Assembly (NCBI GenBank): GCA_963737155.1
Contig: CAVTRN010000002.1
Span: 1,120,001-1,184,000 of the forward strand
Direction: 5' to 3'
Length of the DNA: 64,000 bases
From: Nitrospirota bacterium
Lineage (GTDB): Bacteria; Nitrospirota; UBA9217
In this document: in pieces, positions 1 to 64,000 of the stretch
How the letters are laid out: each line of letters begins with the position of its first letter
Numbering within the stretch: the stretch's first letter is position 1
Notes under the pieces: generated by a model
What the model saw: only the letters and a program-made list of their open reading frames with translations
What the model was told of the DNA's origin: nothing
The model's database searches: none
Translations under genes and position numbers: made by a program

Positions 1-18
1 TTGCCTATCATAGTGCAA

Positions 19-47
19 GGGCCCCCCTTCGGGAGGGCCTTTTTTTT
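19..47 (+). terminator. Rho-independent terminator of an upstream gene
   Basis: GC stem ggccc..cc-TTCG-gg..gggcc followed by T8. Confidence 0.75.
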
Positions 48-134
48 ACATTTCTTTCTTGATTTTATTCTTTCCGACGGGTAATATTACTTGCTTTTTG
101 GAATTTTACTTTACTGAAGGAGGGTACAGACCCC

Positions 135-320
135 ATGTACATGGTAACAATCGACAAAAACAAGTGCGATGGAGACGGCACCTGTGTGAACGTGTGTCCG
201 CAATCGGTGTTCAAGGTTGAGGGTGGCAAAGCCGACGCGGTGAACATGTCGGAGTGCATCAATTGTCAGACCTGCGTGGAAAACTGCCCACAGCAGGCAA
301 TTATCGTTAACGAAATATAA
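135..320 (+). CDS. 2x[4Fe-4S]-type ferredoxin
   Basis: CDGDGTCVNVCP and CINCQTCVENCP motifs; RBS aaggagg upstream. Confidence 0.92.
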   Translation: MYMVTIDKNKCDGDGTCVNVCPQSVFKVEGGKADAVNMSECINCQTCVENCPQQAIIVNEI

Positions 321-337
321 ACCAATGCAGCGAATCA

Positions 338-375
338 TGAAAAAGGGGACCGATGTTAATCGGTCCCCTTTTTCA
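338..375. terminator. Bidirectional terminator between convergent ferredoxin and slipin genes
   Basis: Perfect inverted repeat tgaaaaaggggaccgat-gtta-atcggtccccttttca with A/T tails on both sides. Confidence 0.85.
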
Positions 376-414
376 GCAGCGGGAAGGCATTCGAGAAAAA
401 CCGGTGCCGTCAGG

Positions 415-1194
415 CTAATTCTTCTTTTCCACAAGCTTTTGGAACGCCGTAAAGATGTCGATAGGAATGGGAAATACGATGGTTGTATTTTTTTCCGAGC
501 CGATCTCGACAAGTGTCTGGAGATAACGGAGCTGCAACGCGGTCGGATTTTTGCTGAGGACTTCTGCCGCTTCTGACAGTTTCGCCGATGCTTGAAGCTC
601 GCCTTCCGCATTGATGATCTTGGCTCGTCTTTCCCGCTCCGCCTGCGCCTGGATCGCAATGGCCCTCTGCATCTCGGCCGGCAGATCCACGTTTCTGACC
701 TCGACTGTAGTCACCTTTACTCCCCACGGTTCTGTCTGCTGATCGATCACTTTCTGCAGCTCTGCATTGATTGCCTCCCGGTTCGAAAGCAGGTCGTCAA
801 ACATGTTCTGGCCGAGGATGCTTCTGAGTGTGGTTTGGGCGATGAGTGAAGTGGCGTAGTAGAAATCCTCCACTTCGACGACGGCTTTGCGGGGTTCGAT
901 GATCCGAAAATAAACCACGGCGTTGACTTTAACTGTTACGTTGTCCCTGGTAATCACATCCTGGGACGGAACATCCATGGTAACAGTTCGAAGGCTTACG
1001 CGGACCATCTTCTGTATGCCGGGGATGAGGATGATTATGCCCGGCCCTTTTACTCCACCTTCCAGAGCAACCTTCCCGAGTGTAAATATGACACCCCGTT
1101 CATACTGCTTCAGTATCTTGACCGTGTTGAAGAAAAACCACACTAAGATGATTATCGCTACGAGTAGACTGAGACCTATTGCCTGCATGTTCAA
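415..1194 (-). CDS. SPFH/band-7 (stomatin/slipin) membrane protein
   Basis: N-terminal TM; [35 protein letters not shown]-like coil, [10 protein letters not shown]. Confidence 0.95.
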
Positions 1195-1272
1195 CCCTCC
1201 TTCATGAGTTTACTGACAAATTCGCAGCCACCAATGATGATCCGATGTCACGAGTATGATGCTATAGCGGTA

Positions 1273-2613
1273 TCAGATAATCTTTTTCACCTTCACTTTG
1301 AGTCCTTCAATCACCTCTACCTTCACCTTGTCGCCAGCTTTAATTGGCTCATCGCTCCAGGCATTCCAGAACTCCCCGCGCAGGAACACCTGACCGTTCT
1401 CACGGATGTCCGTTTTAGCTTTTCCTTCAAGCCCAATCATGCCCTCTTTGCCGGTATCCGCTTTTTCGCGGTGCACCCGTACAGCAAGGCGTACGGTAAT
1501 TATAAACAGAAGCGCAGAGAGAACCACGACCGGCACAATCACGGCCCAAGATATGTGTAAATAGGGGGAGGTCGATTCAATGAGCATGAGCGAGCCTATG
1601 GTCATGGCAATAACACCTCCGATACCGAGAACGCCATGGCTCGTGATAAAAGCTTCAGCGATAAAGAGGCCTACGCCGAGAATGATAAGCATCAGCCCTG
1701 CATAATTGATTGGAAGCGTCTGGAGCGCATAGAATGCAAGAATCAGGCAGATGGCGCCGGCAACTCCCGGGAATATTGCGCCTGGGTTCGAAAGCTCGAA
1801 ATAAAGACCGTAAAATCCTAAAATCATAAGAATATAGGCGACATTGGGATTGCTGACGATATTGAGAATTTTATAACGGAATCCCATGCTGATTTCCCGG
1901 ACGGTCGCACCATTGGTCTGAAGCTTTTTCTCCCCGCTTACGAGATCCACGGTTTTGCCGTCGATGTCCTTGAGAAGCGTCGGAATATCGGGCGCAATGA
2001 GGTCAATGACCTTTAGATTCAGCGCCTCCGTTTCGGTGATCGAAACACTTTGCCGGACCGCTTCTTCAGCCCATTTTTCGTTTCTTCCGCGCTTTTCGGC
2101 AATGCTCCGCGCCATGGCGGCGAGATCATTCACCACCTTAGTTTCCATAGTTTTGTCCATCTGCCCCTCCATGGTCACTGGATGGGCCGCCCCAATATGC
2201 GTGGTAGGGGCCATAGCGGCGATGTTTGCGGCAAGGGTAATGAAAACGCCGGCTGAAGCCGCGCGAGCTCCCGGGGGACCCACGTACACAATAACCGGAA
2301 TATCAGCGGACATCATTTTTTTTACGATTTCTCTCATGGCATCCACGAGGCCGCCGGGAGTGTCCAATTTGATAATGACTGCTTCGGCACCGGCCTGCGT
2401 CGCAGTGTCAATGACACTCGCTATATATTCGGCTATGATAGGAGTTATTGCTGCATCAACAGGTGCGACAAACACCTGTTTCCCCATGCCTCCAGAGGAA
2501 TGCCAGGTGGATTGTTTGTCTGTCCGCGAGCAGCCCGGGGGGGTAAATGCGAGAAAAAAAACGATGAGGAAAAGATGATAGATCGGTTGTGGCACAACGG
2601 TTTTCCCGTGCAT
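1273..2613 (-). CDS. nfeD: NfeD-family membrane-bound serine protease
   Basis: LDTPGG, AASAG and GAAHPV ClpP-like motifs, TM block, C-terminal OB domain (GEFWNA); paired with slipin; start taken at MHGK after RBS gagagga. Confidence 0.93.
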   Translation of the reverse strand: MHGKTVVPQPIYHLFLIVFFLAFTPPGCSRTDKQSTWHSSGGMGKQVFVAPVDAAITPIIAEYIASVIDTATQAGAEAVIIKLDTPGGLVDAMREIVKKMMSADIPVIVYVGPPGARAASAGVFITLAANIAAMAPTTHIGAAHPVTMEGQMDKTMETKVVNDLAAMARSIAEKRGRNEKWAEEAVRQSVSITETEALNLKVIDLIAPDIPTLLKDIDGKTVDLVSGEKKLQTNGATVREISMGFRYKILNIVSNPNVAYILMILGFYGLYFELSNPGAIFPGVAGAICLILAFYALQTLPINYAGLMLIILGVGLFIAEAFITSHGVLGIGGVIAMTIGSLMLIESTSPYLHISWAVIVPVVVLSALLFIITVRLAVRVHREKADTGKEGMIGLEGKAKTDIRENGQVFLRGEFWNAWSDEPIKAGDKVKVEVIEGLKVKVKKII

Positions 2614-2718
2614 AAATGTTCCTCTCGAATGTAAAAAGTATATACTCAATGTCCATGAGTGTCAAGAATAGCTTGACTTAAAAGGGGTTTTTCTGTAGCA
2701 TCGAAAGCGGTGATAAGC

Positions 2719-3270
2719 ATGAGAGTGACCGGTGGCATGGGGAGGGGACAACGGCTGAAAGCTCCGTCAGGGTCGCGCGTGAGACCGACATCCGGCAAGG
2801 TGAAACAGGCCCTGTTCAATATTCTTGGCGACAGGGTTATTGATGCGGATTTCCTCGATCTCTTCGCAGGCGCGGGCGGCATCGGCATCGAGGCTCTTAG
2901 TCGCGGCGCCCGCCAGGCAACATTTGTGGATTCATCACGGGAGTCTCTTGCCATTGTCAGGGGCAATATTGAACAGACCGGTTTTGGGAGCCGCGCTCAC
3001 ACTGAGTTGTCTCAAGCTGAAACTTTTCTCAAAAGGCCATCAGAATCATTCGACATTATATTTCTCGACCCACCCTATGCGGACGAAATTCAGCCGTTGC
3101 TTGAGCTGATTGCCGCCACAGGGAAAGTAATACACACAGGCATAGTTATCGCCGAACACTTTAAGAAGCAGCCGTCTCCGGAGCAAGCAGGCTCTCTCGT
3201 TCTCTATCGCGAAGCGAGATACGGGGATACAGTGCTGGCTTTTTATAAAATGAGGACCTTTCCGGAATGA
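2719..3270 (+). CDS. rsmD: 16S rRNA m2G966 methyltransferase
   Basis: RPTSGKVKQALFNIL, LDLFAGAG, EALSRGA, DPPY, RYGDT; next to coaD. Confidence 0.95.
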   Translation: MRVTGGMGRGQRLKAPSGSRVRPTSGKVKQALFNILGDRVIDADFLDLFAGAGGIGIEALSRGARQATFVDSSRESLAIVRGNIEQTGFGSRAHTELSQAETFLKRPSESFDIIFLDPPYADEIQPLLELIAATGKVIHTGIVIAEHFKKQPSPEQAGSLVLYREARYGDTVLAFYKMRTFPE

Positions 3271-3574
3271 GTGGGTTCCTAAAATATCGCACGAAAAACT
3301 GGGCATAAGCCGGAGCTCTTAAGTGTAAGGTCAGGCAATTTCAAATAGCAACATAACATTAGGCTGCCAAGTGTATCTAAGGTGGCATTCTATACTCAAC
3401 ACTGGAATAGCAGAATGAGTAATGGGCCATCAACCGATAATTAAAACCAAGGATCAACGTGGTTGGAAATCCGGAATAGAAAGCTGTGCGAAGTGAAAAT
3501 TTTGCCCGTGGATAATTCGTGGACGTGCATTGACGTATAAAAACGGCGTTACTTTTGACCCCAAGGAGTGAGCA

Positions 3575-4057
3575 ATGAAACACATTGCCGTCTATCCCGG
3601 AACCTTTGACCCCGTGACTAACGGTCATGTTGATTTAGTGGACCGCAGCCTTAGAATTTTCGACGAGGTGATTGTTGCTATTGCGGCGAACCCGAGGAAA
3701 CAGCCGCTTTTTTCCCTCGACGAACGCATTGACCTGTTTAGGAAGGCGATCTCGCGGTACAGGCGGGTGAAGATTGAAGGTTTCGACGGCCTTCTGGTTA
3801 ATTATGTTCGTGATAAAAAGGCGGTAGGCATCATCCGGGGTCTCCGCGCGGTATCGGATTTCGAGTATGAGATGCAGATGGCTCTGATGAATCGGAGATT
3901 GGATAGTGATATTGAAACGGTCTTTCTCATGCCTAACGAGGAGTATTCCTTCATCACGTCTACGATTGTGAAGGAAGCTGCCAGCTATGGGGGTGATATA
4001 TCCAGCCTCGTACCAAAAGTAGTAGTGGGGAGACTGAGGAAAAAGTTTGGGAAGTAG
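3575..4057 (+). CDS. coaD: Phosphopantetheine adenylyltransferase
   Basis: YPGTFDPVTNGH, RGLRAVSDFEYE. Confidence 0.98.
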   Translation: MKHIAVYPGTFDPVTNGHVDLVDRSLRIFDEVIVAIAANPRKQPLFSLDERIDLFRKAISRYRRVKIEGFDGLLVNYVRDKKAVGIIRGLRAVSDFEYEMQMALMNRRLDSDIETVFLMPNEEYSFITSTIVKEAASYGGDISSLVPKVVVGRLRKKFGK

Positions 4058-4388
4058 GTTTGGCTCCCAGAGGCAAAAGGCTGTTACCTGGGAATTGTGC
4101 ACATCTAAAGGCATTTATGACAAGAAATCCATATGTCTTGTAATTTATCCCCCCCGAAAAAATTTATCGTTAAATAGTTTATATGATATATTGCGCAATG
4201 TTTCACAAATAGCAAATGTTTATCGAAGTAATGCCCGTACACGGAAAATTCCCGGAATGGATATGAAAAAGTTTTTGTATATTTTAGGTTGCTGTATTTT
4301 TTCTATTTTTCATTTACATGATTGCTAAAAGTACGTATTTTGGCGAGCGCGAAAGATTTGAAATTAATTTATCTGCTCAGGGGGAGTA

Positions 4389-4637
4389 ATGGGAGAATTG
4401 TGTAAGAGCGCTGACTGCTGTTATGCCGACTATTGTAGGAACAGTGGGAAATGCCCTGCTGTGACAAAAGAAACCAAAAAGGGAATTGCCAACAGTGTAG
4501 CGCACTTTGTCTGCAGCGATTGGCAGATATTCTCGTTATCGAGCACGCTTGAGAGTGACGGCAGGCGACTGGAAAAAATAGTTCAGGGAAAACAAACAGC
4601 CGAAGGTTGTGAGCCCTGTTTCAAATGTCCTTATTGA
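4389..4637 (+). CDS. Small Cys-rich hypothetical protein
   Basis: RBS ggggag upstream; 82 aa with 9 Cys; no recognised family. Confidence 0.5.
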   Translation: MGELCKSADCCYADYCRNSGKCPAVTKETKKGIANSVAHFVCSDWQIFSLSSTLESDGRRLEKIVQGKQTAEGCEPCFKCPY

Positions 4638-4700
4638 TACGCCCGGAAACACTTGCTCCGTCGATATGCATTTCTCTCTGTGTGCCTACCTCAGGTGACA

Positions 4701-5519
4701 TCATTTTTGTAATCTCTGTCTCATTGCCTCGTAGAGAATTACTGCGGCGGCCATTGCCACGTTTAGCGAATCGATTGCGGCTGCAACGGGAATACGGACG
4801 CGAAAATCGAGGTCGTCCTCAAGGTCCCGGGGCAGGCCCGCAGCCTCCTGCCCTAGGATCACTAGCGTCGGTTTCGTGAGATCAACGTCGAAATGGGTTG
4901 TTTCTCCGCTTAGGACGGTTGCCACGGTCTGAAAGCCTTTCGCCCTGCTTCTTCTGAGGAAAGTCGCTATGTCCCCTACAGGCACGACCGGAAGGCGCAG
5001 GATACTGCCCATCGAGGCGCGCACAGCCTTCGCATTATACGGGTCAACGGTGTTTGATGTTACGGCTACGCCTGATGCGCCCGCTGCTTCTGCGGTGCGG
5101 ATGATAGTGCCGAGGTTTCCGGGGTCTTGGAGCCGATGCGCAAGTACCACCATGTTCGCCTGATCAGAAATGAGTGCTTCTTCCGAATATTGTTTCATCC
5201 GGACTACGGCCATGACCGGCTGGGGTGTTTTGCTGTCTGATAAGATGTTCATCAAACGCTCCGATACCCAAAGAATCTCGACGCCCTTGCTCTCCGCCTG
5301 TCTGAGTACCCCTTTTCCATGGTGCTGAACGAGCGAAGGAGAAGCTATGACAATGTTGACTCCGATGTTGTCCCGAAGCGCCTCCTCGACTATCTTAATG
5401 CCTTCAATCAAGAAGGCCTGCTTTTTTCCCCGATGCTTGGGATCGGCGAGAGAATGAATACTTTTTATCGTGCTGTTGTCTTTGCTGGAAATTGGTGTAT
5501 GGGGGGTCGTCTTGTGCAT
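4701..5519 (-). CDS. TrmH/SpoU-family RNA 2'-O-methyltransferase
   Basis: QDPGNLGTIIRTAEAAG, VRASMGS, GQEAAGL, SLNVAMAA; likely start MHKTT. Confidence 0.93.
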   Translation of the reverse strand: MHKTTPHTPISSKDNSTIKSIHSLADPKHRGKKQAFLIEGIKIVEEALRDNIGVNIVIASPSLVQHHGKGVLRQAESKGVEILWVSERLMNILSDSKTPQPVMAVVRMKQYSEEALISDQANMVVLAHRLQDPGNLGTIIRTAEAAGASGVAVTSNTVDPYNAKAVRASMGSILRLPVVPVGDIATFLRRSRAKGFQTVATVLSGETTHFDVDLTKPTLVILGQEAAGLPRDLEDDLDFRVRIPVAAAIDSLNVAMAAAVILYEAMRQRLQK

Positions 5520-5602
5520 GCGTGAAAGTATAGCATTAAAGCGGGAAGAATCGAACAAAAAAATCTGAGCCTGCCTTTTCCGGAAAAGAGGGGAGTGCAC
5601 CG

Positions 5603-5875
5603 CTATATTTTCATTATTCGTAACTGCTCCTGGTACTTTCGCTCCAAGTCCTGCCATTGTTTGAGCGATTCATAGCTACTTTCCCAGGTCGTGTAATCAT
5701 CTTTGAAATCACTTCCCTTGTCCAGCGTTCCGTTCCGGTATCCCTCGATGAAAGATGCCGTGTTCTTTTTGTGCTTTCGCTCCATCATGTTGAGAAATTC
5801 CACGATCCTCTTGATGGTATTACCACAGATCCTGAGTTCCCGGAGTCGAGATATGTCGAATTCATCGTTACGCAT
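5603..5875 (-). CDS. Hypothetical helical protein (~90 aa)
   Basis: Protein-like composition; divergent from iscR; start chosen at MRNDEF. Confidence 0.6.
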   Translation of the reverse strand: MRNDEFDISRLRELRICGNTIKRIVEFLNMMERKHKKNTASFIEGYRNGTLDKGSDFKDDYTTWESSYESLKQWQDLERKYQEQLRIMKI

Positions 5876-5940
5876 GCCATCTTCCTGTTCATATAAATAT
5901 ACCACATTACAAAGTTTTGTGAAAAACAAGATGAAAAAAT

Positions 5941-5965
5941 ATACTTGACAGAAATAGTCAAGTTT
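5941..5965 (+). promoter_or_regulatory. IscR type-1-like operator overlapping the -35 (TTGACA) of the isc promoter
   Basis: ATACTTGACAGAAATAGTCAAGTTT, inverted repeat ACTTGAC-N7-GTCAAGT resembling ATASYYGACTRwwwYAGTCRRSTAT. Confidence 0.8.
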
Positions 5966-6033
5966 GTTATCGTTAGGTTAGCAGTCGATAGGAGCGAAGA
6001 AGTCCTGTTTCTCTCCGACCGCTCGGCAGCCGG

Positions 6034-6525
6034 ATGGGGATGAAGAGAATGAAGTTGTCCACAAAGGGGAAATATGGAGTGCGTGCTGTCTTTGAGATCG
6101 CCCGTCATTACGGCAAGGGGCCGATCACCATCAAGGAGATCGCCGACCGCCAGGGTATCTCCTTTTCCTATCTAGAGCAGATCCTGCACAAACTTGGGAA
6201 AGCGGGCGTGATCGAGAGTGTTCGCGGTCCTGCAGGCGGCTACCTCCTTGCTCGCAAACCTGCAGAGCTTACTATCGGTGACATCGTCCGGACGCTGGAG
6301 GGTCCCATTGCATTGTCTCATTGCTTGGAGCCTGGAGAATCAGGCGACTGCAATCAGGCCGATGACTGCGTGGCGCGGATGGTATGGGTTAAAGTGGGTG
6401 CCAAGATAGAAGAGGCCCTCGACAGCATCAGCTTCAACGATCTGCTGCAGAAGGAGATCCGGAAAACGTCCGTCCTTCTGAGACCCAGAAAGAAGACAGC
6501 AATGATAGGGAAGGGGGCATGTTAA
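6034..6525 (+). CDS. iscR: Rrf2-family Fe-S cluster regulator (IscR/CymR-like)
   Basis: [26 protein letters not shown], three Cys; heads the iscSU operon; true start may be 6049. Confidence 0.88.
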
Positions 6526-6526
6526 C

Positions 6527-7711
6527 GTGAGAAAAGTATATCTTGACCATGCAGCCACGACGCCGGTTCACCCGAAAGTGCTTGAGGCGATGATGCCTTA
6601 CTTTTCTGACAGGTTCGGCAACCCTTCGAATCTGCACGATATCGGCAGGGAGGCAAAAAACGCCATTGAAGAAGCGCGGGCAAAGACCGCATCACTCATT
6701 GGTGCGAAGCCTGAGGAAATTTTCTTTACGTCCAGCGGGGCGGAGTCAAATAATTTCGCGCTCAAGGGCATTGCCTATGCGAACAACCAGAAGGGCAAAC
6801 ATATTATCGTATCGCAGATCGAGCATTTCTCAATCCTCCACCCTGCGAAAACTCTCGAAAAATCGGGGTTCAACGTTACCTATCTCCCAACCGACAGACA
6901 GGGTCTCGTGAACCCGGAGGATGTGGGCAAGGCGATCACCAAGGATACCATCCTCGTCTCTATCATGCATGCCAATAATGAGATTGGGACGATTCAGCCG
7001 ATCGAGGAAATTTCCAGGATCACGAAGGATAAGGGCGTACTCTTCCATACCGATGCGGTCGCGACTACAGGCTGGATCCCGGTGAATGTCCAGACCCTTG
7101 GGGTAGATTCGCTTTCACTCGCAGGACATCAATTCTACGGACCCAAAGGTGCAGCAGCACTATATGTGCGCAAGGGTATCCGGATCAAACCGCAGATGGA
7201 AGGCGGAATCCAGGAGGACGGTCGCAGGGCGGGAACCGAGAACGTCCCCGGGATTGTGGGGCTCGGCAGAGCCGCGGAACTTACAGCAGTCGAGATCGAA
7301 CACCGGATGTCTTACCTCGCACCACTCCGTGACCGACTGCAAAAGGGCCTTATGGAAAAGATTGACCACTTGGTCGTCAACGGTCATCCGATAAGAAGGT
7401 TACCGCAGAATCTGAATATTTCCCTGTGGTATGTCGAAGGAGAATCCATGCTCCTGTTCCTGAACATGGACGGGGTCTCGATTTCGAGCGGATCGGCATG
7501 TACCTCGCGTTCCCTCAAAGCGTCGCATGTGCTGACCTGCATCGGCACGGATGCTGCGGTCGCAAATGGAACACTGCTGATGACACTCGGCATGGGCAAT
7601 ACCGAGGAAGACATTGATTATGTTATAGAGAAGCTGCCTCCCATCGTGAAACGGCTACGGGAAATGTCGCCTCTCTATGAAGATATGATTAAAAAAGAAA
7701 AGGTCCGGTGA
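6527..7711 (+). CDS. iscS: Cysteine desulfurase
   Basis: [25 protein letters not shown]; note HQFYGPKG in place of HKFYGPKG. Confidence 0.93.
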
Positions 7712-7721
7712 GGAGGAAGCC

Positions 7722-8150
7722 ATGGAACAGTATAGTTCAAAAGTGATGGACCATTTCGCCCATCCGCACAACGTGGGTGAGATTGAGAATGCCGACGGGG
7801 TGGGTACCGTAGGGAATCCCGTATGTGGAGACGTGATGCGTCTCTATATCAAAGTTGAAGGGAACGTTATTGCTGATGCGAAGTTCAAGACCTTTGGCTG
7901 CGGCGCTGCTATCGCGACCAGCAGCATGGTCACCGATCTGGTCAAGGGAAAGACAATTGATGAGGCATTGAAGATTTCAAATGCTGCGGTGGCTGAAGCG
8001 CTCGGAGGACTGCCGAGGGTGAAAATGCACTGTTCTGTACTGGCCGAAGAAGCACTGAAGTCCGCTCTTGATGATTATTACAAGAAAAAAGGAATTCCTT
8101 CGCCCGTGCGTATGCCCGCAGAGTCAGGGCATGAGCATGACATGGAGTAA
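7722..8150 (+). CDS. iscU: Fe-S cluster scaffold IscU/NifU-N
   Basis: GNPVCGD, KTFGCGAAIA, KMHCSVLAE. Confidence 0.96.
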   Translation: MEQYSSKVMDHFAHPHNVGEIENADGVGTVGNPVCGDVMRLYIKVEGNVIADAKFKTFGCGAAIATSSMVTDLVKGKTIDEALKISNAAVAEALGGLPRVKMHCSVLAEEALKSALDDYYKKKGIPSPVRMPAESGHEHDME

Positions 8151-8223
8151 TAATATTGGAGTATGGATTTTTTGGCTTGATAATATACAGGATCGCAGAT
8201 GAGTCTGAGACCCTGAAGGGGAA

Positions 8224-8478
8224 ATGGTTTTGTTTATGGATGTTAAAATCATAAAACCCGACGTCGTTCTTGATTGTTTCGGTTTGGCTTGTCCTATGCC
8301 GATTTTAAAAACCTCGAACAAAATCAGGGAGATGGAGTCTGGCCAGGTGCTTGAGATCAAGTCCGACGATGACGGAATTGAAAAGGATATGCCAGCGTGG
8401 TGCAAGATGACGGGCAACGAGTACCTTGGGCTTGCCAAGGAGAACGGCGAATACCGGGTCTTCGTGAAAAAGACGTAG
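8224..8478 (+). CDS. TusA-family sulfur carrier
   Basis: LDCFGLACPMP, SDDDG...DMPAWC. Confidence 0.9.
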   Translation: MVLFMDVKIIKPDVVLDCFGLACPMPILKTSNKIREMESGQVLEIKSDDDGIEKDMPAWCKMTGNEYLGLAKENGEYRVFVKKT

Positions 8479-8967
8479 GCGATTTTCCCCCTGCGCAGTG
8501 CCTTGCGGGTGAAACTGCGGTTACGGTTTCATTGACGAAGTGGCTTGGTTCGCCGAGGGTAGATGCATGTGTCCGGCGTCTTCAGTTGTTCACCATCGAT
8601 CTTTTCTCTCCTACCGGCGATCAGCCGGTGCGAAACCTGTGTGAATGATGCAAAGACAGGTATTGCTCTTCTCCGTATTAACGTGCATCCCGCGTGTATT
8701 TTTGTGCCCATCCCTTATTTTCATTTGTCTGGGGGTTAACCCGAATTTTTCGCAGAGCCTAAAACTTACAATAAGCAATTTTTCTTTTGAGTTTGACAAG
8801 GTTGGGACGATAGTTTATTATCACTGCACGAAAGCAACGTCCCTGCAATCTAAGCGTGCTGGCACGATGAGCAGCGATTATTTTGAGCGCAATCCTGTGA
8901 TTACCCCCCGCCCTTCATTCCCCCCGCTTAGTGGGATGGTGGGCAACATTTTTTCAAGAGGAGTTTA

Positions 8968-10032
8968 ATGCAGACTATAGCAACACTCAAAGAAGGTGAC
9001 TGGGTCGAGGAAATCTATCTCGTCACGTCGAAACAGGTGTCAACAGCCAAGAATGGAGTCACGTATCTTTCGATTAAGCTCTCGGACAAAACCGGGGAGA
9101 TCGACGGCAGATTGTGGGACAATGCCGATGACGTGGCCGGGAAATTCGAACGGGAAGATTTCGTGCGCATCAAGGGCATGGCGTCGAACTACCAGGGATC
9201 AATGCAGATAAAGATGAAGACGCTTGAAAAAGTAGATGACGCCCGGGTTGAGATCGCCAACTTTATCGAAGCATCTCCGCGGAACATCGAGGAGATGGTG
9301 ACAGAACTCCGCGCGGTTGCGCCTACGGTGAACAGCAGTCATCTTCGACAGCTTATGAATGCCTTCTTGAATGACCCATCGTTTATGGAGGCATTCAAGC
9401 GCGTGCCTGCCGCTAAAACACTCCATCATAATTACATCGGCGGACTTTTGGAGCATGTTCTGGAACTTATCAGCCTCTCCCGGGACGTGGCGAAGCACTT
9501 TCCCTCGATCGATCTCGACCTACTTACGGTTGGCTCTTTTCTCCACGACATCGGCAAAGTCCGGGAGCTGACGGTGAGAAAATCAATCGGCTATACGACG
9601 GAAGGCCGGCTGCTCGGTCATATCTCGCTAGGCTACGAGATGATCGCCGGGAAAATAAATGCCATTCCGGGATTCCCTCCGGAGCTGGCCATGCTGCTCA
9701 AGCATATCATATTATCACATCATGGAGAGTATGAGTTCGGCTCTCCCAAGAGGCCCAAGATCCAGGAAGCCATAGTCATTAACTACCTGGATGACCTATC
9801 GGCAAAAATCAACAACTTCCAGGCTACATTGAAAAAGGAAAATGTGGCTGTCGGCGAGTGGACCGCCTTCAGTAAAATGCATAATCGGTATCTCTACCGG
9901 CAACTGGCTTATACCGAACTGGCGGGGGAAGCCGAGGAGACTGAAGAGAACAGAACGTCGGGCGCCGGGACCAGGAAGAGGCAGAACGATATGGGGCCCG
10001 ACTCTTCGGGTAAGCTTCCACTTGATATTTGA
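8968..10032 (+). CDS. yhaM: YhaM/Cbf1-like OB-fold + HD 3'-5' exoribonuclease
   Basis: N-terminal OB fold (DKTGEIDGRLW), PAAKTLHH, HDIGK, GRLLGHI, SHHGEYEFGSP. Confidence 0.88.
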   Translation: MQTIATLKEGDWVEEIYLVTSKQVSTAKNGVTYLSIKLSDKTGEIDGRLWDNADDVAGKFEREDFVRIKGMASNYQGSMQIKMKTLEKVDDARVEIANFIEASPRNIEEMVTELRAVAPTVNSSHLRQLMNAFLNDPSFMEAFKRVPAAKTLHHNYIGGLLEHVLELISLSRDVAKHFPSIDLDLLTVGSFLHDIGKVRELTVRKSIGYTTEGRLLGHISLGYEMIAGKINAIPGFPPELAMLLKHIILSHHGEYEFGSPKRPKIQEAIVINYLDDLSAKINNFQATLKKENVAVGEWTAFSKMHNRYLYRQLAYTELAGEAEETEENRTSGAGTRKRQNDMGPDSSGKLPLDI

Positions 10033-10536
10033 TGATATGTTGAGGACCATCATAAAACAAACTATGCCGGTCAACCCCAGTTGATGTTATAAAATTCGGT
10101 CCTTCCGGAACGAATGTGGGAAGCACCAGAATATAGATAGAGGGAAATACTTAATCCCAGTAGCTAAGGTGGAAAGCCTAGCATAATTGGGTTGTCATCC
10201 CTTTTGAGTGCGAAAGCAGCCTAGATCGCGAAATAGTGGGGTTCCGACACTTAACCCTGAAGCCACTGACTGTAATTGATAATTGATAAAGTACAGGACA
10301 TCCTGGACAGATTTTATGTTCAGGATATCGTGGACTCCCGTATTTTACTTGATATCAGCATGGGTACAGGGAGATGCTTTTAACTGCATAAGCATTAGGC
10401 GAAATTGCCTTTACCCCTTATAAGCTGCCCTATTAAACAGTAGCTATTCCATGATGTTGTGACCATTTTTCGTGTCCACGATGTCCTGAACGTTGTCCGA
10501 TAATAATTATAGAGAATTTCGAGAGAAAGGGTCTTT

Positions 10537-11442
10537 ATGTTCGGTGTTTTTCGCAGTCTGAACGACGGGCTTGCAAAAACAAGAAAAAATCTGACCGATA
10601 AAATCGGCAAGGCGATCCTCGGCGAGAAAATTGATGAAGCACTTCTCGACGAACTGGAAGAGGCGCTGATTTCATCCGATGTCGGTGTCGAGACCTCTTC
10701 GCTTGTGCTCAGGGACCTGAAGGAACGCTTCAAACGCAATGAGCTTACCTCTCCCCAGCAGGTAAAGGACCGGCTTAAGCAAATCCTGATTGAAATCCTG
10801 TCAGCGCGGCCATCAACCTTTTCCCTAAATGCCGCCCCCGCGATCGTGCTCGTCGTTGGCGTCAATGGAACGGGAAAAACAACCACGATCGGTAAGCTGG
10901 CCTTCCGCCTTCGGGCGGAAGGGAAAAAAGTCATGCTTGCAGCGGGAGATACGTTCCGTGCAGCAGCGTCAGAACAGCTTTCGATCTGGGGTGAGCGTGC
11001 TGGTATCCCGGTGATCAAGCACAAAGAAGGAGCCGATCCTGGCGCCGTCGTGTTCGATGCTATTGCGGCCGCAAAAGCGCGTACTGTCGATATACTTATT
11101 GTAGACACGGCCGGCAGACTGCATACGAAGTCGAACCTCATGGAAGAACTCAAAAAAGTAAATCGCATTATATCGCGTGAGTTGCCGGGTTCCCCCGACG
11201 AGACCCTTCTGGTCCTTGATGGAAGCACTGGCCAGAATGCGCTTGTGCAAGCAAAAATGTTTAATGAGGCGGTTGGCATTACCGGCATCGTACTCACGAA
11301 GCTTGACGGCACGGCGAAAGGCGGCATCGTGTTTGCCATCAACAAAGAGCTGGGGATTCCGGTAAAATTTTTGGGAATCGGCGAGGCGATCGAGGATCTG
11401 AAGAGCTTTGATCCACAAGAGTTCGTCAACGCGCTGCTGTGA
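10537..11442 (+). CDS. ftsY: SRP receptor GTPase
   Basis: GVNGTGKTTT, DTFRAAA, DTAGR, TKLDGTAKGG. Confidence 0.98.
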   Translation: MFGVFRSLNDGLAKTRKNLTDKIGKAILGEKIDEALLDELEEALISSDVGVETSSLVLRDLKERFKRNELTSPQQVKDRLKQILIEILSARPSTFSLNAAPAIVLVVGVNGTGKTTTIGKLAFRLRAEGKKVMLAAGDTFRAAASEQLSIWGERAGIPVIKHKEGADPGAVVFDAIAAAKARTVDILIVDTAGRLHTKSNLMEELKKVNRIISRELPGSPDETLLVLDGSTGQNALVQAKMFNEAVGITGIVLTKLDGTAKGGIVFAINKELGIPVKFLGIGEAIEDLKSFDPQEFVNALL

Positions 11443-11502
11443 ACAAAGGGGAAGGAAGCTATTGGCGGTTTTCTCACTCCCTCTGCATGTATCGGAGAAA
11501 CC

Positions 11503-11790
11503 ATGGAACGGGTTCAGGTTGAGATCTATGGCCAAATATACAGCTTAAAAGGCACGGACGATCCCTCCCGCATACGCGAGCTTGCCGCGTACGTCGACGC
11601 GAATATGAAGAACATCGAAAAAGGGACCGGCACCGTCGATTCTCTCCGGGTCGCTATCCTGACTGCGCTCACCATTGCCGACGAACTCTTTCGTTTGAGA
11701 GTGCAATACAGCGAACTCGGGATGACTGCTGATAATGCGGTGAATCGCATCCTCAGTATTACGGAGCATATCGGAGATGCTTGTCAGTGA
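11503..11790 (+). CDS. zapA: Cell division protein ZapA
   Basis: VEIYGQIYSL, LAAYVD, AILTALTIADEL. Confidence 0.9.
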   Translation: MERVQVEIYGQIYSLKGTDDPSRIRELAAYVDANMKNIEKGTGTVDSLRVAILTALTIADELFRLRVQYSELGMTADNAVNRILSITEHIGDACQ

Positions 11791-11948
11791 ACACCGCCCC
11801 AGTTAATACCGGGTGATGTCATTATTAAATATAGAATGTATGCAACTTGAAACTCGCCGATTGTACGTATGCTTAGCTGCCATCCCGCCACTTTTACTCT
11901 TGCCATTTTCTGTTGATTCTGGTATATATACATCAAGAATGAGGAAAA

Positions 11949-12132
11949 GAGTCCCCCTGCTTTGCGCGTGATAGATATAACTTGTTCCTCGTGAAAAAAA
12001 ATTAAAGGGAGCTATCTTCTGGAAAGGGTGTGCATGCCCAGGCAAGACTGGGAAGCCTGAACTTTTCATTATGGCGCCCACCTGGCGTAGACCAGGAATC
12101 AAGTCTATCTACACGGCAAAAGCGGGGGATTT
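11949..12132 (+). ncRNA. ssrS: 6S RNA
   Basis: Ends pair (gagtccccctgctttgc / gcaaaagcgggggattt); ~184-nt rod with central bubble; conserved position between zapA and rny. Confidence 0.88.
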
Positions 12133-12675
12133 TTATATAGTTCTTTTTTAGTATGGTCGGAGTCGAAAAATCCTTCGAACCATTGGAACTCTTTAATTAA
12201 ATAAAGAATAATAGCGCATGCTTTTGAAAGGGGCGAATGTAAGGAAGGCTCCGGCGCTTGTGATAGCCATGTAACAGCGGTTTCTTGGTATTGAAAAGAG
12301 TCAGGATATCAATTTGGATCGGCCTTCAATACCTCAATACCGCACGAAAATTGTTTGACCGTCTGGGAAACATATTAAGATCATGGGGAAATTCTCAAAA
12401 ATTGCTTATAGACAACGAGGGGGGCATCGGAGAGTGTGTTCCGGGAAGCTGCTTATATATAATTGTGCTGGTGCTGTCAGCATAGGCAGCCGTACGGTAC
12501 AATTCCCGGGAAAGTCAACTGGTTCCCCGCATCTTTCATTTTCCCCAAATTTCATGGTATGTTCTGATACGGTTTAACGCCGTTCTTTTCGTCCGCTATC
12601 GCGCGCCCACCAAGCCCTCCCGAAATAATTCTGTTGGGTCTCAAGAACTTCAAAAAGAATGTTTCTCAGGAAACT

Positions 12676-13971
12676 ATGTACCCAGAACCGTCGGAGCCGC
12701 CGCTCGCGTGGAAAATGCGTCCCCGTGACCTGAGCGAGTTCGTAGGTCAGGAGCATATTCTCGGCGCGGGCAAGCTTCTTCGCAGGGCCATTGAAACTGA
12801 CCGGTTCATGTCGCTTATTCTCTACGGCCCCCCGGGCGTAGGTAAGACGGCGCTGGCGCACCTGATCGCGGAGAGAAGCCGCGCTCATTTCGTGTCGCTT
12901 AATGCTGTTACCGCAGGAGTTGCCGACATCCGGAAAGTGTCCCAAGAGGCCGCCGAAGAGCGCGGGCGAAGCGGTGAAAGAACCATTCTTTTTATCGATG
13001 AGATCCATCGTTTTACGCGCGTGCAGCAAGACGCGCTCCTGCCCGATGTGGAACGAGGCAATATAACCCTCATCGGCGCGTCGACTTCGAATCCCTTTTT
13101 CGCAATTATTCCCGCGCTTTCATCCCGCTCCCAGATTTTCGAATTCAAGCCTCTCGGGGATGAAGACCTCAGAACGCTGATTCTCCGGGCACAGTCGAAC
13201 AAGGAGCGGGGCCTCGGAAATCTTCAGATGGTGCTTACTGCTGCAGCGCTCGATTTTCTGGTCGCCCGATCGAACGGTGATGCGCGGCGCGCCCTGAATG
13301 CGCTCGAGATCGGTGCGCTGTCTACCGCGCCCGGCCCTGACGGCGTCGTAAACTACGATGTTCACATCGCCGAAGAGTCGATCCAGAAAAAGGCGCTGGT
13401 TTATGATGAAGATGAACATTACGACACGATTTCTGCCTTCATCAAAAGCATGCGGGGAAGCGATCCTGACGCGGCGCTTTACTGGATGGCGAAAATGATC
13501 GTTGCGGGTGAGGACCCCCTTTTCATTGCCCGCAGGATCGTGATAGCTGCGAGCGAAGATGTGGGGAACGCGGACCCCCGTGCGATTATGATTGCGACCG
13601 CTGCGTACCAGGCCGTGGAGCGCATAGGCATGCCCGAGGGTGCGCTTCCGCTGGCGCAGGCTGCAACATACATCGCGTCGGCGCCCAAAAGCAATGCATC
13701 GTACCTAGGCATAAAGCAGGCGATGAAGGACATTGAAGAAGGCACACTCTTGCAGGTCCCGGATCATCTGAAGGATGCCCATTATAAGGGCGCCGGACGG
13801 CTCGGCAGAGGCAGGGGATACAAGTATCCGCATGATTTTCCGGGTCACTATGTGGCCCAGGATTACCTCCCGCAGAAGCGGGAGTATTACAGGCCCACGG
13901 AGCAAGGTGAGGAAAAGAGGATCAAGGAACGTCTTGCCGGGCTGAAAGGGAAACATCAGGAGGGAGCATGA
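12676..13971 (+). CDS. rarA: Replication-associated recombination protein A (MgsA)
   Basis: [43 protein letters not shown]. Confidence 0.96.
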
Positions 13972-15527
13972 TGATTGTGTATATTGTACTATTGGTGGTA
14001 GGAATGGCCGGAGGATTCAGCCTGGGGCTGCTGATCAAGGGGAAGGTCGCCGCCGGCAAAATCCGCGACGCCGAGGGTGAGGCCGCGAAGATCATTGCGA
14101 ATGCCGAACGAGAGGCAGAAACAAAGCGCAAAGAAACGGTGCTTGAAGCCAAAGACAAACTCTACCAGGCACGGGCGGATATTGAGAAAGAAAACCGTGA
14201 AAAGCGACAGGAGATCCAGAACCAGGAACGCCGCCTCACGCAAAAGGAAGAAAATCTTGAAAAGAAAGTGGACTTTGTTGAAAAGCGGGAATCCGATGTC
14301 ATCCGTCGTGAACGGGAACTGACGGCGCGGGAAAAGGTTGCGACCGAGAAGGAAGAGCGGTTTGAGATGGGACTTCGCGAGCAACGCCTGATGCTAGAGA
14401 AAATCGCAAATATGACCGCGGAAGAGGCCAAACGCCAGCTCATGATGTCCATGGAGGATGAAGCGAAGCATGAGGCGGCTAAGACCATCAAGCGGATTGA
14501 GGACGAGGCCAAGGATGAGGCCGACAAAAAGTCGAAGAACATCATCAGCCTTGCGATCCAGCGCTATGCGAGCGACTATGTCGCCGAAGCCACCGTGTCG
14601 GTCGTCAACCTCCCGAATGACGAAATGAAGGGCAGGATCATCGGACGCGAAGGAAGAAACATCAGGGCTATTGAAGCGGCGACGGGGATTGATCTGATTA
14701 TTGATGATACTCCGGAGGCGGTCATTCTCTCGTGCTACGACCCGCTTCGCCGGGAAATCGCGCGGCTCACCATCGAAAGGCTGATTCAGGACGGCAGGAT
14801 CCATCCTGCGCGAATAGAGGAGATTGCCGAAAAGGTCAAAAAAGATCTCGACATCACAATGAAAGAAGAAGGCGAGAAGGCGGCTTTTGATCTTGGCATT
14901 CATAACATGCATCCCGAGATTATCAAACTAATCGGCAGGCTTAAATACCGTACGAGTTACGGACAGAACGTGCTCATGCATTCCCGTGAGGTGGCCTACT
15001 TCGCCGGCATCATGGCAGCCGAGTGTGGTGTGGATCAGAAGCTGGCACGGCGTGCGGGCTTGCTGCATGATCTGGGCAAGGCTATCGACCACGAGGTAGA
15101 GGGGACCCATCCCCAGATCGGCAGCGACCTTGCGAAAAAATACGGCGAGTCGGCCAAAGTGATCAATGCCATTATGACCCACCACGGCGACGGTGAACCG
15201 AACTGTGTCGAGTCCGTGCTCGTATCGGCGGCAGATGCGCTTTCAGCGGGAAGGCCAGGTGTGCGCCGCGAGACGCTTGAGAGTTACCTCAAACGGCTGG
15301 AGCAGCTTGAGTCGGCGGCAAATTCCTTCAAGGGCGTGGATAAGTCCTACGCTATTCAGGCAGGCCGCGAAATCAGGATTATTGTAAAGCCTGAGGATCT
15401 TTCGGACGCTCATTCAGCCCAGCTTTCAAGGGACATCGCCAAAAAGATCGAGCAGGAACTCTCCTATCCCGGCCAGATCAAGGTAACGGTAGTTCGGGAG
15501 AGCAGATATGTGGAGTACGCAAAGTAA
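13968..15527 (+). CDS. rny: Ribonuclease Y
   Basis: N-terminal TM, coiled coil, KH domain ([13 protein letters not shown]), HD domain (LLHDLGK). Confidence 0.98.
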
Positions 15528-15617
15528 CAAAAAAACAGAGGGCAAGTGACAGATAAAATAGAGGAAGGACTCGTGGCTTTTGCCCCTGTCTTTCCTCTGT
15601 TGTTTGCAGGGGGGGCA

Positions 15618-16394
15618 TTGAAGGTTCTCTTCATTGGTGACATCATTGGCGAGCCGGGCAGGAAGATGGTCCGGGCGCAGATGCGGGGTCTCGTGGACAA
15701 GCATAGCCCTGATCTCGTGATTGCAAACGGCGAGAATGCAGCAGGAGGATTCGGGATAACGTCGGAGATCGCCGAAGAGTTATTCTCTATGGGGATTCAC
15801 GTGCTCACCTCGGGCAATCATGTGTGGGATAAAAAAGAGATAGAGCCTTATCTTACGAAGCAGGACCGGCTCATCAGGCCTGCTAATTATCCGTCGGGGA
15901 ACACGGGATACGGAAGTGTGGTCATATCAACGGGCTCTGGCAAAGCAGCTGTTTTGAACCTCGAAGGCAGGGTATTCATGTCGAACCTGGAAGATCCCTT
16001 TCGTGTTGCCGAGCGCGAGATCGCGAAACTCAAAAAGGAAACGTCCGTGGTGATCATCGATTTCCACGCAGAAGCGACCTCTGAGAAAATCGCTCTTGCC
16101 TGGCACGTTGATGGTCAGGCAAGCGCCGTTATCGGCACTCATACTCATGTACAGACCGCCGACGAGCGCATTCTGTCGGCGGGAACGGCGTTTATCACCG
16201 ACGCAGGCATGACGGGACCCACGGATTCCGTTATAGGTGTGAAGAAGGAACAAGCCATAGCCCGCTTTTTATACCAGACACCGCATCGATTCGAGATTCC
16301 TAAAGGCCCTGTGCAACTAAATGCCGTTGTTATCGATGTTGACGGCGAAACGGGAAGGGCGAATTCAATAGAAAGAATCCATCTGAAATCGTAG
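15618..16394 (+). CDS. ymdB: YmdB/TIGR00282 metallophosphoesterase
   Basis: FIGDIIG, NGENAAGG, GNHVWD, DFHAEATSEK, GTHTHV; TTG start after G-rich RBS. Confidence 0.93.
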   Translation: MKVLFIGDIIGEPGRKMVRAQMRGLVDKHSPDLVIANGENAAGGFGITSEIAEELFSMGIHVLTSGNHVWDKKEIEPYLTKQDRLIRPANYPSGNTGYGSVVISTGSGKAAVLNLEGRVFMSNLEDPFRVAEREIAKLKKETSVVIIDFHAEATSEKIALAWHVDGQASAVIGTHTHVQTADERILSAGTAFITDAGMTGPTDSVIGVKKEQAIARFLYQTPHRFEIPKGPVQLNAVVIDVDGETGRANSIERIHLKS

Positions 16395-16406
16395 GGTTTA
16401 CCGGCC

Positions 16407-17642
16407 ATGGGGCAAGGTGCAAACAAGACTCACATTGCAACGGTCACTCAGCTCACAAACCAGATTAAAACTCTCCTCGAGGGCACGTTCCCGGATATCT
16501 GGGTAGAAGGAGAAATTTCGAACCTCAGTATTCCCCAATCTGGACACGCCTACTTTACGCTGAAAGACGAGCATAGCCAGATCCGGGCGGTGATGTTTCG
16601 TTCAGCGCAGCGGTATCTTAAATTCACGATTCAACATGGCATCCAAGTGATCTGCCGCGGGCGGATAAGCGTCTATGAGCCGCGTGGCGAGTACCAGTTC
16701 ATAATCGATTATATCGAGCCGAAAGGCGTGGGAGCACTTCAACTGGCCTTTGAACAGCTTAGGACGAGGCTTGAGAAGGAAGGGCTCTTCGATCTCGATC
16801 GCAAAAAAGCACTGCCACTCCTTCCTCGGCGCATCGGTATCATTACGTCTCCGACTGGCGCCGCGATCCGTGATATCCTGCGCGTGATCAAACGACGGCA
16901 CCCGAAGATGCACATCCTTATATATCCTGTGCCCGTTCAGGGAACAGAAGCCTCCCCCGCCATCGTCGAAGCATTGCGCCATTTCAGCAGCGAATTAAAC
17001 GTGGACGTCATTATTGTAGGGCGCGGAGGCGGTTCTCTGGAAGACCTGTGGGCTTTCAACGAGGAAGCCGTTGCCCGCGCCATTTATGCTTCGGCTATCC
17101 CCATCATATCCGCAGTCGGACACGAGACCGATTATACAATAGCGGACTTCGTGGCTGACTTACGCGCACCGACCCCTTCCGCAGCAGCTGAGATGGTAGT
17201 GGAAAGCGAAGCGGCGATCCTGGAAAGACTCTCCATGATGGACGCTAGCCTGCGGAGAAGCATCAGACAGACACTGGAGCGGGGACGCACGTTTCTCCGT
17301 GAACAAGTACGGCTTCTCGGTGATCCGCGGAGAAGATTGGACCAGTTTAGCCAGCACGTAGACGATTTGCTGCACCGCATTACCCTGGAACTCCAGCACC
17401 ATCTGCACCGCGAGCGCGCCCGCCTGAGTACCATGAGCGCGGGATTAGACCACTTGAACCCCCTAAGCATTCTCTCAAGAGGGTACAGTATTACAAAAAC
17501 GCATCCGGTGGGGTCCGTCATAAAAAATGCCGACATGGTAAAAACGGGCGACATGATCAGAACAAGATTGCACCAGGGAGAGGTCCTGTCTAGAGTGGAG
17601 CGGACAGATGCGGGAAACAGAGACGAAAAAAATCTGAGATGA
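16407..17642 (+). CDS. xseA: Exodeoxyribonuclease VII large subunit
   Basis: WVEGEISN, SGHAYFTLKD, GRGGGSLEDLW, GHETD, APTPSAAAE. Confidence 0.97.
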   Translation: MGQGANKTHIATVTQLTNQIKTLLEGTFPDIWVEGEISNLSIPQSGHAYFTLKDEHSQIRAVMFRSAQRYLKFTIQHGIQVICRGRISVYEPRGEYQFIIDYIEPKGVGALQLAFEQLRTRLEKEGLFDLDRKKALPLLPRRIGIITSPTGAAIRDILRVIKRRHPKMHILIYPVPVQGTEASPAIVEALRHFSSELNVDVIIVGRGGGSLEDLWAFNEEAVARAIYASAIPIISAVGHETDYTIADFVADLRAPTPSAAAEMVVESEAAILERLSMMDASLRRSIRQTLERGRTFLREQVRLLGDPRRRLDQFSQHVDDLLHRITLELQHHLHRERARLSTMSAGLDHLNPLSILSRGYSITKTHPVGSVIKNADMVKTGDMIRTRLHQGEVLSRVERTDAGNRDEKNLR

Positions 17643-17803
17643 TTCACGGTCTCTTATGAAGAGGACATGCTCACGCAGACGTTCAAGTTTTAGCGTTACA
17701 AAAAATGTAATATGTAATTGCAAAAGGGAATCTATTTCTTTCACCGATGTTTTTTTGTCGGTGTTTTTTGACACGATTGTATTATTGTGCTACCTTATAA
17801 CCT

Positions 17804-19897
17804 ATGCCAGAAGAGCTTAGACAAACCGAGACACTTTCTCCCGAAATCCATGATGTTTTGCGGAGCCTAGTCTCCGCAATCCGGGCCGTCAAACTCTATC
17901 CCCCCAATAATCCTGTTTATTCTCAATCGGTAACAAAATCCTATGAAGCACTCGCCCGTTTCCTGGCGGAGGCCCCGGAATACAACGTTCGCGTGCAAAA
18001 AACAAACTTTACCTACCGGCAAACCCCGATTGGAAAAGACGGTGAGTTGAACAAGACCATTGCCCAGGACCTCTATGCAAAAGGGCTTCGGGAAATTACA
18101 TTCAGCGCTGGCTTGAGGGAAGAAGAACTGATGGGTTTCTGCCAAGTCCTTGCCCTCTCGGCTGAAGAGCTTGCGATTAAAAGCGGAATTTCATCGATCC
18201 TCTGGGAAAAGGACGCATCCCACATCAAAGTGACCGAATCAGGACTTGACGAAGTCATTACGACAATGACAGACAGCGACCGGGAGTTCACGGCCACAGC
18301 TACATCATCTGGTGGCGTTGAACCACCGGATACCGGAAAGAAAAAGGCGGGAATACCTGGCAAAACGCTGATATTAGGAGATCTCCTAAGCAATCCTTTA
18401 GCATTTGGTGCTAGGATGCTCGAACTCGCGAAACAAACCAAAACTGATCGTGAAAGCGTGGAGGACCGCCTCTTTAACCTATATCAGCAAGCGGGGCACA
18501 AGATCCGGCAGGGGCAGCCAAGCCAGATCGAGGCTCTCTTTGAAGGCCTGGCTAAATCCGCCATGTCTCTTGAGCAGCCTTACCGCGAGGGGCTCATCGG
18601 GGGCAAGCTGTACGGGGACATGGACGCCGATCTGGCCGCTGAGCAGGAACCCCAGATCGAGAATCAGCTGCCTAGTGTGCTGCAGGAGATTCAGACAGGG
18701 CGTTTTTCCAATGCCTGGACCGTCCAGCAGGTGGCCACGCTCCTGAAAAGATCATCGTCTAAGAAAATCGAGCTTCCAACACCGCCGATTACGGCAGCCG
18801 CGCTGGTGGCGGCGCCGATTCCTGGCGACCTTAATGATATTGCACTTCAACTGTCGGAGTACAGCTCCGAAGAAATGATCGAACTCAAGGTATTGAGTGA
18901 CGCGGGGATGGAGAAGGACATCATCGAAGGGGCCATCCGGACGCTCATTCAACTTATTCCCATTGTGAAAAATCCGCAGCATTCGGTACCTTCAGAGCAA
19001 GAAATCAATTTCTTTTCCGGAATCGTCCACCAGCTCGAAGAATTGCTCAGTTATTTCCTGAGCAAAAAGGAATATGAGCAAGCCGCAAGAATCATCCGTG
19101 CGTTTCAAACTTCCGTTGACCCCGTATTCAAGCCGAGAATGGATGAGGCCCTTAAGAAGGCGGGATCAAAAACCGCCATCGTAACCGCGATCGGAGAGCT
19201 GCGGAAAAACTCAAAGAGTTCTCCTGCATATGTCAATGCATATGCGTATGTGTCCATCCTCGAACGGGAATCGACCGACGTTCTCCTGGAGATCCTGGCG
19301 GAGGAACAGGACCGGTCGGCAAGATTCTTTTATCTTGATCTGGTCAAGGACGTGGGAAGAAACCAGATCACACTGCTCGGTGAGCGTCTTTTGGACGAAC
19401 GCTGGTACTTGGTGCGCAATATCGTGAGCATCTTGGGGGAAAGTAAAACGGAACAGGCTGTTGCGCTACTCCGAAGGGCGGCGGATCATGCAAACATAAA
19501 AATTCGTCTGGAGGTTATCAAGGCACTTATCTTGATTGGCGGGAAAAAAGCGATCAGTGTCCTGGCAAAACTCCTGCGGGACAAGAACGAGGTCGTTCAG
19601 GTAACGGCGATTCGCGCCTTCGCGGATTTTCCCGGCATCGGCGTGGAGGAGTCAGCCCCTCTGGTGGCCTATCTGGAAGGGCGGGAACTTAAAAAAAAGG
19701 AACAGGAACTCACGCTTGAGGCTATCAGGGCCCTGGGGAAGATCGGCGGCCGGGACGCGGCGGAATTCCTGAAATCATATACAAGGATTCGGTGGTGGAA
19801 ATCAAGAAAACTACAGCGGGATCTTCGCGACGCCGCTAATAAATCCATGGAAGAAATTTCGGAGAGACAGGGCAATGGCGGACAGACAAAAGGATAG
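17804..19897 (+). CDS. HEAT-repeat protein
   Basis: N-terminal LYPPNNP motif; C-terminal HEAT repeats (WYLVRNIVSILG, IRALGKIG); overlaps the HD-GYP gene. Confidence 0.8.
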   Translation: MPEELRQTETLSPEIHDVLRSLVSAIRAVKLYPPNNPVYSQSVTKSYEALARFLAEAPEYNVRVQKTNFTYRQTPIGKDGELNKTIAQDLYAKGLREITFSAGLREEELMGFCQVLALSAEELAIKSGISSILWEKDASHIKVTESGLDEVITTMTDSDREFTATATSSGGVEPPDTGKKKAGIPGKTLILGDLLSNPLAFGARMLELAKQTKTDRESVEDRLFNLYQQAGHKIRQGQPSQIEALFEGLAKSAMSLEQPYREGLIGGKLYGDMDADLAAEQEPQIENQLPSVLQEIQTGRFSNAWTVQQVATLLKRSSSKKIELPTPPITAAALVAAPIPGDLNDIALQLSEYSSEEMIELKVLSDAGMEKDIIEGAIRTLIQLIPIVKNPQHSVPSEQEINFFSGIVHQLEELLSYFLSKKEYEQAARIIRAFQTSVDPVFKPRMDEALKKAGSKTAIVTAIGELRKNSKSSPAYVNAYAYVSILERESTDVLLEILAEEQDRSARFFYLDLVKDVGRNQITLLGERLLDERWYLVRNIVSILGESKTEQAVALLRRAADHANIKIRLEVIKALILIGGKKAISVLAKLLRDKNEVVQVTAIRAFADFPGIGVEESAPLVAYLEGRELKKKEQELTLEAIRALGKIGGRDAAEFLKSYTRIRWWKSRKLQRDLRDAANKSMEEISERQGNGGQTKG

Positions 19898-21305
19898 CCC
19901 CGAATATGCGAGGCAGTCTTTCTATGCCAAGCAGCAGCTGATAGAATCGGCCAAATCGACGTTTCAGCTCCTCTCGGCGGTTATTAAGAACGCGACGCTC
20001 TATCCCGAAGCCCATCCTTTTCTGCTAACTTCCGCGGACAAGTTTCGCGGTAAAATCGGCGAGTTGCTCGTCAGCCGCAAGGAAGTCGCCTTCTTTTTAG
20101 TGGGAGGAGAACTCTTCTTTGAGACCTTTTCCATCCCAATTGACCAGGGGCTGTCGATGCTGATGGAACAATTTTCTGGCAGGGATATCGGCGGGTTGGT
20201 TTTTAAGCCGGGGCTCACGTCCCCGGAGCTCATCCAGCTAGCCACACTTTTGAACAGGGAACCAGAGATTCTCTCCGGCAAGGCTGACGTCAATGACTTG
20301 ATTGCTAAGAAGGGAATCACGCATATCGAGCTTCACCGGGTTCATCTTGTGGACAAGGATACGGGAAGCGCGATCAAGGAAGAAAAGAAAAAAGCATCTG
20401 AAATGTACAGGGAGGGCCTGGTTGCCGTCAAGGAAATGGTTCAGGCGGTACAACAGGAAAAGGCGTCCAGCCTACGCAAGGTGAACACGATGGTCCAGAA
20501 CATGGTTGATTATGTTTTGGATAACCGGGACGCTCTCATGGGTCTGTGCTGCATAAAAATGTATGACGAGTACACCTTCGTTCATTCGGTGAATACCTCG
20601 ATTCTTGCAGTTTCCCTCGGGTCTTTTCTTGCTTTTGAAAAGCAGCAGATAGCCGCGCTTGGCATCGCCGCTCTTATGCATGATATCGGGAAGGTGGACA
20701 TTCCCCATGAAATTATCAACAAGCCAGGCAAACTTACCTTAGATGAGTGGGAGCAGCTTAAACGTCATCCTGTTGAGGGAGCTCTGCTGCTCGCCGACAT
20801 CCCGGGAGTATCCAAGCTGGCAATGGTGACTGCTTTCGAGCACCACCTGCATGGAGGCCAGGGCTACCCGAAGGTAGAAGACAAATTTCAACTGCATCCC
20901 TTTTCGCAGATCGTAGCCCTTGCCGACGCTTATGAAGCGTTGACGGCCGCACGCGTTTACTATAGCGTTCAGATGCCGGCCGACCATGCTATCAGGATTC
21001 TCCTAGCGAAGCGCGGAACCACCTTCAATCCCGTGCTGGTCAAGGCCTTTGTCAATATGACAGGTATCTTCCCAATCGGCACTATCCTCAAATTGGATAC
21101 TGGGGAGTTCGGGTTAGTTCGGCATCAGACGCGCGATCTCATGAGGCCACGCGTGCTGCTGCTTACCAAATTCGACGGATCGGAAAAAGAAACGGGAACG
21201 GAGACCAGCCTTTTGGAAACAGCGGGCGGAAAATTCAAGCGTTCGATAGTCGGCACCATCAATCCCTACGAGATGAAACTCAGCCTAAAGAAATATCTGG
21301 AATAG
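19875..21305 (+). CDS. HD-GYP domain protein (putative c-di-GMP phosphodiesterase)
   Basis: DEYTFVHS, HDIGK, HP..G, GQGYP, ADAYEALT. Confidence 0.9.
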   Translation: MADRQKDSPEYARQSFYAKQQLIESAKSTFQLLSAVIKNATLYPEAHPFLLTSADKFRGKIGELLVSRKEVAFFLVGGELFFETFSIPIDQGLSMLMEQFSGRDIGGLVFKPGLTSPELIQLATLLNREPEILSGKADVNDLIAKKGITHIELHRVHLVDKDTGSAIKEEKKKASEMYREGLVAVKEMVQAVQQEKASSLRKVNTMVQNMVDYVLDNRDALMGLCCIKMYDEYTFVHSVNTSILAVSLGSFLAFEKQQIAALGIAALMHDIGKVDIPHEIINKPGKLTLDEWEQLKRHPVEGALLLADIPGVSKLAMVTAFEHHLHGGQGYPKVEDKFQLHPFSQIVALADAYEALTAARVYYSVQMPADHAIRILLAKRGTTFNPVLVKAFVNMTGIFPIGTILKLDTGEFGLVRHQTRDLMRPRVLLLTKFDGSEKETGTETSLLETAGGKFKRSIVGTINPYEMKLSLKKYLE

Positions 21306-21376
21306 CCCTGCCTGGACCTTGGAGGTCCTCACTGTCTGACTGGAGGCCAGCAGCGGTGTCCTACAAAGGAACAATC

Positions 21377-21584
21377 ATGAAAATTCTTCTTGTGCTTCCC
21401 AAGCGTCAAGGGGCTTTCTGGAGTTTTAAATATTCGTTGAGGTTTATCTACAATAAGAGAGTCTTCCTCCGTTCGGATTCTGACTATTGCCGCCGTGCCG
21501 CCGGCCGAATGGGATATCCGGCTCAAGGATATAAATGTCAAAACGCTCACCGACGCCGGTTTGCACTGGGCCGATAATGCCTGA
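21377..21584 (+). pseudogene. Frameshifted, truncated remnant of a B12-binding radical SAM gene
   Basis: MKILLVLP..AFWSFKYSLRFI, then after frameshifts SLPPFG / TIAAVPPAEWDIRLKDINVKTLTDAGLHWAD, matching the typical N-terminus FWSFKHAL..PPLGLLTVAA..EW..LVDMNV..L.WAD; rest of gene absent. Confidence 0.75.
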
Positions 21585-21824
21585 AAGCTCCCCAAGGTGC
21601 CACGTAGTACCAGCGGGTTAAAAAGGAGGGAAGGCTCACGAAAGTCGGCGCCTGGCAGTAATGAGGATTATTAAATCTGAAGTGATGAGAAAATGCAAGA
21701 AACTTCTCCCGATCGTGTGTATTCTGAAAACAGAGCATACTCATAGCATCTGCATTCCTATTCGGAAATCAGCGGCGAACGGCTGTTCCCCGGTTGAGGT
21801 ATTCGGAGAGGTCGCCGCACCCCT

Positions 21825-24353
21825 ATGATTTCCTATCCCATAGACAAAATCCTTCCCGAGCTGAAAGAAGCGGTTCGGAACAACTCCTCGGTCATTCTGC
21901 ATGCACCTCCTGGAGCAGGGAAGACTACCCGAGTGCCCCTCGCTCTGCTCGATGTGCTGCCGCGCAGTCAAGGCCGCATCGTCATGCTCGAACCGCGCAG
22001 GATCGCCGCGGTGACTGCGGCGCGATGGATGGCTGCAGTGCTGGATGAGCAGGCAGGGCAAACGATCGGTTACACAATCCGTTTTGACGCAAAAAAATCC
22101 GAGAAGACTCGTATCGAGATCGTTACTGAAGGCATCTTAACGCGCCGAATCCAGTCCGACCCTGGGCTTGACAATACGGCAATGATCATCTTCGATGAAT
22201 TCCACGAGCGCAGTATTCATGCGGACCTGGCTCTGGCGCTCTGTCTTGACATCCGCAGGGAATTGCGGACTGACCTGAAGATCCTCGTCATGTCGGCCAC
22301 GCTGGATTATGGACCCCTCGCTGCGTTGCTTGGTGCCGCGCCCGTCATCACCTCCTCCGGGAAGGCATTTCCCGTAGCCGACCGGTATTTCGCGGACAAG
22401 GCCGGAACCCTGCCGGCACGGATCACGCGGGCAGTAAGGACCGCAATGAAAGAGACTGAGGGAGACATTCTCGTGTTTCTTCCTGGATCGGGCGATATAC
22501 GGGCATGCCTGAAGGAGCTGCACGAGACTCCCGATATTCTTGAGGACCGTGTTTCAATCCACGGGCTTTATGGAGACCTTCCATTCGAGGAGCAGGAGCG
22601 CGCAATCATGCCCTCCATGGATCACCGAAAAATCGTCCTTGCCACGAATATTGCCGAAACGGGCCTGACCATACAAGGCGTGCGGGCCGTGGTCGACAGC
22701 GGACTCACGCGGACCCTTCGGTATGATCCTTCCACAGGAATGAACCGCCTCGTCACAGTGACTCTTTCGCAGGCATCGGCTGAACAAAGAAAAGGAAGGG
22801 CGGGAAGGCTTGGACCGGGGGTGTGCTATCGTCTATACGGTCATCAGGAGCTGCACAGTATGTTGGCTTTTGCCCAGCCGGAGATACTGGTGTCCGACCT
22901 CGCTCCCCTTGTGCTTGAACTTGCGGCCTGGGGTGTGAAAGACCCGCGGATGCTTTCCTGGATTGATATGCCGCCTTCGGCTTCCTGGGATGCTGGTCTG
23001 CAACTCCTGAAAGACCTGAGCGCAGTAGATTCTTCGGGTTCGATCACACGCTCCGGCCGTGCAATGGCGCGGCTTCCTCTTCATCCCAGGCTTTCCCGTC
23101 TCATGACAAGGGCGCAGGAACTGGGTTGCATTCGTCTGGGAGCGGATCTGGCCGCCATTCTTACCGAGCGGGACCTGTTTCGGCAGGGGACTTCGGACGG
23201 CAAGTATAACGACCCGGACGTTTCCGAAAGGGTCGAAGCGTTATGGAGGTGGAGATTGGGAGAGAAACCGCGGGAAAGTGTTGATCCTGCGGCACTTCGA
23301 TCTGTGGAAAGGACTTCAAAACAGCTCCTGCGTATGATGGAAGAACGGCCAGATGCGGCTGTTCAAGGCGGGGTGGATCACGAAATGCTTTCGCGGCTTC
23401 TGCTCTGCGCCTTTCCGGATCGGATTTGCAAGCGGCGCGAGGAAGGGGGAGGTCGTTTTATCCATAATCGCGGACGGGGTGTCCGCCTCTCTTTGAACAG
23501 CCACCTGGGTAGCAGCCCCTTTGTAATCGCTGTGACTGTAGATGCTGGTGAAAAAACAGAAGGCTTCATCCATATTGCCGCACCTGTTTCAGAAGCGCTT
23601 ATCAGGACCGAATGCGCGGCGCGCATTGAAACCGTCAGAAGAGTAGAATGGGACAGAAAGGAGAATAGGATTATAGCTGCGCGAGAGGAGCGGTTGGATA
23701 CCCTGGTCCTGTCGAAAAAACTAGTTATGCCAAGCGACAAGGAAACCGCTCCCATTGTTTGTGATGCGATTCGTGCGAATAGAGAGTTGCTGCATTTCAA
23801 CGGGGAAGCCAAGCAATTTCTGGGTCGTGTAAGATTGATAAGCAGTGCTTATCCTGAAGAGGACTGGCCGGACCTGACCGAGAACAAGCTCTTTTTAGGG
23901 CTTGGGGAATGGCTGCTGCCCTGGCTTGGAAAAGTGCGCAGCGCCCATGATCTAGCAGGCTTGGATATATCCCCTGCGCTCATGGCCCGACTTTCGTGGG
24001 AACAGGCGCGACTCCTAAACGAGCGTGCACCCTTGGCTATCGGTGTCCCGAGCGGGAACCGGGTAACGCTGGACTACTCGTCAGGGGAACAGCCTGTTCT
24101 TGCTGTAAAGATTCAGGAAATGTTTGGACTTGCCGATACCCCATCCGTGGCTGGCGGGAGGGTAAAAGTTCTCCTGCATTTATTGTCCCCCGCACGTAGG
24201 CCTGTACAGATCACGCAGGATCTGAAAGGTTTTTGGAACATCGCCTATCAGGAGGTAAAAAAACACCTGAAAGGACGCTACCCGAAACATCCCTGGCCCG
24301 ACGATCCGTGGAATGCGGTTCCCACGCGAAAAACAAAACCGCGGGGGACATAA
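21825..24353 (+). CDS. hrpB: ATP-dependent RNA helicase HrpB
   Basis: APPGAGKTT, DEFHER, MSAT, QRKGRAGR, C-terminal RYPKHPWPDDP. Confidence 0.96.
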   Translation: MISYPIDKILPELKEAVRNNSSVILHAPPGAGKTTRVPLALLDVLPRSQGRIVMLEPRRIAAVTAARWMAAVLDEQAGQTIGYTIRFDAKKSEKTRIEIVTEGILTRRIQSDPGLDNTAMIIFDEFHERSIHADLALALCLDIRRELRTDLKILVMSATLDYGPLAALLGAAPVITSSGKAFPVADRYFADKAGTLPARITRAVRTAMKETEGDILVFLPGSGDIRACLKELHETPDILEDRVSIHGLYGDLPFEEQERAIMPSMDHRKIVLATNIAETGLTIQGVRAVVDSGLTRTLRYDPSTGMNRLVTVTLSQASAEQRKGRAGRLGPGVCYRLYGHQELHSMLAFAQPEILVSDLAPLVLELAAWGVKDPRMLSWIDMPPSASWDAGLQLLKDLSAVDSSGSITRSGRAMARLPLHPRLSRLMTRAQELGCIRLGADLAAILTERDLFRQGTSDGKYNDPDVSERVEALWRWRLGEKPRESVDPAALRSVERTSKQLLRMMEERPDAAVQGGVDHEMLSRLLLCAFPDRICKRREEGGGRFIHNRGRGVRLSLNSHLGSSPFVIAVTVDAGEKTEGFIHIAAPVSEALIRTECAARIETVRRVEWDRKENRIIAAREERLDTLVLSKKLVMPSDKETAPIVCDAIRANRELLHFNGEAKQFLGRVRLISSAYPEEDWPDLTENKLFLGLGEWLLPWLGKVRSAHDLAGLDISPALMARLSWEQARLLNERAPLAIGVPSGNRVTLDYSSGEQPVLAVKIQEMFGLADTPSVAGGRVKVLLHLLSPARRPVQITQDLKGFWNIAYQEVKKHLKGRYPKHPWPDDPWNAVPTRKTKPRGT

Positions 24354-24648
24354 AGCCTCATTCAAATGATAGATGAAGAGCAAAAGGGAGCACTGACGTA
24401 CGGATTACGCTTGTGTTAACGTGAACATGAGCAGACCATCGTCTTTTGGGTAACCGCAGACTTTCTTATTGCAGACAACGAGAAAGAATGGCGCCTGGCA
24501 TAATATGCAGATCACGTTAGCTGTTAGAAACTGTTTGTTTAGTGAGCGTCTGCAAGTCGCTTATTCAAAGCATCGCAAGACTGAACAGGTGCAGACTGAG
24601 TGCGACATCTTCCGAAAAGCCGCCAACAAAATTCCTTCACTGATCATT

Positions 24649-25002
24649 TTACTTTGTAAATTTGGCGACCTCGACGGGTGCATTCTCGGCCGGTTCATTC
24701 TCATCGTTCTCCGCATTTTGTATCAGCTCGTCATATTTATCAGCAAGCTGCCATGCTCTTCGATAGAGATGCCGCGGCTGTCTCAGGACTATGCGAAACT
24801 GACCGTCATTGAATGAGACGGGCATAAATTCTCCAGCTTCCCGCGCCAAGATGTCTGCCTGTATAATTGCCCATTCACATCCAGTAGCAAATCCGCTGCT
24901 CTGTCCAACCGGGAATCCGGCTGCATAGCCTATTATCAATAATGCAACTGCCAATGCTATTACGGAAATTATTTTCATAAATGTTATCATTAATGTTTTC
25001 AT
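24649..25002 (-). CDS. Hypothetical membrane-anchored protein
   Basis: RBS gagggagg; N-terminal hydrophobic helix. Confidence 0.7.
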   Translation of the reverse strand: MKTLMITFMKIISVIALAVALLIIGYAAGFPVGQSSGFATGCEWAIIQADILAREAGEFMPVSFNDGQFRIVLRQPRHLYRRAWQLADKYDELIQNAENDENEPAENAPVEVAKFTK

Positions 25003-25234
25003 AGTCCCTCCCTCTTAACAGTGATGTTTATAATACTAAAGTTAGGAATAAGGACATACCTATCTTGCAATATATATTGCATAAAAAGCAAGAGCAGTGC
25101 CAAAAAAATAACTTATTGTAAAATTGACGTTTTACATAAGGAGTGTTAAGAAAAATGATGGAATTATTCGTAATGAGTAGCCTATTTTGAACTGCTGATG
25201 CGTTTTGATGGCACTGCTTGAATCAAAGCCTAAG

Positions 25235-25393
25235 CTATTTCGATGCTGCCTCGAAGTCCTTCAAGTTGATCGCCTCTTCATGGAATGCAAGGACGACCTC
25301 CTGGTATCCCTCTGTGGTAAGCTCCTGCCGGTACCGGAAGGAGTATGAAAGCAAGTGACAAGCAACGATACTAATCCGGACTCCTGTTTTCAT
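25235..25393 (-). pseudogene. Possible decayed receiver-domain remnant (52 codons)
   Basis: RYRQELTTEGYQEVVLAFHEEAI resembles the CheY-like segment YKEELxxEGYEVVLAxxGEEAL; acidic pocket and C-terminal half missing. Confidence 0.35.
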
Positions 25394-25518
25394 GATTTTC
25401 CCCTTCTTTCAGTATCCTTTTATTATTTGATTAAACACTCGTCGGCTAGGGACATACGGAAAGTTAATTGCAAAATTCCGGGGATTCGAGTATTGTTTCA
25501 ACAAATATTTCGACTGAT

Positions 25519-26817
25519 ATGAAACCTCGCATACTCCTGATAAATCCCTGGATCCATGATTTCGCCGTCTTCAACCTCTGGGCGCGTCCGCTTGGTCTAC
25601 TCAAGGCTGCTGAGCTTTTGAGCGCCTATGATGCAGATCTGCTCTTTATCGATTGCGCGGATTCCTTCCAGCCCAATAATTACGGAGCCGGTAAGTACCA
25701 ATCAGAGATCATCCAAAAGCCTGAAATGCTGAAAAGCGTACCGCGTTATTACAAGCGTTACGGCATGAGTGTTGAGGTGTTCATATCCAGGCTCAAATCA
25801 ATGATGCCTTTTGATATCGTGCTTATGACTTCAATCATGAGCTACTGGTATCCCGGTGTGCAGAATACAATCAGTCTTGTCAAGGAGGTGGCGGGAGACA
25901 TTCCGGTTATTCTCGGAGGTATTTATCCTACGCTCTACGCTGACCATGCATCCCAGCATTCGGGAGCAGACTCCATCTACGCCGGTTCTCTAAATGACCG
26001 TCTTCTGCCTATAATAAGGAGTTTCGGGATAGCGCTCAGTCCCGTGCGTGAACAGGTGCTGCACCATAATATGGGCCTTTACGCGCGGCATCCTTTCGCG
26101 CCGCTACTCACCTCAACAGGTTGTCCTTTTCATTGTTCCTACTGCGCATCGAGACTGTTGTCCCCGCGATACGAGCGAAGGCCGCTCGACGATATTGAAG
26201 GGGAAATTCAGGAACTCCGAACGCGGGGTGTCCGTGACTTTGTTTTCTACGATGACGCGCTTCTTTACGATGCGGATGATCACATTAAACCGTTGCTGGA
26301 GTCGACGGTACGCAAGGGATTCGATCTGCGGTTCCATGCGCCGAACGGACTGCATGCACGCTTTATTGATGATGAAATGGCCCGATTGATGAAACGGGCA
26401 GGTTTCATGACGGTAAGGTTGAGTCTTGAAACTATTGAGAGCGACAGACAGCAAGCCACCGGCGGCAAAGTAACGACCGATGGTTTCGAACGGTCGGTCG
26501 GGTCCCTGCAAGGGGAAGGTTTTACCAAGGGGAATATTGGCGCTTATCTCCTTTACGGTTTGCCCGGCCAGGCGCTCACTGAAGTGGAAGAGGGGATTGC
26601 ATTCTTAAAAAAGCTGAACGTCCGCATTTACCTTGCCGAATTCTCCCCGATCAGGGGCACAGGATGCTGGGACGATCTCGTGAAAAAGGGCATTATTTCG
26701 AGCGACCTCGATCCTCTTCTAACGAATAATACTGTTTTTCCCTATCTCTATTCAGGATATGATCCGGCTGAAGTGAACAGGATCAAAATCGACGTCAAGG
26801 AATATAATCGCACATAG
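25519..26817 (+). CDS. Cobalamin-binding radical SAM protein
   Basis: ILLINPWIHDFA..PLGLL, ILGGIY, CPFHCSYC. Confidence 0.9.
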   Translation: MKPRILLINPWIHDFAVFNLWARPLGLLKAAELLSAYDADLLFIDCADSFQPNNYGAGKYQSEIIQKPEMLKSVPRYYKRYGMSVEVFISRLKSMMPFDIVLMTSIMSYWYPGVQNTISLVKEVAGDIPVILGGIYPTLYADHASQHSGADSIYAGSLNDRLLPIIRSFGIALSPVREQVLHHNMGLYARHPFAPLLTSTGCPFHCSYCASRLLSPRYERRPLDDIEGEIQELRTRGVRDFVFYDDALLYDADDHIKPLLESTVRKGFDLRFHAPNGLHARFIDDEMARLMKRAGFMTVRLSLETIESDRQQATGGKVTTDGFERSVGSLQGEGFTKGNIGAYLLYGLPGQALTEVEEGIAFLKKLNVRIYLAEFSPIRGTGCWDDLVKKGIISSDLDPLLTNNTVFPYLYSGYDPAEVNRIKIDVKEYNRT

Positions 26818-27028
26818 ACCGAGAGTCTCCGGCGGAAGGAATCCGTGTAATCCGATGACTGACATATCGGGATATTTCTGTCTCTTTCTGCTATACGCAG
26901 GCCGAAAAAAAATTATTTAACCCCGTTCCGGTTTTATGCTAGAATCAACAAAATAAAAACGAAAAGTATACAACCTGTCAATAGTTGCTTACTTACGAAT
27001 AAAATATTTAATTTCATGGGGGATTACC

Positions 27029-27487
27029 ATGATAATAACGGATATCGATCACATCAACCGCCAGATTGCTATGGCACCTATTCTGAAAAAAGCACTGTCT
27101 TTTTTGGGACGACCCGATATTCAGAATCTTGACGATGGTAAAATAGAGATCGATGGAGCTCGCGCGTTTGCAATTGTACAGCGGTACGAGACGATAAAAA
27201 CGGGGGCACCGAAATTCGAGTACCATCGCAAATATCTTGATATCCAAATCATTCTGTCCGGCGACGAGATCATCGGATGGGCGCCCGTGGAACGGATGAA
27301 AATAACTGAGCCCTATGACTCGGGCAGGGACATCTGCTTTGGCACCGTTGAACTAGGGAAGTGGTCCCCAGTGCGTCTGCAGGCAGGTCAGCTGGCAGTG
27401 CTCTGGCCTGAAGACGGTCATGCTCCAAGGATTTCGGCAGGAGACCCCGCCTTGGTGATGAAGATCGTTTTGAAAGTGGCAGTGTGA
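27029..27487 (+). CDS. YhcH/YjgK/YiaL-family protein
   Basis: FEYHRKYLDIQ, WPEDGHAP, KIVLKV. Confidence 0.9.
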   Translation: MIITDIDHINRQIAMAPILKKALSFLGRPDIQNLDDGKIEIDGARAFAIVQRYETIKTGAPKFEYHRKYLDIQIILSGDEIIGWAPVERMKITEPYDSGRDICFGTVELGKWSPVRLQAGQLAVLWPEDGHAPRISAGDPALVMKIVLKVAV

Positions 27488-27575
27488 AAATGTCAAAAGG
27501 AGAGTTAATTCGGGAAGCGGTATCGAATGATGATCAATATATGCATGCTATTTATTGATTCAGAATGTGAGAACA

Positions 27576-27869
27576 ATGAGGAGAAAAAACGGTCAAGAGA
27601 TTAAGAAGGAATTTGAAGTGCGCAAGGTCAGACAGATTATCGCAATTGCACTAACGTTATTTTTTATTTTGCTCTGCGCCATACTCAACGAGCGGCCGAT
27701 TCTTTATGCAAATTTTTCCAAGGGAGTGCTTGTCGGAGCACAGATCGTTGCTATTGCAGCATTTGTGGGCTTTTCGGCTCTTAATTGGAGATGTCCATCC
27801 TGCGGAAAATACATAGGCGGAGACATCGGCAGGAAAACGTGTAAAAAGTGCAAGGCAAGGTTGCGATGA
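27576..27869 (+). CDS. Small 2-TM protein with C-terminal zinc ribbon
   Basis: Two hydrophobic helices, WRCPSC...CKKC. Confidence 0.75.
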   Translation: MRRKNGQEIKKEFEVRKVRQIIAIALTLFFILLCAILNERPILYANFSKGVLVGAQIVAIAAFVGFSALNWRCPSCGKYIGGDIGRKTCKKCKARLR

Positions 27870-28131
27870 GAGAAACTAAGGTGTAAAACAGAAAGTACTG
27901 GAATCAGCAAACGCGGCGCTTGCCGACTACCCGCCCCCGTTCCCGATTTGCCCTTCTCTCTAGATTAAAAGCTGGGACAATTGAGGGTCAACGTTTCCCG
28001 CAAATCCCCATCCGTCTCTGCTTACTTCCGCCCTGCTCAGCATATTATCAGCGAGTAGGGAATAGAGACGGTATGTGCGTTCTTGCCGGTACGACCCGAA
28101 TAAAAACCAAGGATACTGGTCCCTGCTGAGG

Positions 28132-29343
28132 TTATACCTTCTCCAGCGCTTGCTTCAAGTCAGCGATTAAATCATCCGGGTCTTCAAGGCCCAGAGCGAG
28201 TCTTACCAGGTTGTCTGCCATGCCGATCTTTTTCCGGTAGTCCTCGGGATAGTCGAAGAATGACATCATCCACATCTGGGTCACGAGGCTCTCGCTTCCT
28301 CCGAGGCTGGGTGTGATGAGAAAAAGTTCCAAGGAGTCGATGAACTTGCGGGTCCCGGCGTCGTCGCCTTTCAGCAGGAACGTGACCACGCTGCCGAAAC
28401 CCTTCATCTGTTCCTTTGCGATGTTGCGGTCCGGGTGAGAATCGAGGCCAGGATACCATACTTTTTCTATCTTCGGATGAGCCTCGAGCATGCGCGCGAT
28501 GGCTAGGCCTGCCTCGTTGTGGTGTTTCATCCGGAGGCCGAAGGTCTTGAGACCGCGCTCGAGCAGGAAACAGGTAAGGGGGCCAGGTGTGGCGCCGATC
28601 ATGCGCTGCATGCGGTAAACGTCGTTCATGAGCTTGTCCGAACCGAGCGCAACGCCGGCAAGGAGGTCATTGTGTCCGCCCAGATATTTGGTAGCCGAGT
28701 GGACGATCACGTCAACGCCCATTTCCAGGGGCTTGATGTTATAGGGTGTTGCCAGCGTGGCGTCGATGATGGTCATAACCTGGTGCTGCTTTGCGACCCT
28801 CACCACCGATACAAGATCCAGGCACCGGAGATAAGGGTTTGTCGGCGATTCCGTGAAGATGATGTTGGTGTTCGGCCGGATTGCTTGCTCAATGGCTTCG
28901 GCAGTGGGGTCCACCATCGAAACCTGGATGCCGAACTCAGCAAGGAGATTCGCGGCGAAGTCGCGAGTCTGACGGTAGCAGTCGCTTGTGAATATGATAT
29001 GGCCGTCACGGCGCATGAAGGTCATGAGCGTCAGGATCACGGCGGACATGCCCGAGGAGAACAGCACCGCGCGCTCGGCGCTCTCGACAGCCGCAAGCTT
29101 GCGCTCGCATTCCTGCTGGGTTGGATTGCCGTAGCGGCCGTACTCGTGCTCGCGGATCGTTTTGCCTTCGCTCTTGGCTTTCATGAAGTCGTAGACTTCC
29201 TGTGTGTTGTTGAAGTAATAATTCGACGTGTGCACGATCGGCGTGGAAACCGAGAAATGCGCGTGGTGCACGCGATCCAGACCATGGATGGCGAGCGTAG
29301 CGGGATTCCAATTCTTGGGATGGGACGATTGATTATCAGACAT
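28132..29343 (-). CDS. metB: Cystathionine gamma-synthase (plant-type)
   Basis: [34 protein letters not shown]. Confidence 0.85.
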
Positions 29344-30682
29344 TCATTGTTCTCCTATTCTTTAATGCCTGTTCCAGGGCTTTTTTGACAGCATCCACCG
29401 TGGGCGGTAACTCTATCGGTTTGTTGGCATAGGTACAGGGGAATTCGAGCTTTTTCTCGTGGTACTGGACTTTGAAATCAGTGAACTTGAGGCCGTGGGC
29501 TGTTGAAATGACCACGACCTTCTCTCTCTTGTCGATCTTACCCGTCTTCAGGAGTTTGAGCAGCGCGGCGAGAGCCACTCCCGTATGGGGACAGTTGAAC
29601 ATCCCTGTCGTGTCGCCCAGGGCAGCGGCATCGGCCAGTTCCTGCTCAGTGGCATCCATGACGATTCCGTCGAACTGCTTCAACGTCCTGATCGCCTTCT
29701 CGATACTTACGGGATTGCCGATCTGGATCGCGCTGGCCAACGTTTTCTGCGCCTGCATGGGTTCGAAGCTCGCGAAATTCTTGAGATATGAACGGTAGAG
29801 AGGATTGGCCCGCTCAGCCTGGGCCACGACGATCCTGGGTAACCTGTCGATGAGCCCAAGGTCGCGCATCATGAGCAATCCCGAACCGAGGGCCGAAACA
29901 TTCCCGAGATTGCCTCCGGGGATGATAATTACGTCAGGTACTTCCCAGTCAAACTGCTGCACGATCTCGATGCCTACTGTTTTCTGGCCTTCGATCCGGA
30001 GCGAGTTCATCGAATTTGCCAGATAAATGGTGTTGTCCTTTGTGATCTCTTGCACAACGCGCATGCAGCCGTCGAAGTCCGTATCGAGCGAAAGAACCAA
30101 GGCGCCGTTGGCGATTGGCTGGACGAGCTGGGCTATTGATATTTTGCCCTTGGGAAGGAGCACGATGGACTGGATGCCGGCGGCCGCGCAATAGGTGGCT
30201 AATGCGGCAGAGGTGTCGCCCGTGGACGCGCAGGCAACGGCCTGGATCGGGACTCCCTCGCTGATCATCTGCTTCACCTGGGACACGAGCACCGTCATGC
30301 CCAAGTCCTTGAAGGAACCACTATGGGAATTGCCGCAGAGTTTGATCCAGACGTTGTCAAGGCCTATGATTTTGCCGAACCGCTCGGCCCAGAAAAGGTT
30401 CGTCGCGCCTTCATACACTGAAACGACATTGTCGTCATGGATGTTCGGCAGGATCCACTCTTTCTTGCCCCACACACCGGAGCCGTAAGGCCACTGGGTG
30501 GACTTATAGCGGTCTTCGAACAGTTTCATCCATGCCTTGGAGCTTCGGTGCGCAAGAGCCTGCATGTCGTGCTGCACGCCCAAGAGCGATCCACAGGCTT
30601 CACAGCGATAGATGATTTTGTTCAGGGGGTATTGCGATTTGCATTGTTCATTGATGCATTGAAACCATGCTCGATATGACAT
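29336..30682 (-). CDS. thrC: Threonine synthase (plant-type)
   Basis: [56 protein letters not shown]; start MSYRAW after RBS gagggtg. Confidence 0.95.
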
Positions 30683-31066
30683 ACGATTCACCCTCGGTTG
30701 TGCAATTTCACGGAAATGACCGTCTGAGCTTGGGAACAAAGATGATTTCACACCGTGCGTTCTTCGTATTCCCGGCGCTCTCCGGGCATCAGGAAATATA
30801 GCATAATGACCTGTGAAGAATCAATGCAAATTAACAGATGTGGGCGAGAATAGTTCATGGTTCAGAGTTCAAAGGGACGGTGGATAGAGCCTGCTGAATG
30901 CAGCGGTTTCTCGGGAAGACTGAAAACGGCATGAACGAAGGAAATTTGATTTCCCTATGTCAGTCATGACCGTTACACAAACCGATCTAGCCAAGATCAT
31001 TTGGTTGATTTGCCGACCTGTAAATATCCCTTTTTCTTGTGCGCTTTTTTATGTTAAAATAAATAC

Positions 31067-31633
31067 ATGCAAAACATTGACGTGAACAACAAACACGACG
31101 ATGCAACAATATCGGGTGGACCGGACGAGGTGCTGGATGTAAAGCCCGCTGATTACCTGAAGGCGGTGAAAACCAATCTGCGGAATGGCAAACAGAAGGA
31201 GGCTTTTGTCCTGTTGCAACAAGCTGCGGTGCGGTTCCCCGACGAGCCTCTTATTCTTTCTTATTATGGCTGTTTTCAGGCTCTGGTGGACAAGAAGTAC
31301 CGGAGTGGTGTGGAAACCTGCAAAAAAGCGATTGCCATGCTCAGGCAAAAAGGGGCTTTTGAGGAAGATCTGCTCTTTCCGGTGTTTTATCTCAATCTCG
31401 GCAGGGCCTATATGTCGGCGGGAAAGAAGCCTGACGCAATCGAGGCATATACAAAAGGGATGAAGTACGACTGCAGTAACGGCGATCTTCTTAGGGAATT
31501 GCGAGGTTTGGGAATACGACAAGCGCCTCCTGTTCCCTGTCTCGATCGATCTAACCCTATCAATAAATATATCGGCTTGATCCTTCGGGCGGTGGTGAAA
31601 AATACCGGGAAAGCGAATAGGAAACGTGCTTAA
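31067..31633 (+). CDS. TPR-like protein
   Basis: LSYYG, FYLNLGRAY, LGIRQAPPVPCLDRSNPINKYIG. Confidence 0.8.
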   Translation: MQNIDVNNKHDDATISGGPDEVLDVKPADYLKAVKTNLRNGKQKEAFVLLQQAAVRFPDEPLILSYYGCFQALVDKKYRSGVETCKKAIAMLRQKGAFEEDLLFPVFYLNLGRAYMSAGKKPDAIEAYTKGMKYDCSNGDLLRELRGLGIRQAPPVPCLDRSNPINKYIGLILRAVVKNTGKANRKRA

Positions 31634-31918
31634 AGGTAGGAAATATCGAGAGGCTGTTCAGCTCAGGCGCTGTCAGAATAGATTGCGGTTGCCTTTTTTT
31701 GCGCTCAATGACTTGCTGCTTACCGTTCCTGAATCCTTAGTATTTTATTTCCATATATTATGAGGGCAGCCGAACCCTGCTCCAAATAGCTGTTCCAGAG
31801 TTTTGTTGCGGAGAAACCAAGTAAACTGAGCAAAAAGGCAGTGCTGTCGTCATTGACTAATTCTTTACCGACAACGGTTATTGTTTGGATCTCCGTATCT
31901 TTAGTGGGCTTAACCTAT

Positions 31919-31963
31919 ATCCCCGCCCTGAGGAGATGGGGTTTTACGGTGCATAAGGATAAA
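31919..31963 (-). mobile_element. Solo IS200/IS605-type left end
   Basis: Minus strand reads TTTAT | 13 nt | AAAA | cccc...gggg hairpin | AT; same geometry as the left end of the 144-bp element. Confidence 0.55.
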
Positions 31964-32022
31964 AAAAGACCGTCGACTAAAGCATTCGCCGGTCATCGAT
32001 ATAGAAGTCCTGCACTAGTCGG

Positions 32023-32340
32023 TTATCCGCCCATGTAGCCGCCGGAAAACTCGCTTTTTGCGATTTCTTCGGAAGACGCCACCGATGCCACGCGGTCAAA
32101 CTCCCGGTCTGTTCCTTTCCATTCAAAGGGACAGGCTTTCATCAGCAGTTGGAGCTTCCATTCGACCATATCAGAGAGCTCGCTAAGGTGTCGTTCGTAG
32201 ATATTTGAACTTTCGCTGTCCTCACCATATGCCTTTTTCGCATCTTCCCGGAGGAGGTGAATGCTCTCTTTTATGCTCATGAGTTTCCCACTCAATTCAT
32301 CACAATACCCATTAATCTTTATATTTTTTACAGTTGCCAT
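32023..32340 (-). CDS. Hypothetical protein ending SGGYMGG
   Basis: Strong RBS gaggagg before MATVK; helical protein with ACPFEW motif. Confidence 0.75.
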   Translation of the reverse strand: MATVKNIKINGYCDELSGKLMSIKESIHLLREDAKKAYGEDSESSNIYERHLSELSDMVEWKLQLLMKACPFEWKGTDREFDRVASVASSEEIAKSEFSGGYMGG

Positions 32341-32785
32341 TTGGTGCCTCCTCTTGCTTTCGGGCCGGGGAGTATATGGCAAGTATCCCCTCTTGTCCGC
32401 ATTTCCCGCTTCTTTTCTCGCCGGGATGCATGACATTCATCTTATAATAAAAGTATAACACCGGCGAAGCCCTGATGTGCAATTAGCTTGATATTTTATA
32501 TGCTGGAACCAGGGTCGAGCTGACTGCCCAGCAGTGGCTGCTTTGCACAGCCTGTGGTCAACCGGTTTGCCTGGAGAAAAACCAGGCCCTCAATATCAGA
32601 CCATGATTTGGGGACGTGACAGACATATCTGCGGTATTTACCATCAGAATCAGCAACAGTCCTCAGTGGCAACAGAGTCTGATTCGGGAATCCTTTGCAC
32701 TGAGGTCGGGAAGGATGCCACCCGTGTAAGGAAGGCGGATAACTGAAAATTTTCAACGTTTGGAAAACGAGAACAGAACCCATGC

Positions 32786-34165
32786 TCAGGCAAGAAGCTC
32801 CTTGATATTCCTGATCACTTCGGCAACAACCTGTTGCGAGTTTCCGTAGAGCATGCGCGTGTTGTTGGCAAAAAAAAGGGTGTTCTCAGTACCGGAATAA
32901 CCGGTGCCTTTCCCGCGTTTGATCACGATGACATTGTGCGATTGGTCAGCGTTCAAAATCGGCATCCCGTAGAGAGGGCTTGTCTTATCCACGCGTGCGG
33001 CAGGGTTCACCACATCGTTGGCGCCGATAACGAGCGCTACGTCGGTCTGGCTGAACTCCTCGTTTATTTCCTCGAGATCGAATATCCTCTCATAAGGCAC
33101 GCCGGCCTCGGCCAGGAGCACGTTCATGTGGCCGGGCATACGCCCCGCCACGGGATGAATTGCGAACTTGACCTCCACGCCCGCTTCGCCCAGAAGCTGG
33201 CTCATCTCCTTTACCTTGTGCTGAGCTTGACCCACGGCCATGCCGTATCCGGGAATGATGATTACCTTCTGCGCGTAGCGCAGCATGGCTGCGGCGTCAA
33301 GTGCCGAGACTTCCTTCATCGTTCCGGCAACGGCCGTCCCGCTTGACTGTGACGTGCCCGTAATTGGCCTGAACAGGATGTTGGTCAAAGGACGGTTCAT
33401 GGCTCGCGCCATCAGCTGCGTAAGAAGTGTACCCGCCGACCCTACGACAATGCCTGCGATGATGAGCGCCGGGTTATTTAGAACGTATCCCTCGAATCCG
33501 ACTGCCAGACCCGTAAATGCGTTGAACAGCGAGATTACCACGGGCATGTCCGCACCGCCGATGGGCATGGTTACGATCGCGCCGAGTGTGAACGCAAGCG
33601 CGAAAAAGACGATGATGTGCAACATGGAGACCTGGACCGCGGTCACGATGAAGATGCCTGCTAGGACGGTGAGCGCGGCCAGAATTATATTGACCACATT
33701 CTGGAACGGGAGGTGAAAGGCCTTACGCATGATTCCCTGCAGTTTTGCAAAGGCCACCAACGAGCCGGAGAACGACACGGTCCCGATGGTTCCCCCAAGA
33801 ACTGCCAGGGTTTTTGCCGCAGCTCCGTGAGTTTCACCCCGGCTGAATTCAATGGCGGCGATTGCCGCTGCCGCGCCGCCGCCCATACCGTTATATAAGG
33901 CGACCATTTGCGGTATGTCGGTCATTTTGACGACCTTCCCCGACCAAGCGGAGACACCACCGCCAATGGCAAGAGCGATTGCCATCAGAAGGTAGTTGTT
34001 CATGCCGGGCCATCCGAAGGTAACGAGCGTGGCAAGCACCATGCCGACGCCCGCCCAGATGATACCGCGCCGGGCCGTTACCGGAGACGACATGCCCTTG
34101 AGTCCCAAAATGAACAGGAACGCTGCGATGAAGTAGCTTGTATGAATGAGGATGCTTATTGGCAT
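32786..34165 (-). CDS. pntB: NAD(P) transhydrogenase subunit beta
   Basis: IGGADMPVVISL, PGYGMAVGQAQ, HPVAGRMPGHMNVLLAEA, GANDVVNP. Confidence 0.98.
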   Translation of the reverse strand: MPISILIHTSYFIAAFLFILGLKGMSSPVTARRGIIWAGVGMVLATLVTFGWPGMNNYLLMAIALAIGGGVSAWSGKVVKMTDIPQMVALYNGMGGGAAAAIAAIEFSRGETHGAAAKTLAVLGGTIGTVSFSGSLVAFAKLQGIMRKAFHLPFQNVVNIILAALTVLAGIFIVTAVQVSMLHIIVFFALAFTLGAIVTMPIGGADMPVVISLFNAFTGLAVGFEGYVLNNPALIIAGIVVGSAGTLLTQLMARAMNRPLTNILFRPITGTSQSSGTAVAGTMKEVSALDAAAMLRYAQKVIIIPGYGMAVGQAQHKVKEMSQLLGEAGVEVKFAIHPVAGRMPGHMNVLLAEAGVPYERIFDLEEINEEFSQTDVALVIGANDVVNPAARVDKTSPLYGMPILNADQSHNVIVIKRGKGTGYSGTENTLFFANNTRMLYGNSQQVVAEVIRNIKELLA

Positions 34166-34199
34166 AATAATTCAGAGTCCAAAGTTCATTGGTCAAAGT

Positions 34200-34508
34200 T
34201 CAGAGCTTCGTGTTGCTGCTCTTTGCGTCTCTTTTTTCGCTCTTAAACATCGCCAGCATTCGTTCCGTTACCACGTAGCCGCCGGCCGCATTGGCGGCGC
34301 CGAGCAGAACGGCAATGAAACCGATAATCTGCTCGAAGGGCGTTCGGGCCTCACCAAGTGCAACCATGGCTCCCACCAGAACGACGCCGTGCACGAAATT
34401 GGAGCCCGACATCAGTGGCGTATGCAGGATGACCGGAACTCGCGAGATTACTTCGTAACCGGTGAATGCGGCGAGCATGAATATATAAAGTGCTGCAGAG
34501 CCTTCCAT
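34200..34508 (-). CDS. pntA: NAD(P) transhydrogenase subunit alpha part 2
   Basis: LHTPLMSGSN, GGYVVTERML. Confidence 0.95.
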   Translation of the reverse strand: MEGSAALYIFMLAAFTGYEVISRVPVILHTPLMSGSNFVHGVVLVGAMVALGEARTPFEQIIGFIAVLLGAANAAGGYVVTERMLAMFKSEKRDAKSSNTKL

Positions 34509-35638
34509 CAGACGCCTCCCTCCAGGGATTTTCTTACCCCTTCATTCCGTATCTTCCCCTCACGAGTGAAGCAGCTTCCCGCCAGGATTTCATCATTCGC
34601 ATCAAGAACAAATTGGCCGTCCTTGATGAAGGGTGAAAGGAAGTTGTACAGGTTTCTGGCGTACATCTCCGAAGCATGGACCGGCATACGCGATGCGAGG
34701 TTGACGGTACCTACAATGGAGACACCATTCCTGACCACGGTCTCGCCGGGGCGCGTGCCGGCAACATTGCCACCCACGTCCGCGGCCATGTCCACGATGA
34801 TCGAGCCCTTTTTCATGTGATCAATCATGTCTTCGGTGACGATAAGCGGGCTTTTCTTGCCGGGAATTGCCGCGGTGGTTATCAGCACGTCGACTTGAGA
34901 GATAGCCTTTGTCAGCCGCTCCTGCTGTGCCGTCTTTTCATCGTAGGTCAATTCCCGCGCGTAACCACCTGCATCAGCGGCGGCCACGCCCGTGTCGACG
35001 AACCGCGCGCCCAGGGACTCGACCTGCTCCTTGGTCTCGGGTCGTACGTCATAGGCTTCGACAATGGCGCCGAGTCGGTGCGCGGTTGCGATGGTCTGCA
35101 ATCCCGCGACTCCCGCACCGATCACAAGAACACGCGCAGGCCGCAAGGTCCCGGCTGCATAGGTAATCATGGGGAAAAATTTCGGACTCAGCACGCCGGC
35201 AATCAGGGCACATTGGTAACCGGCAACCGTTGCCTGGGAGGAGAGCGCGTCCATGCTCTGGGCCCGTGAAATGCGCGGTATCAGCTCCACGGCGAAGCTC
35301 GTGACATTTTTTTCGCATAGGAGCTTTGCCCGCTCGGGGGACTCGTAAGGATGGAGAAAACCTACGAGCACCGTTCCGGGCTGCATCAGCTGGACTTCCT
35401 CCATCGTCGGCGGCTGCACCTTGAAGACAACCTGGGCTCGGGCAAACACCGCGGCGCTGTTTTCGACTATGCAGGACGCACCGAAATCATCGTCACTAAA
35501 ATAACAGCCTTCACCGGCCCCATGTTCCATGCAGATATCGGCCCCGATGGACTTGAACTTCCTAACCACATCAGGCACGATAGCTACGCGCTTTTCACCC
35601 CTCGCTGTTTCTCTGGGTACGCCTATAACGAATGCCAT
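34508..35638 (-). CDS. pntA: NAD(P) transhydrogenase subunit alpha part 1
   Basis: GEKRVA, PRISRAQSMDALSSQ, GAGVAGL. Confidence 0.97.
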   Translation of the reverse strand: MAFVIGVPRETARGEKRVAIVPDVVRKFKSIGADICMEHGAGEGCYFSDDDFGASCIVENSAAVFARAQVVFKVQPPTMEEVQLMQPGTVLVGFLHPYESPERAKLLCEKNVTSFAVELIPRISRAQSMDALSSQATVAGYQCALIAGVLSPKFFPMITYAAGTLRPARVLVIGAGVAGLQTIATAHRLGAIVEAYDVRPETKEQVESLGARFVDTGVAAADAGGYARELTYDEKTAQQERLTKAISQVDVLITTAAIPGKKSPLIVTEDMIDHMKKGSIIVDMAADVGGNVAGTRPGETVVRNGVSIVGTVNLASRMPVHASEMYARNLYNFLSPFIKDGQFVLDANDEILAGSCFTREGKIRNEGVRKSLEGGV

Positions 35639-35821
35639 CGTAAATCTCCTTTTTCATAGTAATTATAACCGTAATTTATTATCTTTGCGTGGAATCGTTC
35701 GCGTGCGACATAAAAGCTGTAAAGGACAAGGATGGAATCCGCATGCTGCTTCAGCCACGAATATTCCCCGCTTGATTTTTCCCTCCTCCTGGTCTATGTT
35801 TATTTTAAAGGAACGAAAACA

Positions 35822-38800
35822 ATGGCATCAGGCGGTCTTTCTTTATAAAACAGTCCTGAAATACCCAGCAGCTTGCTGCTGGGATGAAAAGGACATCCTG
35901 GCGAAGCCAGGATAAGTCTTCAGCTTCTTTGTTGTGCTTTTTTAAGGTTTCAAGTTCCGATGCCCCGCAGCTTGCTGCGGGGTAATTCACTTCACCCTCT
36001 CATCAGACAATGGTTCTTGGAAAAAGTCGGAACGCCGACCGATATTCAGGAAAAGGCTTGGCCCGAAATCGCCGGAGGCCGTAACGTGCTTGTGACCGCG
36101 CCCACGGGTTGCGGCAAGACGTTGGCTGCTTTTTTATGGAGCATTAATCAGCTCGCATCAAGTGCATGGACAGGTGGTAAAGTCCGTGTTCTTTATATCT
36201 CGCCGCTCAAAGCTCTGAACAATGATGTGCTGCTCAATCTGATCAAGCCGCGTGAAGAATTGCGGGAATATTTCGCCCGCTCGGGGGTCTCATTTCCCGA
36301 AATCAACGTTCTCACTAGGAGCGGCGACACGCCCGGAGAGGAAAGGCGGAGGATGGTCCGCAAACCGCCGGAAATCCTGATAACCACCCCCGAATCACTG
36401 AACCTCCTTTTGACTTCCCGGAGCGGTCGCTCCCTGCTGACCGGACTTACGACGGTTATTATCGATGAGATTCATGCAGTTGTGGGTACGAAGCGGGGCA
36501 CCCATCTTATTACTGCTGTCGATCGTCTTGTTCCCCTGTGCGGCGATTTCCAGCGTATTGCGCTTTCAGCTACAGTCAATCCTGCGAATAAGGTTGCCGA
36601 GTTTGTGGGAGGTTTCCGGAAGATCGGGAAAGGCCGGGATAGTTATTTCGAGAGACGTCCTGTTTCACTTATCCGGTCGCTTCAGGCCAAGACTTACGAA
36701 ATCACCGTCTTGTTCCCGCCTGACGTGCGGGAGAAAATGGTTAATGATTCCTGGTGGCCGGCGCTTATCGATTCTTTCAGGGAGATCATCAAGCAACACC
36801 GCTCAACGCTTTTGTTTGCTAATAGCAGGAGGATGACGGAAAAGGTAACTCGGTTGATCAATGAAGCGGAAAAGACCGAGTTAGTCTATGCGTATCACGG
36901 ATCCCTAAGCCGAGAAATCCGGCTGGCTGTGGAGCAGAAATTAAAAAAAGGTGAATTAAAGGCCATCGTTGCCACGAATTCCCTTGAATTGGGCATCGAC
37001 ATCGGAAGTCTGGACAGCGTTGTGTTGATTCAGACCCCGAGGTCGGTCTCCTCTGCACTTCAGCGAATCGGCCGCTCGGGACATTCGGTAGGGGAGAAAA
37101 GCCGCGGTCTGCTCTTCCCAATCCATGGGCGTGATTTTATCGATGCGGCGGTCATGGCCCGTGCCGTAATGGACCAGGACATCGAAGAGGTCCATCCCGT
37201 TGAAGCCCCGCTCGATATTCTGGCGCAGGTTGTGCTTTCGATGACTGCCATGGAACGGTGGGACATCGACGAACTGTATGCTTTTATGAAAACCTCTTAC
37301 CCTTTTCGCAATCTGACGCGCAAGCATTTTGATATCTTGCTCGAAATGCTCAGCGGACGCTATGCCGACAGCCGCTTGCGGGAATTGAAGGCACGTGTGT
37401 CGCTTGACCACATCGATAACACGGTTCAGGCCCACAGTGAAGTGTCTTATCTTATATATATATCGGGAGGCACCATCCCCGCGCGCGGTTATTTTGATCT
37501 GCGACTCAAGGAAACGCACGCAAAGATCGGAGAGCTCGATGAGGAATTCGTGTGGGAGCGGTCCCTCGGCGAGACGTTTACACTGGGCACCCAGCTCTGG
37601 CGCATCGAGAAAATCACGCACAATGACGTTGAGGTAATACCGGTCCGTTCTACTGCGGGCATCTTTCCGTTTTGGAAAGCTGAGGAACAAAATCGCGATT
37701 TTCATTTTTCCGAAAAGATCGGTCTCTTTCTTGAGCAAGCGGACAAGTGGCTCGACACTCCCGGTTTCCGCCAGGAACTTCTGGAGCGGCACGCGATGGA
37801 AGAACATGCTGCCGATGAGCTTATCGCGTTTTTGAAAATTCAGAAGGAGGCAACGGGGAGCAGCCTGCCGCATCGACACCATCTCCTGCTTGAGCATGTG
37901 GAAGAGCCCGGGGGCCGCGGCGATTTCAGGCAGGTCATCCTTCATACCTACTGGGGCGGTAGGGTGAACAGGCCTTTTGCCCTCGCTCTCGCCCAGGCCT
38001 GGGAGGAAAAGGAGCATATTCCGCTGCAGCTTATCGAAAATGATGATGCCATTCTGCTTATGCTGCCGAGGGCATTACGTACCGATGGCCTTTTTTCTCT
38101 CCTGACGCCGGAAAACATCGAATCCTTCCTGCGAAAAAGGCTGGAGCAGACAGGATTTTTCGGAGCCCGGTTCCGGGAAAACGCCGAGCGCGCTCTCTTG
38201 CTTCCGAAATCGGGCTTCAAGCGGAGAATGCCGCTCTGGCTCATCCGGCTGCGGTCCAAGGAACTCTTTGCCGCCGTGCATTCCTATGAAGACTTCCCTA
38301 TTCTGCTAGAGACGTGGCGTACCTGCCTCGAGGATGAATTCGATCTTGATCATGTGAAAACAGTCCTTGAGGAGTTGCATAACGGTGCGATCCGCATGAG
38401 CGAGACAGTGACCAGGGCCGCGTCTCCCTTTGCCGTCAACCTCGTTTGGAAGCAGACGAACAAGTACATGTACGAGGACGATACGCCACTTCTGGCCCGG
38501 GAGTCGGCACTCCGTCCGGATCTTATCAGGGAGCTTCTTTTTTCTTCTCATCTCCGTCCGAAGATCCCCGGCGAATTGATTCGTTTGTTGGACAGCAAGC
38601 TTAAGCGCACGGCGCCGGGATATTCGCCGGTCTCAGCAGTGGAACTTCTGGACTGGATCAAGGAGCGTTTGTTGATCCCGGAGCCGGAGTGGAAGGAACT
38701 GGCCGCCGCAATCAGGAGGGATCATGAACAGGACGCGGCAGCGTGGCTAGCATCCCAGGCAAGAAAGCTGTTATGGATCAGCTGGCCAGGCGTCAGATAC

Positions 38801-40429
38801 GCGCTTCTGTGCGCCATCGAAACGCTGCCGAAGGCGTTTGTGGCCTTCCGCCTTCATTCCGAAGTAGTTTCAGCTCAGCCCGTGACCGATGAGGAAAAAG
38901 TGGAAACTGTCAGGCGGCGGGTCCTATCTTTCCTTCGCGACGTGCCTGAGCCGGCCCGGATAGCTGAAGAGTATGACCTCACGACCTTTCTGTCGGAGTG
39001 GCTAGCCTTTTACGTGCCGGTGGAGAAAGAGGGACTGGCTCATCTGCTCGGCATCACCGCGGAACGGATTGATGAGGCGGCAGAACCGTTGATCGAATCG
39101 CAGGACCTAGTCATGGATCGCTTCGGGGAAGAGAGCACTATCCTCGAAATTTGCGATAGTGGAAATCTCGAAACGCTGCTCCGCATGACCCGGCGCTATA
39201 GACAGCCGTCGTTTCAAGCGCTGCCCCTTGAGCAGCTCTCGCTTTTCCTGGCAGTATGGCAGGGAATCGTTCCGCGGGGGGATTCGCTCGACAACCTCCA
39301 GCAAAAGCTGGAGCAGCTTTTCGGGTGGCCCGCTCCGGTCGGCGCCTGGGAGGAATATATCCTTCCTGCGCGCATGCAGACCTATCGGAGCGAATGGCTG
39401 GACTATCTTATGTCCACGAGCGATTTGATGTGGTTCGGCTGCGGCCTCAAGCGCATCAGTCTTGCATTCACCCAGGATCTCGAACTTTTCCGCCCCGTGA
39501 CTGCAGCGGAGGACGATGGAGAACTTGCCCACCTGATCCCAGACCGACGGGGCAGGTACAGTTTTCTTGAATTAACCGAAGCTTCCCGCATGGACACGGT
39601 CCACGCTACTGAGCTTTTATGGAAAGAAGCATGGAAAGGAAACATTACGAGCGATACCTTTCAGGCGATCAGAAAGGGCGTCATGACTGGTTTTTCCGCG
39701 CAGACCTTCAGGGATGAGGCAAGGCTTGCTTCACGGCGATCGGGGTTTAACAGGTGGAAAGTTTCCCGACCCTTGGAGGGGCACTGGTTGAGAATCGATG
39801 CTCCGCTGAAAGACCGGGATATCCTGGACGAAGAAGAACTGGCAAAGGACCGGATCCGGCAGCTCTTAAAACGCTACGGTCTGATTTTCCGTGAATTCGT
39901 TGCAAACGAACTGCCGGCATTACAATGGCGCGGGATCTTTCGATCGTTGCGACTGATGGAACTTTCGGGCGAGGTGCTGTCGGGCTACTTTTTCGAGGGC
40001 TTACCCGGTCCGCAATTCATCTCGCATGAGGCTTTCCGCTTGCTGCAGCAGCCGCTGCCCCAGGATGCCCTGTTCTGGATCGACGCTGCGGATCCGGCCT
40101 CACTGTGCGGACTTTCCTTAGGTGCCCTGCTGGGACTTCCTTCTCGCCTTGCATCAACGCATCTGGTCTATCACGGCAGTAGGCTCGTCATGCTTTCCCG
40201 GCGATCGGGCAGGAGTCTCAACTTGTTTACGGAGCCCGGTGATGCTCGATTGTCTGATTATTTCTCGTTGTTTAAAGATATTCTCAACCGCGAGTTCAAT
40301 CCGATCCAAAAAATCAGCGTGGAGAGGATCAATGGGGAACCGGCACTCCGGAGCCCCTACCGCGAAGCATTGAAGCGGCTCGGCTTCCGGTCCACGCGAA
40401 ATTCACTGGAGCTGTGGAGAGAATATTGA
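35822..40429 (+). CDS. lhr: Lhr-family large DEAH helicase, interrupted at codon 9 by the mini-element; open frame 35960-40429
   Basis: APTGCGKT, YISPLKAL, DEIH, LSAT, QRIGRSGH; native start ATG 35822 with RBS aagga; removing 35847-35990 restores MASGGLSLFHPLIRQWF. Confidence 0.9.
35847..35990 (+). mobile_element. 144-bp non-autonomous IS200/IS605-type mini-element, copy 1 (inside the 5' end of lhr)
   Basis: Identical to 62250-62393; subterminal hairpins cccagcagc-tt-gctgctggg and ccccgcagc-tt-gctgcgggg; preceded by TTTAT, ends TCAC, no TSD. Confidence 0.9.
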
Positions 40430-40604
40430 CGGTTCAAGCTAGTTAAACCGTTGAAATTGTTTAAACAGTTGAACTGATCTCTGGGACTTTTTTGCATCCC
40501 AATTCGGTTTTCCTGGCATTTTTCTTGATTTGTCGCTATACACCGGATATAATTCATCTCAGTTCCTGAATATTTTATTAGGTCTAACGAGGGAGCGCAG
40601 GGAC

Positions 40605-40838
40605 ATGGCGGAAAAAAAATTTGAAGCGTCGTTGACCCGGCTTGAAGAAATCGTTCAGGAACTCGAAAAAGGAGATATTCCACTTGACCAGTCACTGAAG
40701 CTCTTTGAGGAAGGGATCAAACTTTCACGCATCTGCAACAAACGCCTCGAAGAAGCTGAGCGGAAGGTAGAAATCCTGATAAAAGACAAGGATGGTTCCG
40801 TTAAGGCCGGGCCTTTTGAGGAAGAGGAAGAAGCGTAA
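40605..40838 (+). CDS. xseB: Exodeoxyribonuclease VII small subunit
   Basis: FEASLTRLEEIVQELEKG, LFEEGIKL. Confidence 0.95.
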   Translation: MAEKKFEASLTRLEEIVQELEKGDIPLDQSLKLFEEGIKLSRICNKRLEEAERKVEILIKDKDGSVKAGPFEEEEEA

Positions 40839-40849
40839 TTTTTAACACT

Positions 40850-41740
40850 ATGGATATCAAAACCTATCTCGCCAAAAAGAAAAACATCATAGACAAAACT
40901 CTTGAGAAGCTTGTCCCGTCTTCACCCGTTTTCCCCCCGTCCGTGCATCAGGCCATTCGTTATAGCCTTTTTGCCGGCGGCAAGCGTGTGCGCCCCATCT
41001 TGGCAATTGCCGCTGCCGAAGCTTTGGGTGCAAGGACGGCTGATTTTCTCCCTATTGCCGGATCGCTGGAACTGATCCATACCTATTCGCTGATCCATGA
41101 CGACCTCCCGGCAATGGATGACGACGATTTTCGGCGCGGAAGGGCCACTTGCCACAAAGTGTACGGTGATGCAATCGCGATTCTTGCAGGCGACGGATTG
41201 CTGAACATGGCTTTCGAGGTGTTGTCTGATCCCCGAAGGCTCAAAGCCGTTTCGGCGCAAAGACTTATTGCGATCATCAAGGAAATCTCGACTGCCTCAG
41301 GTGTTCACGGAATGGTAGGTGGCCAAGTTCTGGACATGGAGTCCGAAGGTAAGGAAATCGATTTCCCGACGCTCGAATATATTCACACTCACAAGACCGG
41401 CGCGCTGATTCGCGCTTCTGTCCGGACCGGTGCTCTCTATGCTAAGGCGGGCAAGAAGCAGTTTGCCGCCCTAACTCATTATGGTGAAATGATCGGCCTA
41501 GCGTTCCAGATTGCCGACGATATCATGGACATCACGGGCAGCAGGGAACAAACAGGCAAAGACGAGGGGAGCGATCTCAAGAAAGGCAAGCAGACCTATC
41601 CAAGTTTCTACGGCCTCGACGAGTCGCGGCGTAGAGCAGCTGAAGTCTCCGACCGGGCCATTCTGGCACTTAAGGATTTCGGCAGCAAGGCTGACCCCCT
41701 CAGGGCGTTGGCAGAGTACATCGTTAACAGAGTGAATTAG
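40850..41740 (+). CDS. ispA: Farnesyl diphosphate synthase
   Basis: GGKRVRP, HDDLPAMDDDDFRRG, FQIADD. Confidence 0.95.
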   Translation: MDIKTYLAKKKNIIDKTLEKLVPSSPVFPPSVHQAIRYSLFAGGKRVRPILAIAAAEALGARTADFLPIAGSLELIHTYSLIHDDLPAMDDDDFRRGRATCHKVYGDAIAILAGDGLLNMAFEVLSDPRRLKAVSAQRLIAIIKEISTASGVHGMVGGQVLDMESEGKEIDFPTLEYIHTHKTGALIRASVRTGALYAKAGKKQFAALTHYGEMIGLAFQIADDIMDITGSREQTGKDEGSDLKKGKQTYPSFYGLDESRRRAAEVSDRAILALKDFGSKADPLRALAEYIVNRVN

Positions 41741-41832
41741 AAAAAGAAAAGATCAAGGAGCAAACAGCAACGGCAAGGAAAAACGAAAATGATTTTCCAT
41801 GACATCTACCCATACCCTACTAAGAGGTTCTC

Positions 41833-43755
41833 ATGATACTTGACAAGATAAATACAATTCAGGATCTTCGCGATCTGCCCCATACTGAGCTGCCGCAACT
41901 CGCCGAGGAGCTTCGGCAGGAGATCATTAATGTGGTGTCCAAAACAGGCGGACATCTGGCTCCGAGTCTCGGGGTTGTCGATCTAGCCATTGCGCTACAC
42001 TTCGCCTTCAACACTCCGCAAGACCGCATTGTGTGGGATGTAGGACATCAGGCCTATGCTCACAAGATCCTCACGGGCAGGCGCGCGCAGTTTCCCACAA
42101 TACGCCAGTTCGGCGGGATTAGCGGATTTCCGAAGCGGGAGGAAAGCTCTTTCGATTGTTTCGATGTTGGCCATGCCAGCACGTCCATTTCCGCGGCACT
42201 CGGCATGATCGCTGCACGGGACATCAAGGGAGAGGATTTCAAGGTGATTGCCGTGATCGGCGACGGTTCGATATCTGCAGGTCTTGCCTTCGAGGGCATG
42301 AACCAGGCAGGACATCTGAAGAAGAACCTCATCGTCATCCTGAATGATAACGAAATGTCCATTTCCCCAAACGTGGGAGCGCTCTCTTCCTACCTGAGCA
42401 GGATGATGACTGGCCACTTTTACACCAAACTGCGTAAGGATGCAAAGAATTTTCTACAGGGCATCCCGAAAGTTGGCGAATCCATGTTCAACCTCGCAAA
42501 AAAAGCCGAGGATTCCATCAAAGGCCTTATGGTCCCGGGCATGCTATTCGAGGAGTTGGGGTTTCAGTATATCGGTCCGATAGACGGCCATAATATCGAA
42601 CACCTGCTCTCGACCTTCAGGAACATCAAGGGCTACACCTGGCCCATCCTGATTCACGTGATTACGAAAAAAGGAAAAGGGTGCGAGTTCGCCGAGTGCA
42701 GCCCGTCGCAATACCACGGCACGCCGCCCTTCGATCCTGTAACAGGCAAAACGTTCGTCAAGAAACAGTCGATAATGAGTTATACTGAGGTTTTCGGCAA
42801 AACGATGATCAGAATTGCTGAGGAAAATGACCGGATCGTCGCCATCTCCGCGGCCATGTCGGAGGGCACAGGGTTGGACAAGTTTGCCGAGCTTTTCCCC
42901 GGAAGATTTTTCGATGTCGGCATTGCGGAGTCCCATGGTGTTACCTTTGCCTGTGGTCTTGCCGCGGAAGGGCTCCATCCCGTTGCGGCGATCTACTCCA
43001 CCTTTACCCAGCGCGCCTACGACCAGGTCGTTCACGACCTCTGCCTCCAGAACCTGCCTGTGACGCTTGCCCTGGACCGTGCAGGGCTGGTGGGCGAGGA
43101 CGGCCCCACGCATCATGGTGTATTCGATATTGCTTATCTTCGTCATGTGCCGAACATGGTGGTCATGGCTCCCAAGGACGAGAACGAGCTCCAGCATATG
43201 ATCAAAACCGCAGTCGAACATCCCGGCCCATCGGCGGTGCGTTATCCCCGCGGCATCGGCTGTGGCGTGCCTATGGATCAGGAGCTTAAAACGCTGACTA
43301 TTGGCAAATCCGAGCTTATAAAGGACGGGAATGAAGCCGCGATTATCGCCATCGGCAACATGGTTTGCCCTTCGATCGAAGCAGCAAAACGGCTTGCAGA
43401 CGAAGGGATTTCCGTTGCTGTCATAAACGCGCGGTTCGTGAAGCCCCTCGATGAGGAAATGATCCTCGCTTTTGCCAGAAAGACAGGCAGGATTATAACG
43501 ATTGAAGAGCACGTACTTATCGGCGGCTTCGGAAGTGCCGTGCTGGAATGCCTTGATTCTAAGGGCATTTCAGGTATCAAGACGCATCGCATTGGCATTC
43601 CTGATTTCTACATTGAGCACGGCGCACAGAAAGTGCTAAGGCAGAAGTACGGTCTGGATACCGAAGGTATTTACCGGTCGGTGAAAGACTTTATCGAGAA
43701 ATCCCGATTGAAGGTCGTAGCTCCGGTCGCATCGTTCAAGATGAAGGATGCATAG
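41833..43755 (+). CDS. dxs: 1-deoxy-D-xylulose-5-phosphate synthase
   Basis: GGHLAPSLG, WDVGHQAY, GDG..NDN, DRAGLVGEDGPTH. Confidence 0.98.
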   Translation: MILDKINTIQDLRDLPHTELPQLAEELRQEIINVVSKTGGHLAPSLGVVDLAIALHFAFNTPQDRIVWDVGHQAYAHKILTGRRAQFPTIRQFGGISGFPKREESSFDCFDVGHASTSISAALGMIAARDIKGEDFKVIAVIGDGSISAGLAFEGMNQAGHLKKNLIVILNDNEMSISPNVGALSSYLSRMMTGHFYTKLRKDAKNFLQGIPKVGESMFNLAKKAEDSIKGLMVPGMLFEELGFQYIGPIDGHNIEHLLSTFRNIKGYTWPILIHVITKKGKGCEFAECSPSQYHGTPPFDPVTGKTFVKKQSIMSYTEVFGKTMIRIAEENDRIVAISAAMSEGTGLDKFAELFPGRFFDVGIAESHGVTFACGLAAEGLHPVAAIYSTFTQRAYDQVVHDLCLQNLPVTLALDRAGLVGEDGPTHHGVFDIAYLRHVPNMVVMAPKDENELQHMIKTAVEHPGPSAVRYPRGIGCGVPMDQELKTLTIGKSELIKDGNEAAIIAIGNMVCPSIEAAKRLADEGISVAVINARFVKPLDEEMILAFARKTGRIITIEEHVLIGGFGSAVLECLDSKGISGIKTHRIGIPDFYIEHGAQKVLRQKYGLDTEGIYRSVKDFIEKSRLKVVAPVASFKMKDA

Positions 43756-44346
43756 GGGAGTACCGGAAGAGGGTCGTGGGTCAGGGAAAGAACGGACGAA
43801 GTGCTTCTGATTGATTGCCTTATTTAGTTTTGGAATGACGTCTATTCAATTTTGATTCACCATCCACAGCGTGAAAAGAACAGCAGATGTCCACCTATTT
43901 GCTATCATTAGCAAAGATGACTGCCCAATAAAAAACTTGAGTAATAAACAATGACCTCTGTTGATAACCTATCAGTATCGGATTAGAGTAGTGTCTATAT
44001 TATACTTGGCCGCATTGGTAATTCTGCACCCACTGCTGTATATTATACCAAAGAAACACGGATAGCCGCCAGCAAGATTTACCTACCCGAGAGTTCATAG
44101 GGTCATAGCATTATTTCCCTCCAGCAACAGCGTCAGCTGAGCGGCACTTCCGGCTACGTCAAGGATTTTCGCCTCATTCGCCAAGTACAAAAAGCTATTT
44201 TACGCAATAAAATAATGAGCAATATCGTTTTCATTCGGCTTGACTCGCCGCATTTAGCTAGTACGCCGCTTTTTGAATCTCCGCAGGAGAAAATTTGTTC
44301 GCTCATACATGTTGATTGGGTTGGCATTCTTGCTGAAGTCATAATT

Positions 44347-46230
44347 GATGGATTCGTAAGAAGTAAATTATCGTATTGCGGCTTATCACGCCGCAAGCCG
44401 GATATCCAGCCGTTGGAAATAACCCCAACGCCTGATTGTATCTGAAACAAGCTGTAAACGTTCTTTGACAGCACAAGATAGAATCGAAAGGGCGGCTCTA
44501 GGCACTGGTTCCCCTTCGATTTCTCGCTTGCGGAACGCCGCCGCCCGGATAATGTTGATTCCCGCCGCCTTCAGGTACGCGGCGAAGCTCACTGCGGACA
44601 ATCCTCGGACGCGGAGGTTCTTGACCCCGGTCAATCGGTCAAGCTGAGACATGGTTCCTTCGACCCCTGCCCGGAAGCGGTACCTATCCCGGAACTCGGG
44701 AGTGTCTTCCTGAGCCCGCCGCTGTGCCAGCCGGATTGCTTTATCGTCGTACCGAAGATAGCGACCTTTTTTACCGGGCATTGTCGGACACGTTTTCTTC
44801 CGGGAACAACTGCGGCACGTTTTCTTTGAGAAGAGCGCAGTGTGGTTGTTGTCTTTGCTCCGGGTTTTCTCCGGAGCGCATCCCTCGGGGCAGAAAGTGA
44901 TTTCGTTTTCGCTGTTCATGGTGAATGCCGTGAGCGGCACGCTGTTTTCGTCAAGTTTGCCCATAACCGGAGAAACGACCTCGATTCCCAAGGTCTTTGC
45001 CTTCTCGCAGTTTTCATCGCTACCGTAGAGTGAGTCGGCAGCAATTTCTTCAGGCTTCAGCCCAAGCTCCGTGGTGGATTCGATGAGCGGGACCAGGGCA
45101 TGGGCATCGCTCTTGTGGGCAGGTTCTACGATCACGCTGGTGATCAAGTTCAGGGTGTTGGTATCCTCGGAAGTACTGTAGCTTTCGGCAACCTGCACCT
45201 GGTAGCCCTTGCCTTTATGACCGTCATACCCGGCGTCGGGGTCGGAAGGGTTTTGCAGGGAATCGGAAGGAACGTCCTTGTTGGCTTTGACCGAGACCTG
45301 GGTTGTATGCGTATCAACGCGCTCCACGATGCATTGCTCTTTAAGCAGCCGGGCAAGGAGCTGATAGGTATTCATGGTGGTAACGGGCTCATTTCCCGCG
45401 AACTGCTCCACCAGACTGAACACGTCGTTGGCCAGCGTTGCGAGCGTATTTATCGATTCCGAGGGTTTCACCATGGAGAAAACGGCCTCACCCTGTTTGG
45501 TCATGTACCGGTCGGTGATAGTTGTCTCTAATGATTCGTAGAGGTCTTTATGGTGGCGCTTGAGGTTCACCAGGAACTTCTTGATGGTCTTTACGAACAA
45601 GCCGAGCCGGCCCAGGTGTCGCATATTGGAGAAGATATGGACCGAGTCGAAACGCTGCTTGGCGACATCGACTTTGAACACCTCGGCAAGCTTCGTCGCG
45701 ACTTCTTCAAAAATAGCCTGGTAGAGGTTCCGTTCGATCAGAAGATCGCGCATGTTCCAGAGGGTCTTGGGGCTGACATAAGCGGCGGCATCGTCCGTCC
45801 TGGTGATATTCAGGGCGTATTGCCATTGGAGATTGTAGGCAAACTGGTCCACGGCTTCCTCGTCGGTCAGGTTGTGCATCTGTTGGATGACCATGAGACC
45901 GATCATGGCATAGAGTTCCTTGGTCGGTGCTCCGAAAACCGGATCGTATTTGGAAAAGATCTTCTCTACCGGCAACGTGGGAAGAATGTGCTCTCGAAAA
46001 ACCTTTGCCCAGGACTCCTCGATGCGCTGTTTGCGTTTGGGTCCCAGAAAAGGAAAGGGGTCGAACATGTCGGGGGTTTTGTGATCCTTGATGTGGATCA
46101 TTCTGGCTCCTTGATTGCGAATTGTGATGCTATTGTGTATCACAAAACCCCTTGTGCTGCAATGGTTATATGATGTTTCACATGACTTATTTTAGCTGAA
46201 TCACGACTATCGACTTATTACGAGACCATC
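44347..46230 (-). mobile_element. Complete DDE insertion sequence (IS1182-like or ISNCY ISDol1-like)
   Basis: Imperfect IRs gatggattcgtaagaagt / acttattacgagaccatc; 6-bp TSD ATAATT at 44341-44346 and 46231-46236. Confidence 0.9.
44386..46101 (-). CDS. DDE transposase
   Basis: RFDSVH, SLQNPSDPDAGY, GKGYQVQ, ADSLYGS, YRFRAGVEGT; RBS aaggag before MIHIKD. Confidence 0.92.
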   Translation of the reverse strand: MIHIKDHKTPDMFDPFPFLGPKRKQRIEESWAKVFREHILPTLPVEKIFSKYDPVFGAPTKELYAMIGLMVIQQMHNLTDEEAVDQFAYNLQWQYALNITRTDDAAAYVSPKTLWNMRDLLIERNLYQAIFEEVATKLAEVFKVDVAKQRFDSVHIFSNMRHLGRLGLFVKTIKKFLVNLKRHHKDLYESLETTITDRYMTKQGEAVFSMVKPSESINTLATLANDVFSLVEQFAGNEPVTTMNTYQLLARLLKEQCIVERVDTHTTQVSVKANKDVPSDSLQNPSDPDAGYDGHKGKGYQVQVAESYSTSEDTNTLNLITSVIVEPAHKSDAHALVPLIESTTELGLKPEEIAADSLYGSDENCEKAKTLGIEVVSPVMGKLDENSVPLTAFTMNSENEITFCPEGCAPEKTRSKDNNHTALFSKKTCRSCSRKKTCPTMPGKKGRYLRYDDKAIRLAQRRAQEDTPEFRDRYRFRAGVEGTMSQLDRLTGVKNLRVRGLSAVSFAAYLKAAGINIIRAAAFRKREIEGEPVPRAALSILSCAVKERLQLVSDTIRRWGYFQRLDIRLAA

Positions 46231-46394
46231 ATAATTCCCCGTATGCATATACTGCAAGCAAAATCATAAGGCATTATTCCGCACTGATTGAGTTTTTCAA
46301 CGTTGTATCGGAATCGCTGTGAGCATCGATTGTCCGTTGACAGCTTGTTTTGCTTCTGATAGGCTCAGGCAGGAAACATTCTTTCGCCTTCGTA

Positions 46395-47156
46395 ATGATT
46401 GACAAAGAAAAAAATAGAAGGAAGAAGATTCGTATTGACCGACTCCTCTTAGAACGGGCGCTGGCCGGAAGCAGAGAACGCGCACAGGCCATGATCTTTG
46501 CTGGCCAGATCCTTGTAAATGACCGGAAAGTTTCCAAGGCAGGAACGCTCGTTCCAGAAGATGCCGATATCCGGATCCTGGGCGAGATGTCGCGGTACGT
46601 GGGTAGGGGCGGGTTGAAACTGGAGCATGCACTCTCCGAATTTCATATTGATATTGAAGGCAAAACTGCGATTGACATTGGCGCGTCTACCGGCGGTTTC
46701 ACTGACTGCCTGCTGCAGCATGGATGTAAAAAAGTATACGCGGTTGACGTGGGTTACGGACAACTGGCCTGGAAACTGAGACAGGATAAGCGCGTTGTCG
46801 TTATTGAGCGGACCAACATCCGGGGCATGGATGCATCTCTCATTCCTGAAACGGTTGAGCTTGCGGTTATCGATGTATCATTTATCTCGCTCGAGAAAGT
46901 TATCCCCTCGATCCTGAAATATCTCAAGCCGGTTTCGGGGCTCATCGCCCTCATTAAGCCGCAGTTTGAAGTGGGAAAAGACCAGGTGGGGAAAGGCGGT
47001 ATCGTTCGGGATGAAGCGGCTAGAGCAGATACAGTAGCCAGAATCACCGAATTTGTGCGGAGTCTCAGTTTTGAAGTGCGAGGTGTCATCCCATCGCCGA
47101 TCACAGGGCATGATGGGAATGTGGAATTTCTGCTTTATGCGACCACCGGCGGATAG
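46395..47156 (+). CDS. tlyA: TlyA-family RNA methyltransferase
   Basis: S4 domain RIDRLL, YVGRGGLKL, DIGASTGGFTD, DVSFISL, KPQFE, GNVEF. Confidence 0.96.
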   Translation: MIDKEKNRRKKIRIDRLLLERALAGSRERAQAMIFAGQILVNDRKVSKAGTLVPEDADIRILGEMSRYVGRGGLKLEHALSEFHIDIEGKTAIDIGASTGGFTDCLLQHGCKKVYAVDVGYGQLAWKLRQDKRVVVIERTNIRGMDASLIPETVELAVIDVSFISLEKVIPSILKYLKPVSGLIALIKPQFEVGKDQVGKGGIVRDEAARADTVARITEFVRSLSFEVRGVIPSPITGHDGNVEFLLYATTGG

Positions 47157-47483
47157 CTATCTTTAATGGTTTTGCGTCCAGTCTGAACATCATGGGTAAT
47201 TCCGAAATATTCCAGATATTGTCATTTAAGACCTTTTCGATCGAGATCGAATCGATCGAGAGGGAACTGGCGGAAATGGGCTGCACGCTGGATGCCGCTA
47301 TATCAATGGCCGTAATGCCCTAGTTCCTCAACATGGTTCTTGGTGTGTTGTCGCAGACCATTGATTCGCTCAGACTTCACTACGTCGAGTTTTGCAGCAA
47401 TTTGGTGAAAAGTGGCGGGTGAAAAATTCGGGCCGCGCGGAAAATAGTTGGTATAATTTATATCGTGCGCAGGGGTTGGTGTT

Positions 47484-48275
47484 TTAAGAGGCAGTTAATC
47501 TCTTGGCAAACTCTTCGCCCAGCACGACAATTGATTCAATGTCCAGGAACTTGTCTACATGGTAGTCCAGGAGTAGTTTGACCTGCGCCGGGAAGTTCTC
47601 TTCCGGTGCCGCATCGTAGAACAGCAGTAAGACAGGATAGTGTGGGAAGAAACGAAATCTAAATGCCGCGTCGTGATTACCCTTCATTCCCGTTTCGACC
47701 CCGCCAAGCCTCTCGCAGGCCGACTTGAGGCCTTTCAAATTCCCCGCAAAAAATTTTGCGATCACTTCTTCCACATGGCTCGCCCATGCCTTGTCTTTCG
47801 CATGCGACGCCGGAACCGAAGCGAAGGTTAGCCACTCACCGGAAGGCGCTGGAGGGGCATTCATACAGAGATGGTTATAGATCAGGATCGATATAAAAGG
47901 CTCCGGCTCCGCGCCCGTTAGGCCGAGAATGCGCTCTTTTGTGATGGTATAGTCCTCGTTCAGGAACGAGATTTCTAGGCAATCCTTCCCCCGAGGGACC
48001 GCGCCCACAGACTCCGCTACGCGGGCGAAGTCAAGAGCGGCTACCCTTGGCCGGAGCGCAGCGAGCGTCTGCTCGAATACTGTACCGCGCGGGGTGGTTT
48101 GTTTTCGTTCCTCCTCAAGGAGTGCCTCTCGGACTGATGCGGTCATGTTCGGGCAGTCATTTGTTTTCGCCTGGCGCGTTGTCAGCTTGGCAGCAAAGCC
48201 GAAACAACTTGTCATACCGCATTTGCCGCAGTTTGTCCTGGGAAGGTACTTATAGATTTCTACGGCGGTTTTCAT
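47484..48275 (-). CDS. Fe-S domain + DUF3786-like protein
   Basis: IYKYLPRTNCGKCGMTSCFGFA...CP N-terminal Fe-S domain. Confidence 0.8.
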   Translation of the reverse strand: MKTAVEIYKYLPRTNCGKCGMTSCFGFAAKLTTRQAKTNDCPNMTASVREALLEEERKQTTPRGTVFEQTLAALRPRVAALDFARVAESVGAVPRGKDCLEISFLNEDYTITKERILGLTGAEPEPFISILIYNHLCMNAPPAPSGEWLTFASVPASHAKDKAWASHVEEVIAKFFAGNLKGLKSACERLGGVETGMKGNHDAAFRFRFFPHYPVLLLFYDAAPEENFPAQVKLLLDYHVDKFLDIESIVVLGEEFAKRLTAS

Positions 48276-48423
48276 TCGTTTAAACTTAACGCTTTTCCAT
48301 CTGGCTGTCAAATTGTTATATGCCTTAGGCCAGGACATCTCGGCAATACTTGACAACAAATACTCCAATTGTTATTGTATCGAATACACTATCGAGACAG
48401 TCTCAGAGAAGAGAGGAATCTTC

Positions 48424-48837
48424 ATGGAATGGACTGAAAAACTCGCCACGGGCATCTCCACGATAGACAGTCAGCATAAGGAATTGTTTAAACGGATCAA
48501 TAATCTCGTAGTCGCCATTAAACAGCAGCGATGCAGGTCGGAGATAGACGGGATGATTCAATTTCTCGATGATTACGCGCGGGTCCATTTTTCCGAGGAG
48601 GAAAAACATATGCGCGAAACCAACTACCCCGGAATCAAGGAACAACTCGAAAGTCACAAGCAATACCTTGCCGCGCTCGCCGAGCTAAAGAATCAGCCAG
48701 CGTTGCCGCGCATCCAGGGCAGTTCCTATGATTTATCGGCGACAATAAACCAGGTTGTCGTTGACTGGATCGTGGACCACATCATGCGTCTGGATATGAA
48801 ATTCGGCGAGTTCTTAAAACAACGCGGGAAAGGATAA
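48424..48837 (+). CDS. Bacteriohemerythrin
   Basis: W...TG...IDSQHKELF, HFSEEE, H, W...HIMRLD. Confidence 0.92.
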   Translation: MEWTEKLATGISTIDSQHKELFKRINNLVVAIKQQRCRSEIDGMIQFLDDYARVHFSEEEKHMRETNYPGIKEQLESHKQYLAALAELKNQPALPRIQGSSYDLSATINQVVVDWIVDHIMRLDMKFGEFLKQRGKG

Positions 48838-49002
48838 GGATAGCTGAGGCTTGCGTGGCAAAGGATAGAAAAGGTTCGAGCTAAGTGTGCGGCTTGGCAC
48901 CCTTCTGTCCCAGGTCACTATTTTGAAATCTGGACTATTTCTTGTTCACTGAATCGCACACCTTCTTTAGCAGAAGCGTTCGGCGAGCTGGGGTTCTCAG
49001 CT

Positions 49003-50874
49003 GGTCAAGCTTTAATTGTATATTAGCAACTTTTATGATATATTATATTCAATGGAATATATAAATAAAGGCTAAGCATCAGTAAACTAACAACTTGAGG
49101 CCGTAAAAAGTGTCAACTAGGAAAAGCACCAAAAATAAGAATGGTGGTGGAAAAGACACCCTGTCATTCACTGCAAATATGCTTCTGGATGATCACCCCT
49201 ACCCGGAAATAAAGACCTCTCTTTATGCCATCCTCGACGATACGGGCATCTTGTATGGCCGTATAAAGCGGACCCTGTTTAAAGACTGCATTCGCTCCGG
49301 CAAAAAAACAACAGAATTAAAGAACGAATACCTGTCAACTTACAAGATCACCGCACGGCAGTTCAATGCAATCCGCTATGACCTGGACGGGAATATCAAG
49401 GCGGTAACGGAAATCAACAAGCTCAGAATCCTGGATCTTGAAGAGAAAATAATATCGGTAAAAAAGTGGATTGCAAACAATGAGTCAAGAATACTCAAAA
49501 TAACGGATGATGTGAGTATCCCAAGCACTGAAAAAAAGATCCAGGCAAAGGAGCTTCAGTATCGTGTTGATAATAAGAAACGAAAGCTTGCTTCTTTGGA
49601 GCAAAAGCTTTCCAAGCTCAGGGAAGATCAGAAAAACCGGCGGGTAAGGATTTGTTTCGGGTCAAACAAGATATTCAGAAAACAATTTTCCCTGGAGGAA
49701 AACGGGTACAAGAGCCACAATGAATGGCTCCTGGACTGGAAAAGGTCTCGCAATAACACTTTCTTTTGCCTTGGCTCGAAGGACGAATCGGGCGGGAACC
49801 AAACGTGCACCCTGAAGTCCGATGGGACGATGAGATTAAGGGTCCCTGATTGTATGAAGGACAAATACGGGCATTCCATTGTAATTCCCCGCATAAAATA
49901 TCCCTATGGTCAGGAACATATCGAAACGGCCCTTCAGGCCGGAATAGCGATTTCTCACAGGTTTACCAGGGGCGAGAAGGGCTGGTACCTGCACACGACG
50001 GTAGATGTTCCAAAGGCAAAAACAGTTACTTACAAGCCAAAGGAAATCGGGTCTATCGGAGTGGACGTCAATGAAAAAGAAATCGCGGTTAGCGAGACCG
50101 ACCGGTACGGGAATTATGTCAGGAGCATAACATATCCATCCTGCGTTAAGGATTTGCGTACTGAACAGACAGAAGCAATGTATAGCGATATCTGCCAGTC
50201 CATCGTGGACCGGGCAGCCAAGACGGGAAAACCTATATCCCACGAAGAACTCGATTTTAGCAAGAAGAAAGCTTCCTTAAAAGAGCAGGGCGTTACTTAC
50301 GCAAGGATGCTTTCCGGTTTCGCCTACGGAACCTTCCTCACCCTGCTGGATAGAAGGGCGGCAAAACATGGCGTTTCCGTGCTCCCGGTCAACCCTGCTT
50401 TCACCACGACCATAGGGAAATTTAATTACGTGGACCGCTATGGTATTACGTCGCATGAAGCTGCGGCGCTGGCCATCGCGAGACGCTCTCAGCATTTCAG
50501 TGAAAGGCCTGATTCCGCCAGAATCGCGCCTCCCGTACCTGCAAGGAATCGGGGAGCGCATATCTGGAGCATTTGGAGAAGGCTGAAGACGAGACAGGCG
50601 GGCGGTAGCATTAGCCTGACCGGCTCAAGGCGGTCCTTACAGGACTCCTCAGGTTGCGCTGAACCACAAACGAAATTTACATCAACGAAGACAGCGCAAT
50701 CCATGCGGCCACCTCTTGCTACAATAAAGAGTGTGCACCGCCGCATGGGATCCCAATTCAAAAATCACGGGACTTGGGTGAATCAGAGGCATGCGCCCTG
50801 ACGTTAACCGGCAGCAGCACTGTTCGGCTGCCGTCCTAGTATATGGAAATAAAATACTATGGTTCCAGGAACGG
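49003..50874 (+). mobile_element. Non-autonomous IS607-type tnpB element
   Basis: GG at both junctions (ctGGtcaagc ... ggaacGGttgag); vestigial tnpA-like codons 49052-49120; hairpin-rich 3' end; removal restores a small ORF; boundaries are inferred. Confidence 0.65.
49110..50801 (+). CDS. tnpB: TnpB-related RNA-guided nuclease
   Basis: RuvC-I IGVDVN, RuvC-II HEELDF, VNPAFTTTIG, HEAAALAIARR, LGSKDESGGNQ; no Zn ribbon. Confidence 0.9.
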   Translation: MSTRKSTKNKNGGGKDTLSFTANMLLDDHPYPEIKTSLYAILDDTGILYGRIKRTLFKDCIRSGKKTTELKNEYLSTYKITARQFNAIRYDLDGNIKAVTEINKLRILDLEEKIISVKKWIANNESRILKITDDVSIPSTEKKIQAKELQYRVDNKKRKLASLEQKLSKLREDQKNRRVRICFGSNKIFRKQFSLEENGYKSHNEWLLDWKRSRNNTFFCLGSKDESGGNQTCTLKSDGTMRLRVPDCMKDKYGHSIVIPRIKYPYGQEHIETALQAGIAISHRFTRGEKGWYLHTTVDVPKAKTVTYKPKEIGSIGVDVNEKEIAVSETDRYGNYVRSITYPSCVKDLRTEQTEAMYSDICQSIVDRAAKTGKPISHEELDFSKKKASLKEQGVTYARMLSGFAYGTFLTLLDRRAAKHGVSVLPVNPAFTTTIGKFNYVDRYGITSHEAAALAIARRSQHFSERPDSARIAPPVPARNRGAHIWSIWRRLKTRQAGGSISLTGSRRSLQDSSGCAEPQTKFTSTKTAQSMRPPLATIKSVHRRMGSQFKNHGTWVNQRHAP

Positions 50875-51108
50875 TTGAGAATGAAATCCATGACTGTCTC
50901 AATAATTCCTTTCCGTTGGCTCTGATGGTTTTTTGCCCTTTTTTAGGGGATGTATCAGCAATTCCGCAACAAATTAATTTCCTATCGAGAACCTTTTAGA
51001 AAACCAATAGTTATCTCCAAAAACCCACTAGGAGCAAATTCGCATTCAAAATAATGCTTGACTTTTTCCAAAATCTGATATTTAATAGAATATCAGATAG
51101 GAGGGAAT

Positions 51109-51444
51109 ATGAAAAATCGTTCTGCTCTGCCAGAAAAGGAGCGTCGTGCCCGGTCCAAGGCTACCCAACTCATTCATGGCAAGGACCTTATCATCGGGGG
51201 CCTCGTGGAGATGGCGCGAACTTGCGGTAAACCGAACTGTAAATGTACCAAGGGAGTAAAGCACAAATCGTGGTGCGTGTCCTTAAAGCACAAGGGAAAG
51301 CGTAAGATGATCCATATTCCGCATGAGTGCGAGGAAGCGATTTTTCAGGGTGTAAAAGCATATCAGGAGTTATGGGAGCAGATGAGCGTTATCTCGGAAA
51401 CAAGTCTTGAGCGTATCCTCGCATCCCGGAAGGGCAAGGAGTAG
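51109..51444 (+). CDS. DUF6788-like IS accessory protein
   Basis: G.L....RTCGKPNCKC..G..H motif; RBS ggaggg. Confidence 0.8.
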   Translation: MKNRSALPEKERRARSKATQLIHGKDLIIGGLVEMARTCGKPNCKCTKGVKHKSWCVSLKHKGKRKMIHIPHECEEAIFQGVKAYQELWEQMSVISETSLERILASRKGKE

Positions 51445-51447
51445 CGT

Positions 51448-52659
51448 ATTCTACGCAGACTGTGGGACTACGCCGATAAGATCTTTGACTTGAGGACGCG
51501 CATAAAGACCATTTATGATGGCCGTGCCCGCCCCAGGATAAAGACGCCCACCGTGGTTACCAGCGTCCTTACGATGATGCTGGCCCGGATGGGCAGTTTC
51601 AATGCGGTCGAGCAGACAAAGAAGTGTTCTGTCTGGAAGGAGCATGACGCGGTGTTGCCGAGCGCAGATACGATCGGCAATATCGTCGCCCAGATAGATC
51701 TCGCCGCGCTAAGGGCGGAAATAAAACATGTCTACCGTCGTCTCAAGCGAAATAAGTCATTACGGCCACTTTTCCCGAATGGCGGTTTCGCCGTGATCCT
51801 CGACGGACATGAGTCAAGCGCAAGCTTCAAACAATGCTGCTGCGGATGCCTCCACCGGAAGGTCGAGACGTCATCGGGAACGCTTATTCAATTTTACCAT
51901 CGCCATGTTATGGCCGTTCTTTTATGCAAGGGTTTTGTCCTGCTCCTTGACCTGGAGATGCAGCGGCCGGGAGAGGACGAAGTGACGGCCGCCAGCCGGC
52001 TCTTTGAGCGGTTGTGTCGTGAATATCCCCGTGCATTTGATCTGGTTGTCACCGACGGGCTTTATGCACGGGCGCCGTTCTTCAAAATGGTTTCCGCTCA
52101 GGGGAAAGAGGCAATTGCGGTATTGAAAGACGACCGGAGGGATTTGCTCCAGGATGCAATGGCTCTTTTTAAACAGGAAGAACCTGTGGTCTTTCAGAAA
52201 GACCGCCTCACCCGCTCCTGTTGGGATATAGAGGGCTTTACGTCCTGGGTACAACTTGGCAAAGAGGTCCGTGTCGTTCGCTCATTAGAAACAAAAATGG
52301 TACGCCGCCAGATGACCGGTCAGGAAGAACGGAGAGAATCTGAATGGGTGTGGGCCACAACGGTGCCAAAAGCGCATATCGCTACGGAACCCTTTGTGGT
52401 AACCAGCCGCAAGCGGTGGGATATCTAAAACAAGGCATTCAATGAGCTCGTCAACTCCTGGCACGCAGATCATGTGTACAAACATACTCCGACAGCCATC
52501 GAGGCTTGCTGGCTGTTGACCATGTTGGCCTATAACCTGTTTGAGGCGTTCATCAATTTAAACCTGAAGCCCGCACTCCGCGCAGCTCATACAAAAGAGC
52601 ATTTTGCCCGCCTGATTGCCGGTGAAATATACAGCCAATGCGCTGGTCGGTCTCCTTGA
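51448..52659 (+). pseudogene. DDE transposase inactivated by a nonsense mutation
   Basis: ILDGHE, VTDGLY, RWDI*NKAFNEL: TAA at 52426-52428 replaces the expected catalytic E; frame continues to 52659. Confidence 0.88.
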
Positions 52660-52910
52660 TCCTCCTGCCTGTGGCCGTACATGAATACAACCATACCAAT
52701 CTTTGCTTTATCGACTAAGGGCAGCCGACTTGGCATTATGGGCCTATTCACTCTTCCCGCGGAAAATGATGTTTTAGAGCGATCCTCTTCCTAAAAACCA
52801 ACTTAAAATAACGTTTCCGAATATGCTACAAGCAAAAATATAAGGTATTATCCCGTACTGATTGGGTTTATCAACGTTGTTACGGAATCGCTGGGGATGT
52901 ATTTATCAAC

Positions 52911-52939
52911 TTGACAAATGGACAGATGTTCACTATACT
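52911..52939 (+). promoter_or_regulatory. Sigma70 promoter with a candidate LexA box in the spacer
   Basis: TTGACA-17-TATACT; GGACAGATGTTC (52920-52931) is GAAC-N4-GTTC with one mismatch. Confidence 0.75.
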
Positions 52940-52946
52940 GGTCTTC

Positions 52947-53186
52947 ATGACGGTCGAGAGAAACGAACCTATTACCGTTTGCGCCGAATTTTCCGGTGGG
53001 GTCGTCAAGCCGGTCTGGTTCTCCCTGCAAGGTCGGCGGATACGGATTAACGAGGTTGCACTTATCTGGAAGACGCGGGAGGGGAGTACGGTCATTCTCC
53101 ATTTCTCCGTTACCGATGGACAGGGATTGTATGAACTTCGGTACAACTCAGGGACTTTTTCTTGGAGGTTGGCCGCTAGTGCGTAG
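52947..53186 (+). CDS. Small beta-rich protein coupled to dinB (DUF6504-like)
   Basis: P.WF...GRRI....W...HFSV....LYELRY...W pattern; stop overlaps the dinB start. Confidence 0.7.
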   Translation: MTVERNEPITVCAEFSGGVVKPVWFSLQGRRIRINEVALIWKTREGSTVILHFSVTDGQGLYELRYNSGTFSWRLAASA

Positions 53187-54399
53187 TCTTCTCCATATCG
53201 ATATGAATGCTTTTTTTGCATCCGTGGAACAGAGGGCCAATCCCGTTCTTCGCGGGAAGGCCATGGCTGTTATCGGATCGGAGCACCGAGGCGTGGTTCT
53301 CTCCCCGTCTTACGAGGCGCGTGCTTTTGGCGTGAAGACCGGCATGACTTACGGAGAGGCGATGAGAGCGTGTCCAGACCTGCGGCTGGTTTCCGCCGAC
53401 CCTGCAAAATATTCTCATACTTGCGAGGAGCTTATCAGCATCTGGAGGGATTTTTCCCCCTTGGTCGAACTTTTTTCCATTGATGAGGCCTTTCTCGATG
53501 TGACGGGCTGCGAGCGGTTGTTCGGCGATCCTGTGCGTATGGCCATCAGGATAAAAGAGCGGGTCTGGAGTGAAAAGAAGCTGACCTGTTCCATCGGCAT
53601 CGCGCCGAACAAACTCTTGGCCAAACTCGGCAGTGATATGCAGAAACCAGACGGACTGGTACTTATAACCCCTAATGATGTTGATGAAGTTCTTGAAAAT
53701 CTGCCGGTGAGAGAGCTCTGCGGCATTGGCCCGAGCTTGGAGCGTAGTCTTGCGATCATGGGAATAAGGACCTGCGGCGAACTTGGCCGCACTCCCCTTG
53801 AAAAGATGACCGCGCGATTCGGCGTTATCGGCGAGAGGCTCCGCGATATGGGACGGGGGATTGACAACGACCCGGTTGCTCCATTGGAAGCAGAATACGA
53901 AGAGCATGCTAAGTCCATCGGACACAGCATGACATTAACAGAGGATTGCACCGATATAGCCCTCATTGAGCGGCATATTCTTCAGCTTGCGGAAAAGGTG
54001 GGACGTAGGCTCAGGCGTGGTTCCTACCATGGTCGTACGGTTGGCCTCACACTCCGCTATGCCGATTTTCAAACCTTTTCCCGACAAAAAAAGCTTTTAC
54101 GTGCCGTGAATCATGGTCTTGATATTTACGCGGTCGCGAGGGAAATTCTTCGCGAGCTTAGGCTGACCCAGCCGGTCAGGCTTGTCGGCATAAGCGTATC
54201 AGGTCTTGATAAGTCTTTTTCGCAGATGCCGCTGTTCGATGGTGATGAGCGAAAGCGGATGTTCATCACGGGGGCAATGGACGAAATCAACGACCGGTAT
54301 GGCGACTTTACGGTTACCTGGGGTAGCCTTGCCGAGCGGTACTGCCATAAGCGTGTAATTTCGCCGGCATGGCGTCCGGGAGGTGATAGGAAGTATTGA
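53179..54399 (+). CDS. dinB: DNA polymerase IV (Y family)
   Basis: HIDMNAFFASVE, SYEARAFGVK, SIDEAFLD, KPDG, clamp motif QMPLF; GTG start after ggagg. Confidence 0.95.
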   Translation: MRSLLHIDMNAFFASVEQRANPVLRGKAMAVIGSEHRGVVLSPSYEARAFGVKTGMTYGEAMRACPDLRLVSADPAKYSHTCEELISIWRDFSPLVELFSIDEAFLDVTGCERLFGDPVRMAIRIKERVWSEKKLTCSIGIAPNKLLAKLGSDMQKPDGLVLITPNDVDEVLENLPVRELCGIGPSLERSLAIMGIRTCGELGRTPLEKMTARFGVIGERLRDMGRGIDNDPVAPLEAEYEEHAKSIGHSMTLTEDCTDIALIERHILQLAEKVGRRLRRGSYHGRTVGLTLRYADFQTFSRQKKLLRAVNHGLDIYAVAREILRELRLTQPVRLVGISVSGLDKSFSQMPLFDGDERKRMFITGAMDEINDRYGDFTVTWGSLAERYCHKRVISPAWRPGGDRKY

Positions 54400-54650
54400 T
54401 AACTTTTGATAATACATTTTTTTGAGTAAAATTGTTCTATATTATGGTATCTTGTTACCATCTTGCGCTTGTATCTTTTCTGGCCATATGTCCTTGCGCA
54501 AAAAGAGGAGATAATAGAGACAAAGGCTAAAGGATGTCTCCTTCTTTTAAATAACTTCATTGATAACTTCGATATCACGCCCTTCGTTCTTGAGAAGGAC
54601 CTTGGCTGCATTAAACCTATATCGGATAAAACGGTCTTTATGCTTCACGT

Positions 54651-54662
54651 GAACGTTTGATC
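54651..54662 (+). promoter_or_regulatory. Candidate LexA box upstream of lexA
   Basis: GAACGTTTGATC, one mismatch from GAAC-N4-GTTC, 18 bp before the TTG start. Confidence 0.55.
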
Positions 54663-54680
54663 GATCATGAGGTGAGAGAT

Positions 54681-55292
54681 TTGAAAAACAAAACAACGGA
54701 GCGTCAGCAGAATGTTTTTGAGTATATTAGGACGACACTCGCAGTGCGGGGAATTCCACCGAGCATGCGAGAAATCGGGGAAAAATTCGGTATTCGTTCT
54801 ACGAACGGGGTGGAAGGGCACCTCGTTGCCCTCGAGCGGGCCGGCCTTATCAAACGGGAGCGGGGAAAATCGCGGGGCATTTCCCTTCCGTCAGGCGAAC
54901 GGCCAGCCTCTGCCATACCCATTATCGGTAAAGTAGCTGCGGGAATGCCGGTACTGTCTCCTGAGAACTGGGAAGGCGAGGTCATGGTCGATTTGCCGCT
55001 CTTTTCGCTTCGGAGCAGCAACAATATTTTTGCCCTGAAGGTAAAGGGAGATAGCATGGTGAACGCTCATATTATGGACGGCGATACCCTCCTTGTCCGG
55101 GCCCAGTCTGTTGCTCAGAATGGAGATATTGTCGTGGTTCTTACCGACGGCGAGGCCACGGTTAAACGTTTCTATGCCGAAAAAAACCGCATACGACTGC
55201 AGCCAGAGAACGACGGAATGAAGCCGATCTATATTGATCGCGGCGAGTTCCGCATCCTGGGAAAGGGCGTGGGCGTGATTAGAAAAATATAG
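54681..55292 (+). CDS. lexA: SOS repressor LexA
   Basis: PPSMREIG wHTH, VAAG cleavage site, GDSM, TVKR; RBS gaggtg. Confidence 0.96.
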   Translation: MKNKTTERQQNVFEYIRTTLAVRGIPPSMREIGEKFGIRSTNGVEGHLVALERAGLIKRERGKSRGISLPSGERPASAIPIIGKVAAGMPVLSPENWEGEVMVDLPLFSLRSSNNIFALKVKGDSMVNAHIMDGDTLLVRAQSVAQNGDIVVVLTDGEATVKRFYAEKNRIRLQPENDGMKPIYIDRGEFRILGKGVGVIRKI

Positions 55293-55305
55293 GGAGCGAT
55301 CTTCC

Positions 55306-55530
55306 ATGAATAAAAACCTGTTGCCCATCGTGCTCATTTTCACTATCCTTGCAGTTCTTTTTTATATTTCATCGCGACAAAAAGTACCCCTGATTCCTGC
55401 CGATTCACTGCATAAAAATATCATAAACAACGCAGTCTGCGCTGATTGTCATAGCCCCGGGAAAAAGGCGCCCTTGAAGGAGAATCATCCGCCCAAGGAG
55501 CAGTGTCTTGTCTGTCACAAGTACAGATAG
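55306..55530 (+). CDS. Small membrane-anchored diheme c-type cytochrome
   Basis: N-terminal TM, CADCH and CLVCH, extra His residues as candidate distal ligands. Confidence 0.8.
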   Translation: MNKNLLPIVLIFTILAVLFYISSRQKVPLIPADSLHKNIINNAVCADCHSPGKKAPLKENHPPKEQCLVCHKYR

Positions 55531-56175
55531 ATACAAACTATAGAGCGATTGTTGAAGAAATTTTGGTCGCATCCCGTTCATTATTCCGAGCACATCGAAG
55601 AACGCCGTTTTTCCAGACGGTTGCAAGACTGTCGCTTTGCTCAGGTATGATGAAAAAAAGGTGTATCAACAAGCATCAAAAACCCGTCTCTTCAGGGCGG
55701 GAATTTAAGATGCTCCCGCATACAAAGAAAAATCATTTGCAATCCTACAGCGTCGTGATGTGCAACGGCTCAGTTAGACCAGCTTCTTATTCTAAATGGG
55801 GTCTTCAGAAAGAAGCCGAAGTATCATGTGGTGCTGCGCATTATGTATGGTAGTTCCACAAACATGGATTTGTTCGATTGCTTCTGGCAACGGAGGTTCC
55901 AACCGCGATCAAGCAAATAGCCTGTGGTGTATATAGGCGATTGTTTCCGGCCATAGTCCATCCCTTCCGGATCTTATCGAAATCAGTTCTTCTCCTATCC
56001 GTATTGTAAAGTAAAATTGTAGCATTACTTAATCTATAAACTGTAACTTACCATAACATATTAAATTTATTACGATTATTCATTGACAAGAGGAGCGCGA
56101 CCGATTAGTATTCCGGAAGAGTTGAAATATCCTGGGTGCTTTTTTTAACGATTCTTCAGCTTGGAGGGATTGGCT

Positions 56176-56754
56176 ATGGAAGGCTATCGGTATCAACAAT
56201 TCGCATATCTTGTTATCCCCTTCGCAGCAGGTATTGAACTGTTTCTTACCGCCAAGTGTGAACGGAATAAACCGAAGAAAGAATGCGCCATGGCCGTTCT
56301 CATGGATGCTATGGGATATGTATTTGTCGGCCTGATACCGGCGGTGTTCGTATTCACGATTTTCAGTCTCGAAAATCATTATTTATCGCAAATAGCTCAA
56401 GTTCTCCACCGCCTCGACCGGTATGGTGTCATGTTTTTCTTTCTCGGATCTTGGTGGCAGGTATTTCTCATTACCTCCCTCCGGGCTCGCCGGACGGCGG
56501 GTAATGGAAAAAAAATGTTTGCCAGCGTATGGATGCCATATCTTGTTTATGGTGCTTTTATATCTGCATTGATTCTCTGGGTCGCTCCTTGGAACCTCAT
56601 GTGGGTGTCGTTTCTGTGGTTTGTCGGAACGTTCGGACTTTTTTCGGTTATCGGTGTTTCCCCCGCCAAGCTTTCTAAAATATTTTTCGTCCTCTTCCTA
56701 TCTGTGCTTGTCTGCGAAAATATCTTCTTTATAGTCCTCGATGCAATCGTCTAA
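56176..56754 (+). CDS. Hypothetical polytopic membrane protein
   Basis: About 6 hydrophobic segments; RBS ggaggg. Confidence 0.75.
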   Translation: MEGYRYQQFAYLVIPFAAGIELFLTAKCERNKPKKECAMAVLMDAMGYVFVGLIPAVFVFTIFSLENHYLSQIAQVLHRLDRYGVMFFFLGSWWQVFLITSLRARRTAGNGKKMFASVWMPYLVYGAFISALILWVAPWNLMWVSFLWFVGTFGLFSVIGVSPAKLSKIFFVLFLSVLVCENIFFIVLDAIV

Positions 56755-56899
56755 AATCAGCTCGAAGGGCATTATCTAGTCTCTTGTGAGGCCTGGCCAG
56801 CGGACTGTGGTATAATGGACCGCAATGTGGGGAAACTGTTTCTGCATGTTCTCTCGGTTGGTTCAAGCAGGGGCATAGAAAACGTTTGGAGTTTAATAC

Positions 56900-57595
56900 A
56901 TGAATGGCAAAATATTAAATCAAGTCGAAATGAGACAAGCCGCCGTTGCCGCTCTCGAAGGAAACGATTTTGAGACCGTGATTACGCTTGCACGCCAGAA
57001 TAGAAAACTGCTCAGTGTTCTCGTGCGGCTTGCTTACGATAAGGAAACGATTGTCGGACGGCGGGCGATCCTTGCTATCGGACAAGTGGCAATGCTCTAT
57101 ATAACAAGCAATTATGAGTTTCTACGCGAGACAGTCCGGAAACTCCTGTGGTCTCTATCCGATGAATCCGGGGGCATCGGCTGGTCTGCCCCTGAGATGC
57201 TCGGAGAAATTGTGAGAGCTGATCCAAAGAAAATGGCTGATGTCGTGCCTCTTATCGCTGATATTTTTTCAATCGAAGAGAAAGTCTTCAGACCTGGTGT
57301 TCTATATGCTCTTAAGAGGATCGCCGAGAGTCAGCCCGAAGCTGTGCTTCCTTTTCATGGCTTAATCATCATCGGTTTAGCCGAAAACGACCCATTGTGC
57401 AGGATTTATTCACTTGAACTGGCAATGTTGCTTAGAGAGGCGATCGATCCTAATCACCGGGAAGAATTACTAACTGAAATAAAAAAACTCCTCTATGATC
57501 ATGCAGAAGCGTTGCTCTACAAAGATGGAGGATTTATCGGAGTAGAGGTTGGGGATGTAGCTGATAAGGTATATAAACATTATTCTAGGCAGTAG
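56900..57595 (+). CDS. HEAT-like protein (DVU0298-like)
   Basis: RKLLWSLSDESGGIGWSAPEMLGEI signature. Confidence 0.8.
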   Translation: MNGKILNQVEMRQAAVAALEGNDFETVITLARQNRKLLSVLVRLAYDKETIVGRRAILAIGQVAMLYITSNYEFLRETVRKLLWSLSDESGGIGWSAPEMLGEIVRADPKKMADVVPLIADIFSIEEKVFRPGVLYALKRIAESQPEAVLPFHGLIIIGLAENDPLCRIYSLELAMLLREAIDPNHREELLTEIKKLLYDHAEALLYKDGGFIGVEVGDVADKVYKHYSRQ

Positions 57596-57855
57596 ATATT
57601 TTAAAAGTGGGATAAAAATATAAAATAATGCTTAAAATAATTAATTGAGTGGGTTATATGAGTAGTTTTTAGCGCAATAGCATGAGTTTGTATATTTATA
57701 TTATTTGATACATAATGATATAAGTATATAATATTAATAAATTATATGCCAAAAAAATAATTTAAATATATTAATTTGTAGCCTTAGGGTTAATTAAAAT
57801 TATAAGGCATTGATTTAAATGAAGTAAAGTTCATTCATTTTTTTATGTTCATTTG

Positions 57856-57884
57856 TTGACAATGCATCGCTCATATTATATAAT
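57856..57884 (+). promoter_or_regulatory. Consensus sigma70 promoter of dnaJ-hspR-clpB
   Basis: TTGACA-17 bp-TATAAT preceded by a very AT-rich tract. Confidence 0.85.
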
Positions 57885-57917
57885 ATTGTTATTATAATAT
57901 ATGAGGAATAGGAATAT

Positions 57918-59054
57918 ATGAGCGCCACAACAAAAAGAGATTATTACGATATTCTTGGGATCAGCAAGAATGCATCAGAGGCTGATATTAAGAAAGCCTT
58001 CAGAAAGCTTGCCAGAAAGTTTCACCCTGATGTCAATCCAGGAGATAAAACCTCGGAGCCGAAATTCAAGGAAATAAACGAGGCCTACGAGATTCTTTCT
58101 GATACCAAGAAGCGACAGCAGTATGATCAATTCGGGCATGCTGCTTTCGATCCAACGTTTGGCCAAGGCCAAGGGACAAGTTCAGGACAGGGATTTGAAG
58201 GCTCTGCTCGCAACACCGGTTATTCCGGCATTCACGGCTTTGAAGATATTTTCGGCAACCTGTTCGGGGGACGCGTCCGGTCGCAAGGTCCGGAGAAGGG
58301 TGAGGACATAACCTATACAGTTGAGGTAGACCTTGAGGACGCGATTTTTGGCAAGACGATGCAAGTCGATCTGAAACGTGAGGTGACTTGCCCCTATTGT
58401 AACGGCTCAGGATCTCAGCCAGGTACGTCGCCAATCACTTGCCCTGCCTGCAGGGGCTCCGGCAGCGTTGCACAGGGAAAGGGTTTCATGCAGACCGTTC
58501 AGCCATGCCCTACCTGTCATGGAACCGGCACAGTCAATCCAAATCCTTGCAGCAATTGCCGTGGCCGTGGCGTTGTTGAAAAGTCAGAACGCATTAATGT
58601 AAAAATTCCGCCGGGAGTGGATAACGGCTCCAAGGTGCGGATGTCGGGACTTGGCGGACGCGGCGAAAGAGGAGGGCCTCCCGGCGATGTATACATCATA
58701 ACGAAAGTGAGGCCCCATACTTACTTTGAACGAAAAGGTGACAACCTGTATTCTGAAGCTGTCGTTACCGTTAAAGAGGCCGCTCTGGGCGAGAAAATCG
58801 ATATCCCGACCGTCGATGGCATGGTGTCGCTATCTCTGCCGGAAGGCGTACAGACTGGACAGCAGCTAAAGTTGAGGAGCAAAGGCGTGCCCCATTTCGG
58901 CGGAGGTGGTGTAGGGGATCACTATGTATCGATCAAAGTTTTAACGCCGACAGGGCTACCCGAACGGGGGAAAGAGCTGTTGCGGGAACTGGATCGGCTG
59001 ATTCCTTCTAATCCTCGAAGCGGGATTACTTTCAGGGGATTTAGTAAGAGATAA
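57918..59054 (+). CDS. dnaJ: Chaperone DnaJ
   Basis: J domain HPD, G/F region, four CxxCxGxG repeats. Confidence 0.96.
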   Translation: MSATTKRDYYDILGISKNASEADIKKAFRKLARKFHPDVNPGDKTSEPKFKEINEAYEILSDTKKRQQYDQFGHAAFDPTFGQGQGTSSGQGFEGSARNTGYSGIHGFEDIFGNLFGGRVRSQGPEKGEDITYTVEVDLEDAIFGKTMQVDLKREVTCPYCNGSGSQPGTSPITCPACRGSGSVAQGKGFMQTVQPCPTCHGTGTVNPNPCSNCRGRGVVEKSERINVKIPPGVDNGSKVRMSGLGGRGERGGPPGDVYIITKVRPHTYFERKGDNLYSEAVVTVKEAALGEKIDIPTVDGMVSLSLPEGVQTGQQLKLRSKGVPHFGGGGVGDHYVSIKVLTPTGLPERGKELLRELDRLIPSNPRSGITFRGFSKR

Positions 59055-59155
59055 AAGCGGGATGCAAGATTTATGACTCGTATTCCAAACGATTTATATT
59101 TGTAACAGGGCAGCAGGTATTTCGAAGTATGTTTCATGCTAATCGAGGTCTCAAC

Positions 59156-59533
59156 ATGACAACACGCGAACAGAGGCTTTTCATGATCAGCGTTGTTTCC
59201 GAAATGCTCGGGATCCATCCGCAAACACTCAGGCTCTATGAGCGTGAAGGCTTCATCAAACCAAAGCGAAGCGTTGGAAACACGCGACTCTATTCAGAAG
59301 AAGACGTGGAAAAGCTCGAGATGATTCTGCGGCTTACAAGAGAACTCGGCGTCAATCTTGCCGGCGTAGAGGTCATTCTCTCAATGCGCGAAAAAATGGA
59401 ACAAATGCACCGTGAAATGAATGAAACCATTCAGCAGCTTCATGAGGAACTAGAACGAGAGATCAGGCGCAGGGAAGAGATGAGAAACGCTCTCGTGCCA
59501 CTAAGAAGGATTCGGATCACGAGGGGGGGATAA
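59156..59533 (+). CDS. hspR: MerR-family heat-shock repressor HspR
   Basis: ISVVSEMLGIHPQTLRLYEREG, TRELGVNLAGV. Confidence 0.9.
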   Translation: MTTREQRLFMISVVSEMLGIHPQTLRLYEREGFIKPKRSVGNTRLYSEEDVEKLEMILRLTRELGVNLAGVEVILSMREKMEQMHREMNETIQQLHEELEREIRRREEMRNALVPLRRIRITRGG

Positions 59534-59613
59534 CGCAGGAGAAATAATGCAGGAGACAGGATGAATGAAGCCTTACCCATCATGGCTCATGTATCATGCA
59601 ACGGGAGGTTATC

Positions 59614-62214
59614 ATGGCACGGTTCGACAAACTTACTCTGAAGGCATCGGAAGCGGTGCAGGCCGCTCAGGACCTGGCAGCCAAGCGTCATCATCAAAAT
59701 ATCGAGGTAGAGCATCTCTTGCTCGCATTACTGGTGCAGCCGGGCGGTGTTGTGTTGCCCTTGATAAAAAAACTCGGTGCCGACGTTGGCGGAATTATAA
59801 CTGATATAGAGCAAAGTCTGGATCGGTTGCCGAAAGTTGAGGGGCTTGTGCAAACCTACCTCTCCCCGAGGCTTGGCAAGCTTTTCGAACGTGCGGAACA
59901 AGAAGCGGAGCGTTTGAAGGATGAGTATGTAAGTACTGAGCATCTGCTCATTGCCGCTGCAGACGGAGACGGCGTAGCGCGCGATATACTTTCCCATCAT
60001 GGTGTTACGCGGGATGGTATATTCACGGTTCTTGTCGATATCCGGGGTTCCCAGCGTGTGACGGACCAGAACCCCGAGGATAAGTATCAAGCCTTGACGA
60101 AGTATGGCAGGGATCTGACTGAAATGGCTCGCAAGGGGAAGCTGGATCCCGTGATCGGGAGGGACGAGGAAATCCGGCGTGTCGTTCAGGTCCTGTCACG
60201 GCGCACCAAGAACAACCCTGTGCTCATCGGAGAGCCGGGCGTGGGCAAAACCGCGATAGCCGAAGGGCTTGCGCAACGGATTGTGAACGGAGATGTTCCT
60301 GAGGGTCTCAAGAACAAACGGGTCGTTGCCCTCGATATGGGCGCGCTCATAGCTGGCGCCAAATACCGGGGCGAGTTCGAGGACCGCCTGAAAGCAGTAT
60401 TGAAGGAGGTAACGGAGGCGAGCGGAGAGGTGATCCTGTTTATTGATGAACTCCACACGGTCGTCGGCGCAGGAGCGACCGAAGGCTCGATGGACGCATC
60501 AAACATGCTGAAACCAGCTCTAGCGCGCGGCGAACTCCGGTGCGTCGGTGCCACGACGTTGAAAGAATATCGCAAATATGTGGAGAAGGATCCTGCCTTG
60601 GAGCGGCGGTTCCAACCAGTGCTTGTACGGGAACCTTCTGTCGAAGATACTATATCGATTCTCCGCGGCCTCAAAGAACGATACGAGGTCCATCATGGCG
60701 TCAAGATCAAGGACTCAGCGCTGGTGAGTGCGGCGATTCTTTCGCACCGCTACATTGCGGACCGCTTCCTGCCGGACAAGGCCATTGACCTGATCGACGA
60801 AGCCGCGTCGAGACTGCGCATGGAAATCGACAGCATGCCAACAGAACTTGATGAGGTCGAACGAAGAATAAGGCAACTTGAGATAGAGCGCGAGGCGGTC
60901 AAAAAGGAACAGGACCCCGCGTCGCGTGAACGGCTCGCTAAGATTGAACAAGAGATCGCCGATCTTTCGGAAAAGAAGGGCAGCCTTCGCACCCAGTGGC
61001 AGTCCGAGAAGGAGGGTATCCAGAAGATCAGATCCATCAAAGAACAGACTGAGCAGTCCAGGATCGAGGCCGACAAGGCCGAGCGGGAAGGGAATCTGGG
61101 ACGTGCCGCAGAGCTTCGCTACGGCAGGCTTCTCGAACTGCAAAAGCAGCTTGATGAGGAGTCGGTCCGCCTCCGTTCGATCCAGTCCCAGTCACAGATA
61201 TTAAAGGAAGAAGTCGACGAGGAGGATGTTGCCGAGATAGTGTCCAAGTGGACCGGCATCCCGGTGAGCAGGATGTTGGAGGGCGAGATGCAGAAGCTGC
61301 TACATATGGAAGACCGGCTCAGACTGCGGGTTGTGGGACAGGATGAGGCCATCAGCGCGATTTCCGATGCCGTACGCAGAGCGCGGGCAGGTATCCAGGA
61401 TCCGAACCGGCCGATTGGCAGTTTTATCTTCATGGGGCCCACGGGCGTAGGCAAGACGGAACTTGCCCGGGCTCTCGCCGAGTTCCTTTTCGATGATGAA
61501 CAGGCTATGATTCGCATAGACATGTCGGAGTATCAGGAACGCCATACTGTGTCCAGGCTCATCGGTGCGCCTCCGGGCTACGTTGGATACGAGGAGGGTG
61601 GCCAGCTCACCGAGGCGGTGCGGAGGCGGCCCTACTCGGTGGTCCTCCTCGATGAGATTGAGAAGGCCCATCCCGAAGTGTTCAATGTGCTGCTCCAGCT
61701 GCTTGATGACGGTAGACTGACTGATGGCCAGGGACGGACGGTAGATTTCAAAAATACGGTAGTCATCATGACGTCTAATATCGGCAGCCAGTTCATTCAG
61801 GACCTTCAGAATGATGAAGAGGAGATGCGGCGTAGAGTTACCGAAAGCATGCGTCAGCACTTCCGGCCGGAGTTTTTGAACCGCGTCGACGACATGATCA
61901 TTTTCCATCCACTTGACTCGGAAGTTCTCAAGCGGATCATCGATATTCAGGTCGGGTTCGTACAGAAGCGGTTATCCGACAGGAAGATTGAAATCGAGTT
62001 GACGGAAAGTGCGAAAGAGCTGCTTGCGGAGGAGGGTTTCGATCTTGTCTATGGTGCGCGGCCGTTGAAGAGGGTCATCCAGCGGGATGTTCTGAACCCG
62101 CTTGCCGGGAAGATGCTCGCCGGCGAGATAAAGGAGGGTTCCCGAGTAATGGTCGATCGTGCCAATCGGCATCTTACGTTCCGGACAATCGATCAGACCG
62201 TCGAAGCTCGGTAA
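59614..62214 (+). CDS. clpB: ATP-dependent chaperone ClpB
   Basis: Two AAA+ domains ([16 protein letters not shown]) and a coiled-coil M domain; RBS ggagg before MARFD. Confidence 0.98.
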
Positions 62215-62249
62215 CATCGGAAAGCGTTAAAAACTGATTAACTTTTTAT

Positions 62250-62393
62250 AAAACAGTCCTGAAATACCCAGCAGCTTGCTGCTGGGATGAAAAGGACATC
62301 CTGGCGAAGCCAGGATAAGTCTTCAGCTTCTTTGTTGTGCTTTTTTAAGGTTTCAAGTTCCGATGCCCCGCAGCTTGCTGCGGGGTAATTCAC
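62250..62393 (+). mobile_element. 144-bp non-autonomous IS200/IS605-type mini-element, copy 2
   Basis: Identical to 35847-35990; preceded by TTTAT, ends TCAC, no TSD. Confidence 0.9.
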
Positions 62394-62834
62394 TTATAAA
62401 CGCTTCATGAAGCTGAGCTCGGGGCAAGAAACAAGGGATTACATAATTACTGCTTGGAATTCGTGACACACTGGCAGGTTGCCGGATAAGCTCATCAAAT
62501 GCCTATCCGGAGCAATCATCATACTGGAAAAGATTTCGTTTCTGGTGCTGTTGCTCTTTATTTGCGTAATACACAATCTTGGGCGGCTGTCAGCATTTGC
62601 TTTGGTGAAGGGTTGAGATCTGTTTATTATTAATTTGTATAATATACTATTCTGACATGACGATAGTTTGTTTGAATATGAGAGAACAGCAAATATCCGT
62701 TTCCTGCGGTTTTCAATTCATAATACGTCGGCATCTGCAGCAGGACATAGGCGAATAATATTTATGGTTTAAAAAAGAAAAATGTGCTATAGTTTAAACG
62801 AGATAGTGACATTTATATCCTCTGTAGGTGGGGT

Positions 62835-63980
62835 ATGACCAAAACCAAAATGCCAACCGGGAAAAAGACGGGCAAGGCGGCTGTACACGATCGGGACTTT
62901 AAAGCCCTTTTCTATCGTAAACTCACCGAAACTCATCTTTTCTATGAAGTTGGAAGGATCATCGCTTCGGAGCTAGAACCCACCGAACTAATACAGAAAA
63001 TTATTATCACGATTGGAAAGACGGTTAATTTTGAGGATGCTTCCGTCTATGTGCTCAGAAAAGATCTATCCGGACTGGAACCACGCTATCTTCATAATCC
63101 TCTTCTGCAGTCAAGGATGACGGATGTCATCTTTTTCGACAATGGAGCACCAGGGGCGATCGCCGCAGGTGGCGAGCCGATTTTCCTTGATGACACCGCG
63201 TTGTTCGAAAGCTTCCTTCACCATCCCGACGAGCGCAAGGAACAGGGCAGCTACATCGGGATCCCTCTTAAGAACGAAAATCGGATCGTTGGCGTAATGG
63301 GTTTCAGCCACAGTAAGACCTCTGCGTTTCGGGTCGAAGATTTTGATCTCCTCCGGACGCTGTCCCACCTGATCTCCACCGGTCTGGATAAAGCCGAACT
63401 GTTCAAAAAAACGCTGGAACTTTCCCGTATCGACGAACTCACAGGACTGCTCAATTACCGGGTGCTTATTGAGAAGATCGAAGAGGAAATCCGCAGAAAG
63501 CTCCGCACCGGCAGGAAGTTTTCGTTTGTCATGATTGATATTGACGACTTCAAGCGCGTCAATGACCGCTACGGCCACCTTGAAGGGAGCAGGCTGATTG
63601 CCCAGATGGGACCGTTGCTCAAAGCGGCATGCAGGACCGGCAGCACCGATACCTGCTTCCGATATGGTGGAGAGGAGTTTTCCATTCTCCTGGCGGAGAC
63701 CGATATTGATGAAGCGCTTGCCGTTGCCGAACGTGTTCGGAAGTGCATTGAGGAATATCCCTTCACTCTAAAGGTGGCCCATCCCTATGAAAAAGTGACT
63801 GTCAGCCTCGGCGTTGCCACTATGGAAGAAGGCTGCATGAAGACCACCCCGGAACTGATTCATGAAGCCGACGTCGCGCTTTACCGCTCGAAAGCCATGG
63901 GGAAAAACAAGGTGACATGCTTCAGCGAATCATTCAGCATGCCGGGCATGAAGAACGAGGGTGATCCGGGGGCGGTTTAA
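62835..63980 (+). CDS. GAF-GGDEF diguanylate cyclase
   Basis: GAF domain, DELTGL, DIDDFK, RYGGEEF, ADVALYRSK. Confidence 0.95.
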   Translation: MTKTKMPTGKKTGKAAVHDRDFKALFYRKLTETHLFYEVGRIIASELEPTELIQKIIITIGKTVNFEDASVYVLRKDLSGLEPRYLHNPLLQSRMTDVIFFDNGAPGAIAAGGEPIFLDDTALFESFLHHPDERKEQGSYIGIPLKNENRIVGVMGFSHSKTSAFRVEDFDLLRTLSHLISTGLDKAELFKKTLELSRIDELTGLLNYRVLIEKIEEEIRRKLRTGRKFSFVMIDIDDFKRVNDRYGHLEGSRLIAQMGPLLKAACRTGSTDTCFRYGGEEFSILLAETDIDEALAVAERVRKCIEEYPFTLKVAHPYEKVTVSLGVATMEEGCMKTTPELIHEADVALYRSKAMGKNKVTCFSESFSMPGMKNEGDPGAV

Positions 63981-64000
63981 GCCGTCACGCAGTTTTCCAG

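Follow-up and report, generated by a model that had tools for sequence, protein, structure and literature searches.

The window, a stretch of 64,000 nucleotides from the genome of an uncultured Nitrospirota bacterium (G000, 4.84 Mb), carries two copies of a 144-nt repeat that are 100% identical to each other (Table 1). The first lies at the start of a gene for an Lhr-type DEAD/DEAH helicase, whose product matches a PRK09751-like NCBIfam model with an E-value of 2.8e-222, under the curated cut-off; the second lies 36 bp past the stop codon of clpB (59596..62214) and upstream of a gene for a GGDEF protein (62835..63980). The stretch of identity between the two copies is 151 nt long (35842-35992 and 62245-62395), longer than the element itself, because the 5′ flank TTTAT and two 3′ T's are common to both sites. 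An earlier note on this DNA had described two identical 144-bp repeats with three hairpins each, the feet AATA and GATG, a preceding TTTAT and a terminal TCAC, and all of these were found where it had placed them. Terminal inverted repeats are absent, as neither end, AAAACAGTCC... or ...GGTAATTCAC, is the reverse complement of the other, and the element is too small to code for a transposase. Folded as single-stranded DNA it reaches −30.8 kcal/mol, compared with −18.0 ± 2.7 kcal/mol for 200 shuffled sequences, none of which folded as well (z −4.69).

Table 1. Features of the two copies of the 144-nt element and of the helicase gene in the window.
Feature	Coordinates	Strand	Remarks
Target/left cleavage motif TTTAT, copy 1	35842..35846	+	host DNA; invariant in 32/32 insertions in the host genome; cleavage on the left is predicted at its core, TTAT (C_L)
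Copy 1 of the 144-nt non-autonomous IS200/IS605-type element (probable PATE)	35847..35990	+	empty site in orthologues and in a metagenome contig
Left guide AATA (G_L)	35860..35863	+	the four nucleotides before the foot of the left hairpin; complementary to TTAT by the IS608 rules (PMC3201880)
Left subterminal hairpin CCCAGCAGC-TT-GCTGCTGGG	35864..35883	+	9-bp stem; identical in the 550-bp IS; predicted TnpA binding site
Middle hairpin ATCCTGGC-GAA-GCCAGGAT	35895..35913	+	derived from the left end of the IS, in which it precedes tnpA
Right guide GATG (G_R)	35959..35962	+	changes in concert with the cleavage tetramer
Lhr-type DEAD/DEAH helicase ORF as now read	35960..40429	+	start is an ATG inside the element; PRK09751-like (NCBIfam)
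Right subterminal hairpin CCCCGCAGC-TT-GCTGCGGGG	35963..35982	+	9-bp stem
Right cleavage tetramer TCAC (C_R)	35987..35990	+	closes the element, 8 nt past the hairpin; boundary set by empty sites
T directly 3′ of the insertion, invariant	35991..35991	+	host DNA; opens the restored Phe codon; kept in empty sites
Target motif TTTAT, copy 2	62245..62249	+	from the sequence
Copy 2 of the 144-nt element	62250..62393	+	intergenic; sub-parts at copy 1 positions +26403

A BLAST search of the whole genome with the 144-mer returned 26 copies, 19 of them at 100% identity, two at 99.3% and four at 80.9-92.5%; a group II intron splits the remaining one. Each copy has different, unique flanks. Two copies lie in or adjoin IS605-type elements, with one interrupting a tnpB gene. 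Each of the 24 alignments beginning at position 1 has TTTAT directly before it, TTTAT is likewise present at a 25th (which starts at position 7) and at the split copy, and a T follows every alignment that reaches position 144 (25/25). Taking together 23 mini-elements and the nine copies of a related insertion sequence described below, all 32 insertions have TTTAT^T, and every other flank position varies; in the background, T follows TTTAT in 30.4% of cases. Among 45 loci in other genomes, TTAT precedes the element in all and TTTAT in 42. The target predicted beforehand, TTAT, is therefore present at every copy, and the count refines it to TTTAT^T: five nucleotides and, on the 3′ side, a T that never varies and is part of the target.

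The boundaries of the element could be read from empty sites. In five congeners (G011, G003, G001, G005 and G002) the orthologous helicase gene is uninterrupted (...LSLFHPLI.QWF...), and relative to these genes the host has exactly 144 extra nucleotides between T and T. At the uninterrupted site the two closest congeners have TTTAT, and the other three have TTAT or CTAT. Soil and peat metagenomes (runs X1-X4) were also covered, as Logan contigs. One contig of run X1 joins 35812-35846 to 35991-36199 without a mismatch, skipping exactly 144 nt with no ambiguity; its flanks are identical to those of copy 1 over 244 nt, which makes the insertion very young. As only 35 nt of this contig lie on the left side, its depth is 4.6 and it may derive from the same sample as the genome assembly, it establishes polymorphism but not whether insertion or excision took place. 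In metagenome contigs from other runs the element reads on into several different flanks. At the site of copy 2 the congeners do not share the right flank, which is intergenic; in G003 the match covers only query positions 1-387 and 904-944. The five congeners and the X1 contig thus give precise boundaries and no target-site duplication, as had been claimed.

Copy 1 divides codon 9 of the helicase gene after its first base; the ancestral start of this gene is the ATG at 35822-35824. The ATG at 35960-35962, within the right guide GATG, is in frame with the downstream gene, and the first eight codons of the helicase have been replaced by ten codons from the element. The earlier note had remarked that gene callers would miss such repeats; the elements are indeed invisible to them, but the remark understates the effect, because copy 1 sits within the start of a gene.

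The earlier note had also suggested looking for a tnpA(Y1) element whose ends are those of the repeat, and the same genome contains one: an IS200-type element of 550 bp in nine copies, with tnpA intact in eight and frameshifted in one. Its TnpA, of 140 amino acids, matches the Pfam profile Y1_Tnp along all of its 121 positions (E 3.5e-45) and contains the motifs HVHLF and YIRYQ. The closest solved structures are 2xm3 (E 7e-33, residues 4-134 aligned), which we take to be TnpA of ISDra2 from Deinococcus radiodurans, and then the IS608 transposase (2a6m/2vhg, E 1e-22). All nine copies of the IS have the same TTTAT^T flanks as the mini-element. Positions 1-67 of the mini-element are 91% identical to the left 67 nt of the IS and positions 114-144 are 90% identical to its right 31 nt; the left hairpin is the same in both, the right hairpin differs by one base, and one G-C pair of the middle hairpin is an A-T pair in the IS, a compensatory change. 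For the central 46 nt (positions 68-113) a global alignment to the resident IS gave scattered matches only and did not reveal their origin. The resident IS is not the direct parent of the mini-element, since their ends are only about 90% identical and the IS has another right guide/cleavage pair. The closest right ends are those of IS copies in other species, and short derivatives have arisen independently within the genus, with 136-nt copies in G001 and 137-nt copies in G014. G009 has a 46-nt remnant with a single hairpin (L013). Additional matches to the right hairpin were considered as possibly tnpB-linked. A tblastn search with IS605-type TnpB found no tnpB adjoining them, and they are members of a second short repeat family.

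A central claim had been that the hairpin feet select the cleavage tetramers by base pairing as they do in IS608, and the predicted pairing holds at both ends. The IS608 guide scheme includes a -1:G4 pair. Its other pairs that concern us are C-3:G1 and T-4:G2, and it is DNA-DNA pairing and not the protein that reads the cleavage sites of IS608 (PMC3201880). Under this scheme TTAT/AATA and TCAC/GATG in the mini-element, and TTAC/AATG at the right end of the resident IS, form three Watson-Crick pairs each. The predicted right-end pair is accordingly present in the mini-element, with the refinement that the resident IS differs from it in guide and tetramer alike, a compensatory change between subfamilies. 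GATG with TCAC also occurs in some full-length elements, namely in G014 and G019. Of 40 right ends in other Nitrospirota genomes, 39 combine GATG with TCAC and one combines AATG with TTAC; a discordant pair was found neither among these 40 nor among the nine resident IS copies.

Nineteen of 23 mini-elements and eight of nine IS copies have their top strand on the G-rich strand (27/32 combined, two-sided binomial p = 1.1e-4, with replication and gene orientation pooled); five of the 32 have the opposite orientation. The active strand is thus biased toward the G-rich strand, the lagging-strand template, as has been described for IS608 and ISDra2 (PMC5027513).

Taken together, the sequence comparisons lead us to read the 144-nt repeat, with a probability of roughly 0.88, as a palindrome-associated transposable element (PATE), that is, a non-autonomous member of the IS200/IS605 family, most likely moved by peel-and-paste with the resident TnpA acting in trans. 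This agrees with the overall interpretation in the earlier note, a peel-and-paste mini-element served by a Y1 TnpA encoded elsewhere, and none of the checks that we ran gave a refuting result. The Y1 HUH transposase would be supplied by the 550-bp IS and would attach to the top strand at its left and right hairpins. AATA and GATG would then pair with TTAT in the flank and TCAC at the end of the element, placing the cleavage tetramers at the active site. The strand would leave as a single-stranded circle and re-insert 3′ of TTTAT, before the T, into single-stranded DNA, chiefly the lagging-strand template. We infer from these comparisons that the resident TnpA is the acting enzyme, that the intermediate is circular and that the element is currently active.

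One alternative, which we consider unlikely, keeps the type of element and changes the transposase, which would come either from a lost full-length IS with a GATG/TCAC right end, like those of G014 and G019, or from a distant Y1 TnpA of the IS605-type elements that carry both tnpA and tnpB. The right end of the mini-element (positions 113-144) is 97% identical to the IS of G014, compared with 90% for the resident IS, the genome encodes further Y1 TnpAs (about 33% identity), and two copies lie in or adjoin IS605-type elements. However, a search of the host genome found no full-length IS with GATG/TCAC, the left and right hairpins of the mini-element agree with those of the resident IS to within one base, and in IS608 the choice of cleavage sites is made by DNA-DNA pairing and not by the protein. 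Equally improbable in our estimate is that the family is a fossil, left by one past burst and now immobile, with the empty site in the metagenome being the ancestral allele of a co-occurring strain. The X1 contig would suit this, giving presence and absence without direction, as would the copy that remained in place long enough for a group II intron to enter it. The contigs of runs X1-X4 gave no circle junction (TCAC|AAAAC) and no excision product, though a junction of this kind would not show in contigs. Against it stand the 19 of 26 copies that are 100% identical over 144 nt, the eight intact copies of tnpA and the identity of the empty-allele flanks over 244 nt.

Movement by the resident TnpA also has to be set beside a quite different origin, as a repeat of the REP/REPIN type that owes its spread to a RAYT transposase, domesticated and present in single copy, or as a regulatory or terminator element kept by selection in the host. 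We regard this as very improbable. REP/REPIN repeats are likewise short and rich in hairpins and depend on a related HUH Y1 enzyme family, and the middle hairpin contains the one terminator-like site of the element, on the minus strand; shuffled sequences give such sites often enough for it not to matter. A scan for sigma-70-type promoters across the element found no sites, and an Rfam search with the element and its flanks gave no match at E <= 1. The copies here are single units and not inverted pairs, with distinct left and right ends in a fixed order that are homologous to a multicopy IS with its own tnpA. These ends in common with a mobile IS, together with the insertions within genes (codon 9 of the helicase and a tnpB gene), contradict such an origin. 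That the repeat is an artefact of assembly, or else a classical MITE of the DDE type, has nothing in its favour except that the two copies in the window are perfectly identical. It is refuted by the unique flanks of the 26 copies and the independent contigs from several runs, which clear the earlier worry about a duplicated segment, and by the lack of inverted terminal repeats and of target duplication.

PATEs, gene-less derivatives of IS200/IS605 elements, were first named in Haloquadratum walsbyi (PMC3119063), and PATE-like elements have been described in Geobacillus stearothermophilus (PMC10055086) and Halanaerobium hydrogeniformans (PMC7290912). The Nitrospirota repeat resembles them in having palindromes near both ends, no inverted terminal repeats, no target duplication and no capacity to encode a transposase, and in forming a homogeneous family of high identity whose ends are common to an IS200/IS605 element. 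The remnant in G009 has a parallel in the 52-bp 'terminal-only' PATE that the Haloquadratum report describes. Unlike these PATEs, the repeat derives from a tnpA-only IS200-type element and not from a tnpB/IS1341-type element, so a guide-RNA gene is not expected; it also differs in its uncultured Nitrospirota host and in its central 46 nt without counterpart in the resident IS.

The 550-bp element resembles the IS200 group of ISfinder (e.g., Salmonella IS200) in carrying tnpA alone, in having two stem-loops in the left end ahead of the gene and in being very small, and it falls below the 600-750 bp that are typical of that group. ISDra2, whose presumed TnpA structure is the closest to ours, has a tnpB gene and roughly three times the length; it too has a target of five nucleotides, which differs in sequence (TTGAT). 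In IS608 the left cleavage site lies 19 nt before the hairpin, and here it lies in the flank, 17-18 nt before it. On the right the site is internal to the element, 8 nt past the hairpin, a distance that is 10 in IS608 (PMC3201880). IS608, from Helicobacter pylori, is the model of the IS200/IS605 family for guide-directed cleavage and target choice (PMC3201880, PMC5027513), and our element agrees with it in the subterminal hairpins, in the pairing of each cleavage tetramer with 4 nt at the 5′ foot of a hairpin, in insertion 3′ of the target without duplication and in the lagging-strand-template orientation. Our element differs in its tetramers (TTAT/TCAC instead of TTAC/TCAA), in a third guide base that is T and not A, in a longer target (TTTAT plus the 3′ T), in the lack of tnpB and in a TnpA of only moderate similarity (E 1e-22). 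Its hairpins are perfect palindromes, whereas those of IS608 have an extrahelical base (PMC3201880).

Elements of this kind are already known, and the repeat offers the field little that is new in kind. The spread of 19 identical copies is a recent burst, and these copies, the exact empty sites and the compensatory change make a clean natural case of the IS608 guide rule in a distant, uncultured phylum. For annotation it is relevant that one copy remade the start of a helicase gene, another split a tnpB gene and a third became the landing site of a group II intron. The notable points are the very small autonomous partner and the invariant T at +1. Neither this T nor the T at −5 of TTTAT^T has a partner in the known guide pairing, and the invariance at +1 falls outside the four-nucleotide guide model. 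It is possible, though we hold the idea only tentatively, that these units of 550 bp and 144 nt belong to an unusually compact IS200 lineage with a six-nucleotide target that goes beyond the guide model, in which the right-end pair was re-set from AATG/TTAC to GATG/TCAC with mobility kept. If the T at +1 is read by the transposase or through an additional DNA-DNA contact, it would be a new determinant of specificity for HUH Y1 transposases.

The earlier note held that window positions 35847-35990 and 62250-62393 are identical, each with three hairpins, AATA and GATG at the feet and a terminal TCAC, and comparison of the sequences bears this out in full. A mechanical repeat search returned a longer exact repeat of 151 nt (35842-35992 and 62245-62395); the two copies have the left flank TTTAT and the right flank TT in common, which accounts for the extra length. 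Folded as single-stranded DNA, the 144-mer reaches -30.8 kcal/mol against -18.0 +/- 2.7 for shuffled sequences (z -4.69), and none of 200 shuffles folded as well. BLAST against the assembly that contains the window (G000; 4.84 Mb in two contigs, C1 and C2) gave 19 copies at 100%, two at 99.3%, four diverged copies (92.5, 90.4, 81.8 and 80.9%), a further copy interrupted between positions 36 and 37, and an additional weak match at 68.7%.

As predicted from the two copies in the window, insertion is 3' of TTAT throughout: TTTAT precedes every G000 copy, including all 24 alignments starting at position 1, the one starting at position 7 and the interrupted copy, and a T directly follows all 25 alignments that reach position 144. 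In a count by position over 23 mini-elements and nine copies of the insertion sequence described below, which left out the two most diverged mini-element copies and the split copy, TTTAT^T (^, insertion point) was found at 32 of 32 sites while all remaining flank positions varied. Of the TTTAT occurrences in the G000 genome, only 30.4% have T as the next base; in other genomes all 40 right ends have T directly after them as well. The invariant T immediately after the insertion point (window 35991 and 62394, and all 32 sites) belongs to the host DNA; together with the T at -5, equally invariant in G000, this +1 T is outside what a scheme of 4-nt guides explains.

Copy 2 is intergenic, 36 bp past clpB (TIGR03346, above cut-off) and with a GGDEF gene downstream, and copy 1 lies within the 5' end of a gene for an Lhr-type helicase (NCBIfam PRK09751-like at E 2.8e-222, short of the curated cut-off). 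The orthologous gene is uninterrupted at this point in five congeners (G011, G003, G001, G005 and G002), whose N-terminus reads M..(S/T)L(S/T)LFH(P/H)LI.QWF across the site. The empty site is TTTAT|TC in G011 and GTTAT|TC in G003, the two closest, and relative to the congeners G000 carries exactly 144 extra nt between TTTAT and the T that comes after it in the host. Taking out 144 nt restores length and frame and taking out 145 nt would not, which assigns the 3' T to the host and leaves no target-site duplication, as had been claimed. A metagenome contig from run X1 (244 nt, depth 4.6) joins 35812-35846 to 35991-36199 with zero mismatches, skipping exactly 35847-35990; its left side is only 35 nt and it may derive from the very sample that was assembled. 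It records an insertion polymorphism at identical flanks, compatible in direction with insertion or excision. In G000, copy 1 created a TAA directly behind TTTAT, and the long helicase frame now runs 35960..40429, from an in-frame ATG within the element's right guide. On this predicted reading the helicase lost its own first 8 codons, and 10 N-terminal residues are now element-encoded (35822-35846, 35960-35990).

In IS608, structural work pairs the base at -1 of the cleavage site with the fourth guide base. According to PMC3201880, the 4 nt on the 5' side of every hairpin foot recognise the cleavage sites and, at the right end, C-3 pairs with guide base 1 and T-4 with guide base 2, A-2 being unpaired. 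The proposal that the AATA and GATG feet fit TTAT and TCAC in this way stands, with three Watson-Crick pairs each (see table). The two right-end versions differ solely by C or T at -3, matched by G or A at guide position 1, and full-length elements with the GATG/TCAC right end are present in G014 and G019. A scan for the left-end motif, using one genome per species, yielded 45 stretches; the nine assemblies that contain them all bear the title Nitrospirota, Nitrospiria, Nitrospirae or Nitrospiraceae. TTAT lies on the left of every one (42 TTTAT, 3 ATTAT), and 40 have a right end within 640 nt (21 of mini-element and 19 of IS length): 39 GATG with TCAC, one AATG with TTAC, none discordant. Because these stretches are related sequences, the covariation probably reflects one compensatory event rather than many.

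The search for a Y1 tnpA element with the same ends was successful. At nine G000 loci, BLAST placed mini-element positions 1-67 (91%) and 114-144 (90%) about 550 bp apart; these are elements of 547-550 bp, all nine flanked by TTTAT and T, each with one ORF of 140 aa (eight intact, one frameshifted) containing HVHLF and YIRYQ and covering the entire Pfam Y1_Tnp profile (E 3.5e-45). The best solved relatives of this TnpA are 2xm3 (E 7e-33), which we take to be ISDra2 TnpA, and the IS608 transposase (2a6m/2vhg, E 1e-22). IS200-group elements usually measure 600-750 bp; at 550 bp the resident IS is shorter and may rank with the smallest insertion sequences that are autonomous. It shares the left hairpin with the mini-element without difference and the right hairpin but for one base, and the middle hairpin and the outer stem around the left one show compensatory G-C to A-T changes; in an alignment of the two, the central 46 nt of the mini-element had no counterpart in the IS. 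The common hairpins and target suggest that the resident TnpA mobilises the mini-element, though the right-end pair of the IS is a different one, which weakens this reading.

A 690-bp ORF-less group II intron (Rfam RF02001, RF01998, RF00029) sits inside one mini-element copy, 12 nt past the middle hairpin's complement, a sequence with a terminator-like score; bacterial class C introns target terminators, and the placement resembles this. One mini-element splits the tnpB of an IS605-type tnpA+tnpB element and another precedes the tnpA of a sister copy by 208 bp, thus 2 of 26 mini-elements are in or beside two of the three copies of that element. At G000:C2:1337229-1337361 and in at least 25 other places lies a second, older family of repeats, roughly 130 nt long and 75-95% identical. 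These too carry three hairpins and share the right one with the 144-mer. Feet and ends are AATT/TTTA (the latter in the flank) and GATA/TCAT (the latter terminal, mostly then T); they would fit the same pairing rule with other tetramers, the boundaries being read by eye. In genome G009, a 46-nt one-hairpin remnant (L013:1501-1546), preceded by TTTGAT and with TTTAC at its end, fuses the left hairpin's left half to the right hairpin's right half, and looks like a core deletion between these similar hairpins.

Locations and end pairings of the elements (L, loci examined; C1 and C2, contigs of G000)
Feature	Location or motifs	Size, strand or pairing	Basis or further copies
Left end	TTAT with AATA	three Watson-Crick pairs	IS608 scheme
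Right end, mini-element	TCAC with GATG	three Watson-Crick pairs	IS608 scheme
Right end, resident IS	TTAC with AATG	three Watson-Crick pairs	IS608 scheme
Resident IS, one copy	L004:1049-1598 = G000:C2:657548-658097	550 bp	8 further copies
Group II intron	L003:1143-1832 = G000:C2:1595642-1596331; second copy G000:C1:364819-365508	element's bottom strand	Rfam
Mini-element copies in or beside IS605-type tnpA+tnpB elements	L002:1827-1970 and L001:2894-3037		

Cumulative GC skew falls to 765 kb and rises thereafter on C1, and rises to 1.96 Mb and falls thereafter on C2. When strand is assigned by the local skew calculated over 200 kb, the top strand of the element is on the G-rich strand, which is the lagging-strand template, for 19 of 23 mini-elements and eight of nine IS copies (27/32, two-sided binomial p 1.1e-4, a count in which replication and gene co-orientation may be confounded); with the three omitted copies hand-placed on the skew curve it becomes 29/35. 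For several insertions, a same-strand long open frame begins at or shortly after the element. PMC5027513 reports that IS608 and ISDra2 excise and insert at the lagging-strand template, and by analogy with these two the mini-element would transpose in the same manner. Neither a DDE-MITE nor a REP/RAYT model accounts for the features tested. The mini-element is a palindrome-associated transposable element (PATE): every tested feature of the definition in PMC3119063 was found in it, and further PATE-like elements are described in PMC10055086 and PMC7290912. The overall interpretation of the earlier note is thereby supported, its observation being confirmed.

Among 41 genomes of the phylum, 16 have matches at E <= 0.001, G000 included. 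Within the genus, 10 of the 14 genomes besides G000 are among them, and the 16 genomes of other families gave no match at this threshold. G011 has a single copy (93%), G014 a 137-nt version alongside the IS, and in G001 a 136-nt version, plainly derived by internal deletion from a GATG/TCAC-type IS, occurs at least 20 times. Given these matches and short versions across the genus, the family is old there and has produced short derivatives repeatedly, and the burst of identical copies is confined to G000.
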